Source of the DNA: an uncultured Fibrobacterota bacterium
GTDB taxonomy: Bacteria > Fibrobacterota > Chitinivibrionia > Chitinivibrionales > FEN-1185
Direction: 5' to 3'
Assembly (NCBI GenBank): GCA_963753345.1
Contig: CAVWBU010000047.1
Location: 1 to 64,000 of the forward strand
Length of the DNA: 64,000 nucleotides
In this document: positions 1 to 64,000 of the stretch, one piece after another
Numbering within the stretch: position 1 is the first letter of the stretch
Layout of the letters: every line of letters starts with the position of its first letter
Program-made: the position numbers and the translations under genes
Notes under the pieces: generated by a model
Told to the model about the DNA's origin: nothing
Database searches by the model: none
What the model saw: the letters and a program-made list of their open reading frames with translations, nothing else

Positions 1-9
1 AATTCCTTT

Positions 10-612
10 TTGTGTTTTGCCGCCGCGAACCCGGACAGCGCGAACATTGTCCTTCCGAGGCCCCAAATGGACAAGGGCAAACCGCTGATGCAGGCGCTTA
101 AGGCGCGCAAATCAACGCGGGACTTTGGCCCCCAGAAAATTTCCGATCAAGCCCTGTCTGATATGCTCTGGGCCGGCTTCGGCATCAACCGGCCGGAAAC
201 CAATGGAAGGACCGCTCCTTCGGCGATAAACATGCAGGAAATCGACGTGTATGTGATCCTGGAACGGGGGCTGTACCGGTACGACGCCAAGGCCAACATC
301 CTTGTGTGGGTCGTTGGCGGGGACATCCGCGCGCTTGCCGGCAAGCAAGCTTTTGTAAAGGACGCGCCCGTTAACATCATGTTGGTTGCCGATTATTCGC
401 GGATCAAAAAAAGCGGGCAGAACGACGCAAAAAATTACGCGGTTGCCGACGCCTCCTTTATCAGTGAAAACATCTACCTGTACTGCGCCTCGGAGGACCT
501 GGCCACCGTCGTGCGGGCGTCGGTTGATAAACTGGCACTTGCCAAGGCCATGCAGCTACGGCAGGACCAGGAGATAATTTTCGGCCAGACCGTTGGTTAC
601 CCCAAAAAGTAA
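10..612 (+). CDS. Nitroreductase (SagB/ThcOx-like) family protein; may start upstream of the window
   Basis: Motifs LMQALKARKSTRDF, LSDMLWAGFGINR, RTAPSA, ENIYLYCASEDL and QTVGYP are typical of this FMN-dependent family. Confidence 0.85.
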   Translation: MCFAAANPDSANIVLPRPQMDKGKPLMQALKARKSTRDFGPQKISDQALSDMLWAGFGINRPETNGRTAPSAINMQEIDVYVILERGLYRYDAKANILVWVVGGDIRALAGKQAFVKDAPVNIMLVADYSRIKKSGQNDAKNYAVADASFISENIYLYCASEDLATVVRASVDKLALAKAMQLRQDQEIIFGQTVGYPKK

Positions 613-752
613 ATCACAGCCGCACGCTTAGGTTCGCGCCGGCCGTCCGAACCGTCAACGGAGCATATTTTGTCAAGACGGCGCTGCGGGATGGACCATG
701 CGCGGTCATCCCCTATGCGCTGGTCTGCTGAGCGCCGTGCTGGCTGGCGATA

Positions 753-1508
753 TCAGGGCTTCTGGAAATCCTTGAGATAAATTTCCCGCACCTTGAAGTC
801 GCTTGTCGAACTGGCGCTGCCGAAATGAAGAATCCATCTCTGGCAGAGGACTTCCGCCTCGTACGACTGCCCGGAAGTCAGGGCGGACGACGGAATGGTT
901 ACCGGCGATGTCAGGTCCTCCGTTACCGCCATACCGCCTGAACCGTCGACGCTGCTGACTGCCGCAGTCAGATTCGGAATGCCGTTCGCGTCAAGAGGAT
1001 AAATGACAAGCTCGTCGAAATTTCCTTCGGTGGCCCAGGTTGCGTTCGAACCGTCATTGGCAACGGATACGTCGCCGGGCATTATTGCAGAATCGGCATA
1101 GGTTGTGGAACCAACCTGGACCGTGATCGTAACCATGTCGCCGTTCTTGACCGCACTGGCAGGAATTTTATGCTGACTAGTGTTTGAATAGTAGCCCATG
1201 GCCGACGACCAAGAGAGAGGATAGGCGGTGCCGTGAAATACAAAGTTTACCGTGGCCGTGGAATCCTCCACACTGCCTGATTTATAAACGTCAACTGAAC
1301 CAGTGACTGTTGTTTCAGGAGACATTCCAATCGATTGAAGTAGTTTTGTCTGGGCAATGGTCCAGTTAACGGTGGCACTGATGGTAGGGCCCGAACCCGG
1401 GTTTCCGCCGGTCCCCGGCGACGTGGGTGAGGAAGAAGAATTGCTGCAGCCCGAAAATATAATCGCGGCGGCGACGCCGGCACCGAACAGAACACCAAGT
1501 GGCCTCAT
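753..1508 (-). CDS. Hypothetical lipoprotein
   Basis: Hydrophobic leader ending IIFSGC (lipobox), Ser/Gly/Pro linker, AAGGAG RBS upstream. Confidence 0.75.
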   Translation of the reverse strand: MRPLGVLFGAGVAAAIIFSGCSNSSSSPTSPGTGGNPGSGPTISATVNWTIAQTKLLQSIGMSPETTVTGSVDVYKSGSVEDSTATVNFVFHGTAYPLSWSSAMGYYSNTSQHKIPASAVKNGDMVTITVQVGSTTYADSAIMPGDVSVANDGSNATWATEGNFDELVIYPLDANGIPNLTAAVSSVDGSGGMAVTEDLTSPVTIPSSALTSGQSYEAEVLCQRWILHFGSASSTSDFKVREIYLKDFQKP

Positions 1509-1824
1509 GGTTCACTCCTTTGAGAGATTATGTGGAAATGGATTTGTTGACGTGGATGGGAAATCTGATTTCTCCGGTGAGAGTTTCGTCTGGATTTTGA
1601 GGTGAAAGAATCCCGCCAAAAATACCGGAATTTTATTGGGAAATGCAACGTAAATCGGCGATTACAAGTCGGTGCGGGATTGGGTGAAAAATCACGCTCA
1701 AGAATCAGGATTGCAAGGATTGTCGGCCTAGCTTTCCCTTGGGGAAAAAATTGTCTTGCCGGAAGTGCTTGGGCGCTGGTTCTTCGTCAGCCGAGTCTTC
1801 CTCGATCAACGAAAACAGAACTGC

Positions 1825-3750
1825 TCATCGCAGAAAAGAAACCTTTTGACTGAAAATCTGCCCTGCCGCCGTAACCTGCAGAACATAATTGCCCTGCGCA
1901 AGGTGCGCCTCGTTGAAATCGAAGTACGCGCCGCCGTTGCGGCAGTGCATCGCGACACTGCAGCACAGCCGTCCCTGCAGATTGAACATTGACAAACGCG
2001 GCGGCTCGCCCTTTGGGCCGGCCGCATACAAGACCGTTACGATGCCCCGGCTGAAGCGCAGAGAAGGGGCGGCGGCAAGTGCGGCACGGGGGTTGCCGCG
2101 AACCCCTGTAAAAAGCGTGACGACGGTGTCGAATCTCGCTTCGACATCCGTGTTGCAGGCAAACATGGCGAATCTAACCTTGTCGCGGCCGAAACTCGCC
2201 GGTATTTGCATGGATACAGGGCCGGACAGAAGGCCTTCTTTTGCTGCGAGCAAAGAGTCCGACAGGTACTGTGGCAGCGGGTATCCCGCCACCGTATCGA
2301 TGCAGGTGGTGGTTTCCGGATAGGAAATCTCGCATCGGTACTGCAACTGCCCGTTACCTGATGAAGCTTGATTGGGGGACAGGGTGAGCAGGCCGTTCGC
2401 ATCCATTGCAACGGTCGGGGAAAGCGCGGCTTTCTTTTTGAGAAAGGTGAGGGCAGGATCACCAATAATCTGGTACCACGTCATATTATCATCCCTTGAA
2501 AGAGCAAAAGCAGCGGAAACAGCCTGGCCGAGCGAAAGGCGCTCCGTACTTGACGTCTGGGAAAAGAGATCGGCTGCCAGTTTTTCATTGTCGGTGGCAT
2601 ATGTTTCCTGGGTCGCTGCGAAATAGGAAATGCAGCCTCCCGTTGGCTTGAACAGATAGGCCTGGGACATTTGCTGGACCGGTTTGCGGAGGAAATCACC
2701 ATTACTGCAGGAAAAGGAGAAAAACATCGTAGGCGCGGTATCGTTGGTGAACCGCGGGGCATCACTGTTCCTTAAAAAACCTTCGTCGGACAGGGAATCG
2801 GGATGTCCGTGGCCGAAATAGATGCACCACCGGGCCCCGGCATTGACATCCGCGAAATAGGTGTTGCGGGCGTTGTCATGTGAACCGACCGTCGACACCA
2901 CGAATGAAGAGAGGTAGACTTTTCTCTGAAAAAACCCCATCAGGGTCTTGTCCGAAATCGTTTCAGATGCTTCAAGATGCTCTGAGCCGAGGGGATCGAG
3001 ATATGTTCCCTGCATCCTGTCGTCCGCGCAGAGGATTGCATTGTTGCACCAGAGGCTTGCGCTGTTCCTGTTTTCAAAGGAAATCACCTTGTCAACATAC
3101 ACGCTGCATTCCGCTGCGGAGCGGGCCGGGATCCGACCTGCAGAAACCTGGGTCAAATTCGTATTGTAAATCGGGACAAATCGATAGCTGCCTCTAACTT
3201 TCTGGAGAACGCTTGAGTCGTAGGCGGTGCAATAAAGGAAATCCCCGTAATCGACAGATGTGTCGAGCTTGGGACTATTATTATTAACATTAGTAGAAGT
3301 ATCCGCAGACAGGTAACAGGTCGGCATGAGGCCCGCACTCTTGGGAAACGATAGCGAATCGAACCCTGTAATCGACACCGAATCGTCACCCATCAGAACA
3401 AGGTACTTCGGCTTGACGGTCCACTGCTCCAGGGCATAATTCACCGCATACCATATTTCGCCGCACCGGGGAATGGTGTCGCCGGTCGGAAATTCGGCGT
3501 CGAGGGTGGCAAGGTCAACCACCTTGGCATAGGCGACATCGTCGCCGGTGTAGATGTTGCGGAACGCGGCGAGCCGCTCGGCGCTCGCAAGAAACTGGTG
3601 GGGACACACAATCAGGTAGTCGCACGACACCGAAGGGGATTTGAAAACGGAAATGAGCGTGCTTTGCGCGCCAGCGGAGAGTGCGCATACGACAATCAAA
3701 ATTAACGCAGGGGACCATGGGCGCCGGCTGAAGCGCAACAGTTTTGTCAT
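1825..3750 (-). CDS. C25 family (gingipain/PorU-like) cysteine peptidase with T9SS-like C-terminal domain
   Basis: DYLIV, YLVLMGD, GRIPA, YFGHG (His) and FSCSNGDF (Cys) motifs; signal peptide from ATG 3750 after GGAGG; tail MFNLQGR...GNYVLQV...KVSFLR. Confidence 0.85.
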   Translation of the reverse strand: MTKLLRFSRRPWSPALILIVVCALSAGAQSTLISVFKSPSVSCDYLIVCPHQFLASAERLAAFRNIYTGDDVAYAKVVDLATLDAEFPTGDTIPRCGEIWYAVNYALEQWTVKPKYLVLMGDDSVSITGFDSLSFPKSAGLMPTCYLSADTSTNVNNNSPKLDTSVDYGDFLYCTAYDSSVLQKVRGSYRFVPIYNTNLTQVSAGRIPARSAAECSVYVDKVISFENRNSASLWCNNAILCADDRMQGTYLDPLGSEHLEASETISDKTLMGFFQRKVYLSSFVVSTVGSHDNARNTYFADVNAGARWCIYFGHGHPDSLSDEGFLRNSDAPRFTNDTAPTMFFSFSCSNGDFLRKPVQQMSQAYLFKPTGGCISYFAATQETYATDNEKLAADLFSQTSSTERLSLGQAVSAAFALSRDDNMTWYQIIGDPALTFLKKKAALSPTVAMDANGLLTLSPNQASSGNGQLQYRCEISYPETTTCIDTVAGYPLPQYLSDSLLAAKEGLLSGPVSMQIPASFGRDKVRFAMFACNTDVEARFDTVVTLFTGVRGNPRAALAAAPSLRFSRGIVTVLYAAGPKGEPPRLSMFNLQGRLCCSVAMHCRNGGAYFDFNEAHLAQGNYVLQVTAAGQIFSQKVSFLR

Positions 3751-3917
3751 TGAACCCTCCGGGAAGATTTTGTGGCAGGCGCGCAAATCAAGAACAACAC
3801 AATACAAAATACGTGCTTGTCAAAACTTTATTTACTTGTGGTTTTTTTCAGGACGGGCAAGAAATGGATCGAATAATGCTCCGGAGTTTGGACGAGGGTC
3901 GAGGGCCCACAAAATCA

Positions 3918-3943
3918 ACAAGGCATCCTTTCGGATGCCTTGT
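3918..3943 (-). terminator. Probable intrinsic terminator of the GH2 gene
   Basis: ACAAGGCATCC-tttc-GGATGCCTTGT inverted repeat about 25 nt after the stop, followed by a T-rich tract on the minus strand. Confidence 0.55.
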
Positions 3944-3966
3944 CTATCGACCGCTACGGAGCGAAA

Positions 3967-6816
3967 CTACCGCACCAGAAGAACCTGCCTGACAAAGTGT
4001 CCGCCATCCACGTCGAGGCGGACGAACCAAATTCCTGCGCTCGTGGATTTGCCGTTGCCGAGCGTTCCGTTCATCGCGATCGGATGCCAACCGGCCTCGA
4101 CCCTCGCATTGGCCGTCCGTTCGAGGATTCTTCCTCGTGCGTCAAGAATCTCCATCGAAACCAGTGAGGGTCTGCTTATGTAATACCGTACCACGCCGTT
4201 GATGGTCCGGATGTCGAGCGCCGGCATGGTGGAAGCCGCAGGAGCACGCAATGCCGGTCGCACCATGTCAACTATGCCGTTGTTCGGTACCGGAACAACG
4301 GTGAACGATGCGGTGCCGGTGCCGAGGCCGGACGAGGTTGCCGTCACGGTCACCACGCCGGGCGTAAACATCGAGCGTACCGCCACCTTGCACATGCCGC
4401 CTTCGGCCGAAAGGTTGGGGTCGAGCGGCGCATGGTAGCCGAGCGGCTGGCCCGCGGTGACCATCTGATCGCTTCCGCCTCGATAATTGCCGGGCCCGGA
4501 AACGGCAAACGTGACGATGTTGCTTGCCGTGGGGCAGATGATGCCGTTTGCGTCAACCACTTTTGCCAGGATAAGAGCGGCATCGGTGCCGTTGGCCGTG
4601 ATCTGGAAGGTGTCTCCGTTTGCCTGCACCACGGGCGTGTCCACGACCAGAACGATGTGGTCGGGATTGCCCGCGGTCTGTTTCTGATCGGAGCACACAA
4701 TGGTTCCGTTGGCGTCAAGGCCATTCGCAAGAAGCGTTCCGGCTACCCAGGTCACGTTGTCCCAGTAGCATTGGAAGGGCAGTTCGGTGTTGGTATTGTT
4801 GGCGAAAGTATAGTCATCGCCCGTGCCATTCCAGGGATTCGGCGTCTTTTTGCCCAGGCTCGTTCCGTTGAGCAGGAGGTCGACGGTCGCGCAGTTGCTG
4901 AACGCGTTGACCCGGACCGCGCCGCTGCGGTTCCAGTGATGGGCAAGATACACCACGGGTTTAATGGAGTATGGAATCCAGCACGCGGCATACATCTTGT
5001 AAAGCATTTTGGGTATGCGGCTGAAATCCATCATGGAACAGCCGAACGATCTCACCGAATTGCCCGGAGTTCCGTCGGCATATTGCTGGTCCTCGCCCGG
5101 CGTTTCGGCCATGTACCATTGACACATGCCAAAACAATTATCCCCCTTGGCATCCTTCCAGTGCATCAGGTATGCCTGGGCCATCTCGATCTCGTAATCG
5201 TACGCGGCTCTTTGCGAAGCATACATGTTCATGCCGCCCCACGCTTCCGCGCCCCAGGCGGGATTACCCGGGTTGCCGCCCTTGACGCCGATCTCGCATC
5301 CGGTAACTGTGCAGGAGAGAATGTCTTTGGGCCCGTTGCCGTTTCCGCGGACCGATATCACGCGCGGGGACAGCGAGTCCCACGTAGTGCAGATGGTCCT
5401 CAGCGCGTTGCAGGTGTTGGGATCGATATTCCCGTTGCTTACCTCCCATGCGAGAATGGACGGATCATTTCTATCACGTATGACGCCGTCGCGCTGCATT
5501 TCCTCTTTGAGCGTGATTTGGTCCGCGGTCGCGGACCCGGTGGAGAACTGACCCTCGCCTTCGCCGCTCGGCTGCATGAGCATCACCCCCGTGTTGTCGC
5601 ACGCGTAAACGAATCCGGGGCTGCACGCGGAATGGCCCGGCCGCCACAGGTTGCCGCCGCACTTCGTGAGCAGCAGCGCGTCACGATATTCGACTTCCGG
5701 GGGCAGGGCGGTTCCGAGCGCAGGGTAGTCGTAGCGGGCCGACGCGCCGTACAGCAGATGCTTATGCCCATTGATATAAGGGAAGTTGGCGTCCCACGTG
5801 ATCGTGCGTATTCCAAGGGGACTTTTGCATACGTCAACCGTGGTCCCGCCGACCTGCACGATGTGGTACACCGTGTACATGTACGGGCCGCCGAACGTGC
5901 TGTTGTTGGGATACCACAGGTGCGGATTCGTCACCGTGCCGCTCTGATCGAACACCGTGCTCTGCCCCGCGTTGACGGCGCCGCTGCTCGTCTGGGTGAG
6001 CACAACCGTGTTGGTCGCATCCACCACCTTGGTGGTGACCGTAACGTTCTGGGCGGCGGCATTGTCGTTCCTCACGTTTGTCAACATGCGCACCGTTGCC
6101 TGCGAACCGTCGGCCGCGACGCTCGTCGCGGCGACATAGGTGCCCCACTGACTGAGGGTCGAATACGAATTCATCGGAACATGGACCTTGTCGGTGATGT
6201 ACATGAAAACCGGCCGGAATATTCCGCCGTCTTCCGACCCGAACCGGAATACCGTCGAAAAACCGGGATTTTCGAAGAAGCCGCCGTTCTTGCCGACCCG
6301 AACGGCCAGCACATTGTCGCCGCCTCCGAAATTGAGATCGGGAGTAACATCCACAACGAATCCCTGGAAGCCGATGACGTGGGTCGCGGTCGCATCCGCG
6401 GTTACCGCGCTGTTGCCGGGCAGAAACGTACCGTTGATGTACACCTGACAGCCTATGTGCACCCCCTGGAATTCAACGAAAACCTTTCTTCCGGCATAGG
6501 AATTGTCGATGGTAAAATGCTTCCTGTACCATACATTGCTGCCGAACATCGACCCGTCGCCGCCGCCGCTGGCCTGGTTGATAAAAGTATCGGTGTCATT
6601 ATAGGTGTGCGGAATTCCAACATCCTTCCACGCCGCGTCGCTGTACGCAGTGGCCTGTGCGCCGCCGGCCGGATCCGTTTTGGTGAACTTCCAGGGTGAT
6701 GCACCCAGGTTGATGGTCACCCTGTTGCTCGCTTCTCCTGTATACGTTTGCGCGAAACCGGACACGGCGGCCAGCATCGCGACCACCATTGCCCATGCAA
6801 GAATTTTCCCTTTCAT
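3967..6816 (-). CDS. Secreted glycoside hydrolase family 2 (beta-galactosidase-like, DUF4982 domain) with T9SS-like tail
   Basis: WYRKHF, VFVEFQGV, GGIFRPV, HLWYP, GIRTITWD, RDRNDPSILAWEVSN motifs; signal peptide MKGKILAW after GGGAGG. Confidence 0.85.
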   Translation of the reverse strand: MKGKILAWAMVVAMLAAVSGFAQTYTGEASNRVTINLGASPWKFTKTDPAGGAQATAYSDAAWKDVGIPHTYNDTDTFINQASGGGDGSMFGSNVWYRKHFTIDNSYAGRKVFVEFQGVHIGCQVYINGTFLPGNSAVTADATATHVIGFQGFVVDVTPDLNFGGGDNVLAVRVGKNGGFFENPGFSTVFRFGSEDGGIFRPVFMYITDKVHVPMNSYSTLSQWGTYVAATSVAADGSQATVRMLTNVRNDNAAAQNVTVTTKVVDATNTVVLTQTSSGAVNAGQSTVFDQSGTVTNPHLWYPNNSTFGGPYMYTVYHIVQVGGTTVDVCKSPLGIRTITWDANFPYINGHKHLLYGASARYDYPALGTALPPEVEYRDALLLTKCGGNLWRPGHSACSPGFVYACDNTGVMLMQPSGEGEGQFSTGSATADQITLKEEMQRDGVIRDRNDPSILAWEVSNGNIDPNTCNALRTICTTWDSLSPRVISVRGNGNGPKDILSCTVTGCEIGVKGGNPGNPAWGAEAWGGMNMYASQRAAYDYEIEMAQAYLMHWKDAKGDNCFGMCQWYMAETPGEDQQYADGTPGNSVRSFGCSMMDFSRIPKMLYKMYAACWIPYSIKPVVYLAHHWNRSGAVRVNAFSNCATVDLLLNGTSLGKKTPNPWNGTGDDYTFANNTNTELPFQCYWDNVTWVAGTLLANGLDANGTIVCSDQKQTAGNPDHIVLVVDTPVVQANGDTFQITANGTDAALILAKVVDANGIICPTASNIVTFAVSGPGNYRGGSDQMVTAGQPLGYHAPLDPNLSAEGGMCKVAVRSMFTPGVVTVTATSSGLGTGTASFTVVPVPNNGIVDMVRPALRAPAASTMPALDIRTINGVVRYYISRPSLVSMEILDARGRILERTANARVEAGWHPIAMNGTLGNGKSTSAGIWFVRLDVDGGHFVRQVLLVR

Positions 6817-7016
6817 GATCATTGCCTCCCTCAAAAGATTTTTTTCTTTCGCCATTTGCCGCACGGTTTGGATGTGAACGCCGCTTTGCATGCCCCCTTC
6901 CCGAACGTGGTTACAAAACCAGGTCCAACCCAAATCCTCACCTTATGCCTAATAATATAACCAACATTTGCCGATATTGACGGAATACTTGGCTTTTTTG
7001 TCGCCCATCCTTCAAA

Positions 7017-7108
7017 GGGATACATGGGGTTAACCGGCCGACGCGGGAAACGCGACCAAAGGGAACGTTTGAGCCCTGCATTCGGTCATGAGTTGAACCG
7101 CTGGCGGG
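7017..7108 (-). mobile_element. Degenerate attC-like site downstream of vapC
   Basis: L-box pair GGTT[C]AAC / GTTAACC with the canonical extra base, plus inner GACCGA/TCGGCC arms; both R boxes deviate from consensus. Confidence 0.45.
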
Positions 7109-7111
7109 AAT

Positions 7112-7471
7112 TTATTTGTATGCTATTTTCAGCTTGTTTGCAGAGGAAAGTAAAGCTTTGTCGCGAGTATATATTGCACAATTCGAAATCAGGGCGGAAG
7201 CCAAGAGATGAACGTCCACAAAACCCATTCCTGCGCCAAAAAGCCGATGCTGATCGAGAAATGAAAAGAATTCATCTTTCGATATTTCCCGCGTCAAAGG
7301 CAAAGCACTAAGGAGTGATAAAATCAATTTCCTTTGCTTGAAATTTCCGCATGCAAGCTCACCTATGACAAAAGGATGGACTGCAACCTCGTTTTCGTCC
7401 AGTAAAAATTCCAGGTCACTGTCCCCAACGTTAAAATGATCTATCCAGACTGAGGTGTCCACTAAAACCAT
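7112..7471 (-). CDS. vapC: PIN-domain toxin (VapC family)
   Basis: MVLVDTSVWIDH, HPFVIGELACG, GFVDVHLLASA and YTRDK PIN motifs. Confidence 0.9.
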   Translation of the reverse strand: MVLVDTSVWIDHFNVGDSDLEFLLDENEVAVHPFVIGELACGNFKQRKLILSLLSALPLTREISKDEFFSFLDQHRLFGAGMGFVDVHLLASALISNCAIYTRDKALLSSANKLKIAYK

Positions 7472-7472
7472 G

Positions 7473-7667
7473 CTACTTCCCGGTTTTTCGCCGTCGTATG
7501 TACTTGATGCCGTGTTCGCTTCCGCCCAGTTGCGCTAACCGCTTGCTGCTTTCTCTGGAAATGAGAGATTGCAATCCCAGTTTGACTAATGATGTTTTCA
7601 CCTTAATTCCGGTTAAATCAGATGCTTTTTTAAGGATCGCATCATCAATGAGTAACGTTGTTCTCAT
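7473..7667 (-). CDS. vapB: VapB-family antitoxin
   Basis: MRTTLLIDD N-terminus, LAQLGGSE motif, AGGAGG RBS, 1-nt gap to the PIN toxin. Confidence 0.85.
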   Translation of the reverse strand: MRTTLLIDDAILKKASDLTGIKVKTSLVKLGLQSLISRESSKRLAQLGGSEHGIKYIRRRKTGK

Positions 7668-7681
7668 GGTACATCCTCCTT

Positions 7682-7719
7682 ATGCATATAAATATGCATC
7701 AAATAGGCATACGAATCAA
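7682..7719 (-). promoter_or_regulatory. vapBC promoter with palindromic operator
   Basis: Perfect inverted repeat ATGCATAT-AA-ATATGCAT (7682-7699) overlapping a TTGATT-N17-CATATT promoter-like pair. Confidence 0.6.
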
Positions 7720-7781
7720 GGATTTTTGATTTGATTTCATTCCGCTTATATGGAAGGTTTATACAAGTTCTTTTTTCCACT

Positions 7782-9035
7782 TCAAGGTAATGGCGAAACG
7801 AGAACACCGCCGCCATAAGTCCCTGCAAAGATATTTCCGCCGACCACTACAAGGGAAGTGACATTCAGATCCCTCGCGATGAATCCGGGATTTTCCCCAG
7901 TCCAGCTTGTACCTTTATCGGAAGAAAGGACAACACCGCCCTCCCAAGTCCCGGCAAAGATGTTGCTGCCGCTCACTGCAAGACACTGGACATTCATATC
8001 ATTATTCGTGAGACCGGAATTGACGGCAGTCCAAGTTGCGCCGTTGTTGGCAGACAAGAAAACACCGCCGCCATTAGTCCCAGCAAAAATGTTGCCGCCG
8101 CTTACGGCAAGACACTGGACATTACGGTTCGGGAGGCCTATCGCAGTCCAGTTCGTGCCGTTATTGGTAGAAAGGAAGAGACCGCTCACCCAAGTCCCTG
8201 CAAACAGGTTGCCACCGCTTGCTGCGAGACATACAACAAGAGATTCGGGCGGGAACACGGCTGGAAATTGGAGCCCGGAATTGACTGCAGTCCAGTTTGT
8301 GCCGTTGTTCGTAGAACGGAAAACGCCGCCGCCGCTAGTCCCCGCAAAGATGTAGTTGCCACTTGCCGTAAGACACTGAATAGTATCATTTGTGGTGAGG
8401 CCGTTGTTGACCGCAGTCCAACTTGTGCCATTGCTGGTTGAAAGAAAGACGCCACCATCAGTCCCGGCAAAGAGGTTACTGCCGCTCACTGTAAGAGAAT
8501 AGACACTAGTATTTGTGAGGCCGTTATTGACCGAAGTCCAGCTTGTGCCATTATTGGTAGAACGGAAAACACCGCCGTCAGTTCCAGCAAAGATATTACC
8601 GCCGCTCATGACAAGAGAATAGACGCCGGTATTTGTGAGGCCATTGTTGACCGCAGTCCACCAGCATAACACTGTTAGCTCCGCCCCGGAGCTCGTTGCG
8701 TTCGGCAATGTGCCGTTGGAAACGGTTACGGTATATGTCCCCGAATCGGCTGCCTGTACATTTGATATTGTGTAACTCGATGAAGTAGCTCCCGAAATTG
8801 CAGTACCATCTCTGTACCACTGATACAAAAGTGGGGCGGTTCCTGTTGCTGTGACGTTGATCTTCGTGCTTTGACCGATAGCCACCTGCCATGATTGTGG
8901 TTGCGTAGTGATAGTTGGTGCTAAAGGTGCAGGATTTGTGCCCAGGTTGGTGCAAGTGAGAAACATGCCGGAAACGAAAAGGACGGTCAAAAAGGCTGAT
9001 AATACGGTAAGGCCTCTTAATAGTCGAGTAGACAT
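7782..9035 (-). CDS. Lipoprotein with Ig-like domain and 7-repeat beta-propeller (BNR/Asp-box-like)
   Basis: MFLTC lipobox; Ig domain (ITTQPQS...YQWYRDG...DSGTYTV); seven ~41-aa repeats WTAVNxGL...NIFAGT.GGVF.STNNG. Confidence 0.85.
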   Translation of the reverse strand: MSTRLLRGLTVLSAFLTVLFVSGMFLTCTNLGTNPAPLAPTITTQPQSWQVAIGQSTKINVTATGTAPLLYQWYRDGTAISGATSSSYTISNVQAADSGTYTVTVSNGTLPNATSSGAELTVLCWWTAVNNGLTNTGVYSLVMSGGNIFAGTDGGVFRSTNNGTSWTSVNNGLTNTSVYSLTVSGSNLFAGTDGGVFLSTSNGTSWTAVNNGLTTNDTIQCLTASGNYIFAGTSGGGVFRSTNNGTNWTAVNSGLQFPAVFPPESLVVCLAASGGNLFAGTWVSGLFLSTNNGTNWTAIGLPNRNVQCLAVSGGNIFAGTNGGGVFLSANNGATWTAVNSGLTNNDMNVQCLAVSGSNIFAGTWEGGVVLSSDKGTSWTGENPGFIARDLNVTSLVVVGGNIFAGTYGGGVLVSPLP

Positions 9036-9147
9036 AGTGTAGTGCCCTCCTTTTATACGTGATTTAATAATGAAACAAAAAAGGAGTAAATCGTCTTTTC
9101 TTTTTCTGAGATTTGGTCTTTTCCGATTAATTGCCTTTTTATTTGAT

Positions 9148-9284
9148 GCATAACGCCGCGCTAATATGCCTGACTACGACCGCATTTTCCCGCCGCAAAC
9201 CAAGAATCTTTTATGAAGAACCTGCCGCCTGCGAACCAAAGCTGTTTGCAAATACGGAAGGTCATGATTTGGCGCGTTAGGAGC
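9148..9284 (-). mobile_element. Integron attC recombination site
   Basis: Minus strand: R'' GCTCCTAAC (contains the gene's TAA), L'' AAAT[C]ATG[A]CCT ... AGGCATATT, R' GTTATGC; the extrahelical bases read G and T on the bottom strand. Confidence 0.8.
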
Positions 9285-9870
9285 TGTATTTTATTTTTTG
9301 ATAATCCACTTTTGTGAGTCTCTCTTTTGCATCCCCGGTTTCCATTCCAGAGAAATGATCCATTTTGCTTGTGTCTTCAATAGTCAAGTCATTATAACGG
9401 TTAAAATTGTTGGGAACAGTTACGTATACTTTAGTAAAATACAATTTCTTCTTCTTTTTATCGATTCTGAAATTGATAATATTAAAGCGATGTTCACCCC
9501 AGCAAATGTATTGGTTCCCATTTCTTACCTCAAATTTCTCCGGAGGATCTGAAGGCGGTGCTTCTGGAGGGCAAGAAAATGTGTTTTTCCATTCCCCTTT
9601 GAATATTTCTCCTGGTTTACTCATTCTAATATTCTTAATGACTGCAATTGCCGATATGACGAGCGTGTAAGCAATTGCCATCAGAATAATTAATATTGTC
9701 AGTTTGAATAACGAAGGTGGGCAAATGAAATGGAAATGTTCAAATAGATACATTATTCCTATTGATACAATTGACAATGTTATTAAGAATAGTCCAATAA
9801 TAATAGACCATTTTGGCAAGAACATTTCCAGTACGTCAAATAGCTTTTCTTGAATCCAAGAATCTTTCAT
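9277..9870 (-). CDS. AT-rich hypothetical membrane protein (integron cassette ORF)
   Basis: Two N-terminal TM segments; preceded by GTTAGGAGC (9877-9885) and ends inside the attC. Confidence 0.75.
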   Translation of the reverse strand: MKDSWIQEKLFDVLEMFLPKWSIIIGLFLITLSIVSIGIMYLFEHFHFICPPSLFKLTILIILMAIAYTLVISAIAVIKNIRMSKPGEIFKGEWKNTFSCPPEAPPSDPPEKFEVRNGNQYICWGEHRFNIINFRIDKKKKKLYFTKVYVTVPNNFNRYNDLTIEDTSKMDHFSGMETGDAKERLTKVDYQKIKYSS

Positions 9871-9997
9871 TTTATTGCTCCTAACAGGTATTATAAACCG
9901 TCTTCCATAATATTCTCATCCCGTCAGTACCGATAATACAATAACCATACTGGAAATACTGGAATGATACTCCGCCGCAGTCAGTTCATCATCGACC

Positions 9998-11572
9998 TTA
10001 ATCCCCGTGGGCTTTCTTCAGTTCGTCCAGCATCCTGCCGCAGTCGGAGGTTGAATCCGTATTGTCCACGCATTCCTTGAGCACCTCCATGGCCTTCGCC
10101 CAATGCTGCTCGTTGGAATAGGATATCGACCAGTTTACATATGCCGCTTCAAGGTTTTTCGCGATCATGTCGCTATGCTTGCCCTGGGTGTCTGCGGCTT
10201 TCAGTTTCTTGACGATCCGGACGACCTCGGGCCAGTCCCTTTTGTCCCAGAAGGTCCGGAGCTCCGTTCCGTACATGGAGACCATGTCGTCGAGGAACCA
10301 TTCATGGTTTTTCGCGTACGGCGTAAAAACGGTTGCCAGGCTTTCGGCATCGGCGTAGTCGTTCATGTTGTCCGTGTAGAATCTGATGAAGTTGTCAACG
10401 TTTTCAAGCAGGCCTTTATACATTTCGGACGTGTCCGGCGTCCGGGAATTCACCATGGCATCCAGCGCCGACCTGGATTCCGCGACAAACGCATCGTGCT
10501 GGTGAACCGCAAGGAGCATGGTCGCGTGATTGTATTCCAGAACGGCGGCATTCCTCGCCAGATCCGCGTTCCCCGGAAAGCGCTGCACTGCCGCCATTAC
10601 CGCGGGCATGATCTTTTCAAACATCCTTCCCGCGGTTGAGTAACCTCCGCTCTTTTGTAAAGACTGGAATTCGAGGCTGTAGACCGCCAACCGTTCTTTC
10701 TGTGCATCGGCATCGTCGTCAAGCACGTACCCCATCATTTCCTTGAGCCGGTTGATATCCTCGATTTTCGTCACCGAAGCGGCGGCATGCTGGTTTGCCA
10801 TGCTGAGACAGACGAGCCGGTACGGTTCGAGGATTCGGCGCATTCTGTAATCCTCGTAGGTCGATGGTTCGAGACCCCGCGACGCAAACCAGGCCTGCGC
10901 TCTTGACTTATAGAAATTCTCGTCATGGACCCAGTCAAACCCGGCAAGGACGGTTGGCTCGATTTCGATGATGGTGCTGTCCGGGGCTGTTAGCTGGACA
11001 AACGCGTGTGACGGCAGCACCACCCCCTTGACCGGCATATCGAAGTATCGGGCAAGCACGATGTATAAGATGGCAGAACTGGTGCAATTGTATTTCCCCG
11101 TCTCCAGCAGGGTCGACAATCTGCTCTGATACAAATCGTAACCCGCAAGGTCGTTCGCGGGATCCGTTTTCAAGAATTCCTTGCGCATCGATTCGAACAG
11201 GGCCTGTCCCTTGTGCCGGAAATCGCTCTCGGCGGCAACAGCCGGCCGGGTCTTGGTTATAAACGCCTGAATCCTGGATACGTCTTTGTTGAATGTCAGA
11301 GAATCCCGCACATCGCCCGACGCCAGAAGAGCCAGAGCGAGCAACTCGTCGGGACTCCCTGATTCCGCCTTGGAAAGGTTTTTCAAGGTGCGGATTTCAA
11401 CGGGTTTCAGATTGAACCAGAACGGAAACGGCGCATTGCCGAATTGAGAACGGTCGTACGACAAATCCACCGTTGAATCGTCTTTCCGGTTTATGGATTG
11501 CATGACAAAAGCGCACCCGGCAACGAGAACGCCGCAGAGGATTGCGACAGGCAAGGAGGTTCGCTTCATCAT
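9998..11572 (-). CDS. Lipoprotein with transglutaminase-like core and helical repeats
   Basis: LVAGC lipobox; YNCTSSAILY, PSHAFV and EIEPT give a Cys-His-acid triad pattern; TPR-like C-terminus. Confidence 0.65.
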   Translation of the reverse strand: MMKRTSLPVAILCGVLVAGCAFVMQSINRKDDSTVDLSYDRSQFGNAPFPFWFNLKPVEIRTLKNLSKAESGSPDELLALALLASGDVRDSLTFNKDVSRIQAFITKTRPAVAAESDFRHKGQALFESMRKEFLKTDPANDLAGYDLYQSRLSTLLETGKYNCTSSAILYIVLARYFDMPVKGVVLPSHAFVQLTAPDSTIIEIEPTVLAGFDWVHDENFYKSRAQAWFASRGLEPSTYEDYRMRRILEPYRLVCLSMANQHAAASVTKIEDINRLKEMMGYVLDDDADAQKERLAVYSLEFQSLQKSGGYSTAGRMFEKIMPAVMAAVQRFPGNADLARNAAVLEYNHATMLLAVHQHDAFVAESRSALDAMVNSRTPDTSEMYKGLLENVDNFIRFYTDNMNDYADAESLATVFTPYAKNHEWFLDDMVSMYGTELRTFWDKRDWPEVVRIVKKLKAADTQGKHSDMIAKNLEAAYVNWSISYSNEQHWAKAMEVLKECVDNTDSTSDCGRMLDELKKAHGD

Positions 11573-11650
11573 ACTATTCTCCGGGACATTCGATGCAACC
11601 ACGCATTTGTACATCGCCAGCCATAAAGAAGTGGCGGACGCGGCTATCAT

Positions 11651-13203
11651 TTACCTGACCAGCAACACCTTCCGAAACCCCTCGGCCTTTGCCAATCGTA
11701 TCAGGTAAACGCCGTTTGTCTTGATAAGATCATCCCGTATCACATTTCCCGCCAGCCCATAGACTGTCGCTTCCGGAAAATGTGAACGCAGTTCCTTCAA
11801 CCCAGCAAGGGTGATCCGGCCTCCGGGAAAAAGCCCCGACCCTGGGGAAGCAGCACCCGCCCCGGCCGTCGTATTGTGGATGCCGGCATTGACAAATTCA
11901 AACGGCCCAATGTCCCAGCCCGCGCCCTGCGGCCGGGGCGTTCCGACCATGTCGCTGTCGTCGAGGCCGGGCAGCGCAATCCCCGCGTTGATGGCCGGGC
12001 TGGAAGGCTGCAGCTTGAAATCATCCCTGGACTGCGGCCGCGCAACCATGAACTTCGGGTTGACATTCACCAAATCTTTGGGGTCATAGTCGCCTGCGCT
12101 CAGGCCTCCCGCCGTGTCATAAATAATATTGTAGCCTCCCTGCATGGTGGACACGGAATCCGCCCAGTAGTTGCTGCCGCTGTTGTAGAAGATGTTGTTC
12201 CTCACCATGCCGGTCGATCCGCCCGTGCCGTTGTCTCCCCTGAACCCGATGCCGTGGTATATCATGTTGCAGAACACGTTGTTCACGGCCCTCAGGTTGG
12301 TGATGTTGACAACGCAGAGTCCCCACGCCCCGCCGAGGTCGCCGCCGCAGAAGATGTTGTTGCGTATGATGTAATTATTCGCGTCGCCGACGTTATTCAT
12401 GCCCAGCATCATTCCCTCGTGAAAGCTCTCCACGAAATTGTTTTCTATGGTGATGTCGTTCGCCACTTCGCCGTTGTCGTCGAAGGTCTGGAACCCGTCG
12501 ACATGCGACGCGCCGATTTCGGATGCAAGCGCGCCGTGAAAGTAATTGCCGCGGAACGTGATCCTGTTGCCGAAGAACCTGGAATAATCGCAGTCGCCGG
12601 CATCGGGATATAAAAGCCGCTCCACCTCGTTGTTTTCCACGAGCCAGTCGTTGCCGCTTGCCACGATCCCCTCGTTGACGGAATAGATCCTGTTGTCCGC
12701 AATATAGACGCTGTCCCATGTCCCGCCGCTCCAGCTCGCCTGGATTGCGGTGCCGGGAATATCGTGCAGGTAGTTGTCCACGACTTCCACGTAGCTGCTG
12801 GAAAGCCATATCCCGCCGTTGAGCCAGCCGCCTTGACTGTTGGTAATGTCGAAGCCTTCGATCCTCAGCCAGTCGGCGCCGTCGGTGTTAAATCCCTGCA
12901 TGTAAACGGTCCGCCTCGGCTGCGCCAGGAACACCAGCCTTTTTCCCGCGCTGCCGGAATGCCCTGCGGGAAAGGTGATCCGTTCCGGATAGGTCCCGGT
13001 CTTTACAACAACGGTGTCTCCGGCGATTGCGGTGTTCGCGCCTTTCTGTATCGTTTTCCACGGCAGGGCTGCTGTTCCGGCGTTGGTGTTGCTCGCCAGC
13101 GCGCTGGCGCTGTCCACGTAGTAGGTTGTGGCGCTCGGCGAAAGGCAGGCCGACAATATCACAACGGCCGCAACAAGCGAGGAATTCCAACAGTCGGTTT
13201 CAT
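11651..13203 (-). CDS. Secreted right-handed beta-helix (pectin-lyase fold) protein with T9SS-like tail; probable frameshift in the signal peptide
   Basis: YYVD...PWKTIQKG...AGDTVVVKTGTY, Asn ladders, LQPSSPAINAG...PRPQGAGWDIGPFE; ATG 13203 is out of frame with ORF 11651..13162. Confidence 0.75.
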
Positions 13204-13284
13204 GCGCGCCCCTATTCCTCTATTATATCGTTGCCGGTTGACTTTCACAAGCGGGATCTGCGCGCCGGGCCGGTTGTGAAGGCC

Positions 13285-14787
13285 CTATGATTGCATGATC
13301 CTGCGCGCCGCCCTAATGCCGCACCGCATGGCAGGCAAAAAGCCGCCGAACATGTCGGTCCAGGAATTTGCGAGATGGAGGTTTGCGATGGGCAGCCTGG
13401 ATATCGCGCGCAGGTGGCGGTGCATGCCCAGCGAGCAGTCGTATCCGACAATCGATCCTGCCGGGCTGCCGGTGTAAGAATGAAATGTGCGCGGCGTCGC
13501 GAGGTCGGTCACGGCGCAGCAGGACGAGAGCCCGGGGCATAGCGCGTCGAGCCGCGCGAGGATATGGGCCGTCACGGCGGACTTTGCGTCCGCGTATTGC
13601 TTTTCGGGAAGCGCCATCCAGTTTGTGCTGCCCGCGCCGCACACCGCGCTGATCGCGGGACGGGCGGCGGAAAGGTCGGTGGCGACGAGCGAAACGATCT
13701 CGGGCATCACCGTCGCGTTCTGCCTTTCGATGAACGCGTCGATGTCGGCGCCCGGAAAGGCCACGGTAATCGATCGGTCGAGCCCGAGGTCGGCGCAGGA
13801 GCGCGTGAGGCCTGCGTGGAGCTGGAGCACGGCCATGCCCGGCCTCAGGCGCGACAGGTGCGAGAGAAAAGCGCGGGGAAAGAAGCGTCGCCCCACCAGG
13901 CTTTCAACAACGGCATTGGTATTGACATTCGCAACAAAGGCGTCGGCCGCCAGGCGCCTTTTGGCGGAGGTGATTGCGGCAACGGCCCTGCCGTTTTTCA
14001 CCTCGATCGAAAGCGCCTCCTCGTTGGTGACGATTTCGCCGCCAAGCGTCCCGAGCCTTTTCACCAGCGCGCGCGTGAGCGCCTGGCCGCCGCCCGCTAT
14101 GGTGTACATGCCGGTTCCCACAAGCAGGGAAAACATCATGATGAAATTGATTGCCGGGAGCCTTTTCATGGGCAGGGCGAGAAACACCGCGGGCTGATAC
14201 AAGAACGCCTTGCAGGCCGGATCGCGCACAAAGCGCGAAAGCAGGGCGTCCGCGGAGATCGCGGTGAGGCTCAGAAATCCGGGAATCGCCGGAAGGAACC
14301 GCGCGATGCTGCGGCCGCGGTTTTTCTCGCCCATCAGCGCATCGGCGTACACCGGGCCGCGCCGCATCACCAGGGAACGGAACCCGGCTATCCCCCGCCG
14401 CTCGGACGGAAAATACCGCTCGCATGCGTCAAAGAACGGCCCGTATCCCATGGGAATATCGTACGACGAGGAACCGAGCCGCATCCTGGCCGGCCGGTCG
14501 AGCTTTACAAAAGACACATCGGCCGAAAGACCGAGGCCCGCGATCAAACGCTCGAAAAATCCGCCCGGCCCTCCCGCGGGCAGGGCGTGCAGGGCGACGT
14601 CGAACGTGTAGCCCTTGCGCGAGAACGATGTTGCGTAGCCGCCCGGACAAGGCTGCTTTTCCAGCACGGTCACGGCCGCGCCCTGCTGGGCCAGGGAAAC
14701 AGCGGCCGTGAGGCCCCCGAGTCCCGAGCCTATGACCAGGACGGTCCTGTCGGCATTGCCGCATTTGGGGTTGATTATCGTCGTCAC
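13285..14787 (-). CDS. Phytoene desaturase (CrtI)-family FAD-dependent oxidoreductase
   Basis: VIGSGLGGLTAA...VLEKQ..PGGYA.SF.RKGY.FDV dinucleotide-binding motif; ATPRTF..YT C-terminal motif. Confidence 0.85.
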   Translation of the reverse strand: MTTIINPKCGNADRTVLVIGSGLGGLTAAVSLAQQGAAVTVLEKQPCPGGYATSFSRKGYTFDVALHALPAGGPGGFFERLIAGLGLSADVSFVKLDRPARMRLGSSSYDIPMGYGPFFDACERYFPSERRGIAGFRSLVMRRGPVYADALMGEKNRGRSIARFLPAIPGFLSLTAISADALLSRFVRDPACKAFLYQPAVFLALPMKRLPAINFIMMFSLLVGTGMYTIAGGGQALTRALVKRLGTLGGEIVTNEEALSIEVKNGRAVAAITSAKRRLAADAFVANVNTNAVVESLVGRRFFPRAFLSHLSRLRPGMAVLQLHAGLTRSCADLGLDRSITVAFPGADIDAFIERQNATVMPEIVSLVATDLSAARPAISAVCGAGSTNWMALPEKQYADAKSAVTAHILARLDALCPGLSSCCAVTDLATPRTFHSYTGSPAGSIVGYDCSLGMHRHLRAISRLPIANLHLANSWTDMFGGFLPAMRCGIRAARRIMQS

Positions 14788-14856
14788 AAGTGATAATATT
14801 ATATATTGTTCGGCAAACGGGTTCGGGAAAAATACTTACCTTCAAGGAAACCACCA

Positions 14857-16215
14857 ATGAAACACGCTCTCGCATCGCCCATCAGGTTGTTCTGCGCATC
14901 GGTGCTGGTCTTCTTGTGCGGACCGTCGTGGAGCCAGACCGGCTCGCTCAACGCCGCGCCGTCGCACCCGGCGCTTGCGAAGACGCCCGGCATCATCAAC
15001 ATCGCGGTCATCAACATGAAGAACGCTTCCGGTGTGTCAAGCGGCGAGACCGAGGTTATTACCGACCGGCTCAGGGGCGAGCTGTTCAACACGGGAAAGG
15101 TGAACGTGATGGAGCGCGACCAGATGCAGGAGATCCTCAAGGAGCAGGGGTTCCAGCAGTCGGGCGCGTGCACCAACGAGGCGTGCATGGTGGAGATCGG
15201 GCAGCTGCTCGGCGTGGAGCGGCTTGTCACCGGGTCGCTCGGCAAGGTGGGATCGATGTTTCTGGTCAACCTGCGCGTAATCGACGTGAAGACCGCAAAG
15301 ATCATGAAAGTGGTGTCGGTTGACATAAAGGGAGACCTCGACGAGGTCGTGGCCAAGCTTCCCGGCGTCGCTTCTCAGCTCGTCGCCTCAGAAGCCCCGG
15401 CGCAAACGGAACAGCCGGCGGCGCTCGAAAAGAAGGCGGAGCCCAAGAAGCCGGTTGAAACGGTGTCGGAGAAGAAGGAGGAGCCGGTGCAGGCAAAGGC
15501 GCCGGAGGTTGCCGACGAGCGGGCGGAAAAAAACAAGAACCGGTTCGGGATCAGGGTGGGGATGAATCTGTTCGGGGCAAACATCACCAGGATATATCAT
15601 CTCAAAGAGTACGACCCCAGTACCGGCGATCTCATAGGGGATACCACGTATAATTTCGATGAAAACAGCGCGGCCACGATTACCAGAACTCCGCTTATCA
15701 ACTATTATCTGAAGGGGGTTCTGAAAGCAGGCCGGTATATCACCATCGACATCGGCGGAGGGTACTCCGGCGAACAGACCACCTACGATTGGGACTTGAC
15801 AAGACGGGTTCACAGCGCCGACATTTACTCCCTGCCAAGCCTCGGCGTCAATTTTACCAAACGCTGGTATCCGCTCAAGATAAATGTGGGCCTCATGGCT
15901 GATTTCAACATTCTGGACTACTCAATCGTGTACTATTCCAGGGATTACACCACCGACCCATTTACCAGAGACACCTCACTCTCCTATGTGACGTTTAACG
16001 CCGGATTCGGATTCCGGACGGGCCTGGAGATCATGGCTGGCAGGCACGTTGGGTTTAATGTTGATTTTGTCTACTACTATTCGCATTTTGATACGTTCAC
16101 CCAGCATGTTGACGACACGGACGCCTCCGGAACCATCACCGCCAGCTCCGACCGGCAATGGAGCCTCACCATGCCGCCGATCGCTCTCGGCCTGGGCGTA
16201 AGCGTCTACTTCTGA
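14857..16215 (+). CDS. CsgG/HfaB-like N-terminal domain plus outer-membrane beta-barrel protein
   Basis: VMERDQMQEILKEQGFQQSGAC...IGQLLGV..LVTGSLGKVG motif; amphipathic strands; terminal Phe. Confidence 0.7.
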   Translation: MKHALASPIRLFCASVLVFLCGPSWSQTGSLNAAPSHPALAKTPGIINIAVINMKNASGVSSGETEVITDRLRGELFNTGKVNVMERDQMQEILKEQGFQQSGACTNEACMVEIGQLLGVERLVTGSLGKVGSMFLVNLRVIDVKTAKIMKVVSVDIKGDLDEVVAKLPGVASQLVASEAPAQTEQPAALEKKAEPKKPVETVSEKKEEPVQAKAPEVADERAEKNKNRFGIRVGMNLFGANITRIYHLKEYDPSTGDLIGDTTYNFDENSAATITRTPLINYYLKGVLKAGRYITIDIGGGYSGEQTTYDWDLTRRVHSADIYSLPSLGVNFTKRWYPLKINVGLMADFNILDYSIVYYSRDYTTDPFTRDTSLSYVTFNAGFGFRTGLEIMAGRHVGFNVDFVYYYSHFDTFTQHVDDTDASGTITASSDRQWSLTMPPIALGLGVSVYF

Positions 16216-16274
16216 ACATCAGTCTCTTGACAAAAAAAGAAAATACGGGCGCCACGCCGCGCGGCGCCCGCACC

Positions 16275-16970
16275 TCAGAACTTGAACCCATAGCCGATGA
16301 GAAAGGTGATGAGGTAGTTCTTTATGTCAAGCTGCCGGCCGGCGGTCCGCCCGTCCGTCGTGATGAACCCGGGGGTGAAGCGGAGATCGAAGATGATTTC
16401 ACCGGTGCGAATGTCGAATTCCATGCCGCCGCCCAGCGCAAGCCCGATGTCGAAGGCGCTGGTGCTTTCCTTGGTGTCGGTCACCGCGGTCGAATTACCC
16501 GAGACATCGGACTGGGTCGATTTCGTATAGCTTGACGAAAGCAAATAGGAGAACGACGGGCCCGCGTACCCGAGCACCCGTGACGTTTTGAGCGGATAGC
16601 TGAGCCTGCACATCACCGGCACCTCGACGTAATCCGACTTCCAGTCTTCCTGAACCGAAGTGCCGGCAATGCCGCCCGAGCTTGTCTTTCCCTTCTGCGC
16701 GTACAGGACCTCGGCCTGCACGCCGATATTTTCGGTGAACAGAACCGCGCCCATCGCGCCACCACAGAACCCGGCCCTCAGGGTCCCCGTCATGGAAGCG
16801 CTGTCGCCCGCGTCGGCGCCCCAGGACCCGGCCAGGCCCAGCCCGCCCTTGACGCCTGCGTAGAAATCGGCGGCGTGCAATGGCGTTGCTCCGCACAATG
16901 CCAACGCCGCAAACAAGAGCAAATTGCGAAAGATTGTTAAGAAAATTGTTTGCTGTTGTGATTGAATCAT
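16275..16970 (-). CDS. Outer-membrane beta-barrel (porin family) protein
   Basis: Signal peptide; GVKGGL, QAEVLYAQKG, DYVEVP and YAGPSFSYLL; C-terminal GYGFKF. Confidence 0.85.
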   Translation of the reverse strand: MIQSQQQTIFLTIFRNLLLFAALALCGATPLHAADFYAGVKGGLGLAGSWGADAGDSASMTGTLRAGFCGGAMGAVLFTENIGVQAEVLYAQKGKTSSGGIAGTSVQEDWKSDYVEVPVMCRLSYPLKTSRVLGYAGPSFSYLLSSSYTKSTQSDVSGNSTAVTDTKESTSAFDIGLALGGGMEFDIRTGEIIFDLRFTPGFITTDGRTAGRQLDIKNYLITFLIGYGFKF

Positions 16971-17114
16971 GATTACTGACTGGCTTCTACGTACGACCGC
17001 CGGCTGTCAACAGGTTAAAAGTAAGAATAGATTTCGCTCATTCTCAAATGTCTTTTGTCAATACTTGTGATCACTCTTTGATGTTTTTCGTTTTCCTTGT
17101 CACGAATCGGCAGT

Positions 17115-17289
17115 TTCCCTCTGCCCGCGCGTTAGGTGGACCGGAGGGTGAGCCAGAGCGAATTGCCGGCCGACCCCGGCTGAAAGCCATCGGGGCGGTC
17201 CGGCAACGAGGCGAACAGCCGAGCCCGCAGGGAGACCGGCCCCCTATGGAGTCGCACGGCCGTGCGACTCCATAGGGGGGAACGCCCAA
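17115..17289 (-). repeat. Structured repeat family A (Flavo-1-like), copy A1
   Basis: Head TTGGGCGTTCCC, tail CACCCTCCGGTCCACCTAACGCGC shared with the other copies. Confidence 0.85.
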
Positions 17290-17314
17290 ATTCTTCTGTT
17301 CAAGACCCGGATGG

Positions 17315-18742
17315 TCATGTCACACCGCGCCTGTTCATCGACAATGCGTACGAGAGAAAGTTTGCCGCGTTCATTGCAAGCCGCAGAAAGCTGTGCGGGG
17401 ACTCGCGCAGCATGCGAAGGTAGATCCGGCGCATGTACTTCCGTTGATAAAAGGCCCGGATGAATTCCCGGTTCATGCGTTCGAGCGTTTCGCGGGACCC
17501 GATCTCGCGGGGCACAAACACGAAATGCTCGCAATCCATCTTTGTCCAGTCGTCGTCGAACTCGCCGAGCGACCGGATGCCTGCCGTTATCGGCGCCCCC
17601 GGAAAGGGGGTGAACGCCGTGACGTTGGCGTCCTTGAGCGGGAGCGACAGGGCAAAGTCGCGCGTTGTGGCTATTGACGCTTCGCCTTCGCCGGGAAATC
17701 CCATCATAAAAAGGCCTTTCACGTACAGGCCGCCGCGCGTGAGCTTCTCGATGTCGCGGCGGACCACCTCGAGCGTGAGCCCGCTTTTGTGTCTGTCAAG
17801 TATCGCCTGGTCGCCGGATTCGATCCCGACGTTCACCATGAAACAGCCCGCCCGCTTGAGAAGGCGAACCAGCTCGTCGTCGATATGGCCGAGCCGCACG
17901 ATGCAGTTGAAGCTCACGGCCGGTTTGAGCTGCGAGAGCAGGCTGCACAACTTCACCACGCGCTCCCTGTTCAGGGTGAACAGGTCGTCGTAGAAGTTGA
18001 CGTGCCGTACGCCGAAGTCCTTTGCAAGATGCGAAACGAGCCCGGCCGTGTATTCGGGGGAATTGAACCGGAACCCCTGACCGAACACGGAACGGTCGCA
18101 GTAGGAGCATTGGTACACGCACCCGCGCGAGGAGATCACGTTCGCTCCCGGATGGCGCGGATACGAGAACAGCGGCATGAGATAGCGTTTTGGGAAGCCC
18201 GCCAGAAGATCGTAGGCCGGGTAGGGCAGGTCGTCCATAGCGCACAGCGCGGGCGCCGGGCCGTGCTCGACCACGGGGCCGTTGCGGAAATACAGGCCTT
18301 CGATCGTCGCGTGCGGCGCTCCGTTTGCCAGTTTACACATGGCGTACTCGCCTTCGCCCGCGATCACGAAGTCTATTTCCGGAACCCTTACAAGGATGCG
18401 CTCCCTTCCCCACGATACGTGGACCCCGCCGAACACAATGGCGGTTGTTTCCGCGCGCCGCTTGACGCGGCAGGCGACATCGCATGCGTCAAGAAACGCG
18501 GACGTGACGGCCGTGAACCCGACCATGTCCGGACGGGCGGACACGATGCGCTGCGCCCATTGTTCGTTGGAATATTCGATATCAAGCGCGGCATCAAACA
18601 CTATTACGCTATGGCCTGCGTTCCGTAACACCGCCGCGATCGAGGCAAGGCCAATGGGCGGCATGACGCAGGCGAGAGAATGAAGCCGCCGGGATTTCGC
18701 GTCGAGGGTAAGGCCGCGGGGGTTGAATAGAACAATTTTCAT
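17315..18742 (-). CDS. B12-binding radical SAM protein
   Basis: PPIGLASIAAVL and GGVH B12-binding domain; SRGCVYQCSYC CxxxCxxC; GIESGDQ. Confidence 0.9.
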   Translation of the reverse strand: MKIVLFNPRGLTLDAKSRRLHSLACVMPPIGLASIAAVLRNAGHSVIVFDAALDIEYSNEQWAQRIVSARPDMVGFTAVTSAFLDACDVACRVKRRAETTAIVFGGVHVSWGRERILVRVPEIDFVIAGEGEYAMCKLANGAPHATIEGLYFRNGPVVEHGPAPALCAMDDLPYPAYDLLAGFPKRYLMPLFSYPRHPGANVISSRGCVYQCSYCDRSVFGQGFRFNSPEYTAGLVSHLAKDFGVRHVNFYDDLFTLNRERVVKLCSLLSQLKPAVSFNCIVRLGHIDDELVRLLKRAGCFMVNVGIESGDQAILDRHKSGLTLEVVRRDIEKLTRGGLYVKGLFMMGFPGEGEASIATTRDFALSLPLKDANVTAFTPFPGAPITAGIRSLGEFDDDWTKMDCEHFVFVPREIGSRETLERMNREFIRAFYQRKYMRRIYLRMLRESPHSFLRLAMNAANFLSYALSMNRRGVT

Positions 18743-18760
18743 AATAATTAAGATCCTGGT

Positions 18761-18960
18761 GGGGGCACCGCTCCGCGGTTCCCCCTGGGCCCCGGCTTCC
18801 GCCGCACCCTGAGAATTTCAAAAGTTTTCTGAATTGGTGCGGCGGCGATCCAGGGCCACACCCCCTCCTGCGAAGGTGCGCGCCAAAGGCGCTCGACTTG
18901 CGCTCGCGCGTCGTCGCACCTTCGCAACGCAACCTCAGTGGAATGCCGCTTCGCGGCCAT
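18761..18960 (-). repeat. Structured repeat family C (3' half has B-like architecture)
   Basis: Start ATGGCCGCGAAGCGGCAT.CC....GGTTGCGTTGCGA shared with 52666; nested hairpins. Confidence 0.65.
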
Positions 18961-19075
18961 AAAGTACAAGTCAGACCAATTTCTGCGGCAAAGGCTACTC
19001 TAACAAGCCATCACCCTGCAAGGAGAATCATCAAGCCACAATTTGTCAAAAAGCATTTCCTCATAAGAAAGGATG

Positions 19076-19528
19076 TCATTTAAGCCGATACCAGTACTGC
19101 GACCGGCCGATGAGGGCGAAGCCGATGTAGCCGTGCACCTCGAGCCGTGCGCCGCTGTCAAGGAGCTTCATGATGCACCGGTAGGCCTTGCCGTTGTCGG
19201 GGTCGGTGATACGGCCCCCGCTCCATTCGTTTCCATGCTTGACCATCGCGTCGGTGATGGTGAGGCCCTTTACCTTATTGTTTTTTCGCCAGTCGGTGCA
19301 TTTGTCGCACACGGGATCGGGCTCTTCGCCCGGCTCGCGGTACAGCGAGTCGATGGTGGCGACAAGCGTGTCGCCTTTCAAAACGATGTTCATGATGGAT
19401 TTTGGTTTGCCGCTCTTGTCGTCGACGGTTTTCCACCGGCCCGCGGGCGAGAGCGTGTCGGAGGAGAAGACAGGGAGCACGCAGAGCAACATTAGCAGGA
19501 GAGAGAGAATTGCAGGACGTGGGTTCAT
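19076..19528 (-). CDS. DUF2147 family protein
   Basis: GRWKTVDD..GKPKS, CDKC and GGRITDPDNGKAY...GYIGFALIGRSQYW. Confidence 0.9.
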   Translation of the reverse strand: MNPRPAILSLLLMLLCVLPVFSSDTLSPAGRWKTVDDKSGKPKSIMNIVLKGDTLVATIDSLYREPGEEPDPVCDKCTDWRKNNKVKGLTITDAMVKHGNEWSGGRITDPDNGKAYRCIMKLLDSGARLEVHGYIGFALIGRSQYWYRLK

Positions 19529-19812
19529 GGCAGGCGCTTCCTTGTCGGATGAAGAACGGGTTTGCGATGCGGCGACACTCAAATATACAACAATTGGTTC
19601 TGAGGCGGAAAATGTGCGGAAGTATTGTGTAGACCCAATATTGAGACTCCGCCAACAGGAATCTACCACCTTTGCGATATAGCAAAAGGGGTTTTCTGGT
19701 AGAAAACGGATTTATGCGCAAGGGTGTGCATCTGCCGGGAAAATGCGGTATATTATAAATTGATTGGTATTGCGCTTTCTTCGTCGTTTGTTATAACCAG
19801 ATAAGGGGCCAC

Positions 19813-21099
19813 ATGAAAAACACCATTAGAAATCTTGTCGTAGCGACGGGAATTCTGGTTTTATCTTTGCATTCCGCAAATGCGCAATGGGTTCAGGTTG
19901 ATTCCGGCCTCCCTGCGAATACGTCTGCCATGTGTCTCGCTGTGAGCGGTAGCAACATCTTTGCAGGGACTTGGGCCGCCGGTGTTTTTCTTTCCACAAA
20001 TAACGGAACAAGCTGGACTGCGGTCAATTCCGGCCTCACGAATACCAATGTAAACGTTCTTGCCGTGGGCGGCAGCAACATCTTTGCCGGCACTGATGGT
20101 GGTGGAATTTTCCTTTCCACCAATAGCGGAACAAGCTGGACTGCGGTCGATTCCAACCTCACGTATAATCCTGTCTGCGCTCTTGCCTTGAGCGGTAGCA
20201 ATATCTTTGCTGGCACTGGAGCCTTCATGGGCAATTTTGGCAGCATTTTCCTATCCACCAACAACGGCGCCAGTTGGACTGCGGTCAATTCCGGACTCAC
20301 AAATAGGGCTATTATGTCGTTTGCCTTGAGCGACAACAATATCTTTGCCGGTACTTTGGGTGGAGTTTTCCTTTCCAGCAATAACGGCACAAGCTGGACC
20401 GCGGTCAATTCCGGCCTCACAAATCCAATTGTCAAATGCATTACCGTGAGCGGTGGCAACCTCTATGCCGGGACTTGGGGCGGCGTCTTTCTATCCACCA
20501 ATAATGGTACAAGCTGGACCGCGGTCAATTCCGGCCTTACGGATACTAATGTATATGCTCTTGCAGTTAGTGGCAGCACTATCTTTGCCGGCACTTATGG
20601 TGGCGGTGTTTTTCTTTCGACCAATAACGGCGTAAGCTGGACTGCGGTTAATTCTGGCCTTACAAATGATACTGTTTTATGTCTTGCAGTGAGCAGCAAC
20701 AACCTTCTTGCAGGGACTAATAGTGGCGGTGTATGGTACAGGCCGCTTTCGGAAATGGTAGGGGTAATCATTCCTAGCACGCAGCAAAAGATATCAAAGC
20801 CGTATACCGGCGAATTCAAGATCAATGTCAACAAAACCGGTCTTTCCGCATTGTTGCCGCCAGCCTTGACTAATAGCATAATAACCGTTAGGTTGTATAA
20901 TGTTACAGGAAGGGAAATCTACTCTGCCAAGCATCAAACTGACAACGGCATGCTTAATATTCCAGTGAGCGGATTATCAGCAGGCAGGTATTTGATTTCG
21001 ATTACCGGCAGGAAAACAACGTTGTCTTCAGTCGTTTGTATTGACGAAATGACCATAGCAGAACCATGTTTGAACAAGAGAAACCTTTATCAGTCTTGA
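19813..21099 (+). CDS. Secreted 7-repeat beta-propeller protein with T9SS-like tail; true stop probably TGA near 21052
   Basis: Signal peptide; seven WTAVNSGL repeats; tail VRLYNVTGR...AGRYLISI; one extra base relative to the repeat copy at 22068-22132. Confidence 0.85.
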   Translation: MKNTIRNLVVATGILVLSLHSANAQWVQVDSGLPANTSAMCLAVSGSNIFAGTWAAGVFLSTNNGTSWTAVNSGLTNTNVNVLAVGGSNIFAGTDGGGIFLSTNSGTSWTAVDSNLTYNPVCALALSGSNIFAGTGAFMGNFGSIFLSTNNGASWTAVNSGLTNRAIMSFALSDNNIFAGTLGGVFLSSNNGTSWTAVNSGLTNPIVKCITVSGGNLYAGTWGGVFLSTNNGTSWTAVNSGLTDTNVYALAVSGSTIFAGTYGGGVFLSTNNGVSWTAVNSGLTNDTVLCLAVSSNNLLAGTNSGGVWYRPLSEMVGVIIPSTQQKISKPYTGEFKINVNKTGLSALLPPALTNSIITVRLYNVTGREIYSAKHQTDNGMLNIPVSGLSAGRYLISITGRKTTLSSVVCIDEMTIAEPCLNKRNLYQS

Positions 21100-22132
21100 T
21101 AGGAAAATTGCAAGGAATATGCCAAAGGGATTGTCCGACAGTCAGAAGCCGTTAGGCTAAGGAGACACAACATGCAGATCGCCGCTTTTTTACAGAGAGC
21201 GATTTCTCCGCTTGTACTTGCGACAGTGGCCGCGGCAGCACTCACCGCCGAGGCTTACACTATCCCGATAGCTAACGGCAACAAATGGGTTTTCATGTAC
21301 GGGCAAACTGTCAGCGGAATGAACACCGACGTCAGAACCGGCAAACTCAGTCTTGTGATTTCCTCCGTTAGCATTCGAGGCGATTCAACCTTCTTTACAC
21401 TTTCATGCAGTGATAGCGTTACAAACGCAACCACCTCAACGCAAAACAGTACGTCAAGCGCGCGTGAGGTATTATACGGCGACTCTATATGCCCTGTGAG
21501 CTCTCAGATTGTTTCCGTTGTTGATGTGGGCAGACTGTTATCATACGCACGACCAAAAGATACGAGCTATACCGTATCAACTTCTTTTTCCGGGTCCAGT
21601 TGGAGCAGCAGCACCGACTCCAGTTCAATCAGCGTGAAGGGTGTGTTTTCCTCGTTTTTGACAACCATCCAGACCTCAGCAACGACGCTTGAGCAAAATG
21701 GCACTTGGTATACGGAAGACACAACGCAATGGATTGACGGAGTCGGCATCTTAAAATACTCTCACCATTATTCTAAGTTGTATTATGTACGGTCGGATAC
21801 ATTGAATTGGATAGCACTAGCTTCGTTCAACGATTTCCCAATTCAGGAATTAGGTGTTACATATCAACCTGTTCGGCGCACCAGCAGAAATCAACTTTTT
21901 CGGAAATGCGCTTCCAAGTATGTGCTATTAAGAACGCCTGTAACGGCAAAATCAATTCCGGGATTCTATTTCAATTTGCAGGGTCAAGCTGTCCCTTGTC
22001 TGCAAAAATCACAAATAATTGTTCATGTGCCAAAATATTGATAATCATACACGTTGTAACCAGAACATATCAAATTTCTATTACCGGCAGGAACACACCG
22101 ATGTCTTCGTCGTTTGTATTGACGAAATGACC
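20989..22132 (+). repeat. ~65-bp imperfect direct repeat pair (20989-21054 and 22068-22132)
   Basis: ATTACCGGCAGGAA.ACA.CG.TGTCTTC(A)GTCGTTTGTATTGACGAAATGACC in both copies. Confidence 0.85.
21172..22041 (+). CDS. Secreted hypothetical protein
   Basis: AAGGAG RBS, signal peptide ending AEA, Ser/Thr-rich, YFNLQGQ tail remnant. Confidence 0.7.
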   Translation: MQIAAFLQRAISPLVLATVAAAALTAEAYTIPIANGNKWVFMYGQTVSGMNTDVRTGKLSLVISSVSIRGDSTFFTLSCSDSVTNATTSTQNSTSSAREVLYGDSICPVSSQIVSVVDVGRLLSYARPKDTSYTVSTSFSGSSWSSSTDSSSISVKGVFSSFLTTIQTSATTLEQNGTWYTEDTTQWIDGVGILKYSHHYSKLYYVRSDTLNWIALASFNDFPIQELGVTYQPVRRTSRNQLFRKCASKYVLLRTPVTAKSIPGFYFNLQGQAVPCLQKSQIIVHVPKY

Positions 22133-22182
22133 GGGAGATGGAACGGTGTTGGTGAATTATTAATTCCGAAACATCAACGTGC

Positions 22183-22266
22183 GATTACTTTGTCGCTTCG
22201 TTTCTCGCAACGACACTTCTGCATTCTCAACGTTTCAACGCTTCAACTTTTCAACGTTTCAACTCT
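22183..22266 (+). repeat. REP-like unit plus tandem 8-mer (TTCAACnn) array
   Basis: GATTACTTTGTCGCTTCGTTTCTCGCAACGAC followed by about five TCAAC units at 8-nt spacing; similar module at 31296-31390. Confidence 0.65.
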
Positions 22267-22270
22267 CTCT

Positions 22271-23635
22271 TTACCCCGCCAGAAACTCCCACAACGGCCC
22301 CACCACGCCGATGCCGCGCAGCTTTCCGATAACACTCGCATTTTGCTCCGGGACGTCCCCGACTATCCAGTTCCTCGATTCCTTTGAGAACCCGTCGAGC
22401 AGGGCAAGGATTTTTTTCTTGCTGAGCGCGGGACTGACATAGAAGAACGGGGGCAGAAGGTCGGTTTCGGCAGTGATTACCCCTTCGTCAAGCGCCCGCC
22501 GGAACAGCGGCGTGCCGGGATACACGCGCATGCCCACGAACGGAAAATGCACGGTTTTTTTGAGCCGCCTGGAGTTTTCGAACCCTTCCCGCATGGTGGC
22601 TTCGGTTTCCCCCGGGCCGCCGGTGATGAGGAAATGCGCGCAGTGGACGCCTGCCGCGCGCGCGAGCTCGCTCGATTCGTACACATCTTCGAACGTGAAG
22701 TTCTTTCCGTATTCGGCCAGCACGCTGTCCGAAAAGCTGTCGGATCCGAATTCGATGTGGGACAGTCCCGCCCGCGCCATGAGGTCCACAAGCTCGCGGG
22801 TGAGTCCCTGAGGCCGCAGGTAACAGCCCCAGGGAAGGTTCACGTTGCGGCGGATCATTTCCTCGCACACGCCGGCAACGTGCGCGGCCGATGAATTGAA
22901 CACCGAATCCACCACGAAAAAATATCGCGCACCGGACGCAACGATCTGCTCGAGTTCTTCGGCGACCTTTGCCGGTGCCTTGTACCGCACCGCGGTTCCC
23001 TCAATAAGTGGATACGTGCAGTAGCAGCAGGTGAATGCGCAGCCGCGCTGGGTCTGCACGTTGAGCATGGAACTTTCCCGCAGGTAAAACTGCGTGACGG
23101 ACGGAGGAAGCAGCGGAGCAACAATGCTCGAATTCGCGCACCGCTCGGGCGGATTGTTGACAATTGCGCCCTTGTCGCGGTACACGAGGCCGGGAATGGA
23201 ACGCGCATCGCTCTTGTTTTCGAGCGCGTCGACAAGCCGCGTCACGGCCTCCTCGGCTTCGCCCCTGATGCCGAAATCGGCGCCGGAATCCGCAAGAAGG
23301 CGTTCCGGAAACAGTGAAAAGCCGCTCCCGCCGACAATGAGGGGCACGCTGGTGAGCAGGCGGATTTTCTTGGCCAGAACCTGAAGATCGCCCGCGTAGA
23401 AATGAGGATCCTGCAGCCGGATATCGTCGATGTTGCGGAGGGAAAGTCCTACGTAGTCCGGAAAGAACGTCCGGATCTTCTCCTCCACCCCGCCTGGGTT
23501 CTCGGCGCAGTCCGCGATTGCCACGGTATGTCCCGCGCCCTTGAGGGATGCCGCGATATGCGCGAGCCCCAGCGGAAACACCGGGTACGGCGTGGTGCAG
23601 CGATTTACGCTGATGAGAAGGATTCTTGAGGGCAT
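22271..23635 (-). CDS. Lipid-biosynthesis-type B12-binding radical SAM protein
   Basis: ILLISVN...PYPVFPLGL, GLSLRNIDD and QTQRGCAFTCCYCTYP motifs. Confidence 0.85.
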   Translation of the reverse strand: MPSRILLISVNRCTTPYPVFPLGLAHIAASLKGAGHTVAIADCAENPGGVEEKIRTFFPDYVGLSLRNIDDIRLQDPHFYAGDLQVLAKKIRLLTSVPLIVGGSGFSLFPERLLADSGADFGIRGEAEEAVTRLVDALENKSDARSIPGLVYRDKGAIVNNPPERCANSSIVAPLLPPSVTQFYLRESSMLNVQTQRGCAFTCCYCTYPLIEGTAVRYKAPAKVAEELEQIVASGARYFFVVDSVFNSSAAHVAGVCEEMIRRNVNLPWGCYLRPQGLTRELVDLMARAGLSHIEFGSDSFSDSVLAEYGKNFTFEDVYESSELARAAGVHCAHFLITGGPGETEATMREGFENSRRLKKTVHFPFVGMRVYPGTPLFRRALDEGVITAETDLLPPFFYVSPALSKKKILALLDGFSKESRNWIVGDVPEQNASVIGKLRGIGVVGPLWEFLAG

Positions 23636-23785
23636 GCCGTTCTTTCGTGCCTGAAAAAGGCGGGAACTGAAATCAAATCTACCTGATTACAATCGGCCGC
23701 GGCAACAAAGCCCTGCTTGCCCGCGGCGCCTTCGTGTGTTATTTTGACAGCACGGGCAAGGGCATCCCTTTGGCGCAAGGACGCT

Positions 23786-24508
23786 ATGTCGTACGAAAAC
23801 GTGCTGGTCATCATCCCCACGTACAATGAGCGCGAGAACATCGGGCTTATTATACCTGAGATACGGTCCCTGCTCCCCGATGTTCACATCCTCGTGGTGG
23901 ACGACAATTCACCCGATAAAACGTCTCCTTTCGTCAAGGAGCTTGCGGTCAAGTATCCGGGGTTGTTCGTGCTCGACAGGCCCGCAAAGGAGGGCCTGGG
24001 AAAGGCCTACGTCGCCGGATTCGCCTGGGCGCTTGAGCGATCGTACGAATTCGTGTTCGAAATGGACGCCGATTTTTCGCACGACCCGAAGTACCTTCCC
24101 GATTTCCTGACCGCGATCCGCGACAACGATCTCGTTATCGGCTCCCGCTACATCCGGGGCGTCAACGTGGTGAACTGGCCCATGAGCAGGCTGCTCCTCA
24201 GCTATTTCGGGAACCTTTTTGCGCGGATCGTGACGGGCGTGCCGGTGCTCGACTGCACCGCCGGGTTCAAGTGCTTCCGCCGGAAGGTGCTCGAAACCAT
24301 ACGGCTTGATAAAATCGACTCGTCGGGTTATTCGTTCCAGGTGGAAGTGAATTACCTCGTGTGGAGGAACAAATTCAGGATCGCCGAAATCCCCATTGTG
24401 TTTACCGACCGGAAGCGCGGCGCGTCCAAGATGTCAACCAAGATCGTCCGCGAGGCACTCGTTCTTATCTGGAAACTCCGCCTGCTGTCGGCCTTCAACA
24501 GGATGTAA
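23786..24508 (+). CDS. Polyprenol monophosphomannose synthase (GT2)
   Basis: [34 protein letters not shown] and GYSFQVE. Confidence 0.9.
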
Positions 24509-24511
24509 CCG

Positions 24512-26137
24512 GTGGCCGCCCCCAACACCCTCATTTCAATCGTGATTGTCAATTTCAAGGTGGCCGACTACCTCAAGCGCACCCTGCTCTCGCTCCGGGA
24601 AGCGGACCTGTACAACCGCTCCGAGGTGATCGTGGTGGACAACGCGTCGCACGACGATTCCCGGAGCCTCATTACGGCGGAGTTCCCCGAAGTGACCTGG
24701 GTGGGACTCAAGAACAACATCGGATTCGGGAAGGCATGCAACGTCGGCGCGAAAAGCGGCCGCGGCGACCTATCTCCTGTTTCTCAACCCGGACACGCTC
24801 GTTTCGAAAAACACCCTGCAGACATGCGTGGATTTCTTCGAGCTCTCATCCGGGCGCCGGCATCATGGGGCCCAAGATCCTCAACGCCGACGGAACGCTG
24901 CAGGCTGGATGCAGGCGGAGTTTTCCCTCGCCGCTGGTCGCGTTTTACCGGCTCGCGGGCCTGAGCAGGCTCTTCCCCAACAGCCGCCGCTTCGGCAGAT
25001 ACAACCTTACCTTACCTCGACCCCGGCGCACTTTCCGAAGTGGACGCGGTGTCGGGGTCGTTCATGTTCGTTTTGTCAAGGCTTTTCCACGACATCGGCG
25101 GTTTCGACGAGACGTTCTTCATGTACGGTGAAGACCTCGACCTGTGCTGCCGCATCAAGGACAGGGGATATTCGGTGTGGTACAATCCGGCGACCACGAT
25201 CATCCACTTCAAGGGCAGGAGCGCCGCGAAACGGATGTGGAAATCGCGCAGGGCGTTCTACGAGGCAATGATTCTCTTTTCCCGGAAGTACAAGCACACC
25301 CGCGCGTCGTTTTTCCCGGGATGGCTCATCATGGTGGGCATCCTGTTCCAGGCCGGCGCGAATTTCGTGGGCAGCATCCTCAAAACCTCCACCGCGGTCT
25401 ACATCGACGTATTTGTCATCAACGTCCTGCTCTGGAGCGGCATAACCCTGTGGTTTTCTTTTCTGTCAATGGTGAGCCCCTATGCCGGGGGAAGCGTGGG
25501 GATGCTGCTGCTCATGCATGTCCTTCTGTCGCTCAGTTTCGTGAGCAATTTCGCATACCGGGGCGTGTATTCAAAGGAACGGTACTCGGCGGTCAACGCG
25601 ATCGTATCGGGCATGACGGCCTCGGTGGTTTTCCTGGCGGTCGTGTTCTTCGTGAAATCAATGGCCCTGTCGCGCATCGCGTTCGGGGTGTCGACCGTCT
25701 TCATAACCTTCACCCTGGTTGCCTGGCGCGAAGCGCTGCCGCGTCTCCTCACCCGGTTCAGGCGCGTGGCGTTCAGCACCGGCAGCGTGGTGATCCTCGG
25801 TTCCGACGATGTCGCCGCCACGCTCATTCGAAATGTCGAAAACGACCCCTCGGCGAACCTCCAGGGGATCCTGTGGCCGTCGGTAAACGGCTCCCCCGGC
25901 GAATTCATGGGATACCCGGTGCTCGGCCATATCGAGAACATCAAGGACGTGCTGTCCCGGCAGCACGTCGACCTCCTGCTCATCGCCACCGACCAGCCGT
26001 GGTACTCGCACCTGATCGAGGCGCTCGCAACCGTCAAGGTCCGCAACCTCACCATCCGCTGGGTCCCCACGGAATTGTTTACGTTCCCGCGTGACAAGCT
26101 GCCGGGAGTGATTCCGCTGAGAGATTTTTCGGTATAA
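24512..26137 (+). CDS. GT2 glycosyltransferase with C-terminal membrane and Rossmann-like domains; frameshifted
   Basis: [14 protein letters not shown] and GFGKACN in one frame; DAVSGSFMF and [11 protein letters not shown] in another; indels between about 24770 and 25015. Confidence 0.8.
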
Positions 26138-26198
26138 TAAAATCCATTACAAAGAGTCGGGGGAGAAGAATAGCCTGTCTCAAAACCCAGTCAAGGAA

Positions 26199-26344
26199 CT
26201 GGGCGCCTGCCTTCGGCACCGGTTCTCCTTCCGGTCTCGGCCACGGCCTCGGGCTGCCACGGCCCAATGGCCCACAGGGCCGGGTCCGGGCAGCATCCCG
26301 CTCTAGCGGGACCTCCAGTCGCCCCTGGCGCGTGGCAGCGGGAA
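26199..26344 (+). repeat. Family A copy A2 (subtype II)
   Basis: CTGGGCGCC head, GGTTCTCCTTCCGGTCTCGGCC core, ACCTCCAGTCGCCCCTGGCGCG tail. Confidence 0.85.
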
Positions 26345-26448
26345 TCCTGCACAATCATCACATGCTTGACTAATTAGGACTTTTTCTCGTTGTATCATGA
26401 GCATTCAACCTGGCGCAAGAATTACAAATTGACAAAAAGAAATTGCTC

Positions 26449-26686
26449 CTGCCGCGCGCCAGGCAGGACCGGAGGGTGAGCTGAAGCGAATTGTCACTTC
26501 GTTCCCCAAGGTACGGTAATAGCGCTTCGCGCTTTGTTATTATGTCGCTTGCCTTGTGCCGGCCGACGACCCTTGGAAGCACCCGAAGGGGTGCCCCGGC
26601 CGCAGGCCATCGGGGCGGTCCGGCAACGAGGCGATTAGCCGAGCCCGGAGGGAGACCGACCCGAGCGCAGCGAGGGGAACGCCCAA
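26449..26686 (-). repeat. Family A copy A3 (long subtype I)
   Basis: Head/tail as A1, plus an ~90-nt insert shared with A9. Confidence 0.85.
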
Positions 26687-26756
26687 TTTATTCTCTTGCA
26701 ATGATTATAGAAATGCGAGTATTCAAGAAATCAATGTTATGATTTATATTACCTCC

Positions 26757-27641
26757 ATGGCAGAAAACGACACGGCAAACAACGACTCCGGCAATCAACC
26801 GAACCAGCCCGCAGGCGACGAAGCTTTGCAAGCCGCCCCGGAAACCGTGGCCCTCGAAATCACCGACGAGCAGGCGGCCGACAATGCCGCGGCCATGGAG
26901 GAAGAAAGCAGGGCCGAGGTTGCCGTTCCGGAAAACAATTCGCCCGACAATCCCCTTCGCGTGCTCGAGGCGCTGCTCTTCGCCTCCGACGAAATCCTCA
27001 CCACCGACAGGATAAAGGCCATTGTGCCCGGCATTCCGGACGGCCGCAAGATCCGGCAGATGGTTGACAAAATAAACGAGCATCTCGCCAAAGAGCGCCA
27101 CCCGTTCGAGGTCGTGGAGATCGGCGGCGGGTACCAGTTCCGCACGGTTTCGTACTATTATCCCTGGGTGGTGCAGCTCTTCAAGGAGAAGGCCGCGCGC
27201 AAGCTTTCCATCCAGTCGCTCGAATGCCTCGCGATCATCTCGTACAAGCAGCCCATCACCAAGGCCGAAATCGAATCCATACGCGGCGTGATGTCCGACG
27301 GCGCCATGAAGACGCTGCTCGAGAAACGGCTCGTGACCATTTCGGGCCGCAGCGACAAGGCCGGGCGTCCGTTGCTCTATGCGACCACCAAGGAATTTCT
27401 CGCCTACTTCGGCATCAACAAGATCGCCGACCTGCCGAGGATCGAGGAATTCGAGGCCATGGCAAAGGAGAAACTCGGCGACCTTACCGAAACGGAACTC
27501 ACGTTCATGGAGGCGGAAAAGACCGCGGCCGCGGATGTGCCACAGGCGCCCGCCGCGCCCGAAGAAACGGTGGCGCTTGACCAAAGCGAATTGCCGCAGG
27601 ACGCGCCGCAGGACGCGCCTCAGCCGCCCCAACCGTCATGA
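26757..27641 (+). CDS. scpB: SMC-Scp complex subunit ScpB
   Basis: LEALLFAS, GGGYQFRT, LECLAIISYKQPITKAEIESIRGV and GRPLLYATTKEFL; acidic N- and C-terminal extensions. Confidence 0.92.
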   Translation: MAENDTANNDSGNQPNQPAGDEALQAAPETVALEITDEQAADNAAAMEEESRAEVAVPENNSPDNPLRVLEALLFASDEILTTDRIKAIVPGIPDGRKIRQMVDKINEHLAKERHPFEVVEIGGGYQFRTVSYYYPWVVQLFKEKAARKLSIQSLECLAIISYKQPITKAEIESIRGVMSDGAMKTLLEKRLVTISGRSDKAGRPLLYATTKEFLAYFGINKIADLPRIEEFEAMAKEKLGDLTETELTFMEAEKTAAADVPQAPAAPEETVALDQSELPQDAPQDAPQPPQPS

Positions 27642-30316
27642 CGTCCCTCGAATTCCAGTCCCCTTCCGATTCGCTCACCCCGCTCATGCGCCAGTACAAC
27701 GCCATCAAGGCACAGAACCCGGACACCGTGCTGCTGTACCGGATGGGCGATTTCTACGAGATGTTCAACGAGGATGCGAAGATCGCGTCAAAGGTGCTCG
27801 GGCTCACCCTCACCGCGCGCAACCACGGCGGCGCCGAGGACGTGCCGCTGGCCGGATTTCCGCATCACGCCATCGACCGGTACGCAAACCGGCTGGTCAA
27901 GGCCGGATACAAGATCGCCATCTGCGAGCAGACCGAAGACCCCAAGAACGCCAAGGGCGTGGTGAAGCGCGACATCGTGGAGATCATCACGGCCGGTACG
28001 GCGACCGAAGACAACTTTATCGAAGAAAAGAGCAACAACTTTATCGTGGCCGTGGTCGCCGCGGCCGACGCCCTGGGGATCGCCATTTGCGATCTGTCAA
28101 CAGGGCTCTTTGAGGCCGAGGAAATTCCGAAGGACATGCTCGGCGAAGAGCTTGTCCGCATCGATCCCGCCGAGGTCCTGCTCGCCGGCGAGGAGGACAA
28201 CCCGCTTTGCGCGGATGTAAAGAATGCGCTGCCGCAGGCGCTCGTGTCGCGCTACGATGCCTGGAAATTCGAGCATGACATAGCCGACAAGTATCTGTGC
28301 GGCCATTTCGGGGTCGCCACGCTGTCGGGCTTCGGGTTTTGCAACCTTGGATGCGGCAGCGTGCGCGGCCGGGGGACTGCTTTCCTATCTTAAAGACCAG
28401 AAAAAGAACGATCTGCGCCACATCGTGGCGCTTTCTCCGCGCGCGCTGTCGTCGTTTGCCGACCTCGACCCGTCAACGATACGCAACCTCGAGCTGCTCC
28501 GCCCCATGCACGCCGACGACGAGGACGGCACGCTCCTGTGGGTGCTCGACAAGACGAGCACCGCCATGGGCGCGCGGCTGTTGCGCACATGGATCACCCA
28601 CCCGCTGCGGGACATCGGGGCGATTGCCGAGCGGCTCGACAGCGTGGCCTGGTTCAAGGCCGACGTGTTTGTCAAGGGCGAGGCGGAACTGTTCCTCAGG
28701 CAGATCGCCGACATCGAGCGCCTGATCGGCAGGGTCGCGTACGAGCGCGCCAATGCCCGCGACGTTTCCGCGCTCGCAAAGTCGCTGGCGGTGTTTCCCC
28801 GGATAGTCAAGCTCCTTTCCGCCGCGCCGAGCACATCGCTGGCCGAAGCGCGAATGTCTCTCGAAGGGTTCGAACCGCTCGTGGAATCGGTGCTTAAGAC
28901 CATCGTGGAGAGCCCGCCGCTGTCGATAAGGGAGGGCGGAATCATCAAGACCGGCGTGTCGGCCGAACTTGACGAAGTGAGAAGCGCAACCGTAAACGGC
29001 AAGAAGTGGATCGCCTCGCTCCAGGAATCCGAGAGCAGCCCGCACCGGCATTTCGTCGCTGCGCGTGGGATACAACCGCGTGTTCGGCTATTACATCGAG
29101 GTGTCGAAGGCGAACCTCGGCTCGGTGCCGGAGAATTACATCCGCAAGCAGACGCTTGTCAACGGGGAACGGTTCATCACGCCCGAGCTCAAGGACATGG
29201 AGGCCAAGATCCTGGGCGCCGACGAAAAATGCGCGGCGCTGGAATACGATCTGTTCGTGGCGCTGCGCTCCCGCATCGCAGGCGCAGTGCGCCGCGATCC
29301 AGAAGGCGGCGCGCTCAATCGCCCTGCTCGACGTGTACCTGTCGCTTGCAAAGGCCGCAACGGAATACGGCTACTGCCGGCCCGTGCTCGCGGAATCGGC
29401 CGATCTTGCGATACGAGAGGGCCGGCACCCGGTGGTGGAGCGCATGCTTTCGGCCGGCGACCAGTTCGTTCCGAACGACACCGACTGCCGCGCGGCCGAC
29501 TCGCAGATATTGCTCATCACCGGCCCCAACATGGCGGGAAAATCAACCTATTTGCGGCAGAACGCGCTTATCGCGCTCATGGCGCAGATGGGTTCGTTCG
29601 TGCCCGCTTCCTCGGCGCAGATCGGCGTTGTTGACAGATTCTACACGCGCGTGGGCGCGTCCGACCGGCTCGCGCGGGGACAAAGCACCTTCCTGGTGGA
29701 AATGATCGAGGTGGCCAACATCCTCAACAACGCCACCGACAAAAGCCTCGTGCTGCTCGACGAGGTGGGCCGCGGAACCTCCACGTTCGACGGCATCTCA
29801 ATCGCCTGGGCGGTCGCCGAGTACCTGCACGAGGCGCAGGGCAGAAGGCCGCGCACGTTTTTTGCCACGCATTACCACGAGCTCACCGAGCTGGCCCTTC
29901 TGTTCCCGCGAATCAAGAACCTGCACATCAAGGTGAAGGAATGGAACGACAAGATAATCTTTCTGCGCAAGATCGACCTTGGAAGCTGCGACCATTCCTA
30001 CGGCATCCAGGTCGCGCGGCTCGCCGGCGTGCCCAAGGCGGTGATCATCCGCGCAAAGGAGATTCTGGCGAACCTTGAGAACATGGAGTTCTCGCCCGAC
30101 CACAAGCCCATTCTCGCCCGACACCGGGAGGCCAAGAAAAGCGCGCAGCAGGAAGCAGAACGTTTCGATGTCGGCGTGCAGCTTAATATGATCGACGCAA
30201 TGAAGGGGGAAATCATACAGCAGCTTTTAGACTTGGATTTGAATCAGCTGACGCCGCTTGATGCGTTGAACTTGATAGCAGAATTGAAAAAGAGGGCGGG
30301 GGAAATACCGGAGTAG
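27638..30316 (+). CDS. mutS: DNA mismatch repair protein MutS; split by about three frameshifts
   Basis: [50 protein letters not shown] and ATHYHEL spread over ORFs 27638, 28347, 29065 and 29006. Confidence 0.93.
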
Positions 30317-30340
30317 CTTCACATGTAGTAAATAAAAACC

Positions 30341-30591
30341 TTGGGCGTTCCCCCGCTTCGCGGGGTCGGGCAATATTTCCGTCCTTCCTGTTGGACGGGT
30401 TACTTCCTTCCGGTCTCGGGCCTAAAAATAAATAAAGAGCTGGGCGTTTCCCTCGCTGCGCTCGGGCCGGTCTCCCTTCGGGCTCGGCTACTCGCCTCGT
30501 TACCGCCTGCCACGAGGGCCCTGCGGGCCGTGGTCAGGCGGTAATTCGCTCTAGCTCACCCTCCGGTCCACCTAACGCGCGGCAGAGGGAA
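30341..30591 (+). repeat. Family A truncated copy (30341-30422) plus full copy A4 (30440-30591)
   Basis: Two TGGGCGTT heads; the second continues to CTCACCCTCCGGTCCACCTAACGCGCGG. Confidence 0.85.
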
Positions 30592-30648
30592 TCTATTAGG
30601 GCAATTTATTCTTCTTGCGCCAAACTGCGGAATTGCAGAACTTGACAT

Positions 30649-31272
30649 TTACGGACATGTCTGCGTAGTTCGCCACGTACTGTCTCGACAAGTTTTTGTT
30701 ATCCATTGAGAAATGGAATCGGGGATATTGCAAAGCAAATTGAAATTGACGTTTATATAAGCAACACTACATTCCATAATGTTTGGTGAAATACTGGAAA
30801 TATAATTGGCATCGAAAAGCAGCCCAATAGCGCTTTTCAATTTGCCAATTTCATCCGGAATTCTTTGCAGCTTGTTAGAGTCAAGACGTATGGTACCCGC
30901 ATAGAAAATAGTATCCGTAAAAATTAGAGAATCGATATTGTTATTCTGTAACTCTAGAGTTGGGATAGATAAACTATTCAAGTACTTTGAAAATACAAAC
31001 TTAACTAATGATCGTGACTTTAGATTGATTTCAGCAACCTCGGAATTGGCCAAAACAATAACATCTCTCACCTTCACCGTATCTAACCCATTCTCATCAA
31101 GTATGGCCCGTACGGCTAATGAATCACCTTTGCTCAACATATTGATTGGTGGCCCGTCTGAAGGGTTGCTGCCGAACCAGAGGCCCTGAAGATCACAGCT
31201 CAGAAACAATGCGGACAAAACAAGAACCGCCCACGTCACGGAACAGACCGGTTTTCTCTTATGTAAGTTCAT
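30649..31272 (-). CDS. AT-rich leucine-rich-repeat lipoprotein
   Basis: LFLSC lipobox; DSLAVRAILDENGL; LRR units LELQNNNI, LDSNKLQRIPDEIGKL and VNFNLLC. Confidence 0.8.
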   Translation of the reverse strand: MNLHKRKPVCSVTWAVLVLSALFLSCDLQGLWFGSNPSDGPPINMLSKGDSLAVRAILDENGLDTVKVRDVIVLANSEVAEINLKSRSLVKFVFSKYLNSLSIPTLELQNNNIDSLIFTDTIFYAGTIRLDSNKLQRIPDEIGKLKSAIGLLFDANYISSISPNIMECSVAYINVNFNLLCNIPDSISQWITKTCRDSTWRTTQTCP

Positions 31273-31295
31273 ATAATAGACTCAGTTCACCTGTA

Positions 31296-31390
31296 GATTG
31301 CTTCGCTTCGCTCGCAATGACACTTGTTTTTCTTTGTCCAGTTTTCGGGTATTAACTTTTCAACTATTCAACGCTTCAACGTTTCAACTA
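31296..31390 (+). repeat. REP-like unit plus tandem 8-mer array
   Basis: AGATTGCTTCGCTTCGCTCGCAATGAC followed by TTCAAC units at 8-nt spacing. Confidence 0.65.
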
Positions 31391-31396
31391 TTCTCC

Positions 31397-31547
31397 GTGG
31401 GTGCCCCCGCAACACTGTTCGGTCTAGCAGCTACTTTGTCAAGGGGGCCACCCTAGAGGGGGTAGCGCAGGACCGGTCGCGCAATTCCAGCATTCTGTTT
31501 TGCAAAGTTGTGCGACCGGGCCGTAGCGAGGGGGAGCCTTCCTCCAC
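31397..31547 (+). repeat. Structured repeat family B, copy B1
   Basis: GGGTGCCCCC...GGGGGCCACCC hairpin, GAGGGGGTAGCG.AGGACCGGTCGCGC...GCGACCGGGCCG.AGCGAGGGGGA. Confidence 0.85.
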
Positions 31548-31569
31548 ATGAAAATCTTTTATTATATCT

Positions 31570-34500
31570 TTATCTAAATCTCAGCACCGCACTCCCCAGC
31601 CTCTGGTTCTCATACGAAAACTTGATATAATCCGGCGACCACACGCCGCTGTATATTCTCGGTTCGTCAATCTTGCCATTGAGAATTTCCCCATTGTTCC
31701 CGCCCCATCCGCCTATAGTCCAGGGCATCTGGTTGGTGGGCATCGGGGGTATGGGGCCCATTGTCCACGAATAGGAGCCGGCCTCCGCGCCGTTGACGTA
31801 CAGGCGCATGGTTGCTCCGTCATAGGTTCCCGCGAGGTGCGTCCACTCTTTGTTTTTAAGAGAATCCGTGCTCACGGCGTATTTCGAAAACTCCGAGTTA
31901 AGACCCACGTGGAACTGGATCGCCGAATCTTTTGGGCCGGTGACCTCCAGAGAAAAAATCTGGTAGGGGCCTCCAAAGTTTGTCCATGGCTTGCAGATAA
32001 TTTTTATCCACGGCGTCTTTACCGTGGGATTGACCCATGCGCTCATCGAAACAGTCTGCATCGTGGGCAAAAGCCCTGCGCTCAAGTACCTCCCGTTTGC
32101 CAGGCTGTCTGCTCCTGCAACGATCCCGGAACCGTAACTTATGGTGGGATTTATGTCGCCGCCCATTCCGCCCAACGGGGACGTATTGAACTGCGCCTGC
32201 ACGGAATTGACGTTCGTCGTCGGCGATCCGTCGTTCATGTGCCATACGCCCACGTATCCGGACGCCGCGTCGAACACGGCAGTACCGTTCGAGCTGTCGA
32301 TTGCGGAACCGCTGCCCCAGGTCATCACGATGTACTGCGAATCGCTGGACGGGATGATTGCGTCCACCTTGACCCATACCTCGGCGAGGCACGCGGTGTT
32401 GTCCCAGCGCTCTATCTGGTACGGCAGCGGCGTTCCAGTGGAATTTTTAAACCGCACGTCGCGTCCGTTCGGCGCGGCCTGGGCGAAATTCGCTCTTGTA
32501 AAGATCGTTGTGTCGAGACGGACCAGCAGGGGAAATCCGTACAGGGTGCCGGTGATGGCGGCGCCGCTGCTCAGGGTGCTTATGTAAATCTTGCCGGTAA
32601 AGGGCTCGGGGCCCGGGCGCACCGTAGGTGATGAAGAACCTGAGCGAGTCCGCATGGCCGGCGCGGTCGGTCACCGATACGAGCAGGGTGTCCTTGGACC
32701 GGCCGTTCGGAGGCGTCGGCGGCAGAATGACCTTGAACAGCCCGGTTGAGTCAGCGGCGAATTGGGTCTGGCCCGACGGCCACTTCACGGTGACGACGTG
32801 CCGCTCCACCGCGGGAAGATCGGGGTCCAAGATGGAAAAGAAAAGCGTGTCCGCGGTCGTCTGGCCGTACATGTTGAGCTCGCCGTCGGACGTCACCGGG
32901 ATCGAATAGTTCACGGCGAGCGTGCACGGCCGGTTGGGCGGCACCACGGTGACGGGGAACAGGGCCGACACGCTCCGGTGGTTCACGTCCGTGACGGTCA
33001 CGCCGATCGTCTGCTTTCCTGTGTCGCCGAGGCCCGGATGCCATACACACAGCGGGCCCGCCATGGGAAGCGCGGCGCCGTTGAGCGTCGCGGCGAAGGA
33101 AAGCGGCGCGTTGCCCGAATCGTTGCGGATCTTGACATTCAGTACAAGGCTGTCGCTGTTCGCTTCAAGATAGGCCGGGACCGCCATTCCCGCAGTGTCA
33201 ATCTGCACGGCGGGCGGAAGGCTGCCTGCCGCTGTCACGAACACCTGGAACGAATCCGTGGTGGTCTGGTATCCGTCCGACAGATTGATCATTACCTTCT
33301 TGAGCCCGGTGTCCGAGGGGAGCTGCGGCGTCCAGGACAGCTGGAGCAGCTGGCCGAACGCAACCGCGTTCATGCTGTCGGGACCCTTGGCCTTCTGCGC
33401 CTTGACAGGATCGTTGTCCGGATCGGTCCAGACAATCGTATCAACAAGACGGCTGCCAAGGGGAATGGTGTCGCTCACGGGCGGGGCGCGCAGAATCTGC
33501 GGCGGCCTGTTCTGGCACAGGACGATCGAGACCGTGTCGCGGTTGAGCGCATTGTCAACCGCAATGATGGCGAAGGCGCTGCCGTCCGGGCGGTGCGCCA
33601 CGCTTACGGTGTCGAACCAGATGAACCCGTTGCCCTGGGCGCTCTGGGCAAGCGGCCGCTTGTTGACAAGAAGGGAGTCTATGCCCGACCCTTCGTCGAA
33701 GGCGATGATCCGGAGCACGGCCGTGGAGTCGGTGACAAATTTGTTTGCAACGGGCGCGCCGTTCACCGTGATATCGACGATCACCGGCGGCGTGCTGTCT
33801 TTCAGGGCGGTGTCGCAGACGATCAGGAGCGATTTTCCGGCGATTGAATCGCCGTTCGCGGCAGTAGGCCGCAAGCCGCACCATGTTCGACCCGATTGCA
33901 AGGGGAAGACTGAAGCTCCAATCCGCCTTGCCCTTGCCGCGCACGGTGTCGGCCAGGCTATTCTTCGCGTTGTTCTCCCACAGCTTCACAATAACAAGAA
34001 TCGAATCGTGCACATAGTCCTCAATGTGTCCGAAAATCACCTTGCTGCGCGACGAGGTCACCGAGGTGTCGGTGCTCGGATCGGTCACCGAGAACAGCAC
34101 GCCCCCGCCGTGCGCCATGGTGCTGCTGAACTGGAACCAGAATGTCTTGGTGGAAGAGACCAGGAACTGCGGGTTGTTGACGGCCGAAACCGTCACCGGG
34201 AACAGGCGAACGTTCGTGTCCAAGCGCGTGAGGACGCAAATGTAAAAAGGATCGTCGTCGATGTCGAAACTCCGTCCGTTGACAGATGCGCTTTGCACCG
34301 CGCCCGTCTGCGCCGGGTCCCAGATCTGAACCTTAAAGTAGAACGTCGTGTCGCCGGTGACAATGGTGTCCTTGCCGACGTAGCCGGCGCTGACGCACTT
34401 GATAATGGGGCCGGTGGTGTCCTTAAGGGCATAGGTGAAGGGGACCGCGGGCGAGGGGTGCGCGCCCGACGGATCGGACACCCACAGGCTGCCGGCGTTG

Positions 34501-35069
34501 GACAGCGAACTCATCTTTACTGATGCGACCGTCTTCGGCTTCGACGACGAGACAACGAAACCGCCGCCGAAACCCCAGTGATAGGCCACATCCGTGTCGC
34601 CGACGGGCGTGGTCGAAAGCGCCACGCTGTCGCCGAACGCGCCGCTCAGGGGGGGCTGGCCAAGCGGTGACCGCAGGTACAGGAAAAACTCCTGCGGAAC
34701 CCGATCGCCGTTGTTGCGGTAGGTGGTGACCGTAATCGTTTTCCAGCCGGTGTCGGTGAGCGAAAGGAGGTATGTGTACGGCCCGGACTCAAGCGGCTGA
34801 TGCTTTCGTACCGTAAACGTATCCGCAAGGCGGCGGTTCGAAGGGGCCGTAATCGAGAACGAGTCGACAAGCTCGCAGTTGGCCACCCTCACCACAAGGG
34901 TCTCGGTTGTAAAGATATTGAGCGTGTCGACGTCGTTAAACGACTTGTGCGTCACCACTGCGCGCGCCTTTGAAAGGTCGGTAAACGGGTTGTAATCGTT
35001 CGAGCACGACACCAGCGCAAATGCCGCGACCCATGCCCAGCGCACCCGGAATCGGAAGTGAATGTTCAT
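31570..35069 (-). CDS. Large surface lipoprotein (Ig/cadherin-like repeats, DUF2341, LamG); two frameshifts
   Basis: LVSC lipobox; ORFs 33555, 32447 and 31570 overlap and join near 33860 and 32615; FPLLVRL...DVRF...YQIERWD...VWVKV (DUF2341); WTHLAGTYDG...LYVNG...GKIDE (LamG). Confidence 0.75.
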
Positions 35070-35076
35070 CGGCACC

Positions 35077-35937
35077 TTAGAAGAAGAAGGAATACGTGAA
35101 ACCGCACGCGCCCGCCAGTCCTACGATATAGCCCGCCGTCATGAACCCCGCATTGCTGTTCCGGCCGCTCTGCGCCGCTTTGAAATCGGCGTCCCCGTTC
35201 GGATTATACAGGTCGCCCGTCACCTGGGTCATGCGCTGCTTCGACGCGTCCCACTGCTCGGTGAACACCGCGCCGACCACGGCGCCCACCACCAGCAGCG
35301 ACAGCCCCGTATAGCGAATTGCGTTCCGCTTGGGCGCGTCCGGGTCCGTAAGGATCTTCACCGGCACGCCGTCGACGGACGCGTTCTTTACGGAAAGCGA
35401 ATACGAGTACGGCTCAGCGCCGACGTTCTGCGTCTGGCCCTCGATGGTGAGGCTGGCCCGTCCGTTTTCCCTGAACACGCCCTCCAGAATCCGGACGAAT
35501 TTGGTGAGCGAGTTGATGCCGTAGACCGAATACGCCACTTCCACGTGCTGCAGGTCGGTCCCGATGGCGTCGTCGTGGACAAAGATGCCGTTCCAGTCGT
35601 AGGGGTTGGGAAGCAGGGCCGCCCCGGGGTTGAAGCGTTTGTCGTTCTCGGAAGTAAACACCACGGGGCGGGCGGCGGTGCCCTTCGCAACGAGCATGCC
35701 CTGCACGTGCAGTCCCGTGAAATTCCTGAAAAGAAAGACCGTCCCTGCCTCGACCGACACCGTTTTTCCCGCCGGCACAAAAACATCCGACGTGACAAGG
35801 TACGGGCCCTTCTCGGCCGCAACCGTTCTGGGAAGGTCGCCCACGAGCGTCGCAAAGCCGCCGAACGAGGCACGGGTAATAAGGCCGCACAGGAGCGCGG
35901 CGGCCCACAGCGGGAGATTGCGGCCGGAATGCGTCAT
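35077..35937 (-). CDS. Exported beta-helix-like protein with C-terminal membrane hairpin
   Basis: Signal peptide; GPYLVTSDVFVP.GKT...L.VQG.L.A.GT...PVVFTS...WNGI motif; two C-terminal hydrophobic segments. Confidence 0.65.
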   Translation of the reverse strand: MTHSGRNLPLWAAALLCGLITRASFGGFATLVGDLPRTVAAEKGPYLVTSDVFVPAGKTVSVEAGTVFLFRNFTGLHVQGMLVAKGTAARPVVFTSENDKRFNPGAALLPNPYDWNGIFVHDDAIGTDLQHVEVAYSVYGINSLTKFVRILEGVFRENGRASLTIEGQTQNVGAEPYSYSLSVKNASVDGVPVKILTDPDAPKRNAIRYTGLSLLVVGAVVGAVFTEQWDASKQRMTQVTGDLYNPNGDADFKAAQSGRNSNAGFMTAGYIVGLAGACGFTYSFFF

Positions 35938-35939
35938 GG

Positions 35940-37799
35940 CTACCCCCGCACGTCCTTTGCCCTGTCCGCGATCCTTTGCATTTCGGAAACCGCCTTCTGA
36001 TAATGGTTGTTTTCGGGCGTCGAGCGGAAGAGCAGCTTGACCTCGAACCACGCGTCAAAGGCGTTCTTCATGGTCGCCTGGCCCGGATGATCGTCGAATT
36101 CCCTGGAATAGCTGAGCGCACGGTAGTACAGGACGTCCTGGCGGAGGACGACCGGATTGACGATCTCGCAGTGCGATTTAAGACTTGCGTCCAGAAAGTA
36201 TAGGCACTTTTCGAGATTGCCCGTCCTGAAGTGATACTTCGCCTGGGCCAGGTAAAATTCCCCGTCGTCAAGCGTTGACGACTGCAGGACGTTGTCCAGG
36301 GATTTGGTGTCGCCCAGCGCCTCGAGCACAAGGATGCGGCACAGCACCGCGGACTTCGACTGCTGCTGCTCGGCGGTCATTGCCCCGTACACGGTGGAGG
36401 CCTGCTCGTATTTCCCGAGTTTGACTTGCTTGACAAAAAGCTCCAACAGGTCCGTTGTGCCGTACTGTGCCTTGAGTTCGTCCAGGGGCGAGACCGTCGG
36501 CAGCGGCTGCGACGCCGTCTTTTCGGCCGGCGCGGCGAACGCTATCACGGGTTTATGGGAGGGCTTCGGCGCGGACATGAGCTTTTCACGCACGCCGGCC
36601 GCGGTGGGCTCGCTATGCGGGGCCGGTACAGCCTTCGGAACCTGACGCGCGGCCGATTGGGCCGCCTGCCGCTGCGCCAACCGGTGCTGGTAGGCAAGAT
36701 AGCCTGCGGCCGTAACGGCCGCAATCACGGCGGCCGCGGTCAGCACGCCGGCAATGGCGCGCAAGGGCAGCCGCCGCCGGTACCCCACTTCGGTCCTGCC
36801 GCCGTTTTCCGATCCCGTAAAGGACTGCATGACCGCTTCCGGCGACAGCGCAGTGAGGCTTTTGTGCACCCTGGTGAGCTCGGCGAGCAGGACCGCCGCG
36901 TCCTGCGGCCGGCGCTCGCGCTCCCGGCTGAGGCACTGCTGGATGACGCGCCTGAGCCTCGCCGGGATTTTGATCTTGAACGAATCAAGCGGCTTAAACT
37001 CGTTCTTCACCTTGGACAGCATCAATTTGGAGATGTTGTCTTCGGCGAATGCCTTGGTCCCGGTCACCAGCTCGTACAATATGGCGCCGAGGGAATAGAT
37101 GTCGGTGCGCACGTCCGCGGTCTTTCCTTCGAGCGTCTCCGGAGAGAGATACTGCATGCTGCCGAGCACCGAGGAATTGTCGGTGGTGTGAATGGATGCG
37201 TCGATGGGCCGCGCGATGCCGAAGTCCATGAGCTTGACGGTGCCGTCGTCGGCCACCATGATGTTGTTGGGCTTGAGGTCGCGGTGGATGATGCCGTGAT
37301 ACGTTTCCCCGTACAGCGCATACTCGTGGCTGTGAGCGTAGCGCAGCGCGCGGCAGATAAGAATACCGATGGAGGTGCATACGTCAAAGGGCAACCCGCC
37401 GCGGTCCGACACCAGCTTTTCCAGGGTGACGCCCTGGATTTTTTCCATTTCGATGAACGGCAGGCCGTTCCATTCGCCCACGGCGTGGATTTCGACGATG
37501 TTCGGATGGTCGAGCTTGGCGGTTATCTTTATTTCCGTTTCAAACCGCTCCTTTGAATCCTTCGAATAATTCGGATGGAGAAGTTTGACCGCGCGCTTCA
37601 TTTCGAGATGATTGTTCCAGATCTCATACACGTTCGCCATGCCGCCCACGCCCAAAAGCGCGGTGACCGTTCCGGAACCGAGCTCAACGGGCTTGGAGCC
37701 ATCGGGCAGGATCATCACATGAGGCACCCGCTTGTAGGAAAACGAGCCGCCATCCTGCTGGGTTGGCCGGGCCTTTTCCTGATTGTTTTCAGAATCCAT
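35940..37799 (-). CDS. Hanks-type Ser/Thr protein kinase with TM segment and TPR-like extracytoplasmic domain
   Basis: GVGGMANVY, AVKLL, HRDLKPNN, DFG and YLSPE; TM IAGVLTAAAVIAAV. Confidence 0.92.
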   Translation of the reverse strand: MDSENNQEKARPTQQDGGSFSYKRVPHVMILPDGSKPVELGSGTVTALLGVGGMANVYEIWNNHLEMKRAVKLLHPNYSKDSKERFETEIKITAKLDHPNIVEIHAVGEWNGLPFIEMEKIQGVTLEKLVSDRGGLPFDVCTSIGILICRALRYAHSHEYALYGETYHGIIHRDLKPNNIMVADDGTVKLMDFGIARPIDASIHTTDNSSVLGSMQYLSPETLEGKTADVRTDIYSLGAILYELVTGTKAFAEDNISKLMLSKVKNEFKPLDSFKIKIPARLRRVIQQCLSRERERRPQDAAVLLAELTRVHKSLTALSPEAVMQSFTGSENGGRTEVGYRRRLPLRAIAGVLTAAAVIAAVTAAGYLAYQHRLAQRQAAQSAARQVPKAVPAPHSEPTAAGVREKLMSAPKPSHKPVIAFAAPAEKTASQPLPTVSPLDELKAQYGTTDLLELFVKQVKLGKYEQASTVYGAMTAEQQQSKSAVLCRILVLEALGDTKSLDNVLQSSTLDDGEFYLAQAKYHFRTGNLEKCLYFLDASLKSHCEIVNPVVLRQDVLYYRALSYSREFDDHPGQATMKNAFDAWFEVKLLFRSTPENNHYQKAVSEMQRIADRAKDVRG

Positions 37800-37993
37800 C
37801 GGGCTTCCGCCGGGGTTGCGATGCACTGCAAAATTTTTGGCGAACAGGCTGGTTTTGGCGAAACCATCCAGGGCCAAGGTCTACCATTATACATAATAGC
37901 ACAATAAGGGAAATATTTCCATTGATTTTCGCACTATTTGCGCAATGGAATGCAAACCGAGTTTGGAGAAATCGCGCGGAAGTGAGATCAGGG

Positions 37994-39145
37994 CTAAGAA
38001 CGGTTCGCCCCGGAGCGGGGGCTGTGATCCTCAACCGGCATGAACCATTTCTGGGCGACAAAAGTCGGAATGACCGCGCTTGCCACAACGACACCAACTA
38101 AAATAGAATATTGAGATTGGTTGATAATTCCCGATTGTAAGCCGAAAAGGCTTGAAATAGTTCCAAAGGTCAAGCCGGTGCTCATGAGCAGCGTCGTATA
38201 CATACTACCCTGAGGAATGTATTTCTTTGCAAGAAAATAGACCCCGGCAAATTTGGCGATTATTTTGAGGAAGAAAAACAATAAAAACAGGCCAAGGCTT
38301 GCGACAATCAAAGGGTAAGAAATCCTAAGGCCGCCAACGATGAAGAAAACCGGGGTTATAATGGCATAGGCCACTGTGCGGAGACGTTGTATAACCAAAT
38401 GGTGTTCCGATTCCTTTCCGAAATACTTGGACATGAATAGGCCAAGCACAAAAGCGGGAAGCACTGCATGTCCTTCACCGAGGTTGGCGAAATAAATAAG
38501 GGTCAATAAAAGCACGAAAATGTACTTGATCTCGGATTCAACCACCTTATTCTTGAATACCGAATGGCTAAAAAGGTAATGAGAAAACAGGGACGCAACG
38601 ATTATCACTGCAATAGAAACGACATAAAATAGAAGCGTGAACCATGTCGGCTTTACAAAAATAACACTTAGCGTCAAAGCCGTACCCATGTCCGTGATGA
38701 ACGTTGACGACATTAGAAGCTTACCTATGCGAGTATCCGACAGACCGCTTTCCACAAGGACGGAATAAATGACAGCTAGGGACGTCGTTGATAAGGCTAT
38801 TCCCGCAACAAGTGCAGCTTGAATACCCCAGTGCAGCGCAAACAACGCAACGACTGCCACTACAATAAACGGTAGCAAAAATGAAAAACCGCCGATCAGC
38901 AGACTGCTTTTCAGGTTCTCCTTCATCATTTTCGTGTCGATTTCGGTTCCGGCAAGAAACGTGAGAATAATACCGCCGAATCCTGCCAGGTACTGCATCC
39001 ATTCTGCCGTATGCAGGCCGAAATTACCGGCAATAGAACCAAGAAGAATTTCGACAATCGCTACTGAAATACCGAGACGCAATGAGATTATGCTTGCGAC
39101 AAAGATAATCAGACCTGTGAATAAAGGATTTAAATCCGCGTGCAT
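37994..39145 (-). CDS. Cation:proton antiporter (CPA2 family)
   Basis: About 12 hydrophobic segments; LTFLAGTEID, ALSTTSLAV, ITDMGT and PVFFIVGG. Confidence 0.88.
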   Translation of the reverse strand: MHADLNPLFTGLIIFVASIISLRLGISVAIVEILLGSIAGNFGLHTAEWMQYLAGFGGIILTFLAGTEIDTKMMKENLKSSLLIGGFSFLLPFIVVAVVALFALHWGIQAALVAGIALSTTSLAVIYSVLVESGLSDTRIGKLLMSSTFITDMGTALTLSVIFVKPTWFTLLFYVVSIAVIIVASLFSHYLFSHSVFKNKVVESEIKYIFVLLLTLIYFANLGEGHAVLPAFVLGLFMSKYFGKESEHHLVIQRLRTVAYAIITPVFFIVGGLRISYPLIVASLGLFLLFFFLKIIAKFAGVYFLAKKYIPQGSMYTTLLMSTGLTFGTISSLFGLQSGIINQSQYSILVGVVVASAVIPTFVAQKWFMPVEDHSPRSGANRS

Positions 39146-39150
39146 GACAG

Positions 39151-39241
39151 CCTCCTATGAGAAAATGAAGCAAACCATAGGAGTCATCAGCCACATCTTG
39201 AGAGAAGAAGAATAGCGGTTTAAGGTGGAACTCCATCACCT
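39151..39241 (-). ncRNA. Fluoride riboswitch (crcB motif) with RBS-sequestering expression platform
   Basis: AGGTGATGGAGTTCCACCT-TAAACCGC...GCTGATGACTCCTATG; CTCCTATG pairs with CATAGGAG, which covers the AGGAGG RBS of the antiporter. Confidence 0.9.
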
Positions 39242-39266
39242 ACGAACAATTAATATTCTTAAAACG

Positions 39267-39703
39267 TTATTTCCGGTCAGGCCTCCTCACAATTAATACA
39301 TCGCAGTGGGCCGTTTCACTGATTCGGTCCGCCGTTGGTCCAAGAACCCTGCCGATAAAGCCGGAGTGGCCGACTTGACCAATTACAATTAGATCAAAGC
39401 CGTTTTTTTCGGCATACTGTACTATCTCGCGAGAAGCGTTTCCCCGCAGATTTACCGATTGCACGTTCATATTATGATCAACTGCGCCTTTTTCGGCATA
39501 GCTCTTAAGATTATTGAAATATTCCTCCACCGCTTCGATTTCACCCTCAATTCGTCCTTTCTCACAGCTTGACGAGGTAGGTCATCACGAACCCATCCTA
39601 TGGTGATTGAGGCATTGTGTTCCTGAGCAACAGTAAATGCACGGGCAAGCGCGGCCTTCGACCCGTCCGATCCGTCAAAGGCAGCAAGGATTTTTTTATA
39701 CAT
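39267..39703 (-). CDS. Universal stress protein (UspA family); frameshift near 39540
   Basis: [19 protein letters not shown] in one frame; [12 protein letters not shown]...[20 protein letters not shown] in another. Confidence 0.85.
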
Positions 39704-39704
39704 A

Positions 39705-40986
39705 TCACCTCGCATTCTTGAATGATTTCTTTCCGGCAAAAACAGCCTGTTTCCCAAGGAATTCTTCGATTCGAATCAATTGATTGAACTTGGCGGTGCG
39801 CTCGCTCCGGCAGCCTGAGCCGGTTTAGGGGTGCTGCACAAGTTACGACTGTCAAGTCCGCTATCGTCGTGTCTTCGGTTTCGCCGGAACGGTGCGAAAC
39901 GAAACAGTTGTAATTATTCTTCACCGCCAATGCAATTGTATCGAACGTCTCGGTAAGCGTACCGATCTGGTTCAGCTTTATGAGAATGGAATTTGCAATG
40001 CCCTTTGCAATGCCCTGCGCCAGAATGGCCGGGTTTGTGCAGAAAATATCATCACCCACAATTTCGATTTTGCCGCCGAGTTCATCGGTCAACAATTTCC
40101 AGCCATCCCAGTCATTTTCCGCCATGCCGTCTTCGAGGAGAACAATCGGATATTTGTCTGCCCAACTTGCCCAATGCTTGACCATCTGTTCGGAGGTCTT
40201 TGACGATTTGTCAGACTTGAAAAACACATATTTGCCGCTATCCCACATTTCACTTGCAGCCGGGTCAAGGCAGATTGAAATATCTTTGCCCGGCTGATAT
40301 CCTGCTTTAGTGATGGCATCGAGGATAACTTCTACAGCCTCTTCATTGGATTTAAGATTCGGGGCAAAACCTCCTTCGTCGCCGACCGCCGTGCTATAGC
40401 CCTTTTTCGAAAGAACAGATTTCAGCGTATGAAACGTCTCGATTCCCATTCGTATCGAAGTGCGAAAATCGGGGGCATTGTGCGGAGCGATCATGAATTC
40501 CTGAAAGTCAACGTTGTTATCGGCATGCTTTCCACCGTTAATGATGTTCATGCAGGGAACCGGAAGGAGGCTGGCGTTCACGCCGCCCAAGTACCTGAAC
40601 AAGGGTACATTAAGATTGTTGCATGCCGCCCGAGCCACCGCAAGAGACACGGCGAGGATCGCATTTGCACCCAATACTGATTTATTAGGAGTGCCGTCGA
40701 GTGAAAGCATGACAGCGTCAATTTCTCTCTGATTCAGGGCGGACATTCCTTTGACGGCCGGTGCGATTTTCGTATTTGCGTTTTCGACTGCTTTAAGAGT
40801 GCCTTTGCCGAGATAGCGTTTTTTGTCCCCGTCTCTTAGCTCAACCGCTTCCTTTTCGCCGGTCGATGCACCGGACGGGACAATTGCACTGCCCTTTATG
40901 CCATTTTCAAGGGTTACCTCAGCTTCAACAGTGGGATTTCCCCTTGAATCCAATACTTCTCTTGCATGGACATTTGTGATTTTCAT
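39705..40986 (-). CDS. eno: Enolase; frameshift near 39825
   Basis: [39 protein letters not shown] and SHRSGETED; the alternate frame gives [21 protein letters not shown]...NAR* ending at 39705. Confidence 0.95.
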
Positions 40987-41027
40987 AAGGATTCCTTTCT
41001 TGGTGGCTGTTTTATCGCCATTGGGAC

Positions 41028-41065
41028 AAAAAAAACTCCTACTGATACTTTTTACCAGTAGGAGT
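41028..41065 (-). terminator. Riboswitch-controlled intrinsic terminator
   Basis: ACTCCTACTG-N11-CAGTAGGAGT stem followed by a T run; its 5' arm is the aptamer's pseudoknot strand. Confidence 0.9.
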
Positions 41066-41107
41066 CATCAGCCGAAATTCAGGCGTTTATAGGCGAACTC
41101 CATCGCC
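41058..41107 (-). ncRNA. Fluoride riboswitch (crcB motif) aptamer upstream of eno
   Basis: GGCGATGGAGTTCGCC-TATAAACGCC...GGCTGATGACTCCTAC matches the crcB-motif consensus, including the GGAG/CTCC pseudoknot. Confidence 0.93.
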
Positions 41108-41114
41108 AGAAATC

Positions 41115-41143
41115 AAAATACATCAAAAAGAAATATAATCCAA
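41115..41143 (-). promoter_or_regulatory. Putative sigma70 promoter of the fluoride operon
   Basis: TTGGAT-N17-TATTTT, ending 7 nt before the first G of the aptamer. Confidence 0.55.
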
Positions 41144-41228
41144 GATGCCTGTTTTCCACTTTAACGCCGCACCTTTGTATTTCTGCGCGGCGTTCTTTGG
41201 GTGCGCATTGCACACAACGAGGCCCAAT

Positions 41229-42269
41229 CTACGTCTCCCGCACCTCGTCCCAGTCGGCCTTGACCATGATCTCGACGAGCTTGTCAAACGAGACTGACGG
41301 CTTCCACCCGAGACTTCTTCGCGGCCTTGGCCGGGATTGCCGAGCAAGCAGGTCCACTTCGGCGGGCCGGAAATACTTCGCGTCCACGCGGATCACCACG
41401 TTGCCGCTCGCGGTATCGGTGCCGGTCTCGTTGACTCCCTCGCCCGACCATCGGATGGGCATGCCCAGCGCGCTAAACGCCTTCTCCGCGAATTCCCGCA
41501 CCGAATGCGTCTCACCCGTGGCGATCACATAATCGTCCGGCTTGTCCTGCTGAAGCATGCGCCACATTGCCTCCACGTAGTCGGGCGCATAGCCCCAGTC
41601 GCGCTTGGCGTTGAGGTTGCCTATGTAAAGGCACTGTTTCTTGCCTGCCTTGATGGCCGCCGCGGCCATGGTGATCTTGCGCGTGGAGAAATTCTCGCCC
41701 CTGCGCGGCGACTCGTGGTTGAACAGGATGCCGTTGCTCGCGTGGAGGCCGAAGGCCTCGCGGTAGTTCACCACGATCCAGTACGCGTACAGCTTGGCGA
41801 CCGCATAGGGCGACCGGGGATGAAACGGCGTGGTCTCGCTCTGCGGGACCTCGTGCGCCTTGCCGAACAGCTCCGACGTCGATGCCTGGTAGAACCGGGT
41901 CTGGATGCCGGTCTCCTTGATTGCGTCGAGGATGCGGAGGGTGCCGGTCGCGTCGACGTCGGCCGTGTACTCGGGCACCTCGAACGACACCGCCACGTGC
42001 GACTGGGCCGCCAGGTTGTAAATCTCGTGGGGCTTTATCTTCTCCAGGAGCCTGTTCATGTTGCTCGAATCGGACATGTCGCCGTAGTGGAGAAAGAAAT
42101 TGACGTTCTTGTCGCGCGAGTCGCGGAACAGGTGGTCGATGCGCTTCCGGTTGAAGTAGCTGGCCCTGCGGATCTGGCCGTGGACTTCGTACCCCTTGTC
42201 AAGCAGCAGCTCCGCAAGGTACGAGCCGTCCTGGCCCGTAACGCCGGTGATGAACGCGCGCTTTGTCAT
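41229..42269 (-). CDS. gmd: GDP-mannose 4,6-dehydratase
   Basis: [32 protein letters not shown] and [10 protein letters not shown]; compensating indels near the C-terminus. Confidence 0.95.
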
Positions 42270-42450
42270 GAGATCCTTTCGGTGCGCCCAGGACCGCGGC
42301 ATGGCCGCGAAAGTCTGTTCCCGGGTGCGGGGTGCATTGTATTTTTACATGCGCCCGCCTGTGTGGAAGCGCTTCGGGCCGGGGCACACTCCAAAAATAA
42401 TACAGCGAACACACGTCTGTTTACAACAAAGCAATCGGATCAACCGCTTC

Positions 42451-44682
42451 ATGGACCAGCCGCTCACCACACCGCAGACCCCTCCCCCGCCGGCGCCCCC
42501 CGTGGCCGGCAAACGGGTGGCCGCGGTCGTTCTGGCCGCGGTGTTCCTGTGCTCCTGCGCGTTCGCCGCGGCCGGGTGGTTCCTCTACCGCATGTACGAG
42601 ACCCTGCCCACGCTCGACCAGCTCGAGAACATCGAACCGCCGCTCTCGTCGAAAGTCCTGGGAAAGGACGGCTCCCTCATCCACGAGTTCTCCATTGAAA
42701 AGCGCTCGTGGGTATCGCTCAAGGACATTCCGCAGAACCTCGTCAATGCGGTGATCGCCATCGAAGACCGCAAGTTCTATACGCACTGGGGCGTTGACCT
42801 CAAGAGAATCCTCGGCGCCGTGTTCGTGAACCTCGGCAGGCGCCACTACGCCCAGGGCGCGTCCACGCTCACCCAGCAGCTCGCGCGCAACGTGTACCTG
42901 TCAAGCAAGACCTCCATGGTCCGCAAGATCCGCGAAGCCATGACCGCGATGCAGATCGAGCAGTACTACGCCAAGAGCGAAATCCTCGAGCTCTACCTCA
43001 ACCAGGTGTACCTCGGCGCGGGCGTGTACGGCGTAGAGGCCGCCAGCCAGTGCTACTTCTCAAAACACGTGTCGCAGCTTTCGCTCAACGAATGCGCCGT
43101 GCTCGCCGGGCTCATCCAGCTGCCCGAGCGGTACCGGCCCGACCGCAAGGCGAACCTGAAAAACACGGCAGCCCGGCGCGCGCGGGTGCTTGCCGCCATG
43201 GTGTCGATGCACTATCTCGACAGGGCGGCCGCCGACGCCGTTGACAAAGCGGACGTTCCCTCCAGGCCGCAGACCGACGTGTCGAAATGCGCCCCGTATT
43301 TCGTGGAGATGGTGCGGCAGTACTGCGAGCAGAAATACGGCGACGACATGCTCTACAACGGCGGCCTCACCATCTACACCACGCTCGACCCCGGGGCCCA
43401 GGATTCCACCGAAACGGCGACCACGGCGCACCTCGCCGGGCTCCAGAAAAAAATGAACGGGATCTACCTTGACAAAACGCGCATGTTCAAGAAGCTCAAG
43501 ATCTCCCGCGATTTCTTTGCCGCGCATTTCGACTCGGTCTATGCCGCCCACCGCGCCGAGTGCGAGGCCTTCCCCGATTCCCTGCGCCTGCGGATCGTCC
43601 AGACCGCGGTGGTCGCCATGGACGTGAGCAGCGGCGCCGTCCTCACCCTGGTAGGCGGCCGCAACTTTCTCGAAAGCAAATTCAACCGCGCCGTGCAGTC
43701 GGTGCGCCAGCCCGGGTCCGCCTTCAAGCCCATCGTGTACACCGCGGCCATCAATCACGGGTTTACGCCCGCGAGCGTCATCCTCGACCAGCCCATCACC
43801 CTCCAGACGCCGCAGGGCGAGTGGCGGCCCGAGGACTTCGACGGCACGTTTCAGGGGCCGGTGACGCTGCGCCACGCGCTCAACCATTCGCTCAACCTGG
43901 TCGCCATCCAGGTGTTCATGCAGGTGGGCGGCGACACCGTGGTGAGTTACGCGCGCAGGATGGGCCTGCGCCAGCGCATAGAGCCCGTGCCGTCGCTGGC
44001 CATCGGTTCGTGCGAGGTGGTGCCCATGGAGCTGCTCGCGGCCTACGCCATTTTTCCCAACAAGGGAATGCGCAACGAACCGTATTTCGTGGAGCGCATT
44101 ATTGACAAAAACGGAAACGTCCTGGAGGAGCACGATCCCGCGCCCGTGCAGGTCCTGTCGGCCCAGACCTCGTACATGATGTGCGACCTGCTTCGGACCG
44201 TGGTCCAGCGGGGGACCGCCGCTGCTATTCCCGGCCTGGGCTTTACCCGGCCCTCGGCCGGAAAAACCGGCACGTCCAACGATTTCTCAGATGCGTGGTT
44301 TGTGGGCTTCACCCCGCAGATCGCGTGCTGCGTGTGGGTGGGCATGGACGAGCGGCTCTCCCTCGGCTACGGCGTGACCGGTTCCGCCGGCGCCGTGCCG
44401 CTTTACGTAAAGGCAATGATCGCCCTGCACCGCAAGGTGCCCATTGAGAATTTCGCGAAACCGGACAGCATCGTGACCGAGAAGGTGTGCCCCATTTCCC
44501 ACAAGATCGCCACTGCCTACTGCCCCCAGCCCTACGACGAGACGTTCATCGAAGGCCAGACGCCCGAACAGTGCGACATGCACGGACCGGGAAAGGTGAA
44601 GAGCGAGAATTCCACCAATATGTTCGGGCCGAAGGAGAAGACGGGGGAGAAAGTTCCTGCTAAAAAGAGATTAATGTTCTAA
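42451..44682 (+). CDS. Class A penicillin-binding protein (PBP1A family)
   Basis: AIEDRKFY.H.G, QGASTLTQQLARN, RKIREA, QPGSAFKP and AGKTGTS. Confidence 0.93.
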   Translation: MDQPLTTPQTPPPPAPPVAGKRVAAVVLAAVFLCSCAFAAAGWFLYRMYETLPTLDQLENIEPPLSSKVLGKDGSLIHEFSIEKRSWVSLKDIPQNLVNAVIAIEDRKFYTHWGVDLKRILGAVFVNLGRRHYAQGASTLTQQLARNVYLSSKTSMVRKIREAMTAMQIEQYYAKSEILELYLNQVYLGAGVYGVEAASQCYFSKHVSQLSLNECAVLAGLIQLPERYRPDRKANLKNTAARRARVLAAMVSMHYLDRAAADAVDKADVPSRPQTDVSKCAPYFVEMVRQYCEQKYGDDMLYNGGLTIYTTLDPGAQDSTETATTAHLAGLQKKMNGIYLDKTRMFKKLKISRDFFAAHFDSVYAAHRAECEAFPDSLRLRIVQTAVVAMDVSSGAVLTLVGGRNFLESKFNRAVQSVRQPGSAFKPIVYTAAINHGFTPASVILDQPITLQTPQGEWRPEDFDGTFQGPVTLRHALNHSLNLVAIQVFMQVGGDTVVSYARRMGLRQRIEPVPSLAIGSCEVVPMELLAAYAIFPNKGMRNEPYFVERIIDKNGNVLEEHDPAPVQVLSAQTSYMMCDLLRTVVQRGTAAAIPGLGFTRPSAGKTGTSNDFSDAWFVGFTPQIACCVWVGMDERLSLGYGVTGSAGAVPLYVKAMIALHRKVPIENFAKPDSIVTEKVCPISHKIATAYCPQPYDETFIEGQTPEQCDMHGPGKVKSENSTNMFGPKEKTGEKVPAKKRLMF

Positions 44683-44708
44683 TTTCAATATTTCTATTAA
44701 TAATTAAG

Positions 44709-44888
44709 CTGGGCGTTCCCCCTATTGTAAAGGCGCAGAATTCTGCGCCTTTACAATAGGGGGCGGTTCTCCTTCCGGTCTCGGCCTCCGGCCTCGGGCC
44801 GCCTGCCACGAGGGCCCTGCGGGCCGTGGTCAGGCGGCATCCCGCTTTGGCGGGACCTCCAGTCGCCCCTAACGCGCGGCAGAGGAAA
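44709..44888 (+). repeat. Family A copy A5
   Basis: Head CTGGGCGTTCCC; tail ACCTCCAGTCGCCCCTAACGCGCGG. Confidence 0.85.
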
Positions 44889-44980
44889 TCCTGTTCCGTC
44901 AAGATCACAATCTTGCGCCTGGCTCTCGAAATAGATAACTTCACAATTCATCATCTGCTTTTCCCTACCAACCACCCTCC

Positions 44981-45131
44981 GTGGGTGCCCCCACACAGGT
45001 GTATGGTTCTGCAACTACTTTGTCAAGGGGGCTACCCTGGAGGGGGTAGCGGAGGCCTGGCCGCGCAGTTCCATACTTCTTTTTTGTGAAGCTGCGCGGC
45101 CAAGCCGTAGCGAGGGGGATACTTCCCCCCC
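44981..45131 (+). repeat. Family B copy B2
   Basis: Same modules as B1 with covarying stem CTGGCCGCGC/GCGCGGCCAA. Confidence 0.85.
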
Positions 45132-45180
45132 TTATACCTCTTTGTATTTTCGGCTTCATTTCTCATTGTATTTTCAAGCC

Positions 45181-46998
45181 ATGGCCTCAAAAGAACTTAT
45201 AGAATCATTAGACCGCTTCCCCGAAAGCCCGGGTGTCTATTTAATGAAAGACGCATCCGGCGGGCTGCTTTACATAGGCAAGGCAATAAACCTCAAATCA
45301 CGAGTCAAATCTTATTTCCTTGACACGCACGAAGACCGGCCGCAGATTCCCTTCATGCTGGCACGGCTCGACCACGTGGACTGGATCGCCACACGCAGCG
45401 AGACCGAGGCGCTCATCCTCGAGGCGAACCTGATACGCAAGCATAAGCCGAAGTTCAACATAGACCTCAAGGACGACAAGCATTACCCCTATCTCAAGAT
45501 AACCGTGCAGGAGCCGTTTCCGCGGCTCCTGGTGGTGCGCAGGGTGGAAACCGACGGTAGCCGCTACTTCGGGCCGTACACCGATGCACGGGCCATGCGC
45601 AGGCTCATTCACTTTGCAAAACGGATTTTTCAGATACGCGACTGCAACCGCGACCTTCCGCTCAAGAAGCCTTCACGGCCGTGCGTGAATTTCGGGATCG
45701 GCCGCTGCAGCGGCGCATGCGCCGCCAAGATTTCGCAGGACGAATACCGCGCCAACGTGGACATGCTGGTCCGCTTTCTTATGGGCCGCAGAAAGGACGT
45801 AGTGCGCGAGCTTGAAGCGAGAATGGAGGCAGCCGCCGCCGCGACGCGGTTCGAGGAGGCGGCGCTCATGCGCGACCAGATCCGCCTCATTGGCGACGCA
45901 TCGCAGGCCCAGAAGGTCGACCTTGCCGCACTCGACGAGGACTGCGACGTTTTCGGCGTTTTCAAAGGCGACCGCTCGCTGTGCCTCGCGGCGCTTTGCG
46001 TGCGCGAGGGCCTGCTCATGTCGGCGCGAAGGTTCGCGTTCGACAAGGCATCGTGGGAGGCGCAGGGCGCGGGCATGGAAACGCTGCTGATGCAGTTCTA
46101 CCTTGACGCAGGAGAACAGCCTCCGCCCGAAGTGCTCGTGTCGCAGGAGGCGGGCATCGATCCCGCGCTTCTGGAGCAGGCTTTTCTGTCACAGTTCGGC
46201 CGCGCCGTGAACGTCGCGGTGCCGCAGAAGGGCGCGAAGCGCGGCCTTGCCGATATGGCCGTGAAAAACGCTCGCCTGTACCTGATGCAGAAGCTTCCAC
46301 CGAACGCGCTCGACGACCTTACCGAGCTGCAGACCATTCTCCACCTTCCCAGGTTCCCGCATGTCATCGAGGCGTTCGACATATCGAACATGGGCGAGAC
46401 CAACGCGGTCGCAGGCATGGTGCGGTTCGTGGAAGGCGAGGCGGACAAATCCGGATACCGGCGGTACAAAATAAAGACCGTAACCGGCCAGAACGACTTC
46501 GCCATGCTCATGGAGGCGGTAACGCGCAGACTGTCGCGCCAAGATGAAGAAAGCAGGCAGTTTGCCGACCTTTATCTTATCGACGGCGGGCTCGGTCAAC
46601 TGCACGCTGCGATGGAAGCAATGGGGAAATTTGAAAACCCGCCGATGGCGATTGCGCTTGCCAAAAGGGAGGAGCTCATCTATTCTCCCTATGGCAAGGA
46701 ACCGGTTCGCCTTCCGTCAACGCACCCGGTGCGCAAGTTCCTGGAACGCATCCGCGACGAGGTGCACCGGTTTGCCATCGCCTATCATCGTACCCTGCGC
46801 GGTCACCGGCTGGCCGTGTCTGCACTGCAGTCGGTGCCGGGCATGGGCAAGAAACGTGTTGTGCTGCTGTTGCGCCATTTCGGTTCGCTGTCGGCCGCGC
46901 GCAAGGCGAGCGTGGAGGAGATTGCGAAAGTGAAGGGCATTCCGGCAACGCTGGCGCAGGAGATTAAGAAGTTTTTGGAAGACATGGCAGCGGATTGA
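45181..46998 (+). CDS. uvrC: Excinuclease ABC subunit C
   Basis: PGVYLM...YIGKAINLKSRVKSYF, FDISN, IDGGLGQL, RIRDEVHRFA and C-terminal HhH. Confidence 0.95.
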   Translation: MASKELIESLDRFPESPGVYLMKDASGGLLYIGKAINLKSRVKSYFLDTHEDRPQIPFMLARLDHVDWIATRSETEALILEANLIRKHKPKFNIDLKDDKHYPYLKITVQEPFPRLLVVRRVETDGSRYFGPYTDARAMRRLIHFAKRIFQIRDCNRDLPLKKPSRPCVNFGIGRCSGACAAKISQDEYRANVDMLVRFLMGRRKDVVRELEARMEAAAAATRFEEAALMRDQIRLIGDASQAQKVDLAALDEDCDVFGVFKGDRSLCLAALCVREGLLMSARRFAFDKASWEAQGAGMETLLMQFYLDAGEQPPPEVLVSQEAGIDPALLEQAFLSQFGRAVNVAVPQKGAKRGLADMAVKNARLYLMQKLPPNALDDLTELQTILHLPRFPHVIEAFDISNMGETNAVAGMVRFVEGEADKSGYRRYKIKTVTGQNDFAMLMEAVTRRLSRQDEESRQFADLYLIDGGLGQLHAAMEAMGKFENPPMAIALAKREELIYSPYGKEPVRLPSTHPVRKFLERIRDEVHRFAIAYHRTLRGHRLAVSALQSVPGMGKKRVVLLLRHFGSLSAARKASVEEIAKVKGIPATLAQEIKKFLEDMAAD

Positions 46999-47090
46999 GA
47001 ATGTTTTGTGACGCCCTTACAGGGCTTGTGATGATTCCCTATTGTTATAACCCTCATCGTTCATGCCGAATCATTTGAAAGGAGATGCTG

Positions 47091-47792
47091 ATGAAACCGA
47101 AGGAGTCAACCACAAAGGCCGTGGGGTTTTTGCCCATCACCCTGCCAAAGCCGTCGGACTGGCACGGAAAATCGGTCTACGCTGCCCTCAAGGTAAGAAG
47201 GACAACACGCAAGATCAGTTCAAAGGCATTTTCTTTACAGATGCTTTCCAACCTGCTCTGGGCGGCAGATGGCGTTAACCGCAAATCCGGCCCCTTCGGG
47301 CTTCCCGGCAGAACCGCGGCCTCGGCAAGCAACTCCCGGGAAATAGAGGTGTACGCAGCAATGGAGAAAGGCGTTTACCTTTACGAGCCCGCCGGCCATC
47401 GCCTTGTTCCGGTTGCTCAAGGCGACTTTCGCCCCATGGCGATCGGCTACGGCCAGAAGACCTGGGGATCGAACGCGGCCATACGCCTTATCTATGTTGC
47501 GGACATTGACAAATTCAAAAAGTCCGGGTTTGACGAACCCAGGCTGCACGAGCCGGAAGGCCAAAAGGCCTATTACTACACCGACACCGGCCTTGTTGCG
47601 GGAAACGTGTACCTGTTCGCCGCCTCGCAGGGCCTTGCGGCGTGGTTTCACAACTGCGACAGGGAGATGGTGTCAAAGGTATTAAAATTACCGGAAAGCA
47701 AGAGGCCGCTGTTCGGGCAGACCATTGGATATGCGGGAAAACAATTATATGAAAGAGATGGGCGTTCCCCTCGCTATTCGTTACTGGAATAA
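47091..47792 (+). CDS. Nitroreductase (SagB/ThcOx-like) family protein, paralog of 10..612
   Basis: ALKVRRTTR, LSNLLWAADGVNR, RTAASASN, GNVYLFAASQGL and FGQTIGY. Confidence 0.85.
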   Translation: MKPKESTTKAVGFLPITLPKPSDWHGKSVYAALKVRRTTRKISSKAFSLQMLSNLLWAADGVNRKSGPFGLPGRTAASASNSREIEVYAAMEKGVYLYEPAGHRLVPVAQGDFRPMAIGYGQKTWGSNAAIRLIYVADIDKFKKSGFDEPRLHEPEGQKAYYYTDTGLVAGNVYLFAASQGLAAWFHNCDREMVSKVLKLPESKRPLFGQTIGYAGKQLYERDGRSPRYSLLE

Positions 47793-47941
47793 AAACACTT
47801 GGGCGCCCCGCCGCTTTGCGGCGGCGGCCCTCCCTCCGGGCTCGGCTGTTCGCCTCGTTGCCGGATGGCCCTATGCCTGTCGGCCGGGTCGGCCGGCAAC
47901 GCGCTCTTGCGCGCCCTACGGTCCTGCCTGGCGCGCGGCAA
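47759..47941 (+). repeat. Family A head fragment (47759-47777) plus full copy A6 (47799-47941)
   Basis: TGGGCGTTCCCCTCGCT fragment, then TTGGGCGCCCC...GGCTCGGCTGTTCGCCTCGTTGCCGG...CCTGGCGCGCGG. Confidence 0.8.
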
Positions 47942-48060
47942 CAGAAGTGTATTCAGTCAAGATTAAATCTTGCGCCAGCCTGAATTCTCGAGCGAAGAAG
48001 TAAAATTCCTTTGTGTGGTTTTTGACTTCTTAACTGCTTGACTCTTCAACTCTATTTCTA

Positions 48061-48208
48061 GGTGCCCCCGCAGCCGAGGTTTCTTTCTTGCAAACCAACT
48101 TTCATGGGGGCTACCCACGAGGAGGTAGCGGAGGACCGGACGCGCTTCTGGAATGTTGATTTGTAGAGCGGCGCGACCGGGCCGAAGCGAGGGGGATACT
48201 TCCCCCAC
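48061..48208 (+). repeat. Family B copy B3
   Basis: First hairpin nearly identical to B4 (TTTCTTTCTTGCAAACCAACTTTC loop). Confidence 0.85.
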
Positions 48209-48227
48209 ATGAACATCTTTAATTCAT

Positions 48228-50216
48228 TTATAAAATATTACCAAATAGATTTGTCTGCTCACTCTCCGCAACTTTCTTTACTTTCATCGCCTTTGCCTTC
48301 TCATACGTCTTTAGCTCTTCCTTGATATCCGCGAGAAAAGGCGACGGCCGGCCTTCTTGCGTTTTTCCATACATGGTCCGCCTCCGTGCGTGCGTAAGGT
48401 ACAGACGCTCCTTTGCGCGGGTCATGCCCACATAAAACAGCCGCCGCTCCTCAGCAGTATCAAGATCTTTTCCTTCCCGAATCAGAGGCACGATCCCGTT
48501 TTCACACCCTGCAATGAACACCACGGGAAACTCAAGCCCCTTTGAAGCGTGGAGCGTAAGCAGCGACACTTTTTCGGCGCGGTATTCGCCTTCGTCCTCA
48601 CTTTGCTGCAGTAAGATATGATCCATGAATAACCGAAAATCACCCCGAACTCTCGCAATCCGCAATAGCCTTTCGAACAGATCTCCGGCTTTTTTATCTT
48701 TGTCAAGCAACGCATAAAAATCAGGATGATCCTTCATGCATCCAAGCGCGCCGGACGCCCCAGATTCCTTCATAACCGCTCCCGCGTTTTCAACAACCCG
48801 CTTGATTGCAGATGCGCTCATTCGTATGACCCGGAAGCCCGCCGGCGGAAGCTTCGGCATCGTCGCGCCGTCCGCGGCCGAAAGCACGTCGAGAATATCC
48901 TTCACAAACGGATACTCCCCAAGTGCCAGCTCTCCCGACACCTGAAACGGAATGCCGCTTCTTTCGAATGCCTCGACAAGCGGGCCTGCCTGCGCATTGG
49001 TGCGGTACAGCGCCGCGCAGTCGCCGAACGTGCGGTCCGCGGAATCGCTGTTGTCAACGCGGTCGCTGTCGAGCGAGAACATGCTGGTTCCGCCCACAAG
49101 CCGCTCTATCTGATGCACCACGAATTCAGCCTCGGCCCGGTCGGTTGCCGCCTCGTGGATCATAAGCCGTCCCTCGAGGAACAGCCTGGCGGCAAGCGGC
49201 GGAACTGAGGCCGCCTGTCCCGCACTGATAACATGTCCGCACGCTTCCAGGATGTTCGCAGCAGTACGGTAGTTCTCGGAAAGAAACATGGTGACCGCAC
49301 CGGGGAACGAATCGGCGAACCGGTCGAAGAACCGCACGTCGGACCCCCGGAACCCATAGATTGCCTGGTTTGGGTCGCCGATGGCGGTGAGCGTCACGCC
49401 GTCCTTTGCAAGATGCATGAGAAGGTCATGCTGAATTGCGTTGATGTCTTGATATTCGTCCACAAAAATATGGCGATACATTTTCCTGACATTGCCTGCG
49501 GCTGTCGCGCTCGACGCAAGCAGCCGCACCGCCTCTTCGAGTAGGTCGTCGAAATCGAGAAGGCCGGCGCTGCGCAGTTCCTTCTTGTAAATGGCAGTAT
49601 CGCCGCCTTCCGGACACAGCGCACCGGCGCGGTGCTTCGAGATTGCCTCAAGCTTGGCCCTGCGCTGGCTATGGGTGGAAAAAGGCCATGCCCGTGCAGC
49701 GGCGGCCAGCCGCTCGTCGTCGGATGCAATGCGGAAATTTTGGGGAAGTCCGGCTTCAGCGGCATAATCGCGCAAGAGGGTAAGGCAGAACCGGTGGAAC
49801 GTTCCCGCAAAGATGCTGTTGAGCGCATTCTCACCGCACTGCGCAACGATCCGCTCGCGCAGCTCCTCGGCCGCCTTGTTGGTAAACGTGATCGCGAGGA
49901 TCTTTCCACCTGATACGCAGCGTACTGCCGTCTTTGCAATTCGGCTGATGAGCGTATGCGTCTTGCCCGTACCCGGTCCGGCGATAATAAGAAGATAGAG
50001 GCCGGGGTAATTTACCGCGGCGATTTGCGCTTTGTTAAGTGTTGCGGGTGCCGGGGTTTCCTTGTTTCCTTCGTCGCCCGGCGGCTGATCGGGGGATGCA
50101 CGCTTTTTCCGGGCTTTTTTTTTGACGCCATACCCGGTGACTGGTTCCTTATCACGGGAGTCCTGCTTTTTCATCAACGACACCTGAGGCGGGGAATCAT
50201 CACCAAAAAGATTCAC
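48228..50216 (-). CDS. UvrD/PcrA-like SF1 helicase; probably the C-terminal part of an EndoQ fusion
   Basis: AGPGTGKT, ITFTNKAA, VDEYQD, IGDPNQAIYGFRG, TLHASKGLEF and EERRLFYVGMTRA. Confidence 0.9.
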   Translation of the reverse strand: MNLFGDDSPPQVSLMKKQDSRDKEPVTGYGVKKKARKKRASPDQPPGDEGNKETPAPATLNKAQIAAVNYPGLYLLIIAGPGTGKTHTLISRIAKTAVRCVSGGKILAITFTNKAAEELRERIVAQCGENALNSIFAGTFHRFCLTLLRDYAAEAGLPQNFRIASDDERLAAAARAWPFSTHSQRRAKLEAISKHRAGALCPEGGDTAIYKKELRSAGLLDFDDLLEEAVRLLASSATAAGNVRKMYRHIFVDEYQDINAIQHDLLMHLAKDGVTLTAIGDPNQAIYGFRGSDVRFFDRFADSFPGAVTMFLSENYRTAANILEACGHVISAGQAASVPPLAARLFLEGRLMIHEAATDRAEAEFVVHQIERLVGGTSMFSLDSDRVDNSDSADRTFGDCAALYRTNAQAGPLVEAFERSGIPFQVSGELALGEYPFVKDILDVLSAADGATMPKLPPAGFRVIRMSASAIKRVVENAGAVMKESGASGALGCMKDHPDFYALLDKDKKAGDLFERLLRIARVRGDFRLFMDHILLQQSEDEGEYRAEKVSLLTLHASKGLEFPVVFIAGCENGIVPLIREGKDLDTAEERRLFYVGMTRAKERLYLTHARRRTMYGKTQEGRPSPFLADIKEELKTYEKAKAMKVKKVAESEQTNLFGNIL

Positions 50217-50223
50217 CTGCCAT

Positions 50224-51489
50224 TTACTTCCCCGACCGCTCCTTGTCGGAAAAAATCTTAATAATCCCGTATTCGCCGTCGTATCCCGCCTTCACCGAGA
50301 TTTCGCCGCTCCTCACCCGGCGTATCCCCTCGGCAAGAAGCGATCCGCCTGCGTTTTCGATTATGTCAAGGGGAGCATCCATCAGGATGGAAAACTCGCT
50401 GCCCGCATTTCCGACAAGTTTCCAGTACAGGGTGTCTGCCTTTTGTGACCCCGGCCCGACTCCCAAACAGTCCCCGATGATTTCCGAAAGCGGTATCATG
50501 CTGTGATACGGCCGCCAGCGCTTTCCCTTTCCACCCTCGGGCCGGTCGGCAAGCTGCTCCACCCGCGCCATGACGCCCACGGTCACCGGCTTGCCGCACA
50601 CCGGGCAAAGGCCCTTGTTCTTTATGGTTTCCCTCGGGTGCAGACGCGTTTCGCATTTCCTGTGGCCGTCAAAGTGGTACTTGCCCTCCTCGGGGAAGAA
50701 TTCCACGGTTCCCGAAAGACCCCTGTCGCCGGGATTTCGCATTGCGTCAAGAATGCCGCTGTACGAGAGGTCCGTCTCAAAGATGTTTGCTTCCCGTCCC
50801 AGCTTACTCGGCGAATGCGCGTCCGAATTCGACACGAGCACGAACGGGTCGAGCGAGGAGAGCCGCCAGTTCATGGCCGGATCCGAAGATAGGCCCGTTT
50901 CCAGGGCATAGATATATTTCGTCAAGTCGCCGAAGCATTCGTCGATCGAATCGAACCCGCTCTTGGACCCGAGCACCGAGAACCACGGCGTCCACACGTG
51001 GGCGGGAATGAGGAACCCGTCGGGATGGCACGAGAGCAGGATGTCGAGCAAATCGCGAGAGTCAAGACCAAGGATGGGCCTTCCGTCGGAGCGGATGTTG
51101 CCGATGCTACCGAGCTTCGCCGCGAGCTTCGCCGCGGAGGCGAAATCGGGAAGGTACACAACGTTGTGTACCTTCCGCACCTTGCCGTCGCGTTTGTAAA
51201 TGCTGGAAATCTCGCTGGAAAGAATGAACCGCACCTCCGCGTTGCACGAAGCCGGAACTTGCGCCGCGAGCGGCGCGCGGAATTCCTCTTTAAGTTCAAA
51301 CAAGCCGTTTCCACACGGAGAAAGTTTCTCGGACAGTTCCTTGGACCAGCCCGGGTGGATGCAGTCGCCAGTGGCCACCACCGAAATTCCCTTGATCTGC
51401 GCCCACAGCCACAGGTGTTCCAGGTCGAGCTCGGGGCTTGTCGCGCGGGAATATTTAGAATGTATGTGGAGGTCGGCGTAATAATGCAT
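50224..51489 (-). CDS. Endonuclease Q family (PHP-domain) protein
   Basis: ADLHIHSKYSRATS, SNSDAHSPSKLGREAN and PEEGKYHFDGHRKC...CPVCGKPVTVGV. Confidence 0.88.
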   Translation of the reverse strand: MHYYADLHIHSKYSRATSPELDLEHLWLWAQIKGISVVATGDCIHPGWSKELSEKLSPCGNGLFELKEEFRAPLAAQVPASCNAEVRFILSSEISSIYKRDGKVRKVHNVVYLPDFASAAKLAAKLGSIGNIRSDGRPILGLDSRDLLDILLSCHPDGFLIPAHVWTPWFSVLGSKSGFDSIDECFGDLTKYIYALETGLSSDPAMNWRLSSLDPFVLVSNSDAHSPSKLGREANIFETDLSYSGILDAMRNPGDRGLSGTVEFFPEEGKYHFDGHRKCETRLHPRETIKNKGLCPVCGKPVTVGVMARVEQLADRPEGGKGKRWRPYHSMIPLSEIIGDCLGVGPGSQKADTLYWKLVGNAGSEFSILMDAPLDIIENAGGSLLAEGIRRVRSGEISVKAGYDGEYGIIKIFSDKERSGK

Positions 51490-51535
51490 GGAGAAAATAT
51501 AGATAATCCATACAATACTATAACACATAGTTATT

Positions 51536-51685
51536 GGGGGGGGAGGTCTCCCCCTCGCTCCGGCCCGGTCGCGCGTTCACAGACCAAGATTCCGAGTCTG
51601 CGCGACCGATCCTGCGCTACCCCCTCGTGGGTAGCCCCCGAGAAAGTTGGTTTGCAAGAAAGAAACTTCGCCTGCGGGGGCACCG
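51536..51685 (-). repeat. Family B copy B4
   Basis: Reverse complement matches B1/B3. Confidence 0.85.
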
Positions 51686-51798
51686 AGAAATAGAGTTGAA
51701 TGTTGACAGTTATCGGTTGACAGCAAATCAAATGTCTGTTGGATTATCCGGGATTCCGGATGGCGGAAAAATCATCTTGACCAATGATATTTCTTATA

Positions 51799-51958
51799 CC
51801 GCGCGTTAGGGGCGACTGGAGGCCGCGTTGGAACGCGGTGCCGCCCGGACCCGCCGCTACTGCGGCATAGGGCCGTGGCGGCCCGAGGGCAAGGCCCGAG
51901 ACCGTAAGGAGAACCGACCCGACCCCGAGCGGAGTCGAGGGGGGAGGGGAACGCCCAA
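51799..51958 (-). repeat. Family A copy A7
   Basis: GCGCGTTAGGGGCGACTGGAGG...GGAGAACCG...GGAACGCCCAA on the + strand. Confidence 0.85.
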
Positions 51959-52142
51959 TTTTTATTTTATTATTATTTCAAAATAAAATATTTCCCCGAA
52001 ACGTAGTCCTGGTGTCTTTGAAATCAGAAAGAGGAAATTTCAAGAACATAATCAACAACATTTTTCGATATTCCCCCTCGGCGACTGACAGATGCAACTT
52101 CTTTCCAAAGGAGAAGGGGCGCTGTCAGCCGCCGCCCCCTTT

Positions 52143-52505
52143 TTAGCGGTCCCTTCTCACCGATTCCGGCGCAAACGCAGGCACGCACACCGCGATGTAT
52201 TCCGCGCCGTCCGCGCCCGGCGTCGAGTATTGCACCCATTCCCCTGCCGCAGCGATAACGGCCTGACCGGCCTGAATATCATACGTCCCGCTTTTCGATG
52301 CCACGCGAAGGAAGCCCCTCAGCACCAGGGAATACTCATCGAACAGCGGTGTCTGGCCGGGCTCAACCCAGCCCTGCGGGCTCTTCATGCGCGCTACGCT
52401 CACGCTTTGCGTATGCGAATTAACCCGGCCGATGAATTCTTCAATCTTCTTGGGTTTGTTGCCGGCTGCGGTGATGATGGTTGGTTTTTCGATGAGGTGG
52501 GGCAT
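52143..52505 (-). CDS. Cupin-domain protein
   Basis: PKKIEEFIGRVN, GWVEPGQTP.FDEY, EWVQYSTP and YIAVCVPAF. Confidence 0.85.
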   Translation of the reverse strand: MPHLIEKPTIITAAGNKPKKIEEFIGRVNSHTQSVSVARMKSPQGWVEPGQTPLFDEYSLVLRGFLRVASKSGTYDIQAGQAVIAAAGEWVQYSTPGADGAEYIAVCVPAFAPESVRRDR

Positions 52506-52600
52506 GGAAAATGTTCCTTTCTATGAGGTGCTTACATATTCATGGAGTTTGAACTAAAAAAATGTATCCGGCAAAATGTTGCAAGAGATTTTTCCTTCGA

Positions 52601-52790
52601 CCTCACCCCCTGCCCCTTCTCCGATTGGAGAGGGGGCTTTCGCATTTGACTGTATTCTTGTTTTCATGGCCGCGAAGCGGCATACCTTAGCGGTTGCGTT
52701 GCGAGCCGGAGCACCGTAGGCGCGGAGGCCACGCGCGAAGCGCGCCCGAAGGGGTGCGAAGCATGAACGGGCGACGCTTCGCAATGACCC
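52601..52790 (+). repeat. Palindromic unit (52601-52637) plus family C copy (52666-52790)
   Basis: CCCCTTCTCC-GATT-GGAGAGGGG hairpin; ATGGCCGCGAAGCGGCAT start shared with 18960. Confidence 0.6.
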
Positions 52791-52825
52791 GCAAATTCTT
52801 ATATTTTTGCTACCACAATCACCTC

Positions 52826-52944
52826 GTGGGTGCCCCCCAACCGGGATATCTTTCTCGCAAATCAACTTACTTGGGGGCCACCCAGGAGAGGGGAGTGCCG
52901 AGGACCGCACGGCGGGCAGAGGCCGGGGGAGATACCTCTCCCCC
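52826..52944 (+). repeat. Family B copy B5 (variant)
   Basis: GTGGGTGCCCCC...GGGGGCCACCC and terminal GGGGGAGA-TACC-TCTCCCCC hairpin. Confidence 0.75.
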
Positions 52945-53002
52945 GACAAATCCAAAGAAAACTCTTTATTCTCTCCCTCATGCAAAACTATTTTGATACC
53001 CG

Positions 53003-53551
53003 ATGAAGCAGCTCGAACTCCTTATGGACGCGACTGCCTTGGACCGGGCCCTCACCCGCATTTCCCACCAGATCCTCGAAAAAAATCCCGACACCTGCAA
53101 CCTCGGCATCGTGGGTATGCAGACGCGCGGCGTATACCTTGCGCGGCGCATCGCGGCCAAGATCAACGCGCTCGAAAAAACCAAGCTTGCCACCGGCGTA
53201 CTCGACATCACCCTGTACCGCGACGATTACCGAAGGGCGCTCAAGCAGCCCAAGGTAAAGGTCACCAACATTCCCTTCGACATCAACGGCATCGACATGG
53301 TCCTTGTCGACGACGTGCTGTACACCGGAAGAACCGTGCGGGCCGCGCTCGAGGCGCTCAACGATTTCGGCAGGCCTAAAACCATTCAGCTCGCCGTGCT
53401 TGTCGACCGCGACTTCCGCGAAATGCCGATCCGCGCCGACTATGTCGGCCAGACGGTCACCACGCGCAAGAACCAGGAAGTGGCCCTCAAGGTGAAGGAA
53501 ATAGACGGCGAAGACTCGCTGTGGCTCATGGAACTTGAAAAAGGGGACTAG
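53003..53551 (+). CDS. pyrR: PyrR regulator / uracil phosphoribosyltransferase
   Basis: RISHQILEKN, LDITLYRDD, LVDDVLYTGRTVRAA and PIRADYVG. Confidence 0.95.
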   Translation: MKQLELLMDATALDRALTRISHQILEKNPDTCNLGIVGMQTRGVYLARRIAAKINALEKTKLATGVLDITLYRDDYRRALKQPKVKVTNIPFDINGIDMVLVDDVLYTGRTVRAALEALNDFGRPKTIQLAVLVDRDFREMPIRADYVGQTVTTRKNQEVALKVKEIDGEDSLWLMELEKGD

Positions 53552-53552
53552 C

Positions 53553-54479
53553 GTGCCGCTCTCCATAAAGCACCTGCTCGGCCTCGAAGGGGTTTCACGG
53601 GAAGACATCACCCTGATCCTCGACACGGCCGACAGCTTTTACGAGGTGCTCCAGCGCGACATTCCCCAGGTCCCCACCCTGCGCGGCAGGACCATCGTGA
53701 ACCTCTTCTTCGAGAACAGCACGCGCACCCGCATGTCGTTTGAGCTTGCCGAAAAGCGTCTCTCCGCCAATCCGCTCAACTTCTCAACGTCCACCAGTTC
53801 GGTTGCAAAAGGGGAATCCCTGCGCGACACCATGCGCAACATCGAGGCCATGAAGATCGACATGGTGGTGGTGCGCCACGGCGCGGCAGGCGCGCCCGCG
53901 TTCCTCACGCGCTGCACCGACGCGGCCATCGTCAACGCGGGCGACGGCCTGCACGAACACCCGACGCAGGCGCTGCTTGACATGATGACCATACGGCAGA
54001 AATTGAAGCGGCTCGACGGCCTCAAGGTGGCCATCATCGGCGACATCCTCCACAGCCGCGTGGCGCGCAGCAACGCCTGGGGCATGAAGACCATGGGCAT
54101 GGACGTCACGCTCTGCGGTCCGCCCACGCTCCTCCCCCAGCACCCGGACGTGCTCGGCGTGCGCGTGACCGACAGCATGGATGCCGCCTTAAGCGGCGCG
54201 AACGTGGTGATGCTTTTGCGGCTCCAGCTCGAGCGCCAGGGCGCGGGGCTGTTCCCGTCGATCCGCGAATACCGCGAGCGTTACGGGCTCGACCTTGACA
54301 AACTCAACAAACTTCCCGGCGACATCGTGGTGATGCACCCCGGCCCCATCAACCGCGGCATCGAGCTCGCCTCCAACGTGGCCGACAGCGACAAAAGCGT
54401 CATCTTGGACCAGGTGACCAACGGCGTCGCGGTGCGCATGGCGGTGCTCTTTCTGCTCGGAGGGGGCGAGAATGCATAA
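53553..54479 (+). CDS. pyrB: Aspartate carbamoyltransferase catalytic subunit
   Basis: FFENSTRTR, HPTQALLD and MHPGPINRG. Confidence 0.95.
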   Translation: MPLSIKHLLGLEGVSREDITLILDTADSFYEVLQRDIPQVPTLRGRTIVNLFFENSTRTRMSFELAEKRLSANPLNFSTSTSSVAKGESLRDTMRNIEAMKIDMVVVRHGAAGAPAFLTRCTDAAIVNAGDGLHEHPTQALLDMMTIRQKLKRLDGLKVAIIGDILHSRVARSNAWGMKTMGMDVTLCGPPTLLPQHPDVLGVRVTDSMDAALSGANVVMLLRLQLERQGAGLFPSIREYRERYGLDLDKLNKLPGDIVVMHPGPINRGIELASNVADSDKSVILDQVTNGVAVRMAVLFLLGGGENA

Positions 54480-55815
54480 GAAACCCGACGGCCGCGCCGT
54501 CTACCTTCCCGGGCTGGAGGCCCACCCCGCGTGCATCCTCATCAAGAACGGCCGCGTGATCGACCCCGCAAACCGCGTCGACGCCGAGCTCAACGTGGGC
54601 GTGGAAAGCGGCGTTATCCGCTTTGTCAACAAGGAGATCCCGTCGGGGTTCCGGCCCCAGGAGGAGATCGATGCCGAAGGCATGTGGGTGGTGCCCGGCC
54701 TTATGGACATGCACGTGCACCTGCGCGAGCCCGGCCGCGAGGACAAGGAGACCATAGAGACCGGCACGCAGGCCGCGGCGGCCGGCGGCTTTACCGCGGT
54801 GGCCTGCATGCCCAACACCAACCCGGTGCTCGACGAGGAATCGAAAATCCGCTACGTGGTCCAGCGCGGGCAGCACTGCCCGTGCCGCATCTTTCCCGTG
54901 GGCTCCATCACCAAGGGGCTGCTCGGCGAGGAACTGTCGCCGTTCGGCGAGATGGTGCGCGCCGGCGCCCGCGCGGTGAGCGACGACGGCAAGAGCGTGC
55001 GCAAGTCCAACATGATGAAGAGCGCGCTCAACTACTCAAAATCGTTCAGGATACCGGTGATCTGCCACTGCGAGGATTGCGACCTCTCCGCCGGCGGCCA
55101 TATGAACGAGGGCCTTGTGTCAACGCGCCTGGGCCTGCGCGGCATCCCGGCCATCGCCGAGGATATTATTGTCGCGCGCGACATCATGCTCGCGGAATAC
55201 ACCGGCGCGCGCATCCATATTGCGCACGTGTCAACCGCCGGCAGCGTGCGCGCCATCCGCGAGGCGAAGAAGCGCGGGGTGCACGTCACCTGCGAGACCT
55301 GCCCGCACTACTTTACGCTGTGCGACGGCGACATCGGCGACTACGACACCAACCGCAAGATGAACCCGCCCCTGCGCACCGCCGCGGACCGCGCCGAGAT
55401 CGTGGCCGCGCTCGCCGACGGCACCATCGACGTCATCGCGTCGGACCACGCGCCGCATGTTTCCGAGGAAAAGGACGTTGAATTCGACGCGGCCAGCTTC
55501 GGCGTGATCGGCCTGGAAACGTCGCTGGGCATCGCGCTCACCTATCTCGTTGACAAAGACATCCTCATGCCCGCCGATCTCGTGGAGAAGATGAGCCTTG
55601 TGCCCAACCGCATTCTCGGGCTCGACGGCGGCACACTTTCTCCCGGCAAACGCGCCGACATCACCATCATCGACCCGAAGACAACATGGAAGGTCGACCC
55701 CTCCACCTTCTTCTCCAAGTCCCGCAACACGCCCTTCGAAGGGTTCGACCTCAAGGGCTATGCCCACGCGACGATTCTCGGCGGGGCCATTGTGTATTTG
55801 AGAAATACAAAATAG
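54472..55815 (+). CDS. pyrC: Dihydroorotase
   Basis: DMHVHLREPG, MPNTNP, KMNPPLR and ASDHAPH. Confidence 0.95.
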   Translation: MHKKPDGRAVYLPGLEAHPACILIKNGRVIDPANRVDAELNVGVESGVIRFVNKEIPSGFRPQEEIDAEGMWVVPGLMDMHVHLREPGREDKETIETGTQAAAAGGFTAVACMPNTNPVLDEESKIRYVVQRGQHCPCRIFPVGSITKGLLGEELSPFGEMVRAGARAVSDDGKSVRKSNMMKSALNYSKSFRIPVICHCEDCDLSAGGHMNEGLVSTRLGLRGIPAIAEDIIVARDIMLAEYTGARIHIAHVSTAGSVRAIREAKKRGVHVTCETCPHYFTLCDGDIGDYDTNRKMNPPLRTAADRAEIVAALADGTIDVIASDHAPHVSEEKDVEFDAASFGVIGLETSLGIALTYLVDKDILMPADLVEKMSLVPNRILGLDGGTLSPGKRADITIIDPKTTWKVDPSTFFSKSRNTPFEGFDLKGYAHATILGGAIVYLRNTK

Positions 55816-55825
55816 AATTCAGGAG

Positions 55826-55972
55826 TTGGGCGCCCCGCTGCTTCGCAGCGGCGGCCGTCCTTCCGGTCTCGGCCTCCGGCCTCGGGCTGCCACGGCCCTA
55901 TGCCGCGGTAGCGGCCGGGTCCGGGCAGCATCCCGCTTTGGCGGGACCTCCAGTCCTGCCTGGCGCGTGGCA
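55826..55972 (+). repeat. Family A copy A8 (subtype II)
   Basis: Closely matches A2; begins about 10 nt after the pyrC stop. Confidence 0.85.
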
Positions 55973-56083
55973 TCAGGAACATTCCACAATCAACATATGC
56001 CTTACTAATAAGAATTCACTTGCACGGTTCCATAACAATTCCGGATGGCGCTAGAATTAGTTCTTGACAGAAGATATTTCTGT

Positions 56084-56344
56084 TGCCGCGCGTTAGGTGG
56101 ACTGGAGGGTGAGCTGAAGCGAATTGTCACTGCGTTCCCCAAGGTATGGAAATAGCGCTTCGCGCTTCATTATTGTGTCACTTGCCTTGTGCCGCCTGAC
56201 GACCCTTGGAAGCACCCGAAGGGGTGTTACGGCCCGAAGGGCCCTTGTGGCAGGCGGCAACGAGGCCGACAGGCCGAGCCCGGAAGGAGACCGACCCCAT
56301 GTAAAGCCGCACGGTGGTGCGGCTTTACATGGGGGAACGCCCAA
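56084..56344 (-). repeat. Family A copy A9 (long subtype I)
   Basis: Shares the insert GTTCCCCAAGGTA...GACCCTTGGAAGCACCCGAAGGGGTG with A3. Confidence 0.85.
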
Positions 56345-56357
56345 TTTGTCTTATCCT

Positions 56358-57389
56358 TTATTGAATTACAAGCACTAATTTTCCTGTTTTGTCAATGTAC
56401 CCTCTTGTCGTCCCTGTTCTCACCCTCGCAAGGCCGTCGGAAAATGGCGAAGCATCATCGAACGTAGGTTGCACCACGAAAGCCCCGGCCTTGTCAATAA
56501 AGCCCCATTTGTTATCGCTGCGCACCGCGGCGAGGCCTTCGGTGAACGGGAGCCCCGTTTCGAAACGCGCGGCGATCGCAAACGCTCCGGTCGTGTCGAT
56601 GTAGCCGGTTTTGCCGCCGGCAAGGAACCCGAATTCGTCGCGCACGCCGCCGCTCACCACGGCGGCAAGGCCCTGCGAAAAGCCGTGCGCGATGTCGAAC
56701 TGCGGCGCGATAAGGAACTCGCCGCTTTTGCCGATGTACCCGCATTTTTCCGGGAGCCCCTCGCCGTATTCCTCGGCCGCCGCGTGCACGATCGCCATGG
56801 CGCGGCCGTTGCCGAAATCGCCGGCAAGATCGAACCTCGGGTTGATCACGATGCGTCCCTTGGCGTCGATGAACCCGCGCCTGCCGCCCGGGTCGTCGCC
56901 GATGCGCACCTTGGCGAGACCTTGGTGGAACGGATAGGCCGCGTCGAACTGCGGCGGTATCGCGACGGTTCCTGTTTTGTCAATGTATCCCCATTTGCCG
57001 TGCACCGACACGGCGGCCATACCTTCGGAAAAATCGCCGGCAAGCTCGAACTGCGGATTGACCACGAACCTGCCCGCCGCGTTGATGAATCCCCGCCGCG
57101 CGCCGGCGTCGGCCCCCACTTTCACGCGCGCGAGTCCGTCGTGGAATTCCCATGCGCCGTCGAACTGCGGCACAATCACGCTCTCGCCCTTCTTGTCAAT
57201 ATATCCCCACAGGCCCTTGCTCTGCACCGCCGCAAGCCCCTCGGCAAAGTCCCGATGTGCGGTGCAGGGAAGTTTTACGGTAACGGCGGCCGGCGTTCCC
57301 TCCGGGGTCTTGGCGGCGGATTTGGGACTGCCGTAGGCACATGCGCACAACGAAAGCGCAGCAAACAACGCGGTAAAAACTGTTTTCAT
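56358..57389 (-). CDS. WG-repeat (KWG) exported protein
   Basis: Repeated WGYIDKTG...PQFD.A..F.EGLA.V units. Confidence 0.9.
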   Translation of the reverse strand: MKTVFTALFAALSLCACAYGSPKSAAKTPEGTPAAVTVKLPCTAHRDFAEGLAAVQSKGLWGYIDKKGESVIVPQFDGAWEFHDGLARVKVGADAGARRGFINAAGRFVVNPQFELAGDFSEGMAAVSVHGKWGYIDKTGTVAIPPQFDAAYPFHQGLAKVRIGDDPGGRRGFIDAKGRIVINPRFDLAGDFGNGRAMAIVHAAAEEYGEGLPEKCGYIGKSGEFLIAPQFDIAHGFSQGLAAVVSGGVRDEFGFLAGGKTGYIDTTGAFAIAARFETGLPFTEGLAAVRSDNKWGFIDKAGAFVVQPTFDDASPFSDGLARVRTGTTRGYIDKTGKLVLVIQ

Positions 57390-57611
57390 CACCAGACTCC
57401 TTGGCTTGTCACCCGATGGGACAGCACACAAAAATAATTAAGGCTGTGGACGCGTACCCGACCGCGCCGACCTTTGACCGGGGAATGTGCCGTGCAACAC
57501 ACGCGGCGTTTGGCATCACGGCGTTCCTTAGTTTATATTAGCCTCATGCCCGCGAGTCCGCCCAGACGGCGTGGGTTTACAAATGCCATCACCTCAACAA
57601 GGAGCCGTTTC

Positions 57612-58250
57612 ATGAAACGTTTGCATTGTGTCGCCGCCGTTGCGGCCGCCGGTTTGGTCCTTCTGATGATCGGATGCGCCAAGGAACCCGCCCGCGAAAT
57701 GGCCGCCGCCAAGGCTGCGGTGGACTCCGCCAAGGCGGCGCAGGCCGATGTGTACCTGCCCGACCAATTTGCTTCGGTCAGCGAGTCTCTCAATGCCGCC
57801 CTCGCCGACATCGACAAGCAGAAGGCCGGTTCTCCCATGAAAAGGAATTACGAAAAGGACAAGCAAAGCCTTGCCACCGTGGCAACCACTGCGTCGGACC
57901 TCAAGGCGAAGGTGGGTGCGGAGAAGGCGCGCGTGCAGGCCGGCGTGGAATCATCCATTGCCCGGGCGTCAGCGTCGGTCGAGGAAATAAAGGCCAGCCT
58001 TAAGAAGCCTGCAAAGAGCAAGAAGGCCAAGGCCGCGCTTGCGGCACAGAAGAGCAAACTGGGCCCCATTGAGACATCCATCAGCGACGCGAAAAGCGCG
58101 CTCGTCAGCGGCGATGTTCTCGGCGCGCGCACGAAAATCGATGCAGCAACTGCCGATCTTGCGGCGCTCAAGGCACCGCCCGCGGCCCCGGAACAGAAAC
58201 CGGCAAAGGCGGCAAAAGGAAAGGCAAAGGCGAAGAAGCACCACCGATAA
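57612..58250 (+). CDS. Ala/Lys-rich helical lipoprotein (DUF4398-like)
   Basis: MIGC lipobox; AAKAAVDSAKAAQADVY.P motif; AAGGAG RBS. Confidence 0.75.
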   Translation: MKRLHCVAAVAAAGLVLLMIGCAKEPAREMAAAKAAVDSAKAAQADVYLPDQFASVSESLNAALADIDKQKAGSPMKRNYEKDKQSLATVATTASDLKAKVGAEKARVQAGVESSIARASASVEEIKASLKKPAKSKKAKAALAAQKSKLGPIETSISDAKSALVSGDVLGARTKIDAATADLAALKAPPAAPEQKPAKAAKGKAKAKKHHR

Positions 58251-58293
58251 TAACAGGCTGCGGCAAGAGGCACCATCGTGCCGATCGATGTAC

Positions 58294-58327
58294 AAAACGC
58301 CGGGGGAAATTCCCTCCGGCGTTTTTT
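58294..58327. terminator. Bidirectional intrinsic terminator
   Basis: AAAACGCCGGGGG-AAATT-CCCTCCGGCGTTTTTT between convergent genes. Confidence 0.75.
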
Positions 58328-58328
58328 G

Positions 58329-59039
58329 TCACTCCATGAACTGCTCGGGCGGTTCCTTCTGTGCCGCCTCCAGAATTTTTCCCGCAACCTGGTCTGCGCT
58401 GTCGGCAGCGGGCGCCGACTCGCGCTGGAACGACCGCATCTGCTGGTTCCCCAGCGCGTTTTTGCCGAAATCCGTGGCCGTCATCCGCGGATAGACGGTG
58501 ATCAGGCGGATGTTGTCGGCCGCGAGTTCGACGCGGGCGGTGTCGGTGAGCATGTTGAGCGCGCACTTGGTGGCCGCATAGGCGCCCAGCCCGGGAATTT
58601 TCATCCGGGAAACCATCGAAGAAATGTTGATGATGAGTCCGCCGCCCTTTGCGCGCATCTTCGGGACGGCCGCCTGTATCGCGTAGAGGGGCCCGAACAC
58701 GTTGAGAATAAAAATGCTCTTGAAATGGTCGGGGGTGACCTCGGCAATGGTTCCGGCCGCCGACTGTCCCGCGTTGTTGATGAGGATGTCGATCCTGCCG
58801 AACCGTTCCATGGTCTTGTCGATCAGATTGACCACCTCGGTTTTGTCCCGCATGTCGGTGGGAACGGCAAACGCCTCGTGGTGCTGGTTGTGCAGTTCTG
58901 CCGCCAAGGCCGTGAGCTTGTCTGCCGTGCGCGCCGCGAGCACCACCTTCGCGCCTTCGGCGGCAAACCGTTTGGCCGTCGCCCGGCCGATTCCGGCCGA
59001 CGCGCCCGTGATGACAACGACTTTTCCCGGTATGTCCAT
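58329..59039 (-). CDS. Short-chain dehydrogenase/reductase
   Basis: ITGASAGIG, LINNAG and YAATK. Confidence 0.92.
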   Translation of the reverse strand: MDIPGKVVVITGASAGIGRATAKRFAAEGAKVVLAARTADKLTALAAELHNQHHEAFAVPTDMRDKTEVVNLIDKTMERFGRIDILINNAGQSAAGTIAEVTPDHFKSIFILNVFGPLYAIQAAVPKMRAKGGGLIINISSMVSRMKIPGLGAYAATKCALNMLTDTARVELAADNIRLITVYPRMTATDFGKNALGNQQMRSFQRESAPAADSADQVAGKILEAAQKEPPEQFME

Positions 59040-59083
59040 TGCTGCGTTCCTCCTCGTTGTTGTATATGTCAATTAGCGGCTCT

Positions 59084-59473
59084 TTAGCCTCCGATGCCGG
59101 CGGCAGCGATGATCCCTCCCGCGATGTAGGCGACCACCCACCAGCCGTAGGCGATCCGCGTATACCAATGGATGCCGCGCGGCACCAGTCTCCCGCCGCG
59201 GTTTCTTCGCCAGTGTCCCCAGATCAGCATGGTGTCGACCAGCATCGCAAGAAGCGCGGAATAGCCGATAACGCCGTGCACCGTGATGGGGATGTTGCGC
59301 GACCCGACAATCATGTACAGCGTGGCGGTGAGGTCGCACGCGAGGCCGGCGGTGAGGAACACCAGCACCATGCTTGATACAATAGACTTTCGCTGTTCGG
59401 CGATCACCGCGACTGAATAGAACAGCAGGGCGAACGTGACGATCACCACGCCGGTTGCAAGGGTCGGATTCAA
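59084..59473 (-). CDS. Small four-TM membrane protein (HsmA-like)
   Basis: ALLFYSVAV..EQ, GLACDLTAT..M and HGVIG..ALLAML motifs. Confidence 0.65.
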   Translation of the reverse strand: MNPTLATGVVIVTFALLFYSVAVIAEQRKSIVSSMVLVFLTAGLACDLTATLYMIVGSRNIPITVHGVIGYSALLAMLVDTMLIWGHWRRNRGGRLVPRGIHWYTRIAYGWWVVAYIAGGIIAAAGIGG

Positions 59474-59580
59474 GATCTGAGTCCTGTCTCACCGTCAAAT
59501 GCGGCCTCAAAAAACTTCGCCCGAAAAATAGTATATCCTGAGCCCTGCGTGGCATCGGCTTCTGTTACAAGAGACATAAC

Positions 59581-60081
59581 TCAATACACAAAGGGAATCA
59601 GCTTGCGCACCCGGCGGCGGTAGGATTGATATGCCGGGAATTTCTCCGCGAGCCATTGTTCTTCCCGCCGGGACTTGATGTCGAGCAGGACAAAAAGCAG
59701 AACGGCAAAGCTAATGGTAAGCCATCCGTGGACCAGCATTCCGAAACCGAATGACGCGAATATGAGACCGCTGTAGATAGGGTGACGCACAAGACCGTAC
59801 GGCCCGGATTCAACAAGAGCACCGTTATCTTTAGGAAACGGCAGGGGCGTAAGGTTTTCTCCCAATGCAATCATGCCCCATCCTGCAATGAGAGCGCCGA
59901 ACACCAAATCTAGCGCTCCGAGAGCGAAAGCGCTTTGTGCAAGTGCGGCGTTCCACAAAGGCAATCCCGGAACCGTCCGCGGTCCGACGCCCACCAGTGC
60001 GAGCAGCACGAACTGGCCCGCAACATACCATTCGCCGCGGCTTCCCTTCCACCATGGAGCTCGAAAAGATGCGGTGTCCAT
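59581..60081 (-). CDS. Isoprenylcysteine carboxyl / phospholipid methyltransferase family protein
   Basis: LVESGPYGLVRHPIYSG and REEQWL...Y..Y...V.KLIPFVY. Confidence 0.88.
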   Translation of the reverse strand: MDTASFRAPWWKGSRGEWYVAGQFVLLALVGVGPRTVPGLPLWNAALAQSAFALGALDLVFGALIAGWGMIALGENLTPLPFPKDNGALVESGPYGLVRHPIYSGLIFASFGFGMLVHGWLTISFAVLLFVLLDIKSRREEQWLAEKFPAYQSYRRRVRKLIPFVY

Positions 60082-60151
60082 GACGTCTCCAGATACAGCA
60101 AAGGGACTCGCTTGCACGGGTCCCCTTACAAAAGTATATTGCCGCCGTCTG

Positions 60152-61192
60152 CTATTTCCTAAATAGAAAGATCTTGCCCTGCGTGGTCTTGTTGCCCTGT
60201 GTCATGCGGACAAAAACCATTCCCGAGGCCGGGACCCTGCTCTTGAGAGAAATGTGATTGTACCCCATGGCGACGTTGTTCATCGCTTCGGTAAACAGCA
60301 GGGAGCCGCGGGCGTCAAAGCACTGGACTGTTGCGGGCGCCGCGTCGGCTGCGGTGAAATTCAGCTGAAGGGTGCGGTTGCGGTCTGCGGAGTGATGCTT
60401 TTTAGCGCCAGGCCGCCATTTATGAGAGTTGAAATAGGCGCGGTCGGCTACGGAGACTGGGCCCATGTAGTTGAAGTCGACGAAGTCGACATTCATGGGC
60501 CCGTTTCCCTTCGGATTCGTGCAGACCTGGTATCTGAACAACTGCATTCCGGAATCAAGCGCCAGTCGGCGGTAGTCTTTCATATACCACCAAGAGTGAA
60601 AATCATACTGACAGCCACTGGTAAGATGCAGGGTGTCTGTTCCGGTACTTATGGAATCGGCGCCGTTCAACAGGGACATCTCAACGTATGGACCCCACGG
60701 GGTGTCAATGTCGGCCGCCGTCTGAAAAATGCTCAGACTGTAAATGCCGGGTTGTTTCACATAAACCGTATATTTTGTCCAGTCACCCATATTGGCGTCT
60801 GCCAGATAGCAATCGGTGCTGGCGGAATCATGAACATAGTCCGGACCAACCCAGCCATTACTCATGCAATCGTTGCCCTCACCCATCACTTGCAGGCTGG
60901 GTCCGGTAATCGCGCGCAAATAATGGCAAGCCCATTGACCAACAGCCATATAATCGTGCCAGGTTACGCCATTTGTGTTTGCATCAAGTGTCGCTTCGGG
61001 CTGTGTCTTGCCTGCCATTCCCTGATCGAAGCGGGAAAGCCTGACTCTTCCCGGGATCTGCTGGATAGTATCGTGATAGGGAAAGCCCTTGTACCCGGCA
61101 GGGATTGCGGAATCCGCGGGAAAACTGATGAACAGGACGGCAAGGAACGATCCGGCAACAGCCAGGCGCTGCGCCGCAGAAAAGAAATTCAT
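60152..61192 (-). CDS. Secreted carbohydrate-binding-module (CBM6-like) protein with T9SS-like tail
   Basis: QQIPGRV....FD.G and GDWTKYTVYVKQPGIY jelly-roll motifs; tail FDARG...GMVFVRM...KIFLFRK. Confidence 0.65.
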   Translation of the reverse strand: MNFFSAAQRLAVAGSFLAVLFISFPADSAIPAGYKGFPYHDTIQQIPGRVRLSRFDQGMAGKTQPEATLDANTNGVTWHDYMAVGQWACHYLRAITGPSLQVMGEGNDCMSNGWVGPDYVHDSASTDCYLADANMGDWTKYTVYVKQPGIYSLSIFQTAADIDTPWGPYVEMSLLNGADSISTGTDTLHLTSGCQYDFHSWWYMKDYRRLALDSGMQLFRYQVCTNPKGNGPMNVDFVDFNYMGPVSVADRAYFNSHKWRPGAKKHHSADRNRTLQLNFTAADAAPATVQCFDARGSLLFTEAMNNVAMGYNHISLKSRVPASGMVFVRMTQGNKTTQGKIFLFRK

Positions 61193-61335
61193 ACATCCCC
61201 CTCTACTTTAACATGTGGTCTCTTCCCGGAATGTAATATAAACAAAAAAAGGCTAGGTATCAAAACAGAATAGATTCCCAATAAAAAAGAAATTGTTAAA
61301 CGAAATATGTTCCATTCTTTAAATGCTATGGTTTT

Positions 61336-63582
61336 TTACTTTTCGGTATAACCTACCCGGAAACCACATGCACCATAGTCCCATGGGTATTCGATTGGTG
61401 AAGACCTTCGAGTTGCACAAGCGGCAAGACCCATTTGAACATTGGCTCCTCTACAAACTAATGAAACATTTGAATTATGTGGTGGCGGGCCCAATGGATC
61501 CACAGGTTGATAATAATCATATGTTGAATCATAGTAGTCATTAACAAATTCCATTGCATTGCCGAGCATGTCATATAATCCGAAACCGTTCGGTTTTTTA
61601 GAGGCAACAGGGCTTAGATTTCCAAGCGGGAAATACCATTCATATTGACTCGCACCAGAAGTGTCGTTCCCCCAATAGTATGTAGTCGTCGTTCCCGCTC
61701 TGCAGGCGAATTCCCATTGGGCTTCAGTAGGTAAATGATATCCATTTGCTTTTAAGGAATCATACAGTATGGTTCCCAAAGCGCATCCATTGCCGGGTAT
61801 TCCTGTAATTGAGGAATAACGGTAGATAGTATCAAGTCCGTCCCTTTTACTTCTTGCATTGCAATACAGAATCGCGTCACACCAGGTAATCTTAAATTCA
61901 GGATAATTATCACCATCCGTCGGCAACAGATTTGGCGCTGTTGCAGAAAAATTCGGATATGTCGCCGTCATAAGAGAAACATAATCTTTCTGCGTTACTT
62001 CCGTCGAATCCATCCAGAAATTATGGGAAAACGCAACAGAGTGAACGGGCTCCGCCACGCCGACCTCGCCCATACTAAAAGATTGTGCTTGGGACAGGAT
62101 TTTTTTCATTCCCCTCGGTAATGCCGTTGTTTTTCTCACGACAGGGCTAAAATCCGACACCGCCCCCTTGTTTGTCGTTGAGGTCACGGCAATCGAGTAC
62201 TCCTGCCCAACCTTAAGATTTTTTATCAGACACGGAGAGACTGCATTAGCAATCTTTGCCGCGCCGGCCTCGGTCACGGTATCTCCCTCCGCAAAATAGA
62301 CCGTATCCGAAACCGACTCACTCCCTTTTGTCCACGTTACCTTTATCCACGTCACTCCGGAATCCGCAGCTACGCTTGTCGGCGCAGCCGGCCTTGTCAC
62401 CACAATCGCCTTCTTCAGCGAATCAACCGTTACGCCGGTTGCCAGCAGCCTCACCGTGTATGTTCCGGGCGCCGAAAACGTGTGTATGGGGTTCTTGTCC
62501 GTTGACGTAATTCCATCTCCGAAATCCCACGAAAAACTCGTGGCGTTAGCCGAGTTATTGGTGAACGTCACGGCGAGCGGGTATTCTCCCGTAAGCGCGC
62601 TCGGGGTGAAATCAGCCTTTGTGGGGCTGGAGGATACGGTCATGATTATGGTCGCCGAATCCGACAGCGGCGGCGCGCCGTTGTCGGTCACGGAGAAAAC
62701 CACTGTATCCAAACCGACGAATCCGGTCGGCGGAGTCCATTGGTATGTCGTGTCGGCCAGGGATCCGCCTGCCGGGCCGCTTACCACTTTGTAAGTTAAG
62801 ATCTGGCCCGGGTCTGGGTCTGTAGCCGAAAGGATCAGTTGGCACGTTTGGCCGGCTGTGATGGTCATGGTTCCTTTAACCACAAGTGAGGGTTTGTGGT
62901 TAACGGGAGAGTTCTGTATTACGGTGAGAAGGGCGGGCGCGCTTGTGACGGAATCACCCCACTGGTCTTTTATCACGCACGCGTACCGCCCCGCGCTTGA
63001 AATTAAAACCGGGTTGATGATCAGCGTATCATGGGTGGCGTTAGGAACAGCAGTACCATCCTTGTACCATTGGTAGAAAAACGATTGCCCGGCGCCCGAG
63101 GCTTTTACGAATAAGAGGGCGGAGGAATCCTCATCGGCCGATGTGCTGACAGGGTCAACGATCTGTACAGGCTTTCCGGCAACAATAATGCTTGCGGTAT
63201 AGTATTTATCCTTTTCATCTTTCACCGAGACAATTACGGTAACGGTTCTCGTGCCGATTGAATGGAACGCGATCTTTATCCATTGGGTGTCAGTCCATGA
63301 AATGGGGCCCAGAAAGGTGAGCGACGTGTCCGTGTCCGAAGCGCCTTTGGCGATAGCGACTGAAATTTTGGTGATGTAGGAGGGAAGATAGGCCGCAATG
63401 CCCACGCGCACTATTTTCTCAACAGTATCAGTGACCGAAGCAGTGTCTTGCACGCCGCTTGAGTTCTGGACAAAGAGGCTGATTCTTGCGTCCTTCGGCT
63501 TGAACGGGCTTTCACTGCCGCCACAAGAAAGAAGAAGCGGGAGTGAAACGGCAATAATGAAGTAGTAAAGTCTTGAATGCAT
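61336..63582 (-). CDS. Lipoprotein with Ig, PKD, FN3 and C-terminal FGE-sulfatase (SUMF1) domains
   Basis: LLSC lipobox; FSWDFGDG (PKD); FWMDSTEVTQ, LPTEAQWEFACRAGT, KPNGFGLYDMLGN and GFRV. Confidence 0.88.
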   Translation of the reverse strand: MHSRLYYFIIAVSLPLLLSCGGSESPFKPKDARISLFVQNSSGVQDTASVTDTVEKIVRVGIAAYLPSYITKISVAIAKGASDTDTSLTFLGPISWTDTQWIKIAFHSIGTRTVTVIVSVKDEKDKYYTASIIVAGKPVQIVDPVSTSADEDSSALLFVKASGAGQSFFYQWYKDGTAVPNATHDTLIINPVLISSAGRYACVIKDQWGDSVTSAPALLTVIQNSPVNHKPSLVVKGTMTITAGQTCQLILSATDPDPGQILTYKVVSGPAGGSLADTTYQWTPPTGFVGLDTVVFSVTDNGAPPLSDSATIIMTVSSSPTKADFTPSALTGEYPLAVTFTNNSANATSFSWDFGDGITSTDKNPIHTFSAPGTYTVRLLATGVTVDSLKKAIVVTRPAAPTSVAADSGVTWIKVTWTKGSESVSDTVYFAEGDTVTEAGAAKIANAVSPCLIKNLKVGQEYSIAVTSTTNKGAVSDFSPVVRKTTALPRGMKKILSQAQSFSMGEVGVAEPVHSVAFSHNFWMDSTEVTQKDYVSLMTATYPNFSATAPNLLPTDGDNYPEFKITWCDAILYCNARSKRDGLDTIYRYSSITGIPGNGCALGTILYDSLKANGYHLPTEAQWEFACRAGTTTTYYWGNDTSGASQYEWYFPLGNLSPVASKKPNGFGLYDMLGNAMEFVNDYYDSTYDYYQPVDPLGPPPHNSNVSLVCRGANVQMGLAACATRRSSPIEYPWDYGACGFRVGYTEK

Positions 63583-64000
63583 GGGATATCTTCTCCGATC
63601 CGGGTTGGGCCGGCTGGGACTCAATGGGGAAAATAATAAAAGGGAACAAGAGAACGCGTTTTGAACTTAACATAAGATACGGAAGAGGGAAACTGTCCGC
63701 CCGCTATTCAACTCAGCCGCCTTGTTTGACAAAATGAGTTCTTTCGCTTTCATGCTGATTGGAAAACATCTGAAAGACGGGCCATTTTGTTTCTTGACAA
63801 AGACATTCAAAACCTATGTGTCTTTAGCGTTTCGAGTAACTATTTTATCTGTAGTTTCCGTTGCAAGGCGTGATCCCGTTTTCCCGTCGTTACCAGCCTT
63901 CCAAAAGGTGGCGCATGGACAAGAAGACCGCTGCGAAACAGGCGCTTTCCAGCCTCATTAACGAATTCTCAAAACTCGACAGGAAGGGCATTCTTAAGGG

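Follow-up and report, generated by a model that had tools for sequence, protein, structure and literature searches.

Family A, a group of large modular intergenic repeats with a conserved fold and compensatory base changes in uncultured Fibrobacterota

Among the described families of bacterial repeats, BIMEs are mosaics that combine repeats with other motifs, BOX-type repeats are built from exchangeable modules, and ERIC/IRU and Correia elements exert effects on flanking mRNA that depend on their orientation. Family A, analysed here from a 64-kb window (the whole stretch of DNA under study, from an uncultured Fibrobacterota bacterium), likewise joins other motifs and exchanges modules. As far as the relevant parts of PMC3116915 and PMC3337134 describe the REP/BIME and REPIN-RAYT systems of Enterobacteria and Pseudomonas, family A shares with them dense intergenic palindromic repeats at a similar density (nine family A copies in 40 kb), the coexistence of singletons and inverted doublets, the lack of target-site duplications or long terminal inverted repeats, and a long persistence in the lineage. 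It differs in that REPs are hairpins or imperfect palindromes of about 20–40 nt, whereas family A units are multi-branched, with six helices in 137–259 nt; moreover, it has no sequence relation to REPIN-RAYT systems, no near-identical copies and no RAYT in 264 ORFs. The BOX, RUP and SPRITE repeats of Streptococcus pneumoniae are also interspersed, intergenic and predicted to fold stably, in the sections of PMC3049150 devoted to them. Compared by description only, they belong to another phylum, and in family A the modules are hairpin tips carried by a branched scaffold that is conserved and whose long-range stems covary.

MITEs such as ERIC/IRU and Correia/NEMIS resemble family A in their size (100–250 nt), overall imperfect hairpin and gene-end location, but family A lacks target-site duplications, its terminal complementarity spans only 5–8 bp, and no related IS was found. 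Non-autonomous elements of the IS200/IS605 type also have structured ends without terminal inverted repeats or target-site duplications. They have a fixed 4–5-nt target immediately 5' of the left end and a TnpA (Y1) partner; the left flank of family A is purine-rich (AARAR) and not a fixed word. Integron attC sites are folded too, conserve structure while sequence varies, and can sit right after stop codons; in contrast, family A has no paired R''/R' core sites, integrase or cassette array, and is larger and branched. Finally, Flavo-1 (RF01705), which Table 1 of PMC2864571 places in Bacteroidetes and which occurs in either orientation relative to transcripts in the data of PMC9723704 that concern it, is likewise a structured motif of the FCB group that occurs in many copies; the carriers of family A among the matches listed are Fibrobacterota and one MAG labelled Deltaproteobacteria. 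No description of such repeats in Fibrobacterota was found in the literature searched.

The initial annotation had placed nine full copies and two truncated heads in the window, and sequence patterns and a covariance model (R1) located all of them. Two diagnostic patterns gave eight matches each, versus none in 100 shuffles, while R1 recovered 9/9 full copies from the 64 kb (E 1e-12 to 1e-23, 72–123 bits) and had no match beyond them in the whole window at E<=1. A search for further family A fragments across the window yielded solely the head at 47759–47775. About one quarter of the intergenic regions in this stretch hold a copy. The features are as follows, with bit scores from R1:

17125–17289, minus strand: family A copy of type I (GCGTT/AACGC), 123.4 bits, starting 25 nt past the stop of a B12-binding radical-SAM gene
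26199–26335, plus strand: family A copy of type II (GCGCC/GGCGC) that makes up the left side of an inverted doublet, 89.9 bits, starting 61 nt past the stop of a CoA_binding_3 sugar-transferase gene
26336–26451, no strand: spacer of 116 nt between the tails of this doublet
26452–26686, minus strand: hybrid family A copy with type I head and type II tail, 85.9 bits, antisense and upstream of scpB
30341–30422, plus strand: truncated family A copy, starting 24 nt past the mutS stop and consisting of the head with the first hairpin, one inserted hairpin, the middle motif and one half of P4
30440–30582, plus strand: family A copy of type I in a short form of 143 nt, 111.6 bits
44709–44879, plus strand: family A copy of type I that opens a composite of A, linker and B, 109.4 bits, starting 26 nt past the stop of a class A penicillin-binding protein gene
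44880–44979, plus strand: linker of this composite, with a box GTCAAG..CTTGCGCC at 44898–44919
44980–45134, plus strand: family B repeat, second part of the same composite, ending at the uvrC start
47759–47775, plus strand: truncated type I head of 17 nt within the last codons of a nitroreductase ORF
47799–47938, plus strand: family A copy of type II that opens a composite, 110.7 bits (match reported from 47758), starting 6 nt past the nitroreductase stop
48057–48209, plus strand: family B repeat of this composite, with the stop of the convergent uvrD about 19 nt beyond its end (conserved flank about 4 nt)
51533–51688, minus strand: family B part of the composite that includes the 51799 copy, immediately upstream of the minus-strand gene 50224–51528
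51799–51958, minus strand: family A copy of type I that opens this composite, 83.4 bits, 184 nt past an ORF without Pfam match
55826–55970, plus strand: family A copy of type II, left half of a second inverted doublet, 88.3 bits, starting 10 nt past the dihydroorotase stop
55971–56085, no strand: spacer of this doublet, 115 nt
56086–56344, minus strand: family A copy of type I, 72.1 bits (match limited to 56187–56344), starting 13 nt past the stop of a WG-repeat gene

Beyond the window, at least 36 further distinct copies scoring 51–131 bits were detected in 34 of 90 loci, all from four public MAGs, bringing the copies analysed to 45 (nine plus 36). Among the matches listed, the carriers were three Fibrobacterota MAGs and one MAG labelled Deltaproteobacteria, whose copies have a third compensated closing stem, GCGTG/CACGC. 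The copy at 30440–30582 had no blastn match in plasmid and phage collections.

Family A is built on a closing stem of 5 bp (GCGYY/RRCGC) and on a long-range stem broken by two 3x3 loops, with only pyrimidines on one strand and purines of the GGA/GAG type opposite. It also has four local hairpins, the tips of which are swapped from copy to copy, in agreement with the long stem with CTC/TCC internal loops and swapped apical hairpins that had been proposed. The distribution of closing stems in the window also matched the earlier claim exactly (five GCGTT/AACGC, three GCGCC/GGCGC and one GCGTT/GGCGC, the hybrid, with two T.G wobbles), as did the division into two subtypes; in the window's genome up to three wobble or extra pairs add to the closing stem. 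Across 43 copies the head/tail dinucleotides were TT/AA in 30, CC/GG in eight, TG/CA in three and TT/GG in one, with one misread. When 36 of the 45 copies were aligned, 89.6% of cells paired, versus 30–46% in slid-partner controls; both sides had changed in 18 of 27 pairs, and none of 500 shuffles reached the observed covariation score, results that support the fold. The long-range stem was counted from sequence anchors and kept out of this pairing and covariation test, because MAFFT and model-based alignments displace its 3' arm by one base between subtypes; its pair was C-G in 27, T-A in 13 and C.A in three of 43 copies. A core of about 35 nt (GGTCG..TCCYTNCGGKCTCGG..CCTCG) is nearly invariant in the four MAGs, one of which carries another phylum label.

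The modularity extends to the ways in which copies are assembled. In intergenic spaces they appear alone, as inverted doublets, or as composites of 411–426 nt with family B. Four of the nine window copies form two doublets with spacers of 115–116 nt; the spacer at 26336–26451 resembles that of the 55826/56086 doublet and that of locus L073, where the same doublet occurs (positions 943–1250 are 72% identical to window positions 26172–26474 and 76% to 55827–56107), while L052 holds a convergent pair and the remaining copies are single. Composites and doublets recur as units both within and between genomes. The minus-strand copies at 26452–26686 and 56086–56344 share two additional modules, one of 27 nt and one of about 73 nt, which in the former lie on either side of the 3' strand of hairpin P5, and the 27-nt module takes two different locations in different copies.

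The position of the copies relative to genes had been described as co-oriented and 10–60 nt after a stop codon. In the window this stood for seven Pfam-supported cases with gaps of 6–61 nt (24 nt to the truncated head at 30341), but not for the copy at 51799 nor for the antisense copy at 26452. Counting the former, 8/9 window copies are co-oriented with the upstream gene. Co-orientation is not a property of the family, however: over the 45 copies, heads lie beside a co-oriented stop in 19 Pfam-supported and two unsupported cases, versus 17 beside the start of an opposite-strand gene. Since a crude analysis by longest ORFs was unreliable in this G+C-rich DNA, gene context was assessed by a codon-usage score trained on the Pfam-supported genes of the window, followed by Pfam on the loci. 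By classes of flanking ORFs, convergent regions were over-represented (11/29) and divergent ones rare (3/29). Housekeeping genes flank the copies on both strands. At a convergent SBP/SpoIIE gene pair that two MAGs share as orthologues (amino-acid identity 89% and 74%), each MAG has one copy in the intergenic region, on opposite strands and at different positions, an arrangement that could stem from a local inversion instead of insertion. No T-run was seen after the element, nor promoter or terminator signals framing the copies.

The nature of the pairing bears on the level at which the fold acts. Helix cells comprise 836 Watson-Crick pairs, 24 G.T and nine A.C, and the 14 long first hairpins contain 245 Watson-Crick pairs, one G.T and seven mismatches despite their differing sequences. 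Perfect palindromes of 40–46 nt with no spacer account for five of these 14 and come from four genomes, and the three longest perfect palindromes of the window are all first hairpins of family A, including one of 40 nt in the copy at 17125–17289 (17240–17279) and one of 46 nt in the copy at 44709–44879 (44718–44763), neither with a spacer; the copy at 56086–56344 has an 18+18 palindrome at 56295–56334. The C-GNA-G loops noted earlier are indeed frequent, with 63 GNA triloops on the purine-rich strand versus four on the other, a count in which some local hairpins are spurious and strand composition is a confounder, and tandem CGAG/CGAG motifs number 19 on the purine strand versus none opposite. 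The previous hint at DNA-level folding gains support from the near-pure Watson-Crick stems, the spacer-less palindromes and these purine-strand triloops and tandem G.A motifs. Loop and mismatch chemistry favours the purine strand, whereas the excess of G.T over A.C on the pyrimidine-rich strand favours the latter as the folded one; predicted folding energies are similar on both strands and only modestly better than those of shuffles (z -1.8 to -3.8).

Marks of mobility were sought in the copies and their surroundings. Flanks of 43 copies showed no target-site duplication (mean longest shared word 4.12 within versus 3.95 between copies, permutation p=0.13), and only GCGYY/RRCGC is conserved at the ends, with no terminal inverted repeats of 10 bp or more. 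Domains of transposases, HUH enzymes, integrases or reverse transcriptases were absent from the 264 ORFs (184 of the window and 80 of the loci), as were RAYT (Y1 HUH) genes and Y1 transposases, and no empty site was seen in the loci compared. A GH2 gene was tried as an empty-site comparison, but its orthology is unsafe because the window protein is only 50–51% identical to those of L030 and L065 in its C-terminal part and 64% to that of L065 in its N-terminal part; a phosphoglycerate-mutase site apparently shared by L018 and L070 was rejected, as the proteins are unrelated. The best pairwise identity of each of the nine window copies is 0.84–0.90, which equals that to copies in another genome, with no near-identical pairs or population around a master sequence among them; with no close copies in the window, recent transposition is not visible. 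Maintenance of the fold by locus-by-locus selection or gene conversion, instead of transposition, could also be envisaged.

Taken together, the mixed orientation, the SBP/SpoIIE site, the Watson-Crick stems, the palindromes and the purine-strand motifs make a DNA-level role, over an RNA-level one, the best reading of family A, and we infer that it is mobile. Our leading explanation, to which we give about an even chance, is an old structured repeat family resembling REPs, BIMEs or MITEs and mobilised by a putative trans factor. At the DNA level copies spread or undergo rearrangement, and they collect between genes. The fold would be required while the DNA is single-stranded or extruded, for this factor to recognise it; our best guess for the factor would be a single-strand transposase of the HUH/RAYT type or some other structure-specific recombinase. 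Effects at the RNA level, such as 3'-end protection or insulation of neighbours, would be secondary and set by chance orientation. It is possible, though on balance improbable, that the fold instead acts within the neighbouring mRNA, protecting its 3' end, terminating or insulating, with family B as the 5' leader of the next gene and the A–B unit as a portable intergenic cassette. The excess of G.T over A.C on the sense strand, together with the 8/9 window copies sense to the upstream gene (7–8 of 9 lie 6–184 nt past a co-oriented stop), leans towards such an RNA role, and the frequent convergent and rare divergent regions, the convergent copies at convergent genes (55826/56086 and L052) and the three of five window family B copies whose ends abut the start codon of a co-oriented gene (uvrC, gene 50224–51528 and a pyrR-like gene) are in line with it. 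Against it stand the near balance of 19–21 sense-after-stop and 17 head-to-start copies, the opposite orientations at the SBP/SpoIIE site, the missing T-run, the scarcity of G.U, the spacer-less palindromes, for which there is no RNA-level rationale, and the two of five family B copies that face the stop of a convergent gene. A bolder version of the DNA-level account, which we regard as rather unlikely, would make A and B the two ends of a self-propagating intergenic cassette in Fibrobacterota and at least one other lineage: the purine strand would fold as a single-stranded zipper of G.A/G.G loops and GNA triloops, serving as substrate of a putative structure-specific transposase or recombinase, and palindromes would be regenerated by hairpin-templated copying or repair, not by selection. 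Were this so, the cassette would amount to a system like that of REPs, but its recognition fold would be ten times the size of those described so far.

Sites of chromosome architecture or protein binding, similar to BIMEs, would account for the nearly invariant core in four MAGs, for old and diverged copies that still keep the fold and for a behaviour independent of orientation; copies would be retained because a nucleoid protein, gyrase or similar binds their extruded or double-stranded palindromes, and would spread by recombination only. The palindrome arms covary without a fixed half-site, which argues for intrastrand pairing over a dimeric reader, the truncated copies, nested modules and composites are left unexplained, and we know of no candidate binding protein; this proposal appears quite improbable. 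We attach very little weight to folded single-strand sites of the attC type for a site-specific recombinase, which the window copies just past stop codons, the resemblance to a single-stranded-DNA fold and the type I tail ACCTAAC (fitting RYYYAAC) would suit, since the head is GTTCCCC and not GTTRRRY, type II has neither AAC nor GTT, the flanking housekeeping genes on both strands form no cassette arrays, and no integrase domain occurs in the 264 ORFs. Equally slight is the probability that family A is a member or close relative of the Flavo-1 motif or another multi-copy ncRNA gene family. The initial annotation had noted a resemblance to Flavo-1, and the portion of PMC9723704 on this motif, in which matches lie sense or antisense to transcribed regions and many outside them, suggests that it may be similar in kind. 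That resemblance did not hold: among the 4227 families of Rfam 15, RF01705 included, none matched any copy, either in the window (gathering score and E<=10) or at E<=10 in two short pieces that together hold three copies (55780–56400 and 44690–45200), the only matches obtained being two fluoride riboswitches and hairpin-only chance matches (STnc40 and STnc320). The copies also lack promoter or terminator signals around them. As regards the original alternative of a non-autonomous mobile structured element or an ncRNA family, the structured modular repeats with compensatory changes stand, and a non-autonomous mobile or repeat element fits them better than a single-copy RNA gene. The ncRNA-gene reading gained no support.

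If the leading explanation is true, uncultivated Fibrobacterota would be densely populated by repeats that are very large, branched and constrained in structure, with a core at least as conserved as neighbouring protein genes and recurring in a differently labelled phylum, and the repeats would offer a way to track down a new mobilising enzyme. They also call for caution in the discovery of RNA motifs, as strong covariation here accompanies DNA-level signatures and no dedicated RNA gene. In addition, the repeats are a plain cause of fragmented assemblies for such genomes, the most similar MAG being in contigs of 2–15 kb.

Family A, an interspersed, structure-constrained repeat, shows one layout at nine sites in the window, each read on its assigned strand: it opens with the head TTGGGCGYYCC and a variable hairpin, continues through an invariant middle TCCYTNCGGKCTCGG..CCTCG and two or three further hairpins, and closes with a tail CCTCCRGTC..CCTRRCGCGYGG. 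In the window the tail pattern found eight matches, as did an initial version of the middle pattern; in 100 shuffles neither found any. R1, a covariance model built from the family, recovered from the 64 kb at E≤1 all nine full copies claimed by the initial annotation and none besides, with 72–123 bits. Both truncated copies it had described are likewise present:

30341-30422: truncated family A copy retaining head, first hairpin and middle motif
47759-47775: truncated family A head of 17 nt, forming the last codons of a nitroreductase ORF

A partial head 24–100 nt 5' of a full copy occurs in two of the nine window copies (30341, 47759) and, among the matches listed, in three of the four copies of the genome JACRCV01 (loci L061, L082 and L059), the arrangement recurring across phylum labels. 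The word GGGG(A/G)AG..AGCCTGTCTCAAAAC stands 15–25 nt upstream of four copies in three genomes, three of them type II (26165-26190, plus strand, in the window; L012, L052 and L073 elsewhere).

Read on the pyrimidine-rich strand, the fold comprises six helices:

P1: closing stem GCGYY/RRCGC
P2: variable hairpin in three forms
P3: long-range helix GGT/ACC, 3x3 loop CTC/TCC, CY/RG, 3x3 loop TNC/TCC, GGK/MCC
P4: GGC(C)..(G)GCC
P5: long hairpin
P6: hairpin

The closing-stem counts reported previously were reproduced in the window, with GCGTT/AACGC (type I) in five copies, GCGCC/GGCGC (type II) in three and GCGTT/GGCGC in one, and the stem described as broken by CTC/TCC internal loops corresponds to P3. 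P2 appears as a short form, CCCTCGC-TNC-GCTCGGG with a tandem TC/CT mismatch, as a long hairpin of 40–46 nt, or as a third form, CCGCCGC, seen in type II.

Minimum-energy folds were only modestly better than dinucleotide shuffles on both strands (z −1.8 to −3.8), so that the evidence for structure comes from covariation. The alignment included 36 of the 45 full copies; six were left out for large insertions (26452-, 56086-, L026, L030 at 1611-1870, L045 and L081), as were L059 (head misplaced), L054 (cut by a contig end) and L052 (1263-1396). Across 27 pairs of P1, P2, P4, P5 and P6, 89.6% of cells were paired, against 30–46% when partners were slid by 1–3 columns. Changes on both sides affected 18 of the 27 pairs (113 cells) and none of 500 shuffles reached the observed covariation score, in agreement with the compensatory changes proposed from the sequence; the measure of further pair types was reached by 64 of 500 shuffles. 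A one-base difference between subtypes in its 3' arm prevented column-wise alignment of P3, which was counted separately through sequence anchors in 43 copies. Its long-range pair is C-G in 27, T-A in 13 and C.A in 3, and in copies with a three-base loop the adjoining G/T position tracks its partner (G-C at least 22, T-A 3, T.G 3). Watson-Crick versions of P1 are TT/AA (30), CC/GG (8) and TG/CA (3), with one wobble version besides; L059 appeared to be an exception, but its head had been misread, and the model alignment gives GGGTG/CACCC, a further compensated change.

Scanned once against a collection of species-representative genomes, the middle pattern matched at least 90 stretches. Among the matches listed, R1 supported 38 places at 51–131 bits in 34 of 90 loci, amounting to at least 36 distinct copies because L030 and L031 hold the same DNA twice for two places. 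The carriers, among the matches listed, are four MAGs:

DATFYJ01: Chitinivibrionales, 17 loci
CAVSQB01: Fibrobacterota, 9 loci
PLWQ01: Fibrobacteres, 4 loci
JACRCV01: labelled Deltaproteobacteria, 4 loci

The remaining 56 of the 90 listed loci, mostly from G+C-rich Actinomycetota, Acidobacteriota and others, were discarded as chance pattern matches (best R1 scores 18.6–20.8 bits). The window encodes a Por_Secre_tail protein, and its GH2 protein matches a PLWQ01 locus in two parts with 64% and 50% identity; taken with the shared repeat, these features make a Fibrobacterota origin of the window probable. Another repeated word, TTGCTGAGC(G/C)(G/T)GTGCGGC, between genes in loci of CAVSQB01 and PLWQ01 (L023 at about 1250-1330 on the reverse strand, L032 and L002), suggests additional repeat families in these genomes.

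Co-orientation with an upstream gene, as initially annotated, holds for most window copies. Seven follow a co-oriented gene with Pfam support, beginning 6–61 nt past its stop (the 24 nt to the truncated head 30341 included), and 51799- lies 184 nt past an ORF without Pfam hit, whereas 26452- is antisense, upstream of scpB. It does not hold family-wide. Combining Pfam-supported flanking ORFs with R1 coordinates for 36 external copies among the matches listed gave the following head-side neighbours:

co-oriented stop, Pfam-supported: 12 copies
co-oriented stop, coding score only: 1 copy
opposite-strand gene start: 16 copies
not judgeable: 7 copies

Over the window and the matches listed, the head thus lies at a co-oriented stop in 19–21 copies versus an opposite-strand start in 17 (about 5–36 nt from the start codon in L045 and L018), and family A therefore lacks an orientation rule. 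The head is always near a gene end and the tail side has at least 55 nt free, which fits conserved DNA extending beyond the tail; a linker box GTCAA..TGCGCC is found in 15 of 43 copies. Moreover, position and orientation turn over between related genomes. An orthologous convergent pair of a solute-binding protein gene and a SpoIIE gene, with 194/218 and 155/209 identical residues between L077 (DATFYJ01) and L023 (CAVSQB01), encloses one family A copy in each genome, on opposite strands and at differing positions. The inverted family A core was the sole similarity in a BLAST comparison of the two spacers, and a copy of family B, a second repeat, is readable beside SpoIIE in both.

Family A also exchanges modules and forms composite units. 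Three window copies are followed on the same strand by a linker of 100–118 nt and family B, giving composites of 411–426 nt:

44709-45134: A-linker-B composite
47799-48209: A-linker-B composite
51958-51533: A-linker-B composite

The composite recurs in DATFYJ01 and CAVSQB01 loci, and by a strict pattern family B lies downstream in 7 of 38 copies with at least 300 nt of 3' DNA. Inverted type II(+)/type I(−) doublets with spacers of 115–116 nt occupy two window intergenic regions and recur in L073; L052 contains a convergent pair. Three family A copies carry a 27-nt hairpin module CACCCCTTCGGGTGCTTCCAAGGGTCG in P5, and two more carry it in the 5' arm (26580-26593 and 56213-56226 inside window copies; L030, L045 and L026). 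In every case TC follows the module, whose final GGGTCG is similar to the flank upstream; it could represent a nested mini-element or result from a template switch.

Family B is itself a structured repeat of 122–156 nt, GGTGCCCCC..GGGGGCYACCC..GGGGGTAGC..GAGGGGGA-loop-TCCCCC, without an Rfam match and present also in L015, L024, L045 and L060:

31396-31548 (+): family B copy
44980-45134 (+): family B copy
48057-48209 (+): family B copy
51533-51688 (−): family B copy
52825-52946 (+): family B copy

A consensus fold is predicted from nine aligned copies, with little covariation. Together with a short conserved flank, the 3' end of family B comes to within about 50 nt of a gene boundary, in the window a co-oriented start in three cases and a convergent stop in two. 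Arrays of 8-nt period, (TTCAACNN)n, stand just 5' of family B, and one lies by itself where a radical-SAM gene ends (22226-22263 and 31359-31388, plus strand; looser forms before the family B copies at about 44940 and 48020). DATFYJ01 and CAVSQB01 loci contain the same arrays.

We conclude that the family A fold matters at the DNA level, on one or other strand, as the initial annotation had hinted. Helix cells comprised 836 Watson-Crick, 24 G.T and 9 A.C combinations; in structured RNA families G.U is usually tolerated much more freely. Despite sequence differences between copies, 245 Watson-Crick pairs, one G.T and seven mismatches make up the 14 long P2 hairpins; the window's three longest perfect palindromes are such hairpins. 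Conserved mismatches and loops are all pyrimidine on one strand, and the purine strand carries CGAG/CGAG tandem G.A motifs (19 versus 0 on the other). The frequent C-GNA-G triloops noted earlier also favour it (63 versus 4), although some spurious local hairpins enter this count and strand composition confounds it. Both motifs are described in PMC3201870, PMC10085684 and PMC13037366 as unusually stable in DNA. The lack of an orientation rule and the orthologous site carrying both orientations point the same way. An RNA 3'-end or insulator module, with family B as a 5' leader, would account for the excess of G.T over A.C on what is the sense strand for most window copies, and for the sense orientation of eight of nine; we regard it as unlikely. 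Five of the 14 long P2 hairpins, drawn from four genomes, form perfect palindromes of 40–46 nt without any spacer, for which an RNA hairpin gives no reason.

The closest identity between window copies is 0.84–0.90, with no sign of recent bursts among them, a level equalled by the match to DATFYJ01 copies (0.82–0.91); among the matches listed, only JACRCV01 copies are close to one another (0.88–0.96). As there is no close window pair, and genomes share the subtypes, the large insertion, the 27-nt module and the long palindromes, family A is old in Fibrobacterota, its fold being kept copy by copy. It might propagate as a non-autonomous element or through recombination, with a trans-acting enzyme perhaps recognising the folded strand. 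An HUH/RAYT-like single-strand transposase is the favoured candidate because family A has structured ends and neither target-site duplications (test negative, p=0.13) nor long terminal inverted repeats. Transposase, integrase and reverse-transcriptase domains were found in none of 264 ORFs scanned in the window and loci, and no empty site was seen.

In its workings family A resembles REP/BIME/REPIN, BOX or MITE repeats, yet it departs from these and from attC in the defining features tested (unit size, near-identical populations, target-site duplication, terminal inverted repeats, attC core sites); a BIME-like protein-binding role is improbable and an attC-like site highly so. Membership of Flavo-1, which the initial annotation had likened to family A, fails: over the window, neither Flavo-1 nor any other Rfam 15 family matched the elements at gathering scores or at E≤10, and two short pieces (three family A copies and one family B) searched with laxer filters at E≤10 matched no Rfam 15 family, which makes a Flavo-1-like RNA barely plausible. 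Flavo-1, listed as a Bacteroidetes motif in Table 1 of PMC2864571, may be comparable in nature; for Flavobacterium psychrophilum, a passage of PMC9723704 describes hits in sense or antisense orientation within transcribed regions, and others beyond these. We found no description of repeats of this kind in Fibrobacterota in the open-access papers searched.

The sole genuine Rfam matches in the window are two fluoride riboswitches, of which one precedes a Na+/H+ exchanger gene and the second precedes enolase:

39171-39249 (−): fluoride riboswitch, 50.5 bits
41052-41116 (−): fluoride riboswitch, 59.4 bits

The mutS gene (27638-30316, plus strand) is readable in three pieces only, with two frameshifts (frame 0 up to 28390, frame 1 between 28284 and 29702, and frame 0 again starting at 28973), being either a pseudogene or the product of assembly indels; were the disruption real, recombination between diverged repeats could be promoted by the lack of mismatch repair. 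Between a family A and a family B copy sits a low-G+C gene (30649-31272, minus strand; about 40% versus about 58% for the window), whose 207-aa product has a signal-peptide-like start, leucine-rich-repeat-like text and no Pfam hit. Two genes for BNR/Sortilin-type repeat proteins (7782-9035, minus; 19813-21099, plus), one product bearing a T9SS sorting tail, contain internal repeats of about 120 nt that are 72–80% complementary between the two genes, making the genes inverted paralogues 11 kb apart. A PIN-domain ORF (7115-7534, minus strand; E 1.1e-6) is possibly the toxin of a toxin-antitoxin pair.

Follow-up and report, generated by a model that had tools for sequence, protein, structure and literature searches.

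The window analysed here, a stretch of 64,000 nucleotides from a contig of an uncultured Fibrobacterota bacterium, carries a low-GC island with two fluoride riboswitches and, behind these switches, the genes for an enolase, a universal stress protein (USP) and an antiporter (Table 1). As claimed by an earlier sequence-only reading of this DNA, the antiporter is the sole transporter among these genes and has a riboswitch of its own. That reading had also noted the absence of crcB/fluc and eriC-F genes, which agrees with our Pfam scans of 70 ORFs across the 64 kb (three extra small hydrophobic ORFs included), where neither PF02537 (CrcB) nor PF00654 (CLC) was found. One ORF with four transmembrane (TM) segments (59084-59473) was considered as a possible CrcB and rejected, as it encodes an HsmA-family protein.

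Table 1. Features of the fluoride-responsive island and their coordinates in the window
Feature	Coordinates	Strand	Basis
Low-GC island holding riboswitches, enolase, USP and antiporter	37950..41150	.	Composition profile: 45-50% GC versus 58-69% in the flanks
Fluoride riboswitch aptamer 1, before enolase	41052..41116	-	Rfam RF01734, 59.4 bits, E 6.2e-14, full model 1-64
Intrinsic terminator over 3' end of aptamer 1	41034..41066	-	14-bp stem followed by U8 run
Enolase gene, in two frames (change near 39826-39833)	39714..40986	-	Pfam Enolase_N + Enolase_C, match ends at residue 384
USP gene, in two frames (change near 39548-39557)	39267..39703	-	Pfam Usp
Fluoride riboswitch aptamer 2, directly upstream of antiporter	39171..39249	-	Rfam RF01734, 50.5 bits, E 4.7e-11
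Hairpin pairing aptamer 2 3' strand (CUCCUAUGG) with Shine-Dalgarno region (CAUAGGAGG)	39152..39183	-	Minimum-free-energy and centroid folds
Antiporter ORF, 383 aa, ATG start at 39145	37994..39145	-	Pfam PF00999, NapA/KefC alignments, family alignment, AF2, Foldseek

The terminator at aptamer 1 has a fold energy of -21.8 kcal/mol (z -5.0), matched by 0 of 200 shuffles, and the arrangement is that of a transcriptional ON-switch platform. Aptamer 2 ends 25 nt ahead of the antiporter ATG. Its hairpin has no U-run and a z-score of just -1.35, and judging from the pairing logic this aptamer looks like a translational ON-switch platform. The feature end of 39241 adopted in the sequence-only reading leaves out the first 8 nt of aptamer 2.

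Both genes that separate the two switches are read in two frames. A tblastn search with a homologous enolase (locus L054, 78% identity) runs on in the other frame from 39833 to 39717, the Usp profile is divided between two ORFs (positions 1-55 and 73-141), and an intact 145-aa USP ortholog from locus L003 aligns to both USP halves of the window. Given these frame breaks, the island may be in decay in this genome. One could go further and regard it as a recently acquired remnant in which the antiporter itself is out of use, a reading that would fit the GC content some 15 points under that of the flanks and the gene losses at two related loci: L001 has no enolase and only the 3' end of USP, and L003 has lost enolase. 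However, the antiporter ORF is unbroken and retains its Shine-Dalgarno sequence, an intact aptamer and every family-invariant residue. Moreover, MutS in the window is also split (27638-29705), so that the frame breaks may be assembly errors rather than real mutations. We consider disuse of the antiporter highly improbable. Across 59 homolog loci, the median GC difference between the antiporter gene and its flanks is only -3.2 points, and a search for flanking repeats marking an insertion revealed nothing convincing.

The antiporter matches the Na_H_Exchanger family (PF00999) over residues 12-362 with E 2e-39 and 136 bits against a cut-off of 26.2. The Pfam scan detected no KTN/TrkA or other second domain, and the C-terminus extends about 20 residues past the membrane domain; the description of a 383-aa antiporter lacking KTN was therefore accurate. 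The KTN-less state is general, PF00999 being the only domain in each of the best 120 homologs. The label "CPA2-type", also inherited from the sequence-only reading, is right if taken loosely: among solved structures, its best relatives are the CPA2 exchangers NapA and KefC, but the score against the CPA2 model TIGR00932 (97.7 bits) lies below its cut-off of 238.3, and the antiporter is not a canonical CPA2 protein by that model. Automatic annotation names its homologs KefB, and only KefB/CPA2 clusters are found in the ESM Atlas, whereas the KefB equivalog model NF002973 gives 29 bits against a cut-off of 804. The AF2 model (pLDDT 83.8, pTM 0.82) has helix breaks at residues 118-122 and 322-324, corresponding to two unwound, crossing helices (TM4 and TM11). 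All PDB matches listed by Foldseek are cation/proton exchangers, namely NapA, KefC, PaNhaP and MjNhaP1, with TM scores of 0.66-0.74 (NapA 0.66-0.72, KefC 0.70, PaNhaP 0.72). Taken together, profiles and models indicate that the clade has the NapA/KefC (NhaA/NapA) fold. The antiporter combines the hallmarks of the CPA superfamily, that is, a PF00999 match above the gathering score, unwound crossing helices and the residue pair D152 and K298, and no Pfam match to the Fluc or CLC-F domains (PF02537, PF00654) was found in it.

Profile alignments place D152 opposite NapA D157 and KefC D156, and K298 opposite NapA K305, so that the ion-site motif can be written as T120-T121-S122-L123 / T151-D152 / K298 / S322-T323-G324-L325-T326-F327-G328. 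Asp at position 7 of the CPA motif, on TM5, is present in 94% of CPAs according to the part of the survey cited here (PMC6181914). In our family alignment, residue 152 is D in 49 of the 57 sequences and N in the remaining eight, seven of which have E120 instead. In other words, a carboxylate at the crossover is kept in 56/57 members, L043 being the single one without it at either 120 or 152. The TM10 lysine at motif position 8, K298, is present in all 57. Position 5 (S147) is S or A across the family; there is no Glu at this position, which separates CPA2 from CPA1, and on this point the antiporter sides with CPA2. At position 6 stands T151, in 57/57 family members, with Asp in none of 64 full-length representatives. 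In the portion of Masrati 2018 (PMC6181914) that states the rule, electrogenic transport is tied to D/E at position 6 plus K at position 8. Because T rather than D/E occupies position 6, the antiporter is predicted to be electroneutral. The second unwound helix carries an invariant STGLTFG where NapA has PRGE and KefC has GQGSEF. Other invariant site residues are S119, T121, S122, S322, T323, F149, F327 and Y316, and the R/E pair of NapA TM11 is lost. The clade is thus defined by a sequence signature made up of T-D on TM5, K298, which never varies, and, on the second unwound helix, STGLTFG. Ion selectivity is not readable from the motif, as position 1 (T) is polar and K+-like and position 4 (L) non-polar and, in CPA2, Na+-like. 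A Kef-like LSST reading of TM4 (L118-S119-T120-T121) was discarded, since the profile alignments to both NapA and KefC give T120-T121-S122-L123; with TTSL and not LSST on TM4, the claim of a K+-type site was dropped.

The clade is tight (57-92% identity) and includes both bacteria and archaea. The sequence-only reading had asked whether homologs are consistently preceded by fluoride riboswitches, and they are: at the Rfam gathering score, a riboswitch lies directly upstream in 55 of the 63 close-homolog loci (18/18, 15/18, 16/20 and 6/7). As to the other loci, the riboswitch of L032 is sub-threshold (31.2 bits), L057 (contig end) and L063 (a 29-aa fragment) are not assessable, and five are clear misses (L020, L030, L042, L045 and L047), four of them within the E120/N152 subgroup. 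We do not take the riboswitch-less loci as evidence against dedication to fluoride, because these four form one derived subgroup in the tree. In a sister clade, 39-45% identical and with the same signature, the riboswitch is present in 6/6 examined plasmid loci. Members are found on plasmids of E. coli, Klebsiella, Salmonella, Citrobacter and Enterobacter, and the antiporter tree crosses the boundary between bacteria and archaea. The neighbour ORFs, 394 in all, fall into 318 clusters, the cassette standing alone among unrelated genes. The clade is horizontally mobile and nearly always located right behind a fluoride riboswitch. Pfam scans of 383 ORFs neighbouring the antiporter at the 63 loci of the close family (295 within 2 kb and 88 further hydrophobic ones across whole loci) found no CrcB or CLC, and therefore a fixed exporter partner is ruled out in the close family. 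In the sister clade, a Methylocystis operon reads riboswitch-antiporter-USP-crcB-DUF190, and on a Klebsiella plasmid crcB lies 6.3 kb downstream of the antiporter in one island.

The binding site is unlike that of every characterised exchanger, having no position-6 Asp and carrying STGLTFG, and therefore the substrate could be something else. This brings up the suggestion of the sequence-only reading that the protein exports F- in place of Fluc or CLC-F. It would then represent a third class of fluoride exporter, an NhaA-fold, H+-coupled transporter of F- or of a cationic metal-fluoride, with the single carboxylate serving H+ and a pocket of lysine, hydroxyls and aromatics serving F-. Such a protein might be the sole fluoride defence of the many uncultured anaerobes and archaea that have the stand-alone cassette. 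The remodelling of the ion site toward hydroxyls and aromatics, with loss of the TM11 R/E pair, can be read in this way, as can the solitary cassette with no CrcB/CLC among the 383 close-family neighbour ORFs. However, the buried carboxylate (56/57) and the canonical lysine are kept, and the fold neighbours listed are all cation exchangers; PF00999 is not known to include an anion transporter. The sister clade speaks against export as well: members with the same signature share an operon (Methylocystis) or an island (Klebsiella) with crcB, and a homolog, WP_008786680.1 at locus L069, resides on a plasmid of E. coli. This host has a Fluc of its own, as stated in the available part of PMC4144673, and bacteria typically encode one exporter type only, according to the sections of a 2024 review (PMC11139923) used here. 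According to the same sections, about 15% of Flucs and about 30% of CLC-Fs are riboswitch-linked, figures next to which the roughly 90% of our clade favours an exporter. There is also the precedent of EriC-F, riboswitch-linked EriC variants that proved to be F-/H+ antiporters (PMC7266159, in the part cited). On balance, direct fluoride export is not favoured, and we regard it as quite unlikely.

A further suggestion of the sequence-only reading, that the adjacent USP could be a regulatory partner of the antiporter, gains partial support. The search of representatives yielded one natural fusion (P0153, 533 aa) with Na_H_Exchanger at residues 16-371 and Usp at 405-533; a search of 672-2000-aa proteins for longer fusions gave three matches, none with USP or KTN. 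In the sister clade, the USP gene is immediately downstream of the antiporter in 5/6 plasmid loci and a remnant is left in the sixth, whereas in the close family, the window aside, L003 is the only one of the 63 loci with a USP within 4 kb. The USP of L003 was detected by tblastn and by a local USP HMM applied to every stop-to-stop ORF, and the Pfam scans were not used to count USPs. Complex prediction for the antiporter and the USP gave a score of 0.39 (runs 0.39, 0.49 and 0.36) versus 0.00 for the best control, the runs sharing at least 87% of contacts with partner pLDDT of at least 78. The mark for this score is reached by 116/157 solved complexes and 2/215 mismatched pairs, but at values up to 0.60 by only 18 of the 157 solved complexes and by both passing mismatches, so that the prediction weakly supports the pairing. 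Considering the fusion, the sister-clade adjacency and the complex prediction, a regulatory partnership is supported in part.

That fluoride riboswitches are linked to Na+/H+ antiporters is not new and has been in print since 2012. The 2024 review (PMC11139923, in the passage citing Baker 2012) ranks Na+/H+ antiporters right after the exporters in frequency among riboswitch-associated genes. The class described there shares with the window a PF00999 gene directly behind an RF01734 aptamer and membership of the fluoride regulon, to which enolase, USP, MutS and crcB also belong. The window antiporter is probably a member of this class, and we infer its identity with the Baker gene set from these shared features. 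The literature searched yielded neither a functional test of any CPA antiporter linked to a fluoride riboswitch nor transport data for any member.

Based on the fold, the site and the genomic setting, the antiporter is probably a cation/proton exchanger that acts on pH as an accessory factor of fluoride tolerance. We infer the direction, stoichiometry and ion of transport, and here our preferred proposal is tentative and, as to direction, only a little more probable than the reverse. Aptamer 1 would gate transcription of enolase and USP, probably of the whole unit, and aptamer 2 translation of the antiporter, which would thus be made only at high fluoride. The exchanger might then let one K+ or Na+ out for one H+ in, electroneutrally, through D152 and K298. 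Measurements in E. coli (PMC4144673, part of the text) show that F- is trapped in the cell according to the rule [F-]in/[F-]out = [H+]out/[H+]in. Acting much like a built-in nigericin, the exchange would shrink the transmembrane pH gradient that traps F- and would shift the proton-motive force toward membrane potential, which would also drive Fluc channels where present. In the absence of fluoride the exchange would be harmful, which may be why riboswitch control is near-universal and why some lineages have a USP gating domain or subunit. As the cassette stands alone and crosses domains, it must work in any host. The K+ gradient is universal and an inward Na+ gradient is not, which would support the H+-inward direction. 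Nonetheless, where Fluc is present, HF/F- cycling already brings in acid and any further H+ influx would make this worse, which favours the opposite direction.

That opposite direction, with Na+ or K+ entering and H+ leaving so as to remove the HF-borne acid load, corresponds to the proposal of the sequence-only reading that the protein counteracts acidification by HF. An electroneutral one-carboxylate site should be able to run either way, and sister-clade genes share an operon or island with crcB, where HF entry and F- exit via Fluc make a continuous proton leak to be removed. Extrusion of H+ nevertheless requires that the cation gradient be inward and exceed the pH gradient, and K+ gradients are outward in all cells. 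Many carriers are anaerobes and methanogen relatives. Such organisms can hold cytoplasmic Na+ low by primary Na+ pumps. Yet many come from fen, bog, peat or groundwater bins, environments where Na+ is usually scarce. Nor would a general acid-relief exchanger be expected to be controlled by fluoride alone in about 90% of loci. The 2024 review, in the part cited (PMC11139923), does read riboswitch-linked Na+/H+ antiporters as proton extruders; by the trapping rule, as given in the quoted portion of PMC4144673, a higher internal pH would mean more F- trapping if there is no exit pathway for F-. Relief of acidification is possible in principle, the reverse direction fits the data at least as well, and we hold proton extrusion to be rather unlikely.

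If the exchanger does protect by collapsing the pH gradient, cells would be defended against fluoride with no fluoride transporter involved; if it moves fluoride, it would form a third exporter class. Either answer is relevant to engineering fluoride-tolerant strains for organofluorine work. With plasmid members in E. coli and other Enterobacteriaceae, laboratory E. coli offers a direct way of testing the question. Irrespective of the answer, riboswitch linkage is near obligatory across bacteria and archaea, and the fusion ties the clade to a USP regulatory module.

Of the known systems, the best match in sequence and fold is Thermus thermophilus NapA, an electrogenic CPA2 Na+/H+ exchanger (PDB 4bwz, 5bz2, 5bz3; profile E 9.5e-23). 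The two proteins have the same length, lack KTN and share the unwound TM4/TM11, the position-7 Asp and the position-8 Lys. However, identity is about 20%, NapA D156 is replaced by T151, ATSV by TTSL and MAPRGEVG by MSTGLTFG, and the antiporter is predicted to be electroneutral. E. coli KefC (PDB 8bxg, 8by2, 9emb) is a gated K+/H+ exchanger whose protective effect comes from acidification of the cytoplasm; it has the same fold and a single site carboxylate, its Q155-D156 corresponding to T151-D152. The logic that we propose would be KefC-like, with an exchanger normally closed or absent and opened by chemical stress. Unlike KefC, the antiporter lacks both a KTN/RCK domain and a glutathione gate, carries TTSL instead of LSST and T-D instead of Q-D, and is controlled by a riboswitch and, in some lineages, possibly by USP. 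With Fluc (CrcB) and CLC-F, the two characterised bacterial fluoride exporters, the antiporter shares a regulon and a riboswitch class but no sequence or fold relation; its site is still that of a cation/proton exchanger, and in relatives it is found together with crcB. The case of EriC-F, as described in parts of PMC7266159 and PMC11139923, is a reminder that a fluoride transporter can go unnoticed in a riboswitch-linked subclade whose site residues are altered. A USP module attached to or placed beside a cation transport system is also known from S. aureus KdpD, whose USP domain binds c-di-AMP; in the cited part of PMC4686210 KdpD is a sensor kinase, whereas in the window the system is a CPA exchanger. 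The island also resembles the FRM operon of Enterobacter cloacae, ppaC-uspA-eno-gpmA-crcB-orf5249, in which enolase and USP are induced by fluoride 176-fold and 120-fold (PMC5533749, in the sections cited). In both, enolase and USP are neighbours on a horizontally acquired island and follow a fluoride riboswitch, but as that operon is described there, it has crcB and no CPA antiporter, while the window has the antiporter and no crcB.

The window carries two fluoride riboswitches, both Rfam RF01734 matches, and one of them belongs to the antiporter, as the sequence-only reading had it: aptamer 2 ends 25 nt upstream of the antiporter ATG. Both aptamers and the antiporter lie on the same strand, in the order aptamer 1, enolase, universal stress protein (USP), aptamer 2, antiporter. 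Pfam found a single domain in the antiporter, PF00999 Na_H_Exchanger (E 2e-39, residues 12-362), and no KTN/RCK domain in the 383-aa protein, again in agreement with that reading. The reported absence of crcB and CLC genes also holds for the 64 kb, as Pfam scans of the 70 window ORFs returned no CrcB or CLC domain (0/70). A small four-TM ORF at 59084-59473 belongs to the HsmA family and is not CrcB.

Coordinates of the fluoride-associated features and of the split mutS gene
Feature	Position	Strand	Remarks
Antiporter ORF	39145..37994	-	ATG start, 383 aa
Aptamer 2 (fluoride riboswitch RF01734)	39249..39171	-	Rfam 50.5 bits, E 4.7e-11
Aptamer 1 (fluoride riboswitch RF01734), before enolase	41116..41052	-	Rfam 59.4 bits, E 6.2e-14
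Terminator-like hairpin	41066..41034	-	14 bp + U8 run; overlaps aptamer 1 3' strand
Enolase, two reading frames	39714-40986	-	frame break near 39826-39833
USP, two reading frames	39267-39703	-	frame break near 39548-39557
MutS, likewise split between two frames	27638-29705

With its terminator-like hairpin, in a region of fold z -5.0, aptamer 1 has the platform of a classic transcriptional ON-switch. No U-run follows aptamer 2. Its 3' strand CUCCUAUGG is predicted to pair with CAUAGGAGG (z only -1.35), the Shine-Dalgarno region 6-8 nt 5' of the antiporter ATG, and judged by this predicted pairing aptamer 2 would be a translational ON-switch. The minus strand showed no promoter-like site in the stretch from the USP to aptamer 2, so the antiporter may require both switches in series. 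The split enolase, USP and MutS genes reflect either assembly indel errors or decay of the fluoride island (and of mutS). GC content is 45-50% across ~37950-41150 versus 58-69% in the flanks. Over 59 homolog loci, the median GC offset between the antiporter gene and its own flanks is just -3.2 points; the far larger gap in the window therefore marks the island as compositionally foreign to this genome and suggests its recent horizontal acquisition.

Relatives of the antiporter number in the thousands, and the best 120 of them are 65-92% identical, ~380 aa long and contain PF00999 only. A scan with one genome per species yielded 63 homolog loci (L001-L063), whose bacterial hosts belong to Fibrobacterota, Planctomycetota, Spirochaetota, Ignavibacteriota, Omnitrophota, Nitrospinota, Thermodesulfobacteriota, Chloroflexota and Bacteroidota, and whose archaeal hosts include Methanoperedens, Methanobacteriaceae, Micrarchaeota and Woesearchaeota. 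Fibrobacterota homologs share 79-89% identity with the window antiporter. The proposed check of whether close homologs are consistently preceded by fluoride riboswitches came out positive: a same-strand aptamer lies directly upstream at the Rfam gathering score in 55 of the 63 loci (18/18, 15/18, 16/20 and 6/7 by batch), counting L062, a truncated gene copy. By comparison, a 2024 review (PMC11139923) puts riboswitch control at only ~15% of Flucs (CrcB channels) and ~30% of CLC-Fs (F-/H+ antiporters). Among the eight misses, one gene (L057) starts right at the edge of its contig, another (L063) is just a 29-aa fragment, and the aptamer of L032 scores below threshold (31.2 bits, E 7e-5); no fluoride aptamer was found before L020, L030, L042, L045 and L047. 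In a maximum-likelihood tree of the 57 full-length members, which omits seven loci (L039 and L060, split ORFs; L048, L050, L057 and L062, partial; L063, fragment), the window antiporter and L001-L003 form a Fibrobacterota clade (support 100/100), outside which archaea and bacteria are intermixed.

Among solved structures, NapA comes closest by both single-sequence (E 3e-7) and profile (E 9.5e-23) comparison, together with KefC (profile E 6e-9). The AlphaFold2 model (pLDDT 83.8, pTM 0.82), with helix breaks at 118-122 and 322-324, has a TM of 0.63-0.74 to NapA, KefC, PaNhaP, NHA2, SLC9C1 and SOS1, and all matches listed are cation/proton exchangers. Mapping the eight-position CPA motif (Masrati 2018; PMC6181914) onto NapA/KefC alignments, we assigned the ion site as follows. 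Positions 1-4 are T120-T121-S122-L123, compared with A-T-S-V in NapA and L-S-S-T in KefC; position 6 is T151 (D156 in NapA, Q155 in KefC), position 7 is D152 (D157 and D156, respectively) and position 8 is K298 (K305 in NapA). Position 5 is S147, not Glu, and a CPA1 assignment was rejected. The TM11 segment reads 'MSTGLTFG', as opposed to 'MAPRGEVG' in NapA and 'LGQGSEFA' in KefC.

Within the 57 members, T151, K298, K294, S119, T121, S122, E32, E68 and D70 are invariant, as are S322-T323-G324-L325 and F327-G328. At position 152, 49 members have D and 8 have N; at position 120, 44 have T and 13 have E. All but one of the eight N152 members carry E120, so that a putative helix-crossover carboxylate is kept in 56/57. 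E120 is accompanied by Q295 and L329 (versus T/I/T), and this triple state occurs in two separate tree clades (Methanoperedens loci L035-L038, L040 and L044; also L030, L042, L045, L047, L055, L056 and L058). In the second clade D152N accompanies the triple state, which gives the impression of a site carboxylate shifted from TM5 onto the unwound TM4. This E120/Q295/L329 type accounts for four of the five loci that clearly lack a riboswitch. Among 64 full-length representatives, none has Asp at motif position 6 down to 28% identity (0/64), and 'STGLTFG' is retained down to ~33%. The antiporter scores below the cut-offs of the curated CPA2 and KefB models, which is why we would call it a CPA2-like exchanger with a probable one-carboxylate site. 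By Masrati's rule (PMC6181914) it is predicted to be electroneutral; its Na+/K+ markers point both ways, with a polar, K+-like residue (T) at motif position 1 and a non-polar, Na+-like one (L) at position 4.

Within 3 kb of the close-family genes there are 394 neighbour ORFs, spread over 318 clusters, and the cassette thus has no conserved partner there. Pfam detected no CrcB or CLC among 295 ORFs within 2 kb or among 88 further hydrophobic ORFs of the 63 loci. Other genes of the fluoride regulon do occur near the antiporter, among them enolase in L010, L026, L046 and L054. A gene of the dihydroxy-acid/6-phosphogluconate dehydratase family, which to our knowledge is not a listed fluoride-regulon member, lies upstream of the antiporter in L052 (1992-3862, with a fluoride riboswitch just before it) and L053 (82-1827); an ORF of the same cluster, by clustering and not Pfam, is located just downstream of a further riboswitch in L054 (55-1903). 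DUF6062 proteins adjoin the antiporter in L012 (140-712 and 3597-4274) and L059 (5181-6494), and one of the L012 genes has its own fluoride riboswitch (140-209), making DUF6062 a function-unassigned family under fluoride control. Extra fluoride riboswitches in L046 lie at 600-670 (minus strand), ahead of a glutamine synthetase gene, and at 3122-3201 (plus strand), ahead of a NUDIX hydrolase-prenyltransferase pair. Tandem fluoride aptamers stand before the antiporter in L001 (3654-3963) and L048 (1511-1805). In the three Fibrobacterota relatives, L001-L003, the cassette occupies differing chromosomal places: L003 has riboswitch, intact 145-aa USP, riboswitch and antiporter, and L001 retains the terminator of its first aptamer and only a USP 3' end remnant between the two. 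What stays constant in the island is the antiporter; the presence of enolase and USP varies. A DDE transposase fragment (5373-5849, minus strand) lies directly downstream of the L003 cassette. Directly upstream of the cassette, L027 carries a c-di-AMP riboswitch and a Kup transporter on the same strand (1723-3971), and L018 has TrkH and TrkA upstream on the opposite strand (1413-3592); these K+ transport genes are a weak hint at K+.

A tblastn search of plasmids gave 38 records of a sister clade at 39-45% identity, from Klebsiella (18), Enterobacter (5), Citrobacter (5), Methylocystis (4), Salmonella (2) and, with one record each, Rubrobacter, Rhizobium, Escherichia and Caulobacter. In the six of these 38 that we examined, the family signature is retained and a fluoride aptamer lies directly upstream (6/6 for both); in five the antiporter has a USP gene immediately behind it, and the sixth, from Rhizobium, has an 85-aa remnant. 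The Methylocystis operon reads riboswitch-antiporter-USP-crcB-DUF190. Klebsiella, Salmonella and E. coli plasmids (L064, L068, L069), all large conjugative or mobilizable Enterobacteriaceae plasmids, share riboswitch-antiporter-USP-MutS-MutS and then a P-type ATPase. The fluoride island thus circulates on Enterobacteriaceae plasmids. The Klebsiella stretch continues to crcB and gpmA, recalling the Enterobacter cloacae FRM fluoride island (PMC5533749). Fluoride export by the antiporter itself, originally proposed as one of two options, would suit its remodelled ion site and has a precedent in the history of EriC-F (PMC7266159), but the cation/proton site is retained, crcB sits in the same operon in the Methylocystis member of the sister clade and bacteria typically encode one exporter type (PMC11139923), so we consider it improbable.

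The proposed partnership with the USP fared unevenly. In favour, besides the plasmid adjacency, is P0153, a natural fusion (533 aa, 39% identical) of an exchanger (16-371) and a USP domain (405-533) resembling the operon-encoded USPs. The predicted complex of the L003 antiporter and USP scores 0.39 (runs 0.39, 0.49 and 0.36; best control 0.00), and 87% or more of the contacts recur between runs, with a partner pLDDT of at least 78. The pass mark is reached by 116/157 solved complexes and 2/215 mismatches, and passing scores of no more than 0.60 come from only 18/157 solved complexes and from both passing mismatches; support for the complex is weak. Against the proposal, a local USP HMM found the USP, besides the window, in only 1/63 close-family loci (L003).

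Fluoride-specific control, the exchanger fold and the retained carboxylate and lysine, together with the stand-alone mobile cassette, the crcB co-occurrence in the sister clade and the USP link, lead us to regard the antiporter as probably a cation/proton exchanger with an accessory role in fluoride tolerance. As to direction, we tentatively propose that it might admit H+ in exchange for K+ or Na+. In cells without an exit pathway, [F-]in/[F-]out = [H+]out/[H+]in, as measured by Ji, Stockbridge and Miller (PMC4144673). H+ entry would shrink the transmembrane pH gradient and so lessen F- trapping in any host, and the proton-motive force would shift toward membrane potential, the driver of Fluc. 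Such exchange would be costly without fluoride, which fits the near-obligatory riboswitch and the extra USP gate. Exchange in the opposite sense, with H+ expelled, is the reading given in PMC11139923 and would be sensible wherever Fluc sets up a continuous proton leak. However, it requires an inward cation gradient and would worsen F- trapping in an exporter-less cell, and we think it rather unlikely, though only somewhat less likely than H+ entry. The remaining probability falls to other substrates or a dead copy.

The association of fluoride riboswitches with Na+/H+ antiporters is already in print: PMC11139923, citing Baker 2012, ranks these antiporters directly behind the exporters in frequency among riboswitch-associated genes. 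Our literature search, which reached Baker 2012 only through PMC11139923, found no paper testing a riboswitch-linked antiporter. The window antiporter therefore belongs to a known, functionally uncharacterised fluoride-riboswitch antiporter class, to which we add a clade sequence signature, a riboswitch linkage of ~90% in bacteria and archaea, a USP fusion and plasmid-borne members in Enterobacteriaceae, and an argument on transport direction.

Follow-up and report, generated by a model that had tools for sequence, protein, structure and literature searches.

Two predicted fluoride-riboswitch units lie head to tail in an eno–USP–antiporter cluster from a Fibrobacterota genome

Introduction

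The crcB gene of Bacillus cereus is an example of a gene under a transcriptional fluoride riboswitch. In the general design of such switches, as given in the accessible part of PMC11077080, one strand has two roles: the 3' strand of the aptamer's pseudoknot also serves as a terminator's 5' arm, with a U-run after it. Genes for enolase (eno), universal stress proteins (USP), and Na+/H+ antiporters are all documented associates of the crcB motif in the available portions of PMC5533749 and PMC11139923, as the first-pass annotation of the DNA described here had stated. According to the available portion of PMC11139923, Na+/H+ antiporters come second only to exporters in frequency among the classes of fluoride-riboswitch-associated genes, and fluoride inhibits enolase with a Ki of about 80 uM.

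A riboswitch-led operon that contains both eno and uspA is found on a genomic island in Enterobacter cloacae FRM (the GI3 operon). In the accessible text of PMC5533749, this operon is induced by fluoride (176-fold for eno and 120-fold for uspA), and it has one riboswitch, upstream of ppaC, and two mRNAs with a single leader. It also includes the crcB exporter, ppaC, and gpmA, and, unlike the locus that we describe, that text gives it no CPA2 antiporter.

Two or more complete riboswitches in sequence ahead of one open reading frame are known as a tandem (pseudo-cooperative) riboswitch, and Table 3 of PMC9481103, a source available in part, lists fluoride among the classes without a tandem arrangement. 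Outside the gene-association lists and supplements of the founding paper, the literature that we found on multiple or tandem fluoride riboswitches consists of engineering work. What we found on tandem or internal riboswitches, and on CPA2 antiporters and fluoride, describes neither the layout reported here nor the biochemistry of the antiporter.

Two fluoride aptamers in one cluster

The stretch of DNA that we analyzed (the window) is 64 kb long. On its minus strand, two fluoride-riboswitch units are arranged head to tail in one cluster, in the order aptamer 1, terminator, eno, USP, aptamer 2, Shine-Dalgarno (SD) helix, and antiporter. We refer to the eno–USP unit as unit A and to the antiporter unit as unit B.

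The first-pass annotation had proposed two fluoride aptamers and suggested an Rfam covariance search as a check. In that search, both aptamers matched RF01734 well above its gathering score of 34 bits, and in both cases positions 1–64 of the 64-position model were covered. Aptamer 1 (41116–41052, minus strand) scored 59.4 bits (E = 6.2e-14) and aptamer 2 (39249–39171, minus strand) scored 50.5 bits (E = 4.7e-11). These were the only Rfam matches in the whole 64 kb. Our own covariance model (R1) gave 69.0 bits for aptamer 1 and 52.4 bits for aptamer 2. Aptamer 1 has GGCG/CGCC as its P1 helix, a pseudoknot in which GGAGU (41101–41097) pairs with ACUCC (41065–41061), and a P3 with one mismatch, while aptamer 2 has an extended P3 hairpin. 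All five pseudoknot columns (GGAGU/ACUCC) are paired in both aptamers of the window.

Across a set of 27 aptamers, P1, the pseudoknot, and P3 together are 94.5% paired, and 7 of 13 pairs are changed on both sides. Within this structure, pairing in the pseudoknot helix is complete (100%), and three of its five pairs covary. None of 500 shuffles was as good as the 27-aptamer structure, and all of the slid controls were beaten as well. These results support the classification of both RNAs as canonical crcB-motif fluoride aptamers of ordinary kinds, which are predicted to sense fluoride.

In both units, the expression platform competes for the 3' strand of the pseudoknot: the 5' arm of the terminator (41066–41053) holds ACUCC, and the anti-SD arm (39183–39175) holds CUCC.

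Switch 1 is of the terminator type

The intrinsic terminator of switch 1 (41066–41028, minus strand) has a hairpin at 41066–41034 with 14 pairs, of which 5 are G-C and one or two are G-U, around a loop of 5 nt. A run of eight U at 41035–41028 overlaps the hairpin and then extends beyond it. The hairpin folds at -21.8 kcal/mol (z = -5.04), and none of 200 shuffles equaled it. There are four terminator-like sites in the region, compared to 4.5 ± 2.0 in shuffles, and the one in switch 1 stands out by its size and position only. The first-pass annotation was right to see the 3' strand of aptamer 1 in the 5' arm of the terminator, as the pseudoknot's ACUCC lies inside that arm; its count of 10 bp for the stem was too low. 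Switch 1 thus has the design of the transcriptional fluoride riboswitches, and the one difference is that it precedes eno and USP where they precede an exporter. In the absence of fluoride, the ACUCCUAC... strand would form the 5' arm of the terminator and transcription would stop. If fluoride is present, the strand would be kept in the aptamer's pseudoknot, and RNA polymerase would read through eno and a USP gene that is probably translationally coupled to it.

A leader promoter had also been proposed. The putative site, TTGGAT-N17-TATTTT (41143–41115, minus strand), has a -10-like hexamer that ends 7 nt before P1, but it is weak (7/12 in our -35/-10 scoring) and not verifiable. No hexamer pair ahead of switch 1 scored above 8/12, a value matched by 38% of shuffles, and a promoter scan reported no promoter-like site on the minus strand upstream of either switch.

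Switch 2 is of the SD-sequestering type

At 39183–39143 (minus strand), just ahead of the antiporter, CUCCUAUGG (39183–39175) pairs with UCAUAGGAG (39160–39152). The helix has 9 pairs and a 14-nt loop and covers most of the SD sequence AGGAGG (39156–39151), which is 5 nt ahead of the antiporter's ATG (39145–39143). There is no T-run 3' of the helix. The local fold of this platform (z = -2.06; equaled by 4 of 200 shuffles) bears out the earlier proposal that a strand of aptamer 2 pairs over the antiporter's ribosome-binding site, and the full 110-nt region of the switch showed no extra stability relative to shuffles (z = -0.13; 87 of 200). At -13.4 kcal/mol, the duplex is the longest and strongest among the 34 units analyzed; because a GGAG-type SD always complements CUCC, only 4–5 additional pairs are informative. 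In our model of unit B, CUCCUAUGG would mask the ribosome-binding site by pairing with UCAUAGGAG when fluoride is absent, and when fluoride is present, the pseudoknot would take CUCC and the antiporter would be translated.

Other SD-type fluoride riboswitches that precede the same CPA2 family (for example at loci L021, L025, L011, L002, and L079) resemble switch 2: they have no T-run, the start codon is 31 nt past the pseudoknot strand, and the SD region is complementary to a strand of the CUCCUA type. The window's unit differs from these by the length and strength of its helix and by its position, 17 nt behind a gene that is predicted to be fluoride-regulated instead of behind an unrelated gene.

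An intact antiporter and two genes with broken frames as deposited

The antiporter (37994–39145, minus strand) is an intact, CPA2-type cation:proton antiporter of 383 amino acids. It matches PF00999 (E = 2e-39) over positions 2–372 of the 375-position profile, and it is up to 92% identical to metagenome proteins and 80% identical to the antiporter at L001, from a Fibrobacteres MAG. The full-length PF00999 match and the aptamer upstream place it in the riboswitch-linked subfamily of predicted CPA2 antiporters.

The first-pass annotation identified the other two genes correctly, as confirmed by Pfam (Enolase_N and Enolase_C for eno, and Usp for USP), but missed that both reading frames are broken in the deposited sequence. 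In eno (40986–39705, minus strand), codons 1–387 are in one frame (40986–39826), and the final 41 codons and the stop (39824–39705) are in another. Two nucleotides are lost at 39825, where a single A stands in place of a Lys codon that is conserved among homologues and that we take to be catalytic. In tblastn comparisons, five intact homologues of 427 amino acids (the closest is 91% identical) switch frames at 39826/39824. The Enolase_C match ends at profile position 254 of 296, so eno does not qualify as intact. Past the break, the 41 codons are 83% identical and reach the homologous stop. We considered a programmed frameshift, and rejected it after inspecting the sequence, which lacks a slippery motif and whose read-through product would still omit the conserved Lys.

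In USP (39703–39267, minus strand), whose ATG is preceded by the SD sequence GAGGTGA, positions 1–55 and 70–141 of the Pfam model are on two ORFs in different frames, so this gene does not qualify as intact either. The break is near 39560 (39562–39558), where 1 nt is lost, with 5 nt replacing two codons. Matches to three homologues move from frame -1 to frame -3 between 39557 and 39548.

The breaks in eno and USP are both in A-runs. The window's mutS gene has three more frame breaks, and the first of these is beside a GGGTTTT run. We see about an even chance that the breaks arose as errors in assembly or base calling and that the organism itself has working copies of all three cluster genes. 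They look like single homopolymer-length changes in otherwise intact and conserved coding sequence, and the closest eno homologues are intact at 427 amino acids. However, random errors over 64 kb would be unlikely to cluster five times within about 4.5 kb and three genes, and eno has lost 2 nt instead of the usual 1 nt.

Alternatively, the breaks could be real: if mismatch repair has been lost, then homopolymer indels would accumulate, and eno and USP would be decaying while the antiporter cassette is kept. We view this as a possibility, held tentatively. All five mapped breaks are in just three genes (three in mutS and one each in eno and USP), while other long genes have full Pfam coverage. 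The antiporter is intact despite having as many homopolymer runs as the broken eno (24 versus 19 runs of at least 4 nt). Also, the protein collection contains the window's own frameshifted eno product, of 462 amino acids, which places the eno break in the deposited record. On the other hand, the count of five covers the breaks that we mapped in part of the window's genes, and homopolymer-length errors are typical of some sequencing chemistries. As the protein sequence past each break is still well conserved, the breaks must have arisen very recently or else be artefacts. Genuine breaks would mean that unit A controls pseudogenes, and the premature stops could have polar effects on the antiporter. 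Without read-level confirmation of the frames, the locus is unsuitable as a model.

The aptamer–antiporter cassette in other genomes

Among 80 loci with related antiporters, 66 have a fluoride aptamer (63 were found with model R1, and L007, L018, and L022 were found with Rfam only); a further three of the 80 have no upstream sequence at all. In two sets of loci, 13 of 14 and 17 of 17 members have a single RF01734 match immediately ahead of the antiporter gene. The expression platforms vary: of 33 related units, 11 have a strong hairpin with a T-run, and 20 have no T-run. A promoter-like pair that scores at least 9/12 is found within 70 nt upstream of P1 in 14 of the 33, and eight of those 14 score at least 10/12, which is reached by at most 2% of shuffles. 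The antiporters of Fibrobacterota are 60–67% identical to those of methanogen or haloarchaeal MAGs. The combination of a fluoride aptamer and a CPA2 antiporter is a widespread, highly conserved, and self-contained cassette in bacteria and archaea. This conserved, travelling cassette is the more solid result of our analysis, and its biochemistry in fluoride tolerance is uncharacterized in the literature that we found.

At L001, the genome locus closest to that of the window, the antiporter unit is on its own and follows a gene for a PAS histidine kinase. The similarity between L001 and the window starts at P1, and we found no homology upstream of aptamer 2. Other loci have related gene sets. 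In L044 and L057, from Thermoleophilia, an aptamer is followed by a dynamin-like GTPase, the antiporter, and USP. In the Klebsiella pneumoniae plasmid NZ_CP084857.1, an aptamer (5789–5849 of L081; 53.9 bits) is followed by an antiporter, USP, and two MutS-like genes; this antiporter is only 38.7% identical. In contrast to the window, these three operons have one aptamer each and no internal switch.

A second aptamer on the same strand with genes in between was found in none of the 62 related loci that have at least 2.2 kb of upstream sequence. We rejected L017 as a second serial case: its second match scores 25.5 bits, has no GAUGG core, and is separated from the first by a gene on the opposite strand. 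We also rejected L009, where eno is upstream of an aptamer and the antiporter, as a parallel, since its contig ends 24 nt before eno and a leader aptamer cannot be assessed. In L009, the antiporter's aptamer comes with a terminator of its own and is separated from eno by two small ORFs.

Are the two switches in series?

No terminator-like site was found between 41034 and 39145, and the genes are tightly spaced: 1 nt separates the eno stop from the USP ATG, and the USP stop is 17 nt from aptamer 2 and 25 nt from its P1. Both features favor read-through from USP into the antiporter, which makes it plausible from the sequence that the antiporter is in part gated twice. The best explanation, and in our judgment a probable one, is that this is a fluoride-response cluster in which two individually canonical units were juxtaposed in a Fibrobacterota genome. 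Unit B would be a copy of the widespread cassette that came to lie just behind USP, and it may also be transcribed from a promoter of its own. Transcripts released by switch 1 would run into unit B, and because nothing terminates between the units, the antiporter would be gated twice on those transcripts. The enolase would provide extra copies of an enzyme that fluoride inhibits, and the antiporter would counter the acid load from HF.

Taken in its strict form, the model of the first-pass annotation would have one promoter, one transcript, and switches that evolved as a designed two-step gate, so that the antiporter's response would be steeper (pseudo-cooperative) than that of eno and USP. This might be so, although we are inclined to doubt it. 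The units are on the same strand with operon-like spacing and no intervening terminator, there is no above-chance promoter-like site before aptamer 2, and two complete riboswitches for the same ligand sharpen the response in other classes, according to the accessible part of PMC9481103. Yet none of the 62 related loci discussed above has such an arrangement, and the apparent lack of an internal promoter says little: a promoter in the leader is just as hard to detect as the internal candidate (8/12 each), which makes the absence of a promoter uninformative in this organism. Similarly, L001 scores just 6/12, even though its unit follows an unrelated kinase gene and needs a promoter. As the leader promoter and the necessary one of L001 are equally undetectable, we rejected promoter scoring as a test. 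No related locus has the two-switch layout of the window, and this unmatched layout fits accidental juxtaposition as well as design.

The internal candidate, CTGACC-N17-AATATT (39280–39252, minus strand), lies in or near the interval where, according to the first-pass annotation, an independent promoter would argue against serial gating. Its -35-like hexamer is within the 3' end of USP, and it ends 11 nt before P1 of aptamer 2. If it or another site in the USP 3' end or the spacer were a promoter for unit B, then the two units would merely abut, and the antiporter would in practice be under switch 2 alone. The cassette does stand alone in most loci, 14 of 33 cassettes have a promoter-like pair of at least 9/12 upstream, and the frame breaks affect eno and USP but spare the antiporter. 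Nevertheless, we consider full independence unlikely. The candidate's score of 8/12 is at chance level (32% of shuffles and, within the block's coding sequence, 17% of positions score at least that high), and transcripts from the leader would still read through, with no terminator to stop them.

Juxtaposed units with read-through, which we favor, would share with tandem riboswitches (as described in the available part of PMC9481103) the feature of two complete switches for the same ligand acting on the antiporter, if the genes are co-transcribed, and the same logic of a sharper response. The window does not fit the definition of a tandem given there, as eno and USP (41027–39250, about 1.8 kb) lie between the switches. 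That a steeper, two-step response of the antiporter would result is so far a matter of theory. It is conceivable, if somewhat doubtful, that the locus is a working, natural serial double gate, with the antiporter made only from transcripts that get past a fluoride-dependent terminator and are then unmasked by the SD switch. If the switches do act in series, then the antiporter would be the first gene described as controlled by two fluoride riboswitches, a class that is listed without tandems. Transcriptional and translational mechanisms would be combined to give the antiporter a sharper or thresholded response relative to its operon partners. Using the same sensor twice, with different mechanisms, would then be a natural route to a sharper ligand threshold for one gene of an operon, which would be of interest for riboswitch biology and for the design of fluoride biosensors.

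Composition and origin of the block

The GC content of the block is 46.6%, compared to 57.0%. In 500-nt windows, GC is 0.45–0.50 across 38000–40999, 0.58–0.69 across 35000–37499, and 0.60–0.67 across 41500–44499. GC at third codon positions (GC3) tells the same story (0.46–0.51 for the genes of the block versus 0.79–0.87 for their neighbors), so the earlier remark that the block is AT-richer than its surroundings holds.

The same annotation suggested that the block was acquired as a unit. The shift in GC fits a foreign origin, and compositional deviation is one of the marks of a genomic island. The other marks that we looked for, mobility signatures or phylogenetic incongruence, were not found: the block is flanked by no repeat pair, the 64-kb window has no tRNA, and none of the 50 ORFs that we scanned is a mobility gene. 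The sole exact repeat from the flanking-repeat search is a 15-nt aptamer strand that is common to both switches. The nearest named relatives of eno are from Chitinispirillaceae (83–85% identity), and that of the antiporter is from a Fibrobacteres MAG (80%); like the relatives of the host's uvrC, these are from the host's phylum. Acquisition of the block as a unit is unproven.

As a side observation, two values for the length of the longest contig recur in the protein lists of both genes: 8954 (antiporter P0002, eno P0127) and 7417 (P0019, P0130). These shared values hint at an eno–antiporter linkage in close relatives as well.

Two fluoride riboswitches on one strand

An Rfam scan of the whole window gave exactly two matches to the fluoride riboswitch (RF01734), which were its only Rfam matches, and both are on the minus strand. 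Aptamer 1 (41116-41052; 59.4 bits, E = 6.2e-14) and aptamer 2 (39249-39171; 50.5 bits, E = 4.7e-11) span the full model, whose gathering score is 34. The first-pass annotation had placed its aptamers at 41058-41107 and 39178-39241, and both lie inside these positive covariance-model matches. We aligned the two with 25 aptamers from related loci and counted the pairs in P1, the pseudoknot, and P3 (helices of the crcB motif). Across the 27 aptamers, 94.5% of the cells were paired, and 7 of the 13 pairs showed two-sided changes. None of 500 shuffles reached this level of pairing, and every slid control was far lower. The pseudoknot helix was 100% paired, with covariation in three of its five pairs. 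Both aptamers are genuine members of the fluoride riboswitch class.

The two switches had been proposed to use different mechanisms, and their expression platforms bear this out: switch 1, before eno, has a terminator, and switch 2, before the antiporter, has a helix that sequesters the Shine-Dalgarno (SD) sequence. In switch 1, the strand GACUCCUACUGGUA (41066-41053) contains the 3' strand of the pseudoknot (ACUCC) and is also the 5' arm of a 14-pair hairpin (41066-41034; the earlier count of a 10-bp stem was too low), and a U8 run (41035-41028) overlaps and trails the stem. The terminator fold (-21.8 kcal/mol, z = -5.04) was equalled by none of 200 shuffles. In switch 2, CUCCUAUGG (39183-39175) and UCAUAGGAG (39160-39152) form a helix that closes a 14-nt loop. 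The SD (AGGAGG), 5 nt upstream of the ATG at 39145, is largely masked by this helix, and no T-run was found 3' of the helix. The local platform has a z score of -2.06 (4 of 200 shuffles), and the entire 110-nt region is not more stable than its shuffles (z = -0.13). The duplex (-13.4 kcal/mol) is stronger than that of any other unit in our set of 34, but because CUCC pairs by default with any GGAG-type SD, its information lies in the four or five pairs beyond these. Among 33 units with this cassette (a fluoride aptamer plus a CPA2 antiporter), the platform is a terminator in 11 and lacks a T-run in 20, and switch 2 is a typical case of the latter.

Frame breaks in the cluster and beyond

Pfam identifies the genes of the block (37994-41143) as enolase (eno; Enolase_N and Enolase_C), a USP, and a cation:proton antiporter (PF00999). 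The neighbours on the same strand are a GDP-mannose dehydratase (gmd) upstream and a Ser/Thr kinase downstream. The sequence features noted in the first-pass annotation, including the identities of eno and USP, are real and were correctly identified, yet, of the three genes, eno and USP have broken frames in the deposited sequence, which had been overlooked; the antiporter's reading frame is intact. The alignment of eno to five intact homologues of 427 amino acids (91% identity for the closest) keeps to one frame as far as 39826 and resumes in a different frame at 39824. A lone A at 39825 stands in place of the homologues' Lys codon, which implies a loss of 2 nt in an A-run. Past the break, 41 codons are 83% identical and terminate at the homologous stop. 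Because the frameshifted product (462 amino acids) is itself an entry in the protein collection, the break belongs to the deposited record. In USP, comparison to three homologues puts a frame switch between 39557 and 39548, and inspection of the sequence shows 5 nt (39562-39558, an A-run) in place of two codons.

The gene mutS (27581-30313, plus strand) occupies four successive frames, with breaks near 28350 (adjoining a GGGTTTT run), 29030, and 29280, all on the plus strand, and every piece gives a strong alignment to solved MutS structures. All five mapped breaks are in three genes (mutS, eno, and USP), and full domain coverage is kept in GH2, PBP1A, uvrC, uvrD, gmd, pyrB, pyrC, and two radical-SAM genes. 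The breaks are either errors of base calling or assembly or else real decay in a lineage that is deficient in mismatch repair, a deficiency that would favour exactly such homopolymer indels.

There were two other irregularities. A GT2 glycosyltransferase is split into an N-terminal half (24509-24961, plus strand) and, in the same frame, a matching C-terminal half with a CoA_binding_3 region (24965-26134, plus strand); the single stop codon between them (24962-24964) may be an in-frame nonsense change. At the C-terminus of gmd (41300-41345, minus strand), a short stretch seemed by eye to leave the frame and then return to it, as judged against what we take to be typical Gmd proteins, and Pfam coverage is still 332 of 332 positions.

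The antiporter and its aptamer in related loci

The antiporter family is highly conserved (65-92% identity among the best 120 matches). A search with one genome per species gave 594 relatives, from which we kept 80 loci; these encode a CPA2 antiporter of about 380 amino acids, at about 5001-6150 in most loci. In 13 of 14 and in 17 of 17 loci, Rfam placed exactly one fluoride aptamer directly before the antiporter. With our own covariance model, an aptamer was present in 63 of the 80 loci, or 66 of 80 if we add three Rfam-only matches; three further loci have zero upstream sequence. The related loci include archaeal ones: antiporters from Fibrobacterota are 60-67% identical to those of Methanobacterium, Methanosarcina, Halobacteria, or Micrarchaeota MAGs. 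As judged from these sequences, the fluoride aptamer and the CPA2 antiporter behave as a cassette, which suggests that they have been transferred between domains as a unit. We found no biochemical characterisation of an aptamer-linked CPA2 antiporter in the literature.

Only four loci have two aptamer matches. In two Gaiellaceae loci (L049, 4244-4396, and L074, 4771-4941), the aptamers lie back to back, one on each strand, with 27-45 nt between them, and apparently control divergent genes from a common intergenic region. In L054, the two are on opposite strands and 3.4 kb apart. We rejected L017 as a second serial case because its second match is degenerate (25.5 bits) and the intervening gene is on the opposite strand. 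Upstream sequence reached 2.2 kb or more in 62 loci, and not one of these has a same-strand aptamer followed by genes and then by another aptamer and the antiporter.

eno is near the antiporter in six loci, in varying gene order, and USP matches occur in 19 loci, all downstream of the antiporter except in L043 (upstream). In the locus most like ours (L009, Pirellulales), two small ORFs separate eno from an aptamer that has its own terminator, and this aptamer is followed by the antiporter and an H+-pyrophosphatase; the contig ends 24 nt before eno. In L009 (3349-5316), the enzyme that comes after the riboswitch-controlled antiporter, a membrane H+-pyrophosphatase, belongs to another fluoride-linked class of phosphoryl-transfer enzymes. 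In two loci (L044 and L057), one leader aptamer precedes a dynamin-like GTPase, the antiporter, and USP. On a conjugative IncF plasmid of Klebsiella pneumoniae (NZ_CP084857.1, 5789-10936), an aptamer is followed by a cation:proton antiporter, USP, and two MutS-like genes. Antiporters that are 39-45% identical are carried by 38 plasmid records.

As had been stated earlier, eno, USP, and Na+/H+ antiporter genes are established partners of the motif. In Enterobacter cloacae FRM, fluoride induces an operon that is led by a riboswitch and includes eno and uspA (PMC5533749). Among the gene classes associated with the riboswitch, Na+/H+ antiporters rank next after exporters in frequency, and riboswitch control of enolase is also frequent (PMC11139923). 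Each switch, taken singly, is of an ordinary, known class and controls known partner genes. The unusual feature is the same-strand juxtaposition of switches with different mechanisms, which is unseen in the 62 informative related loci. In other riboswitch classes, two complete riboswitches for the same ligand in series have been termed "pseudo-cooperative," and Table 3 of that report lists fluoride among the classes without a tandem arrangement (PMC9481103). With two genes between its switches, our cluster falls outside that report's definition of a tandem. A literature search, which covered neither the founding fluoride-riboswitch paper nor its supplements, gave no report of an operon with two fluoride riboswitches.

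One transcript or two

Unit A (switch 1 with eno and USP) and unit B (switch 2 with the antiporter) are on the same strand with operon-like spacing. The eno stop is 1 nt from the ATG of USP, whose SD is GAGGTGA, and aptamer 2 follows the USP stop, 17 nt downstream by its Rfam boundary and 25 nt by its P1. We found no terminator-like site between 41034 and 39145. Together, these features favour read-through from unit A into unit B.

Alternatively, unit B might have its own internal promoter. In favour of this, the cassette stands alone in other loci, and promoter-like pairs precede P1 in other units: a -35/-10 pair that matches at least 9 of 12 consensus positions lies within 70 nt of P1 in 14 of 33 units, and 8 units have a pair with at least 10 (matched by at most 2% of shuffles). 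The candidate in our cluster, CTGACC-N17-AATATT (39280-39252), ends 11 nt before P1 of aptamer 2 and scores 8 of 12, which is reached by 32% of shuffles and by 17% of coding positions in the block. Upstream of switch 1, the top-scoring pair likewise has 8 of 12 (38% of shuffles), and L001, where a promoter is necessarily present, scores 6 of 12. Consensus promoter scoring is therefore uninformative in this lineage.

Transcripts from the leader very probably run on into unit B, and any that do so would be subject to some double gating. The serial gate that was proposed earlier, in which one transcript would pass a transcriptional gate and then a translational gate before the antiporter, is plausible from the sequence. 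That the cluster is a functional double gate is a tentative reading, and we lean somewhat against it.

Composition and origin

The block had been described as AT-richer than its surroundings, and its GC content is 46.6% versus 57.0% for the remainder of the window (0.58-0.69 in the windows that adjoin it), while GC3 is about 0.5 in its genes versus 0.79-0.87 in their neighbours. The block is foreign in composition, which fits a foreign origin, but its relatives lie within the host phylum. We detected no direct repeats flanking the block, no tRNA in the window, and no mobility genes among the 50 ORFs scanned there. The host is a member of the Fibrobacterota, as indicated by uvrC, which is 76% identical to a protein named Chitinivibrionales and 57-62% identical to those of Chitinispirillaceae. 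The closest named relatives of eno are also from Chitinispirillaceae (83-85%), and the closest genome match to the antiporter is from a Fibrobacteres MAG (L001, 80%). The earlier claim that the block was acquired as a unit is weak.

Three other stretches (7785-9915, 19759-22038, and 30500-31500) also have low GC, with GC3 of 0.34-0.51 against a background of about 60% GC, so the window holds compositional islands besides the fluoride block. Their products are BNR/Ig-domain and T9SS-tailed proteins or ORFs without a Pfam match.
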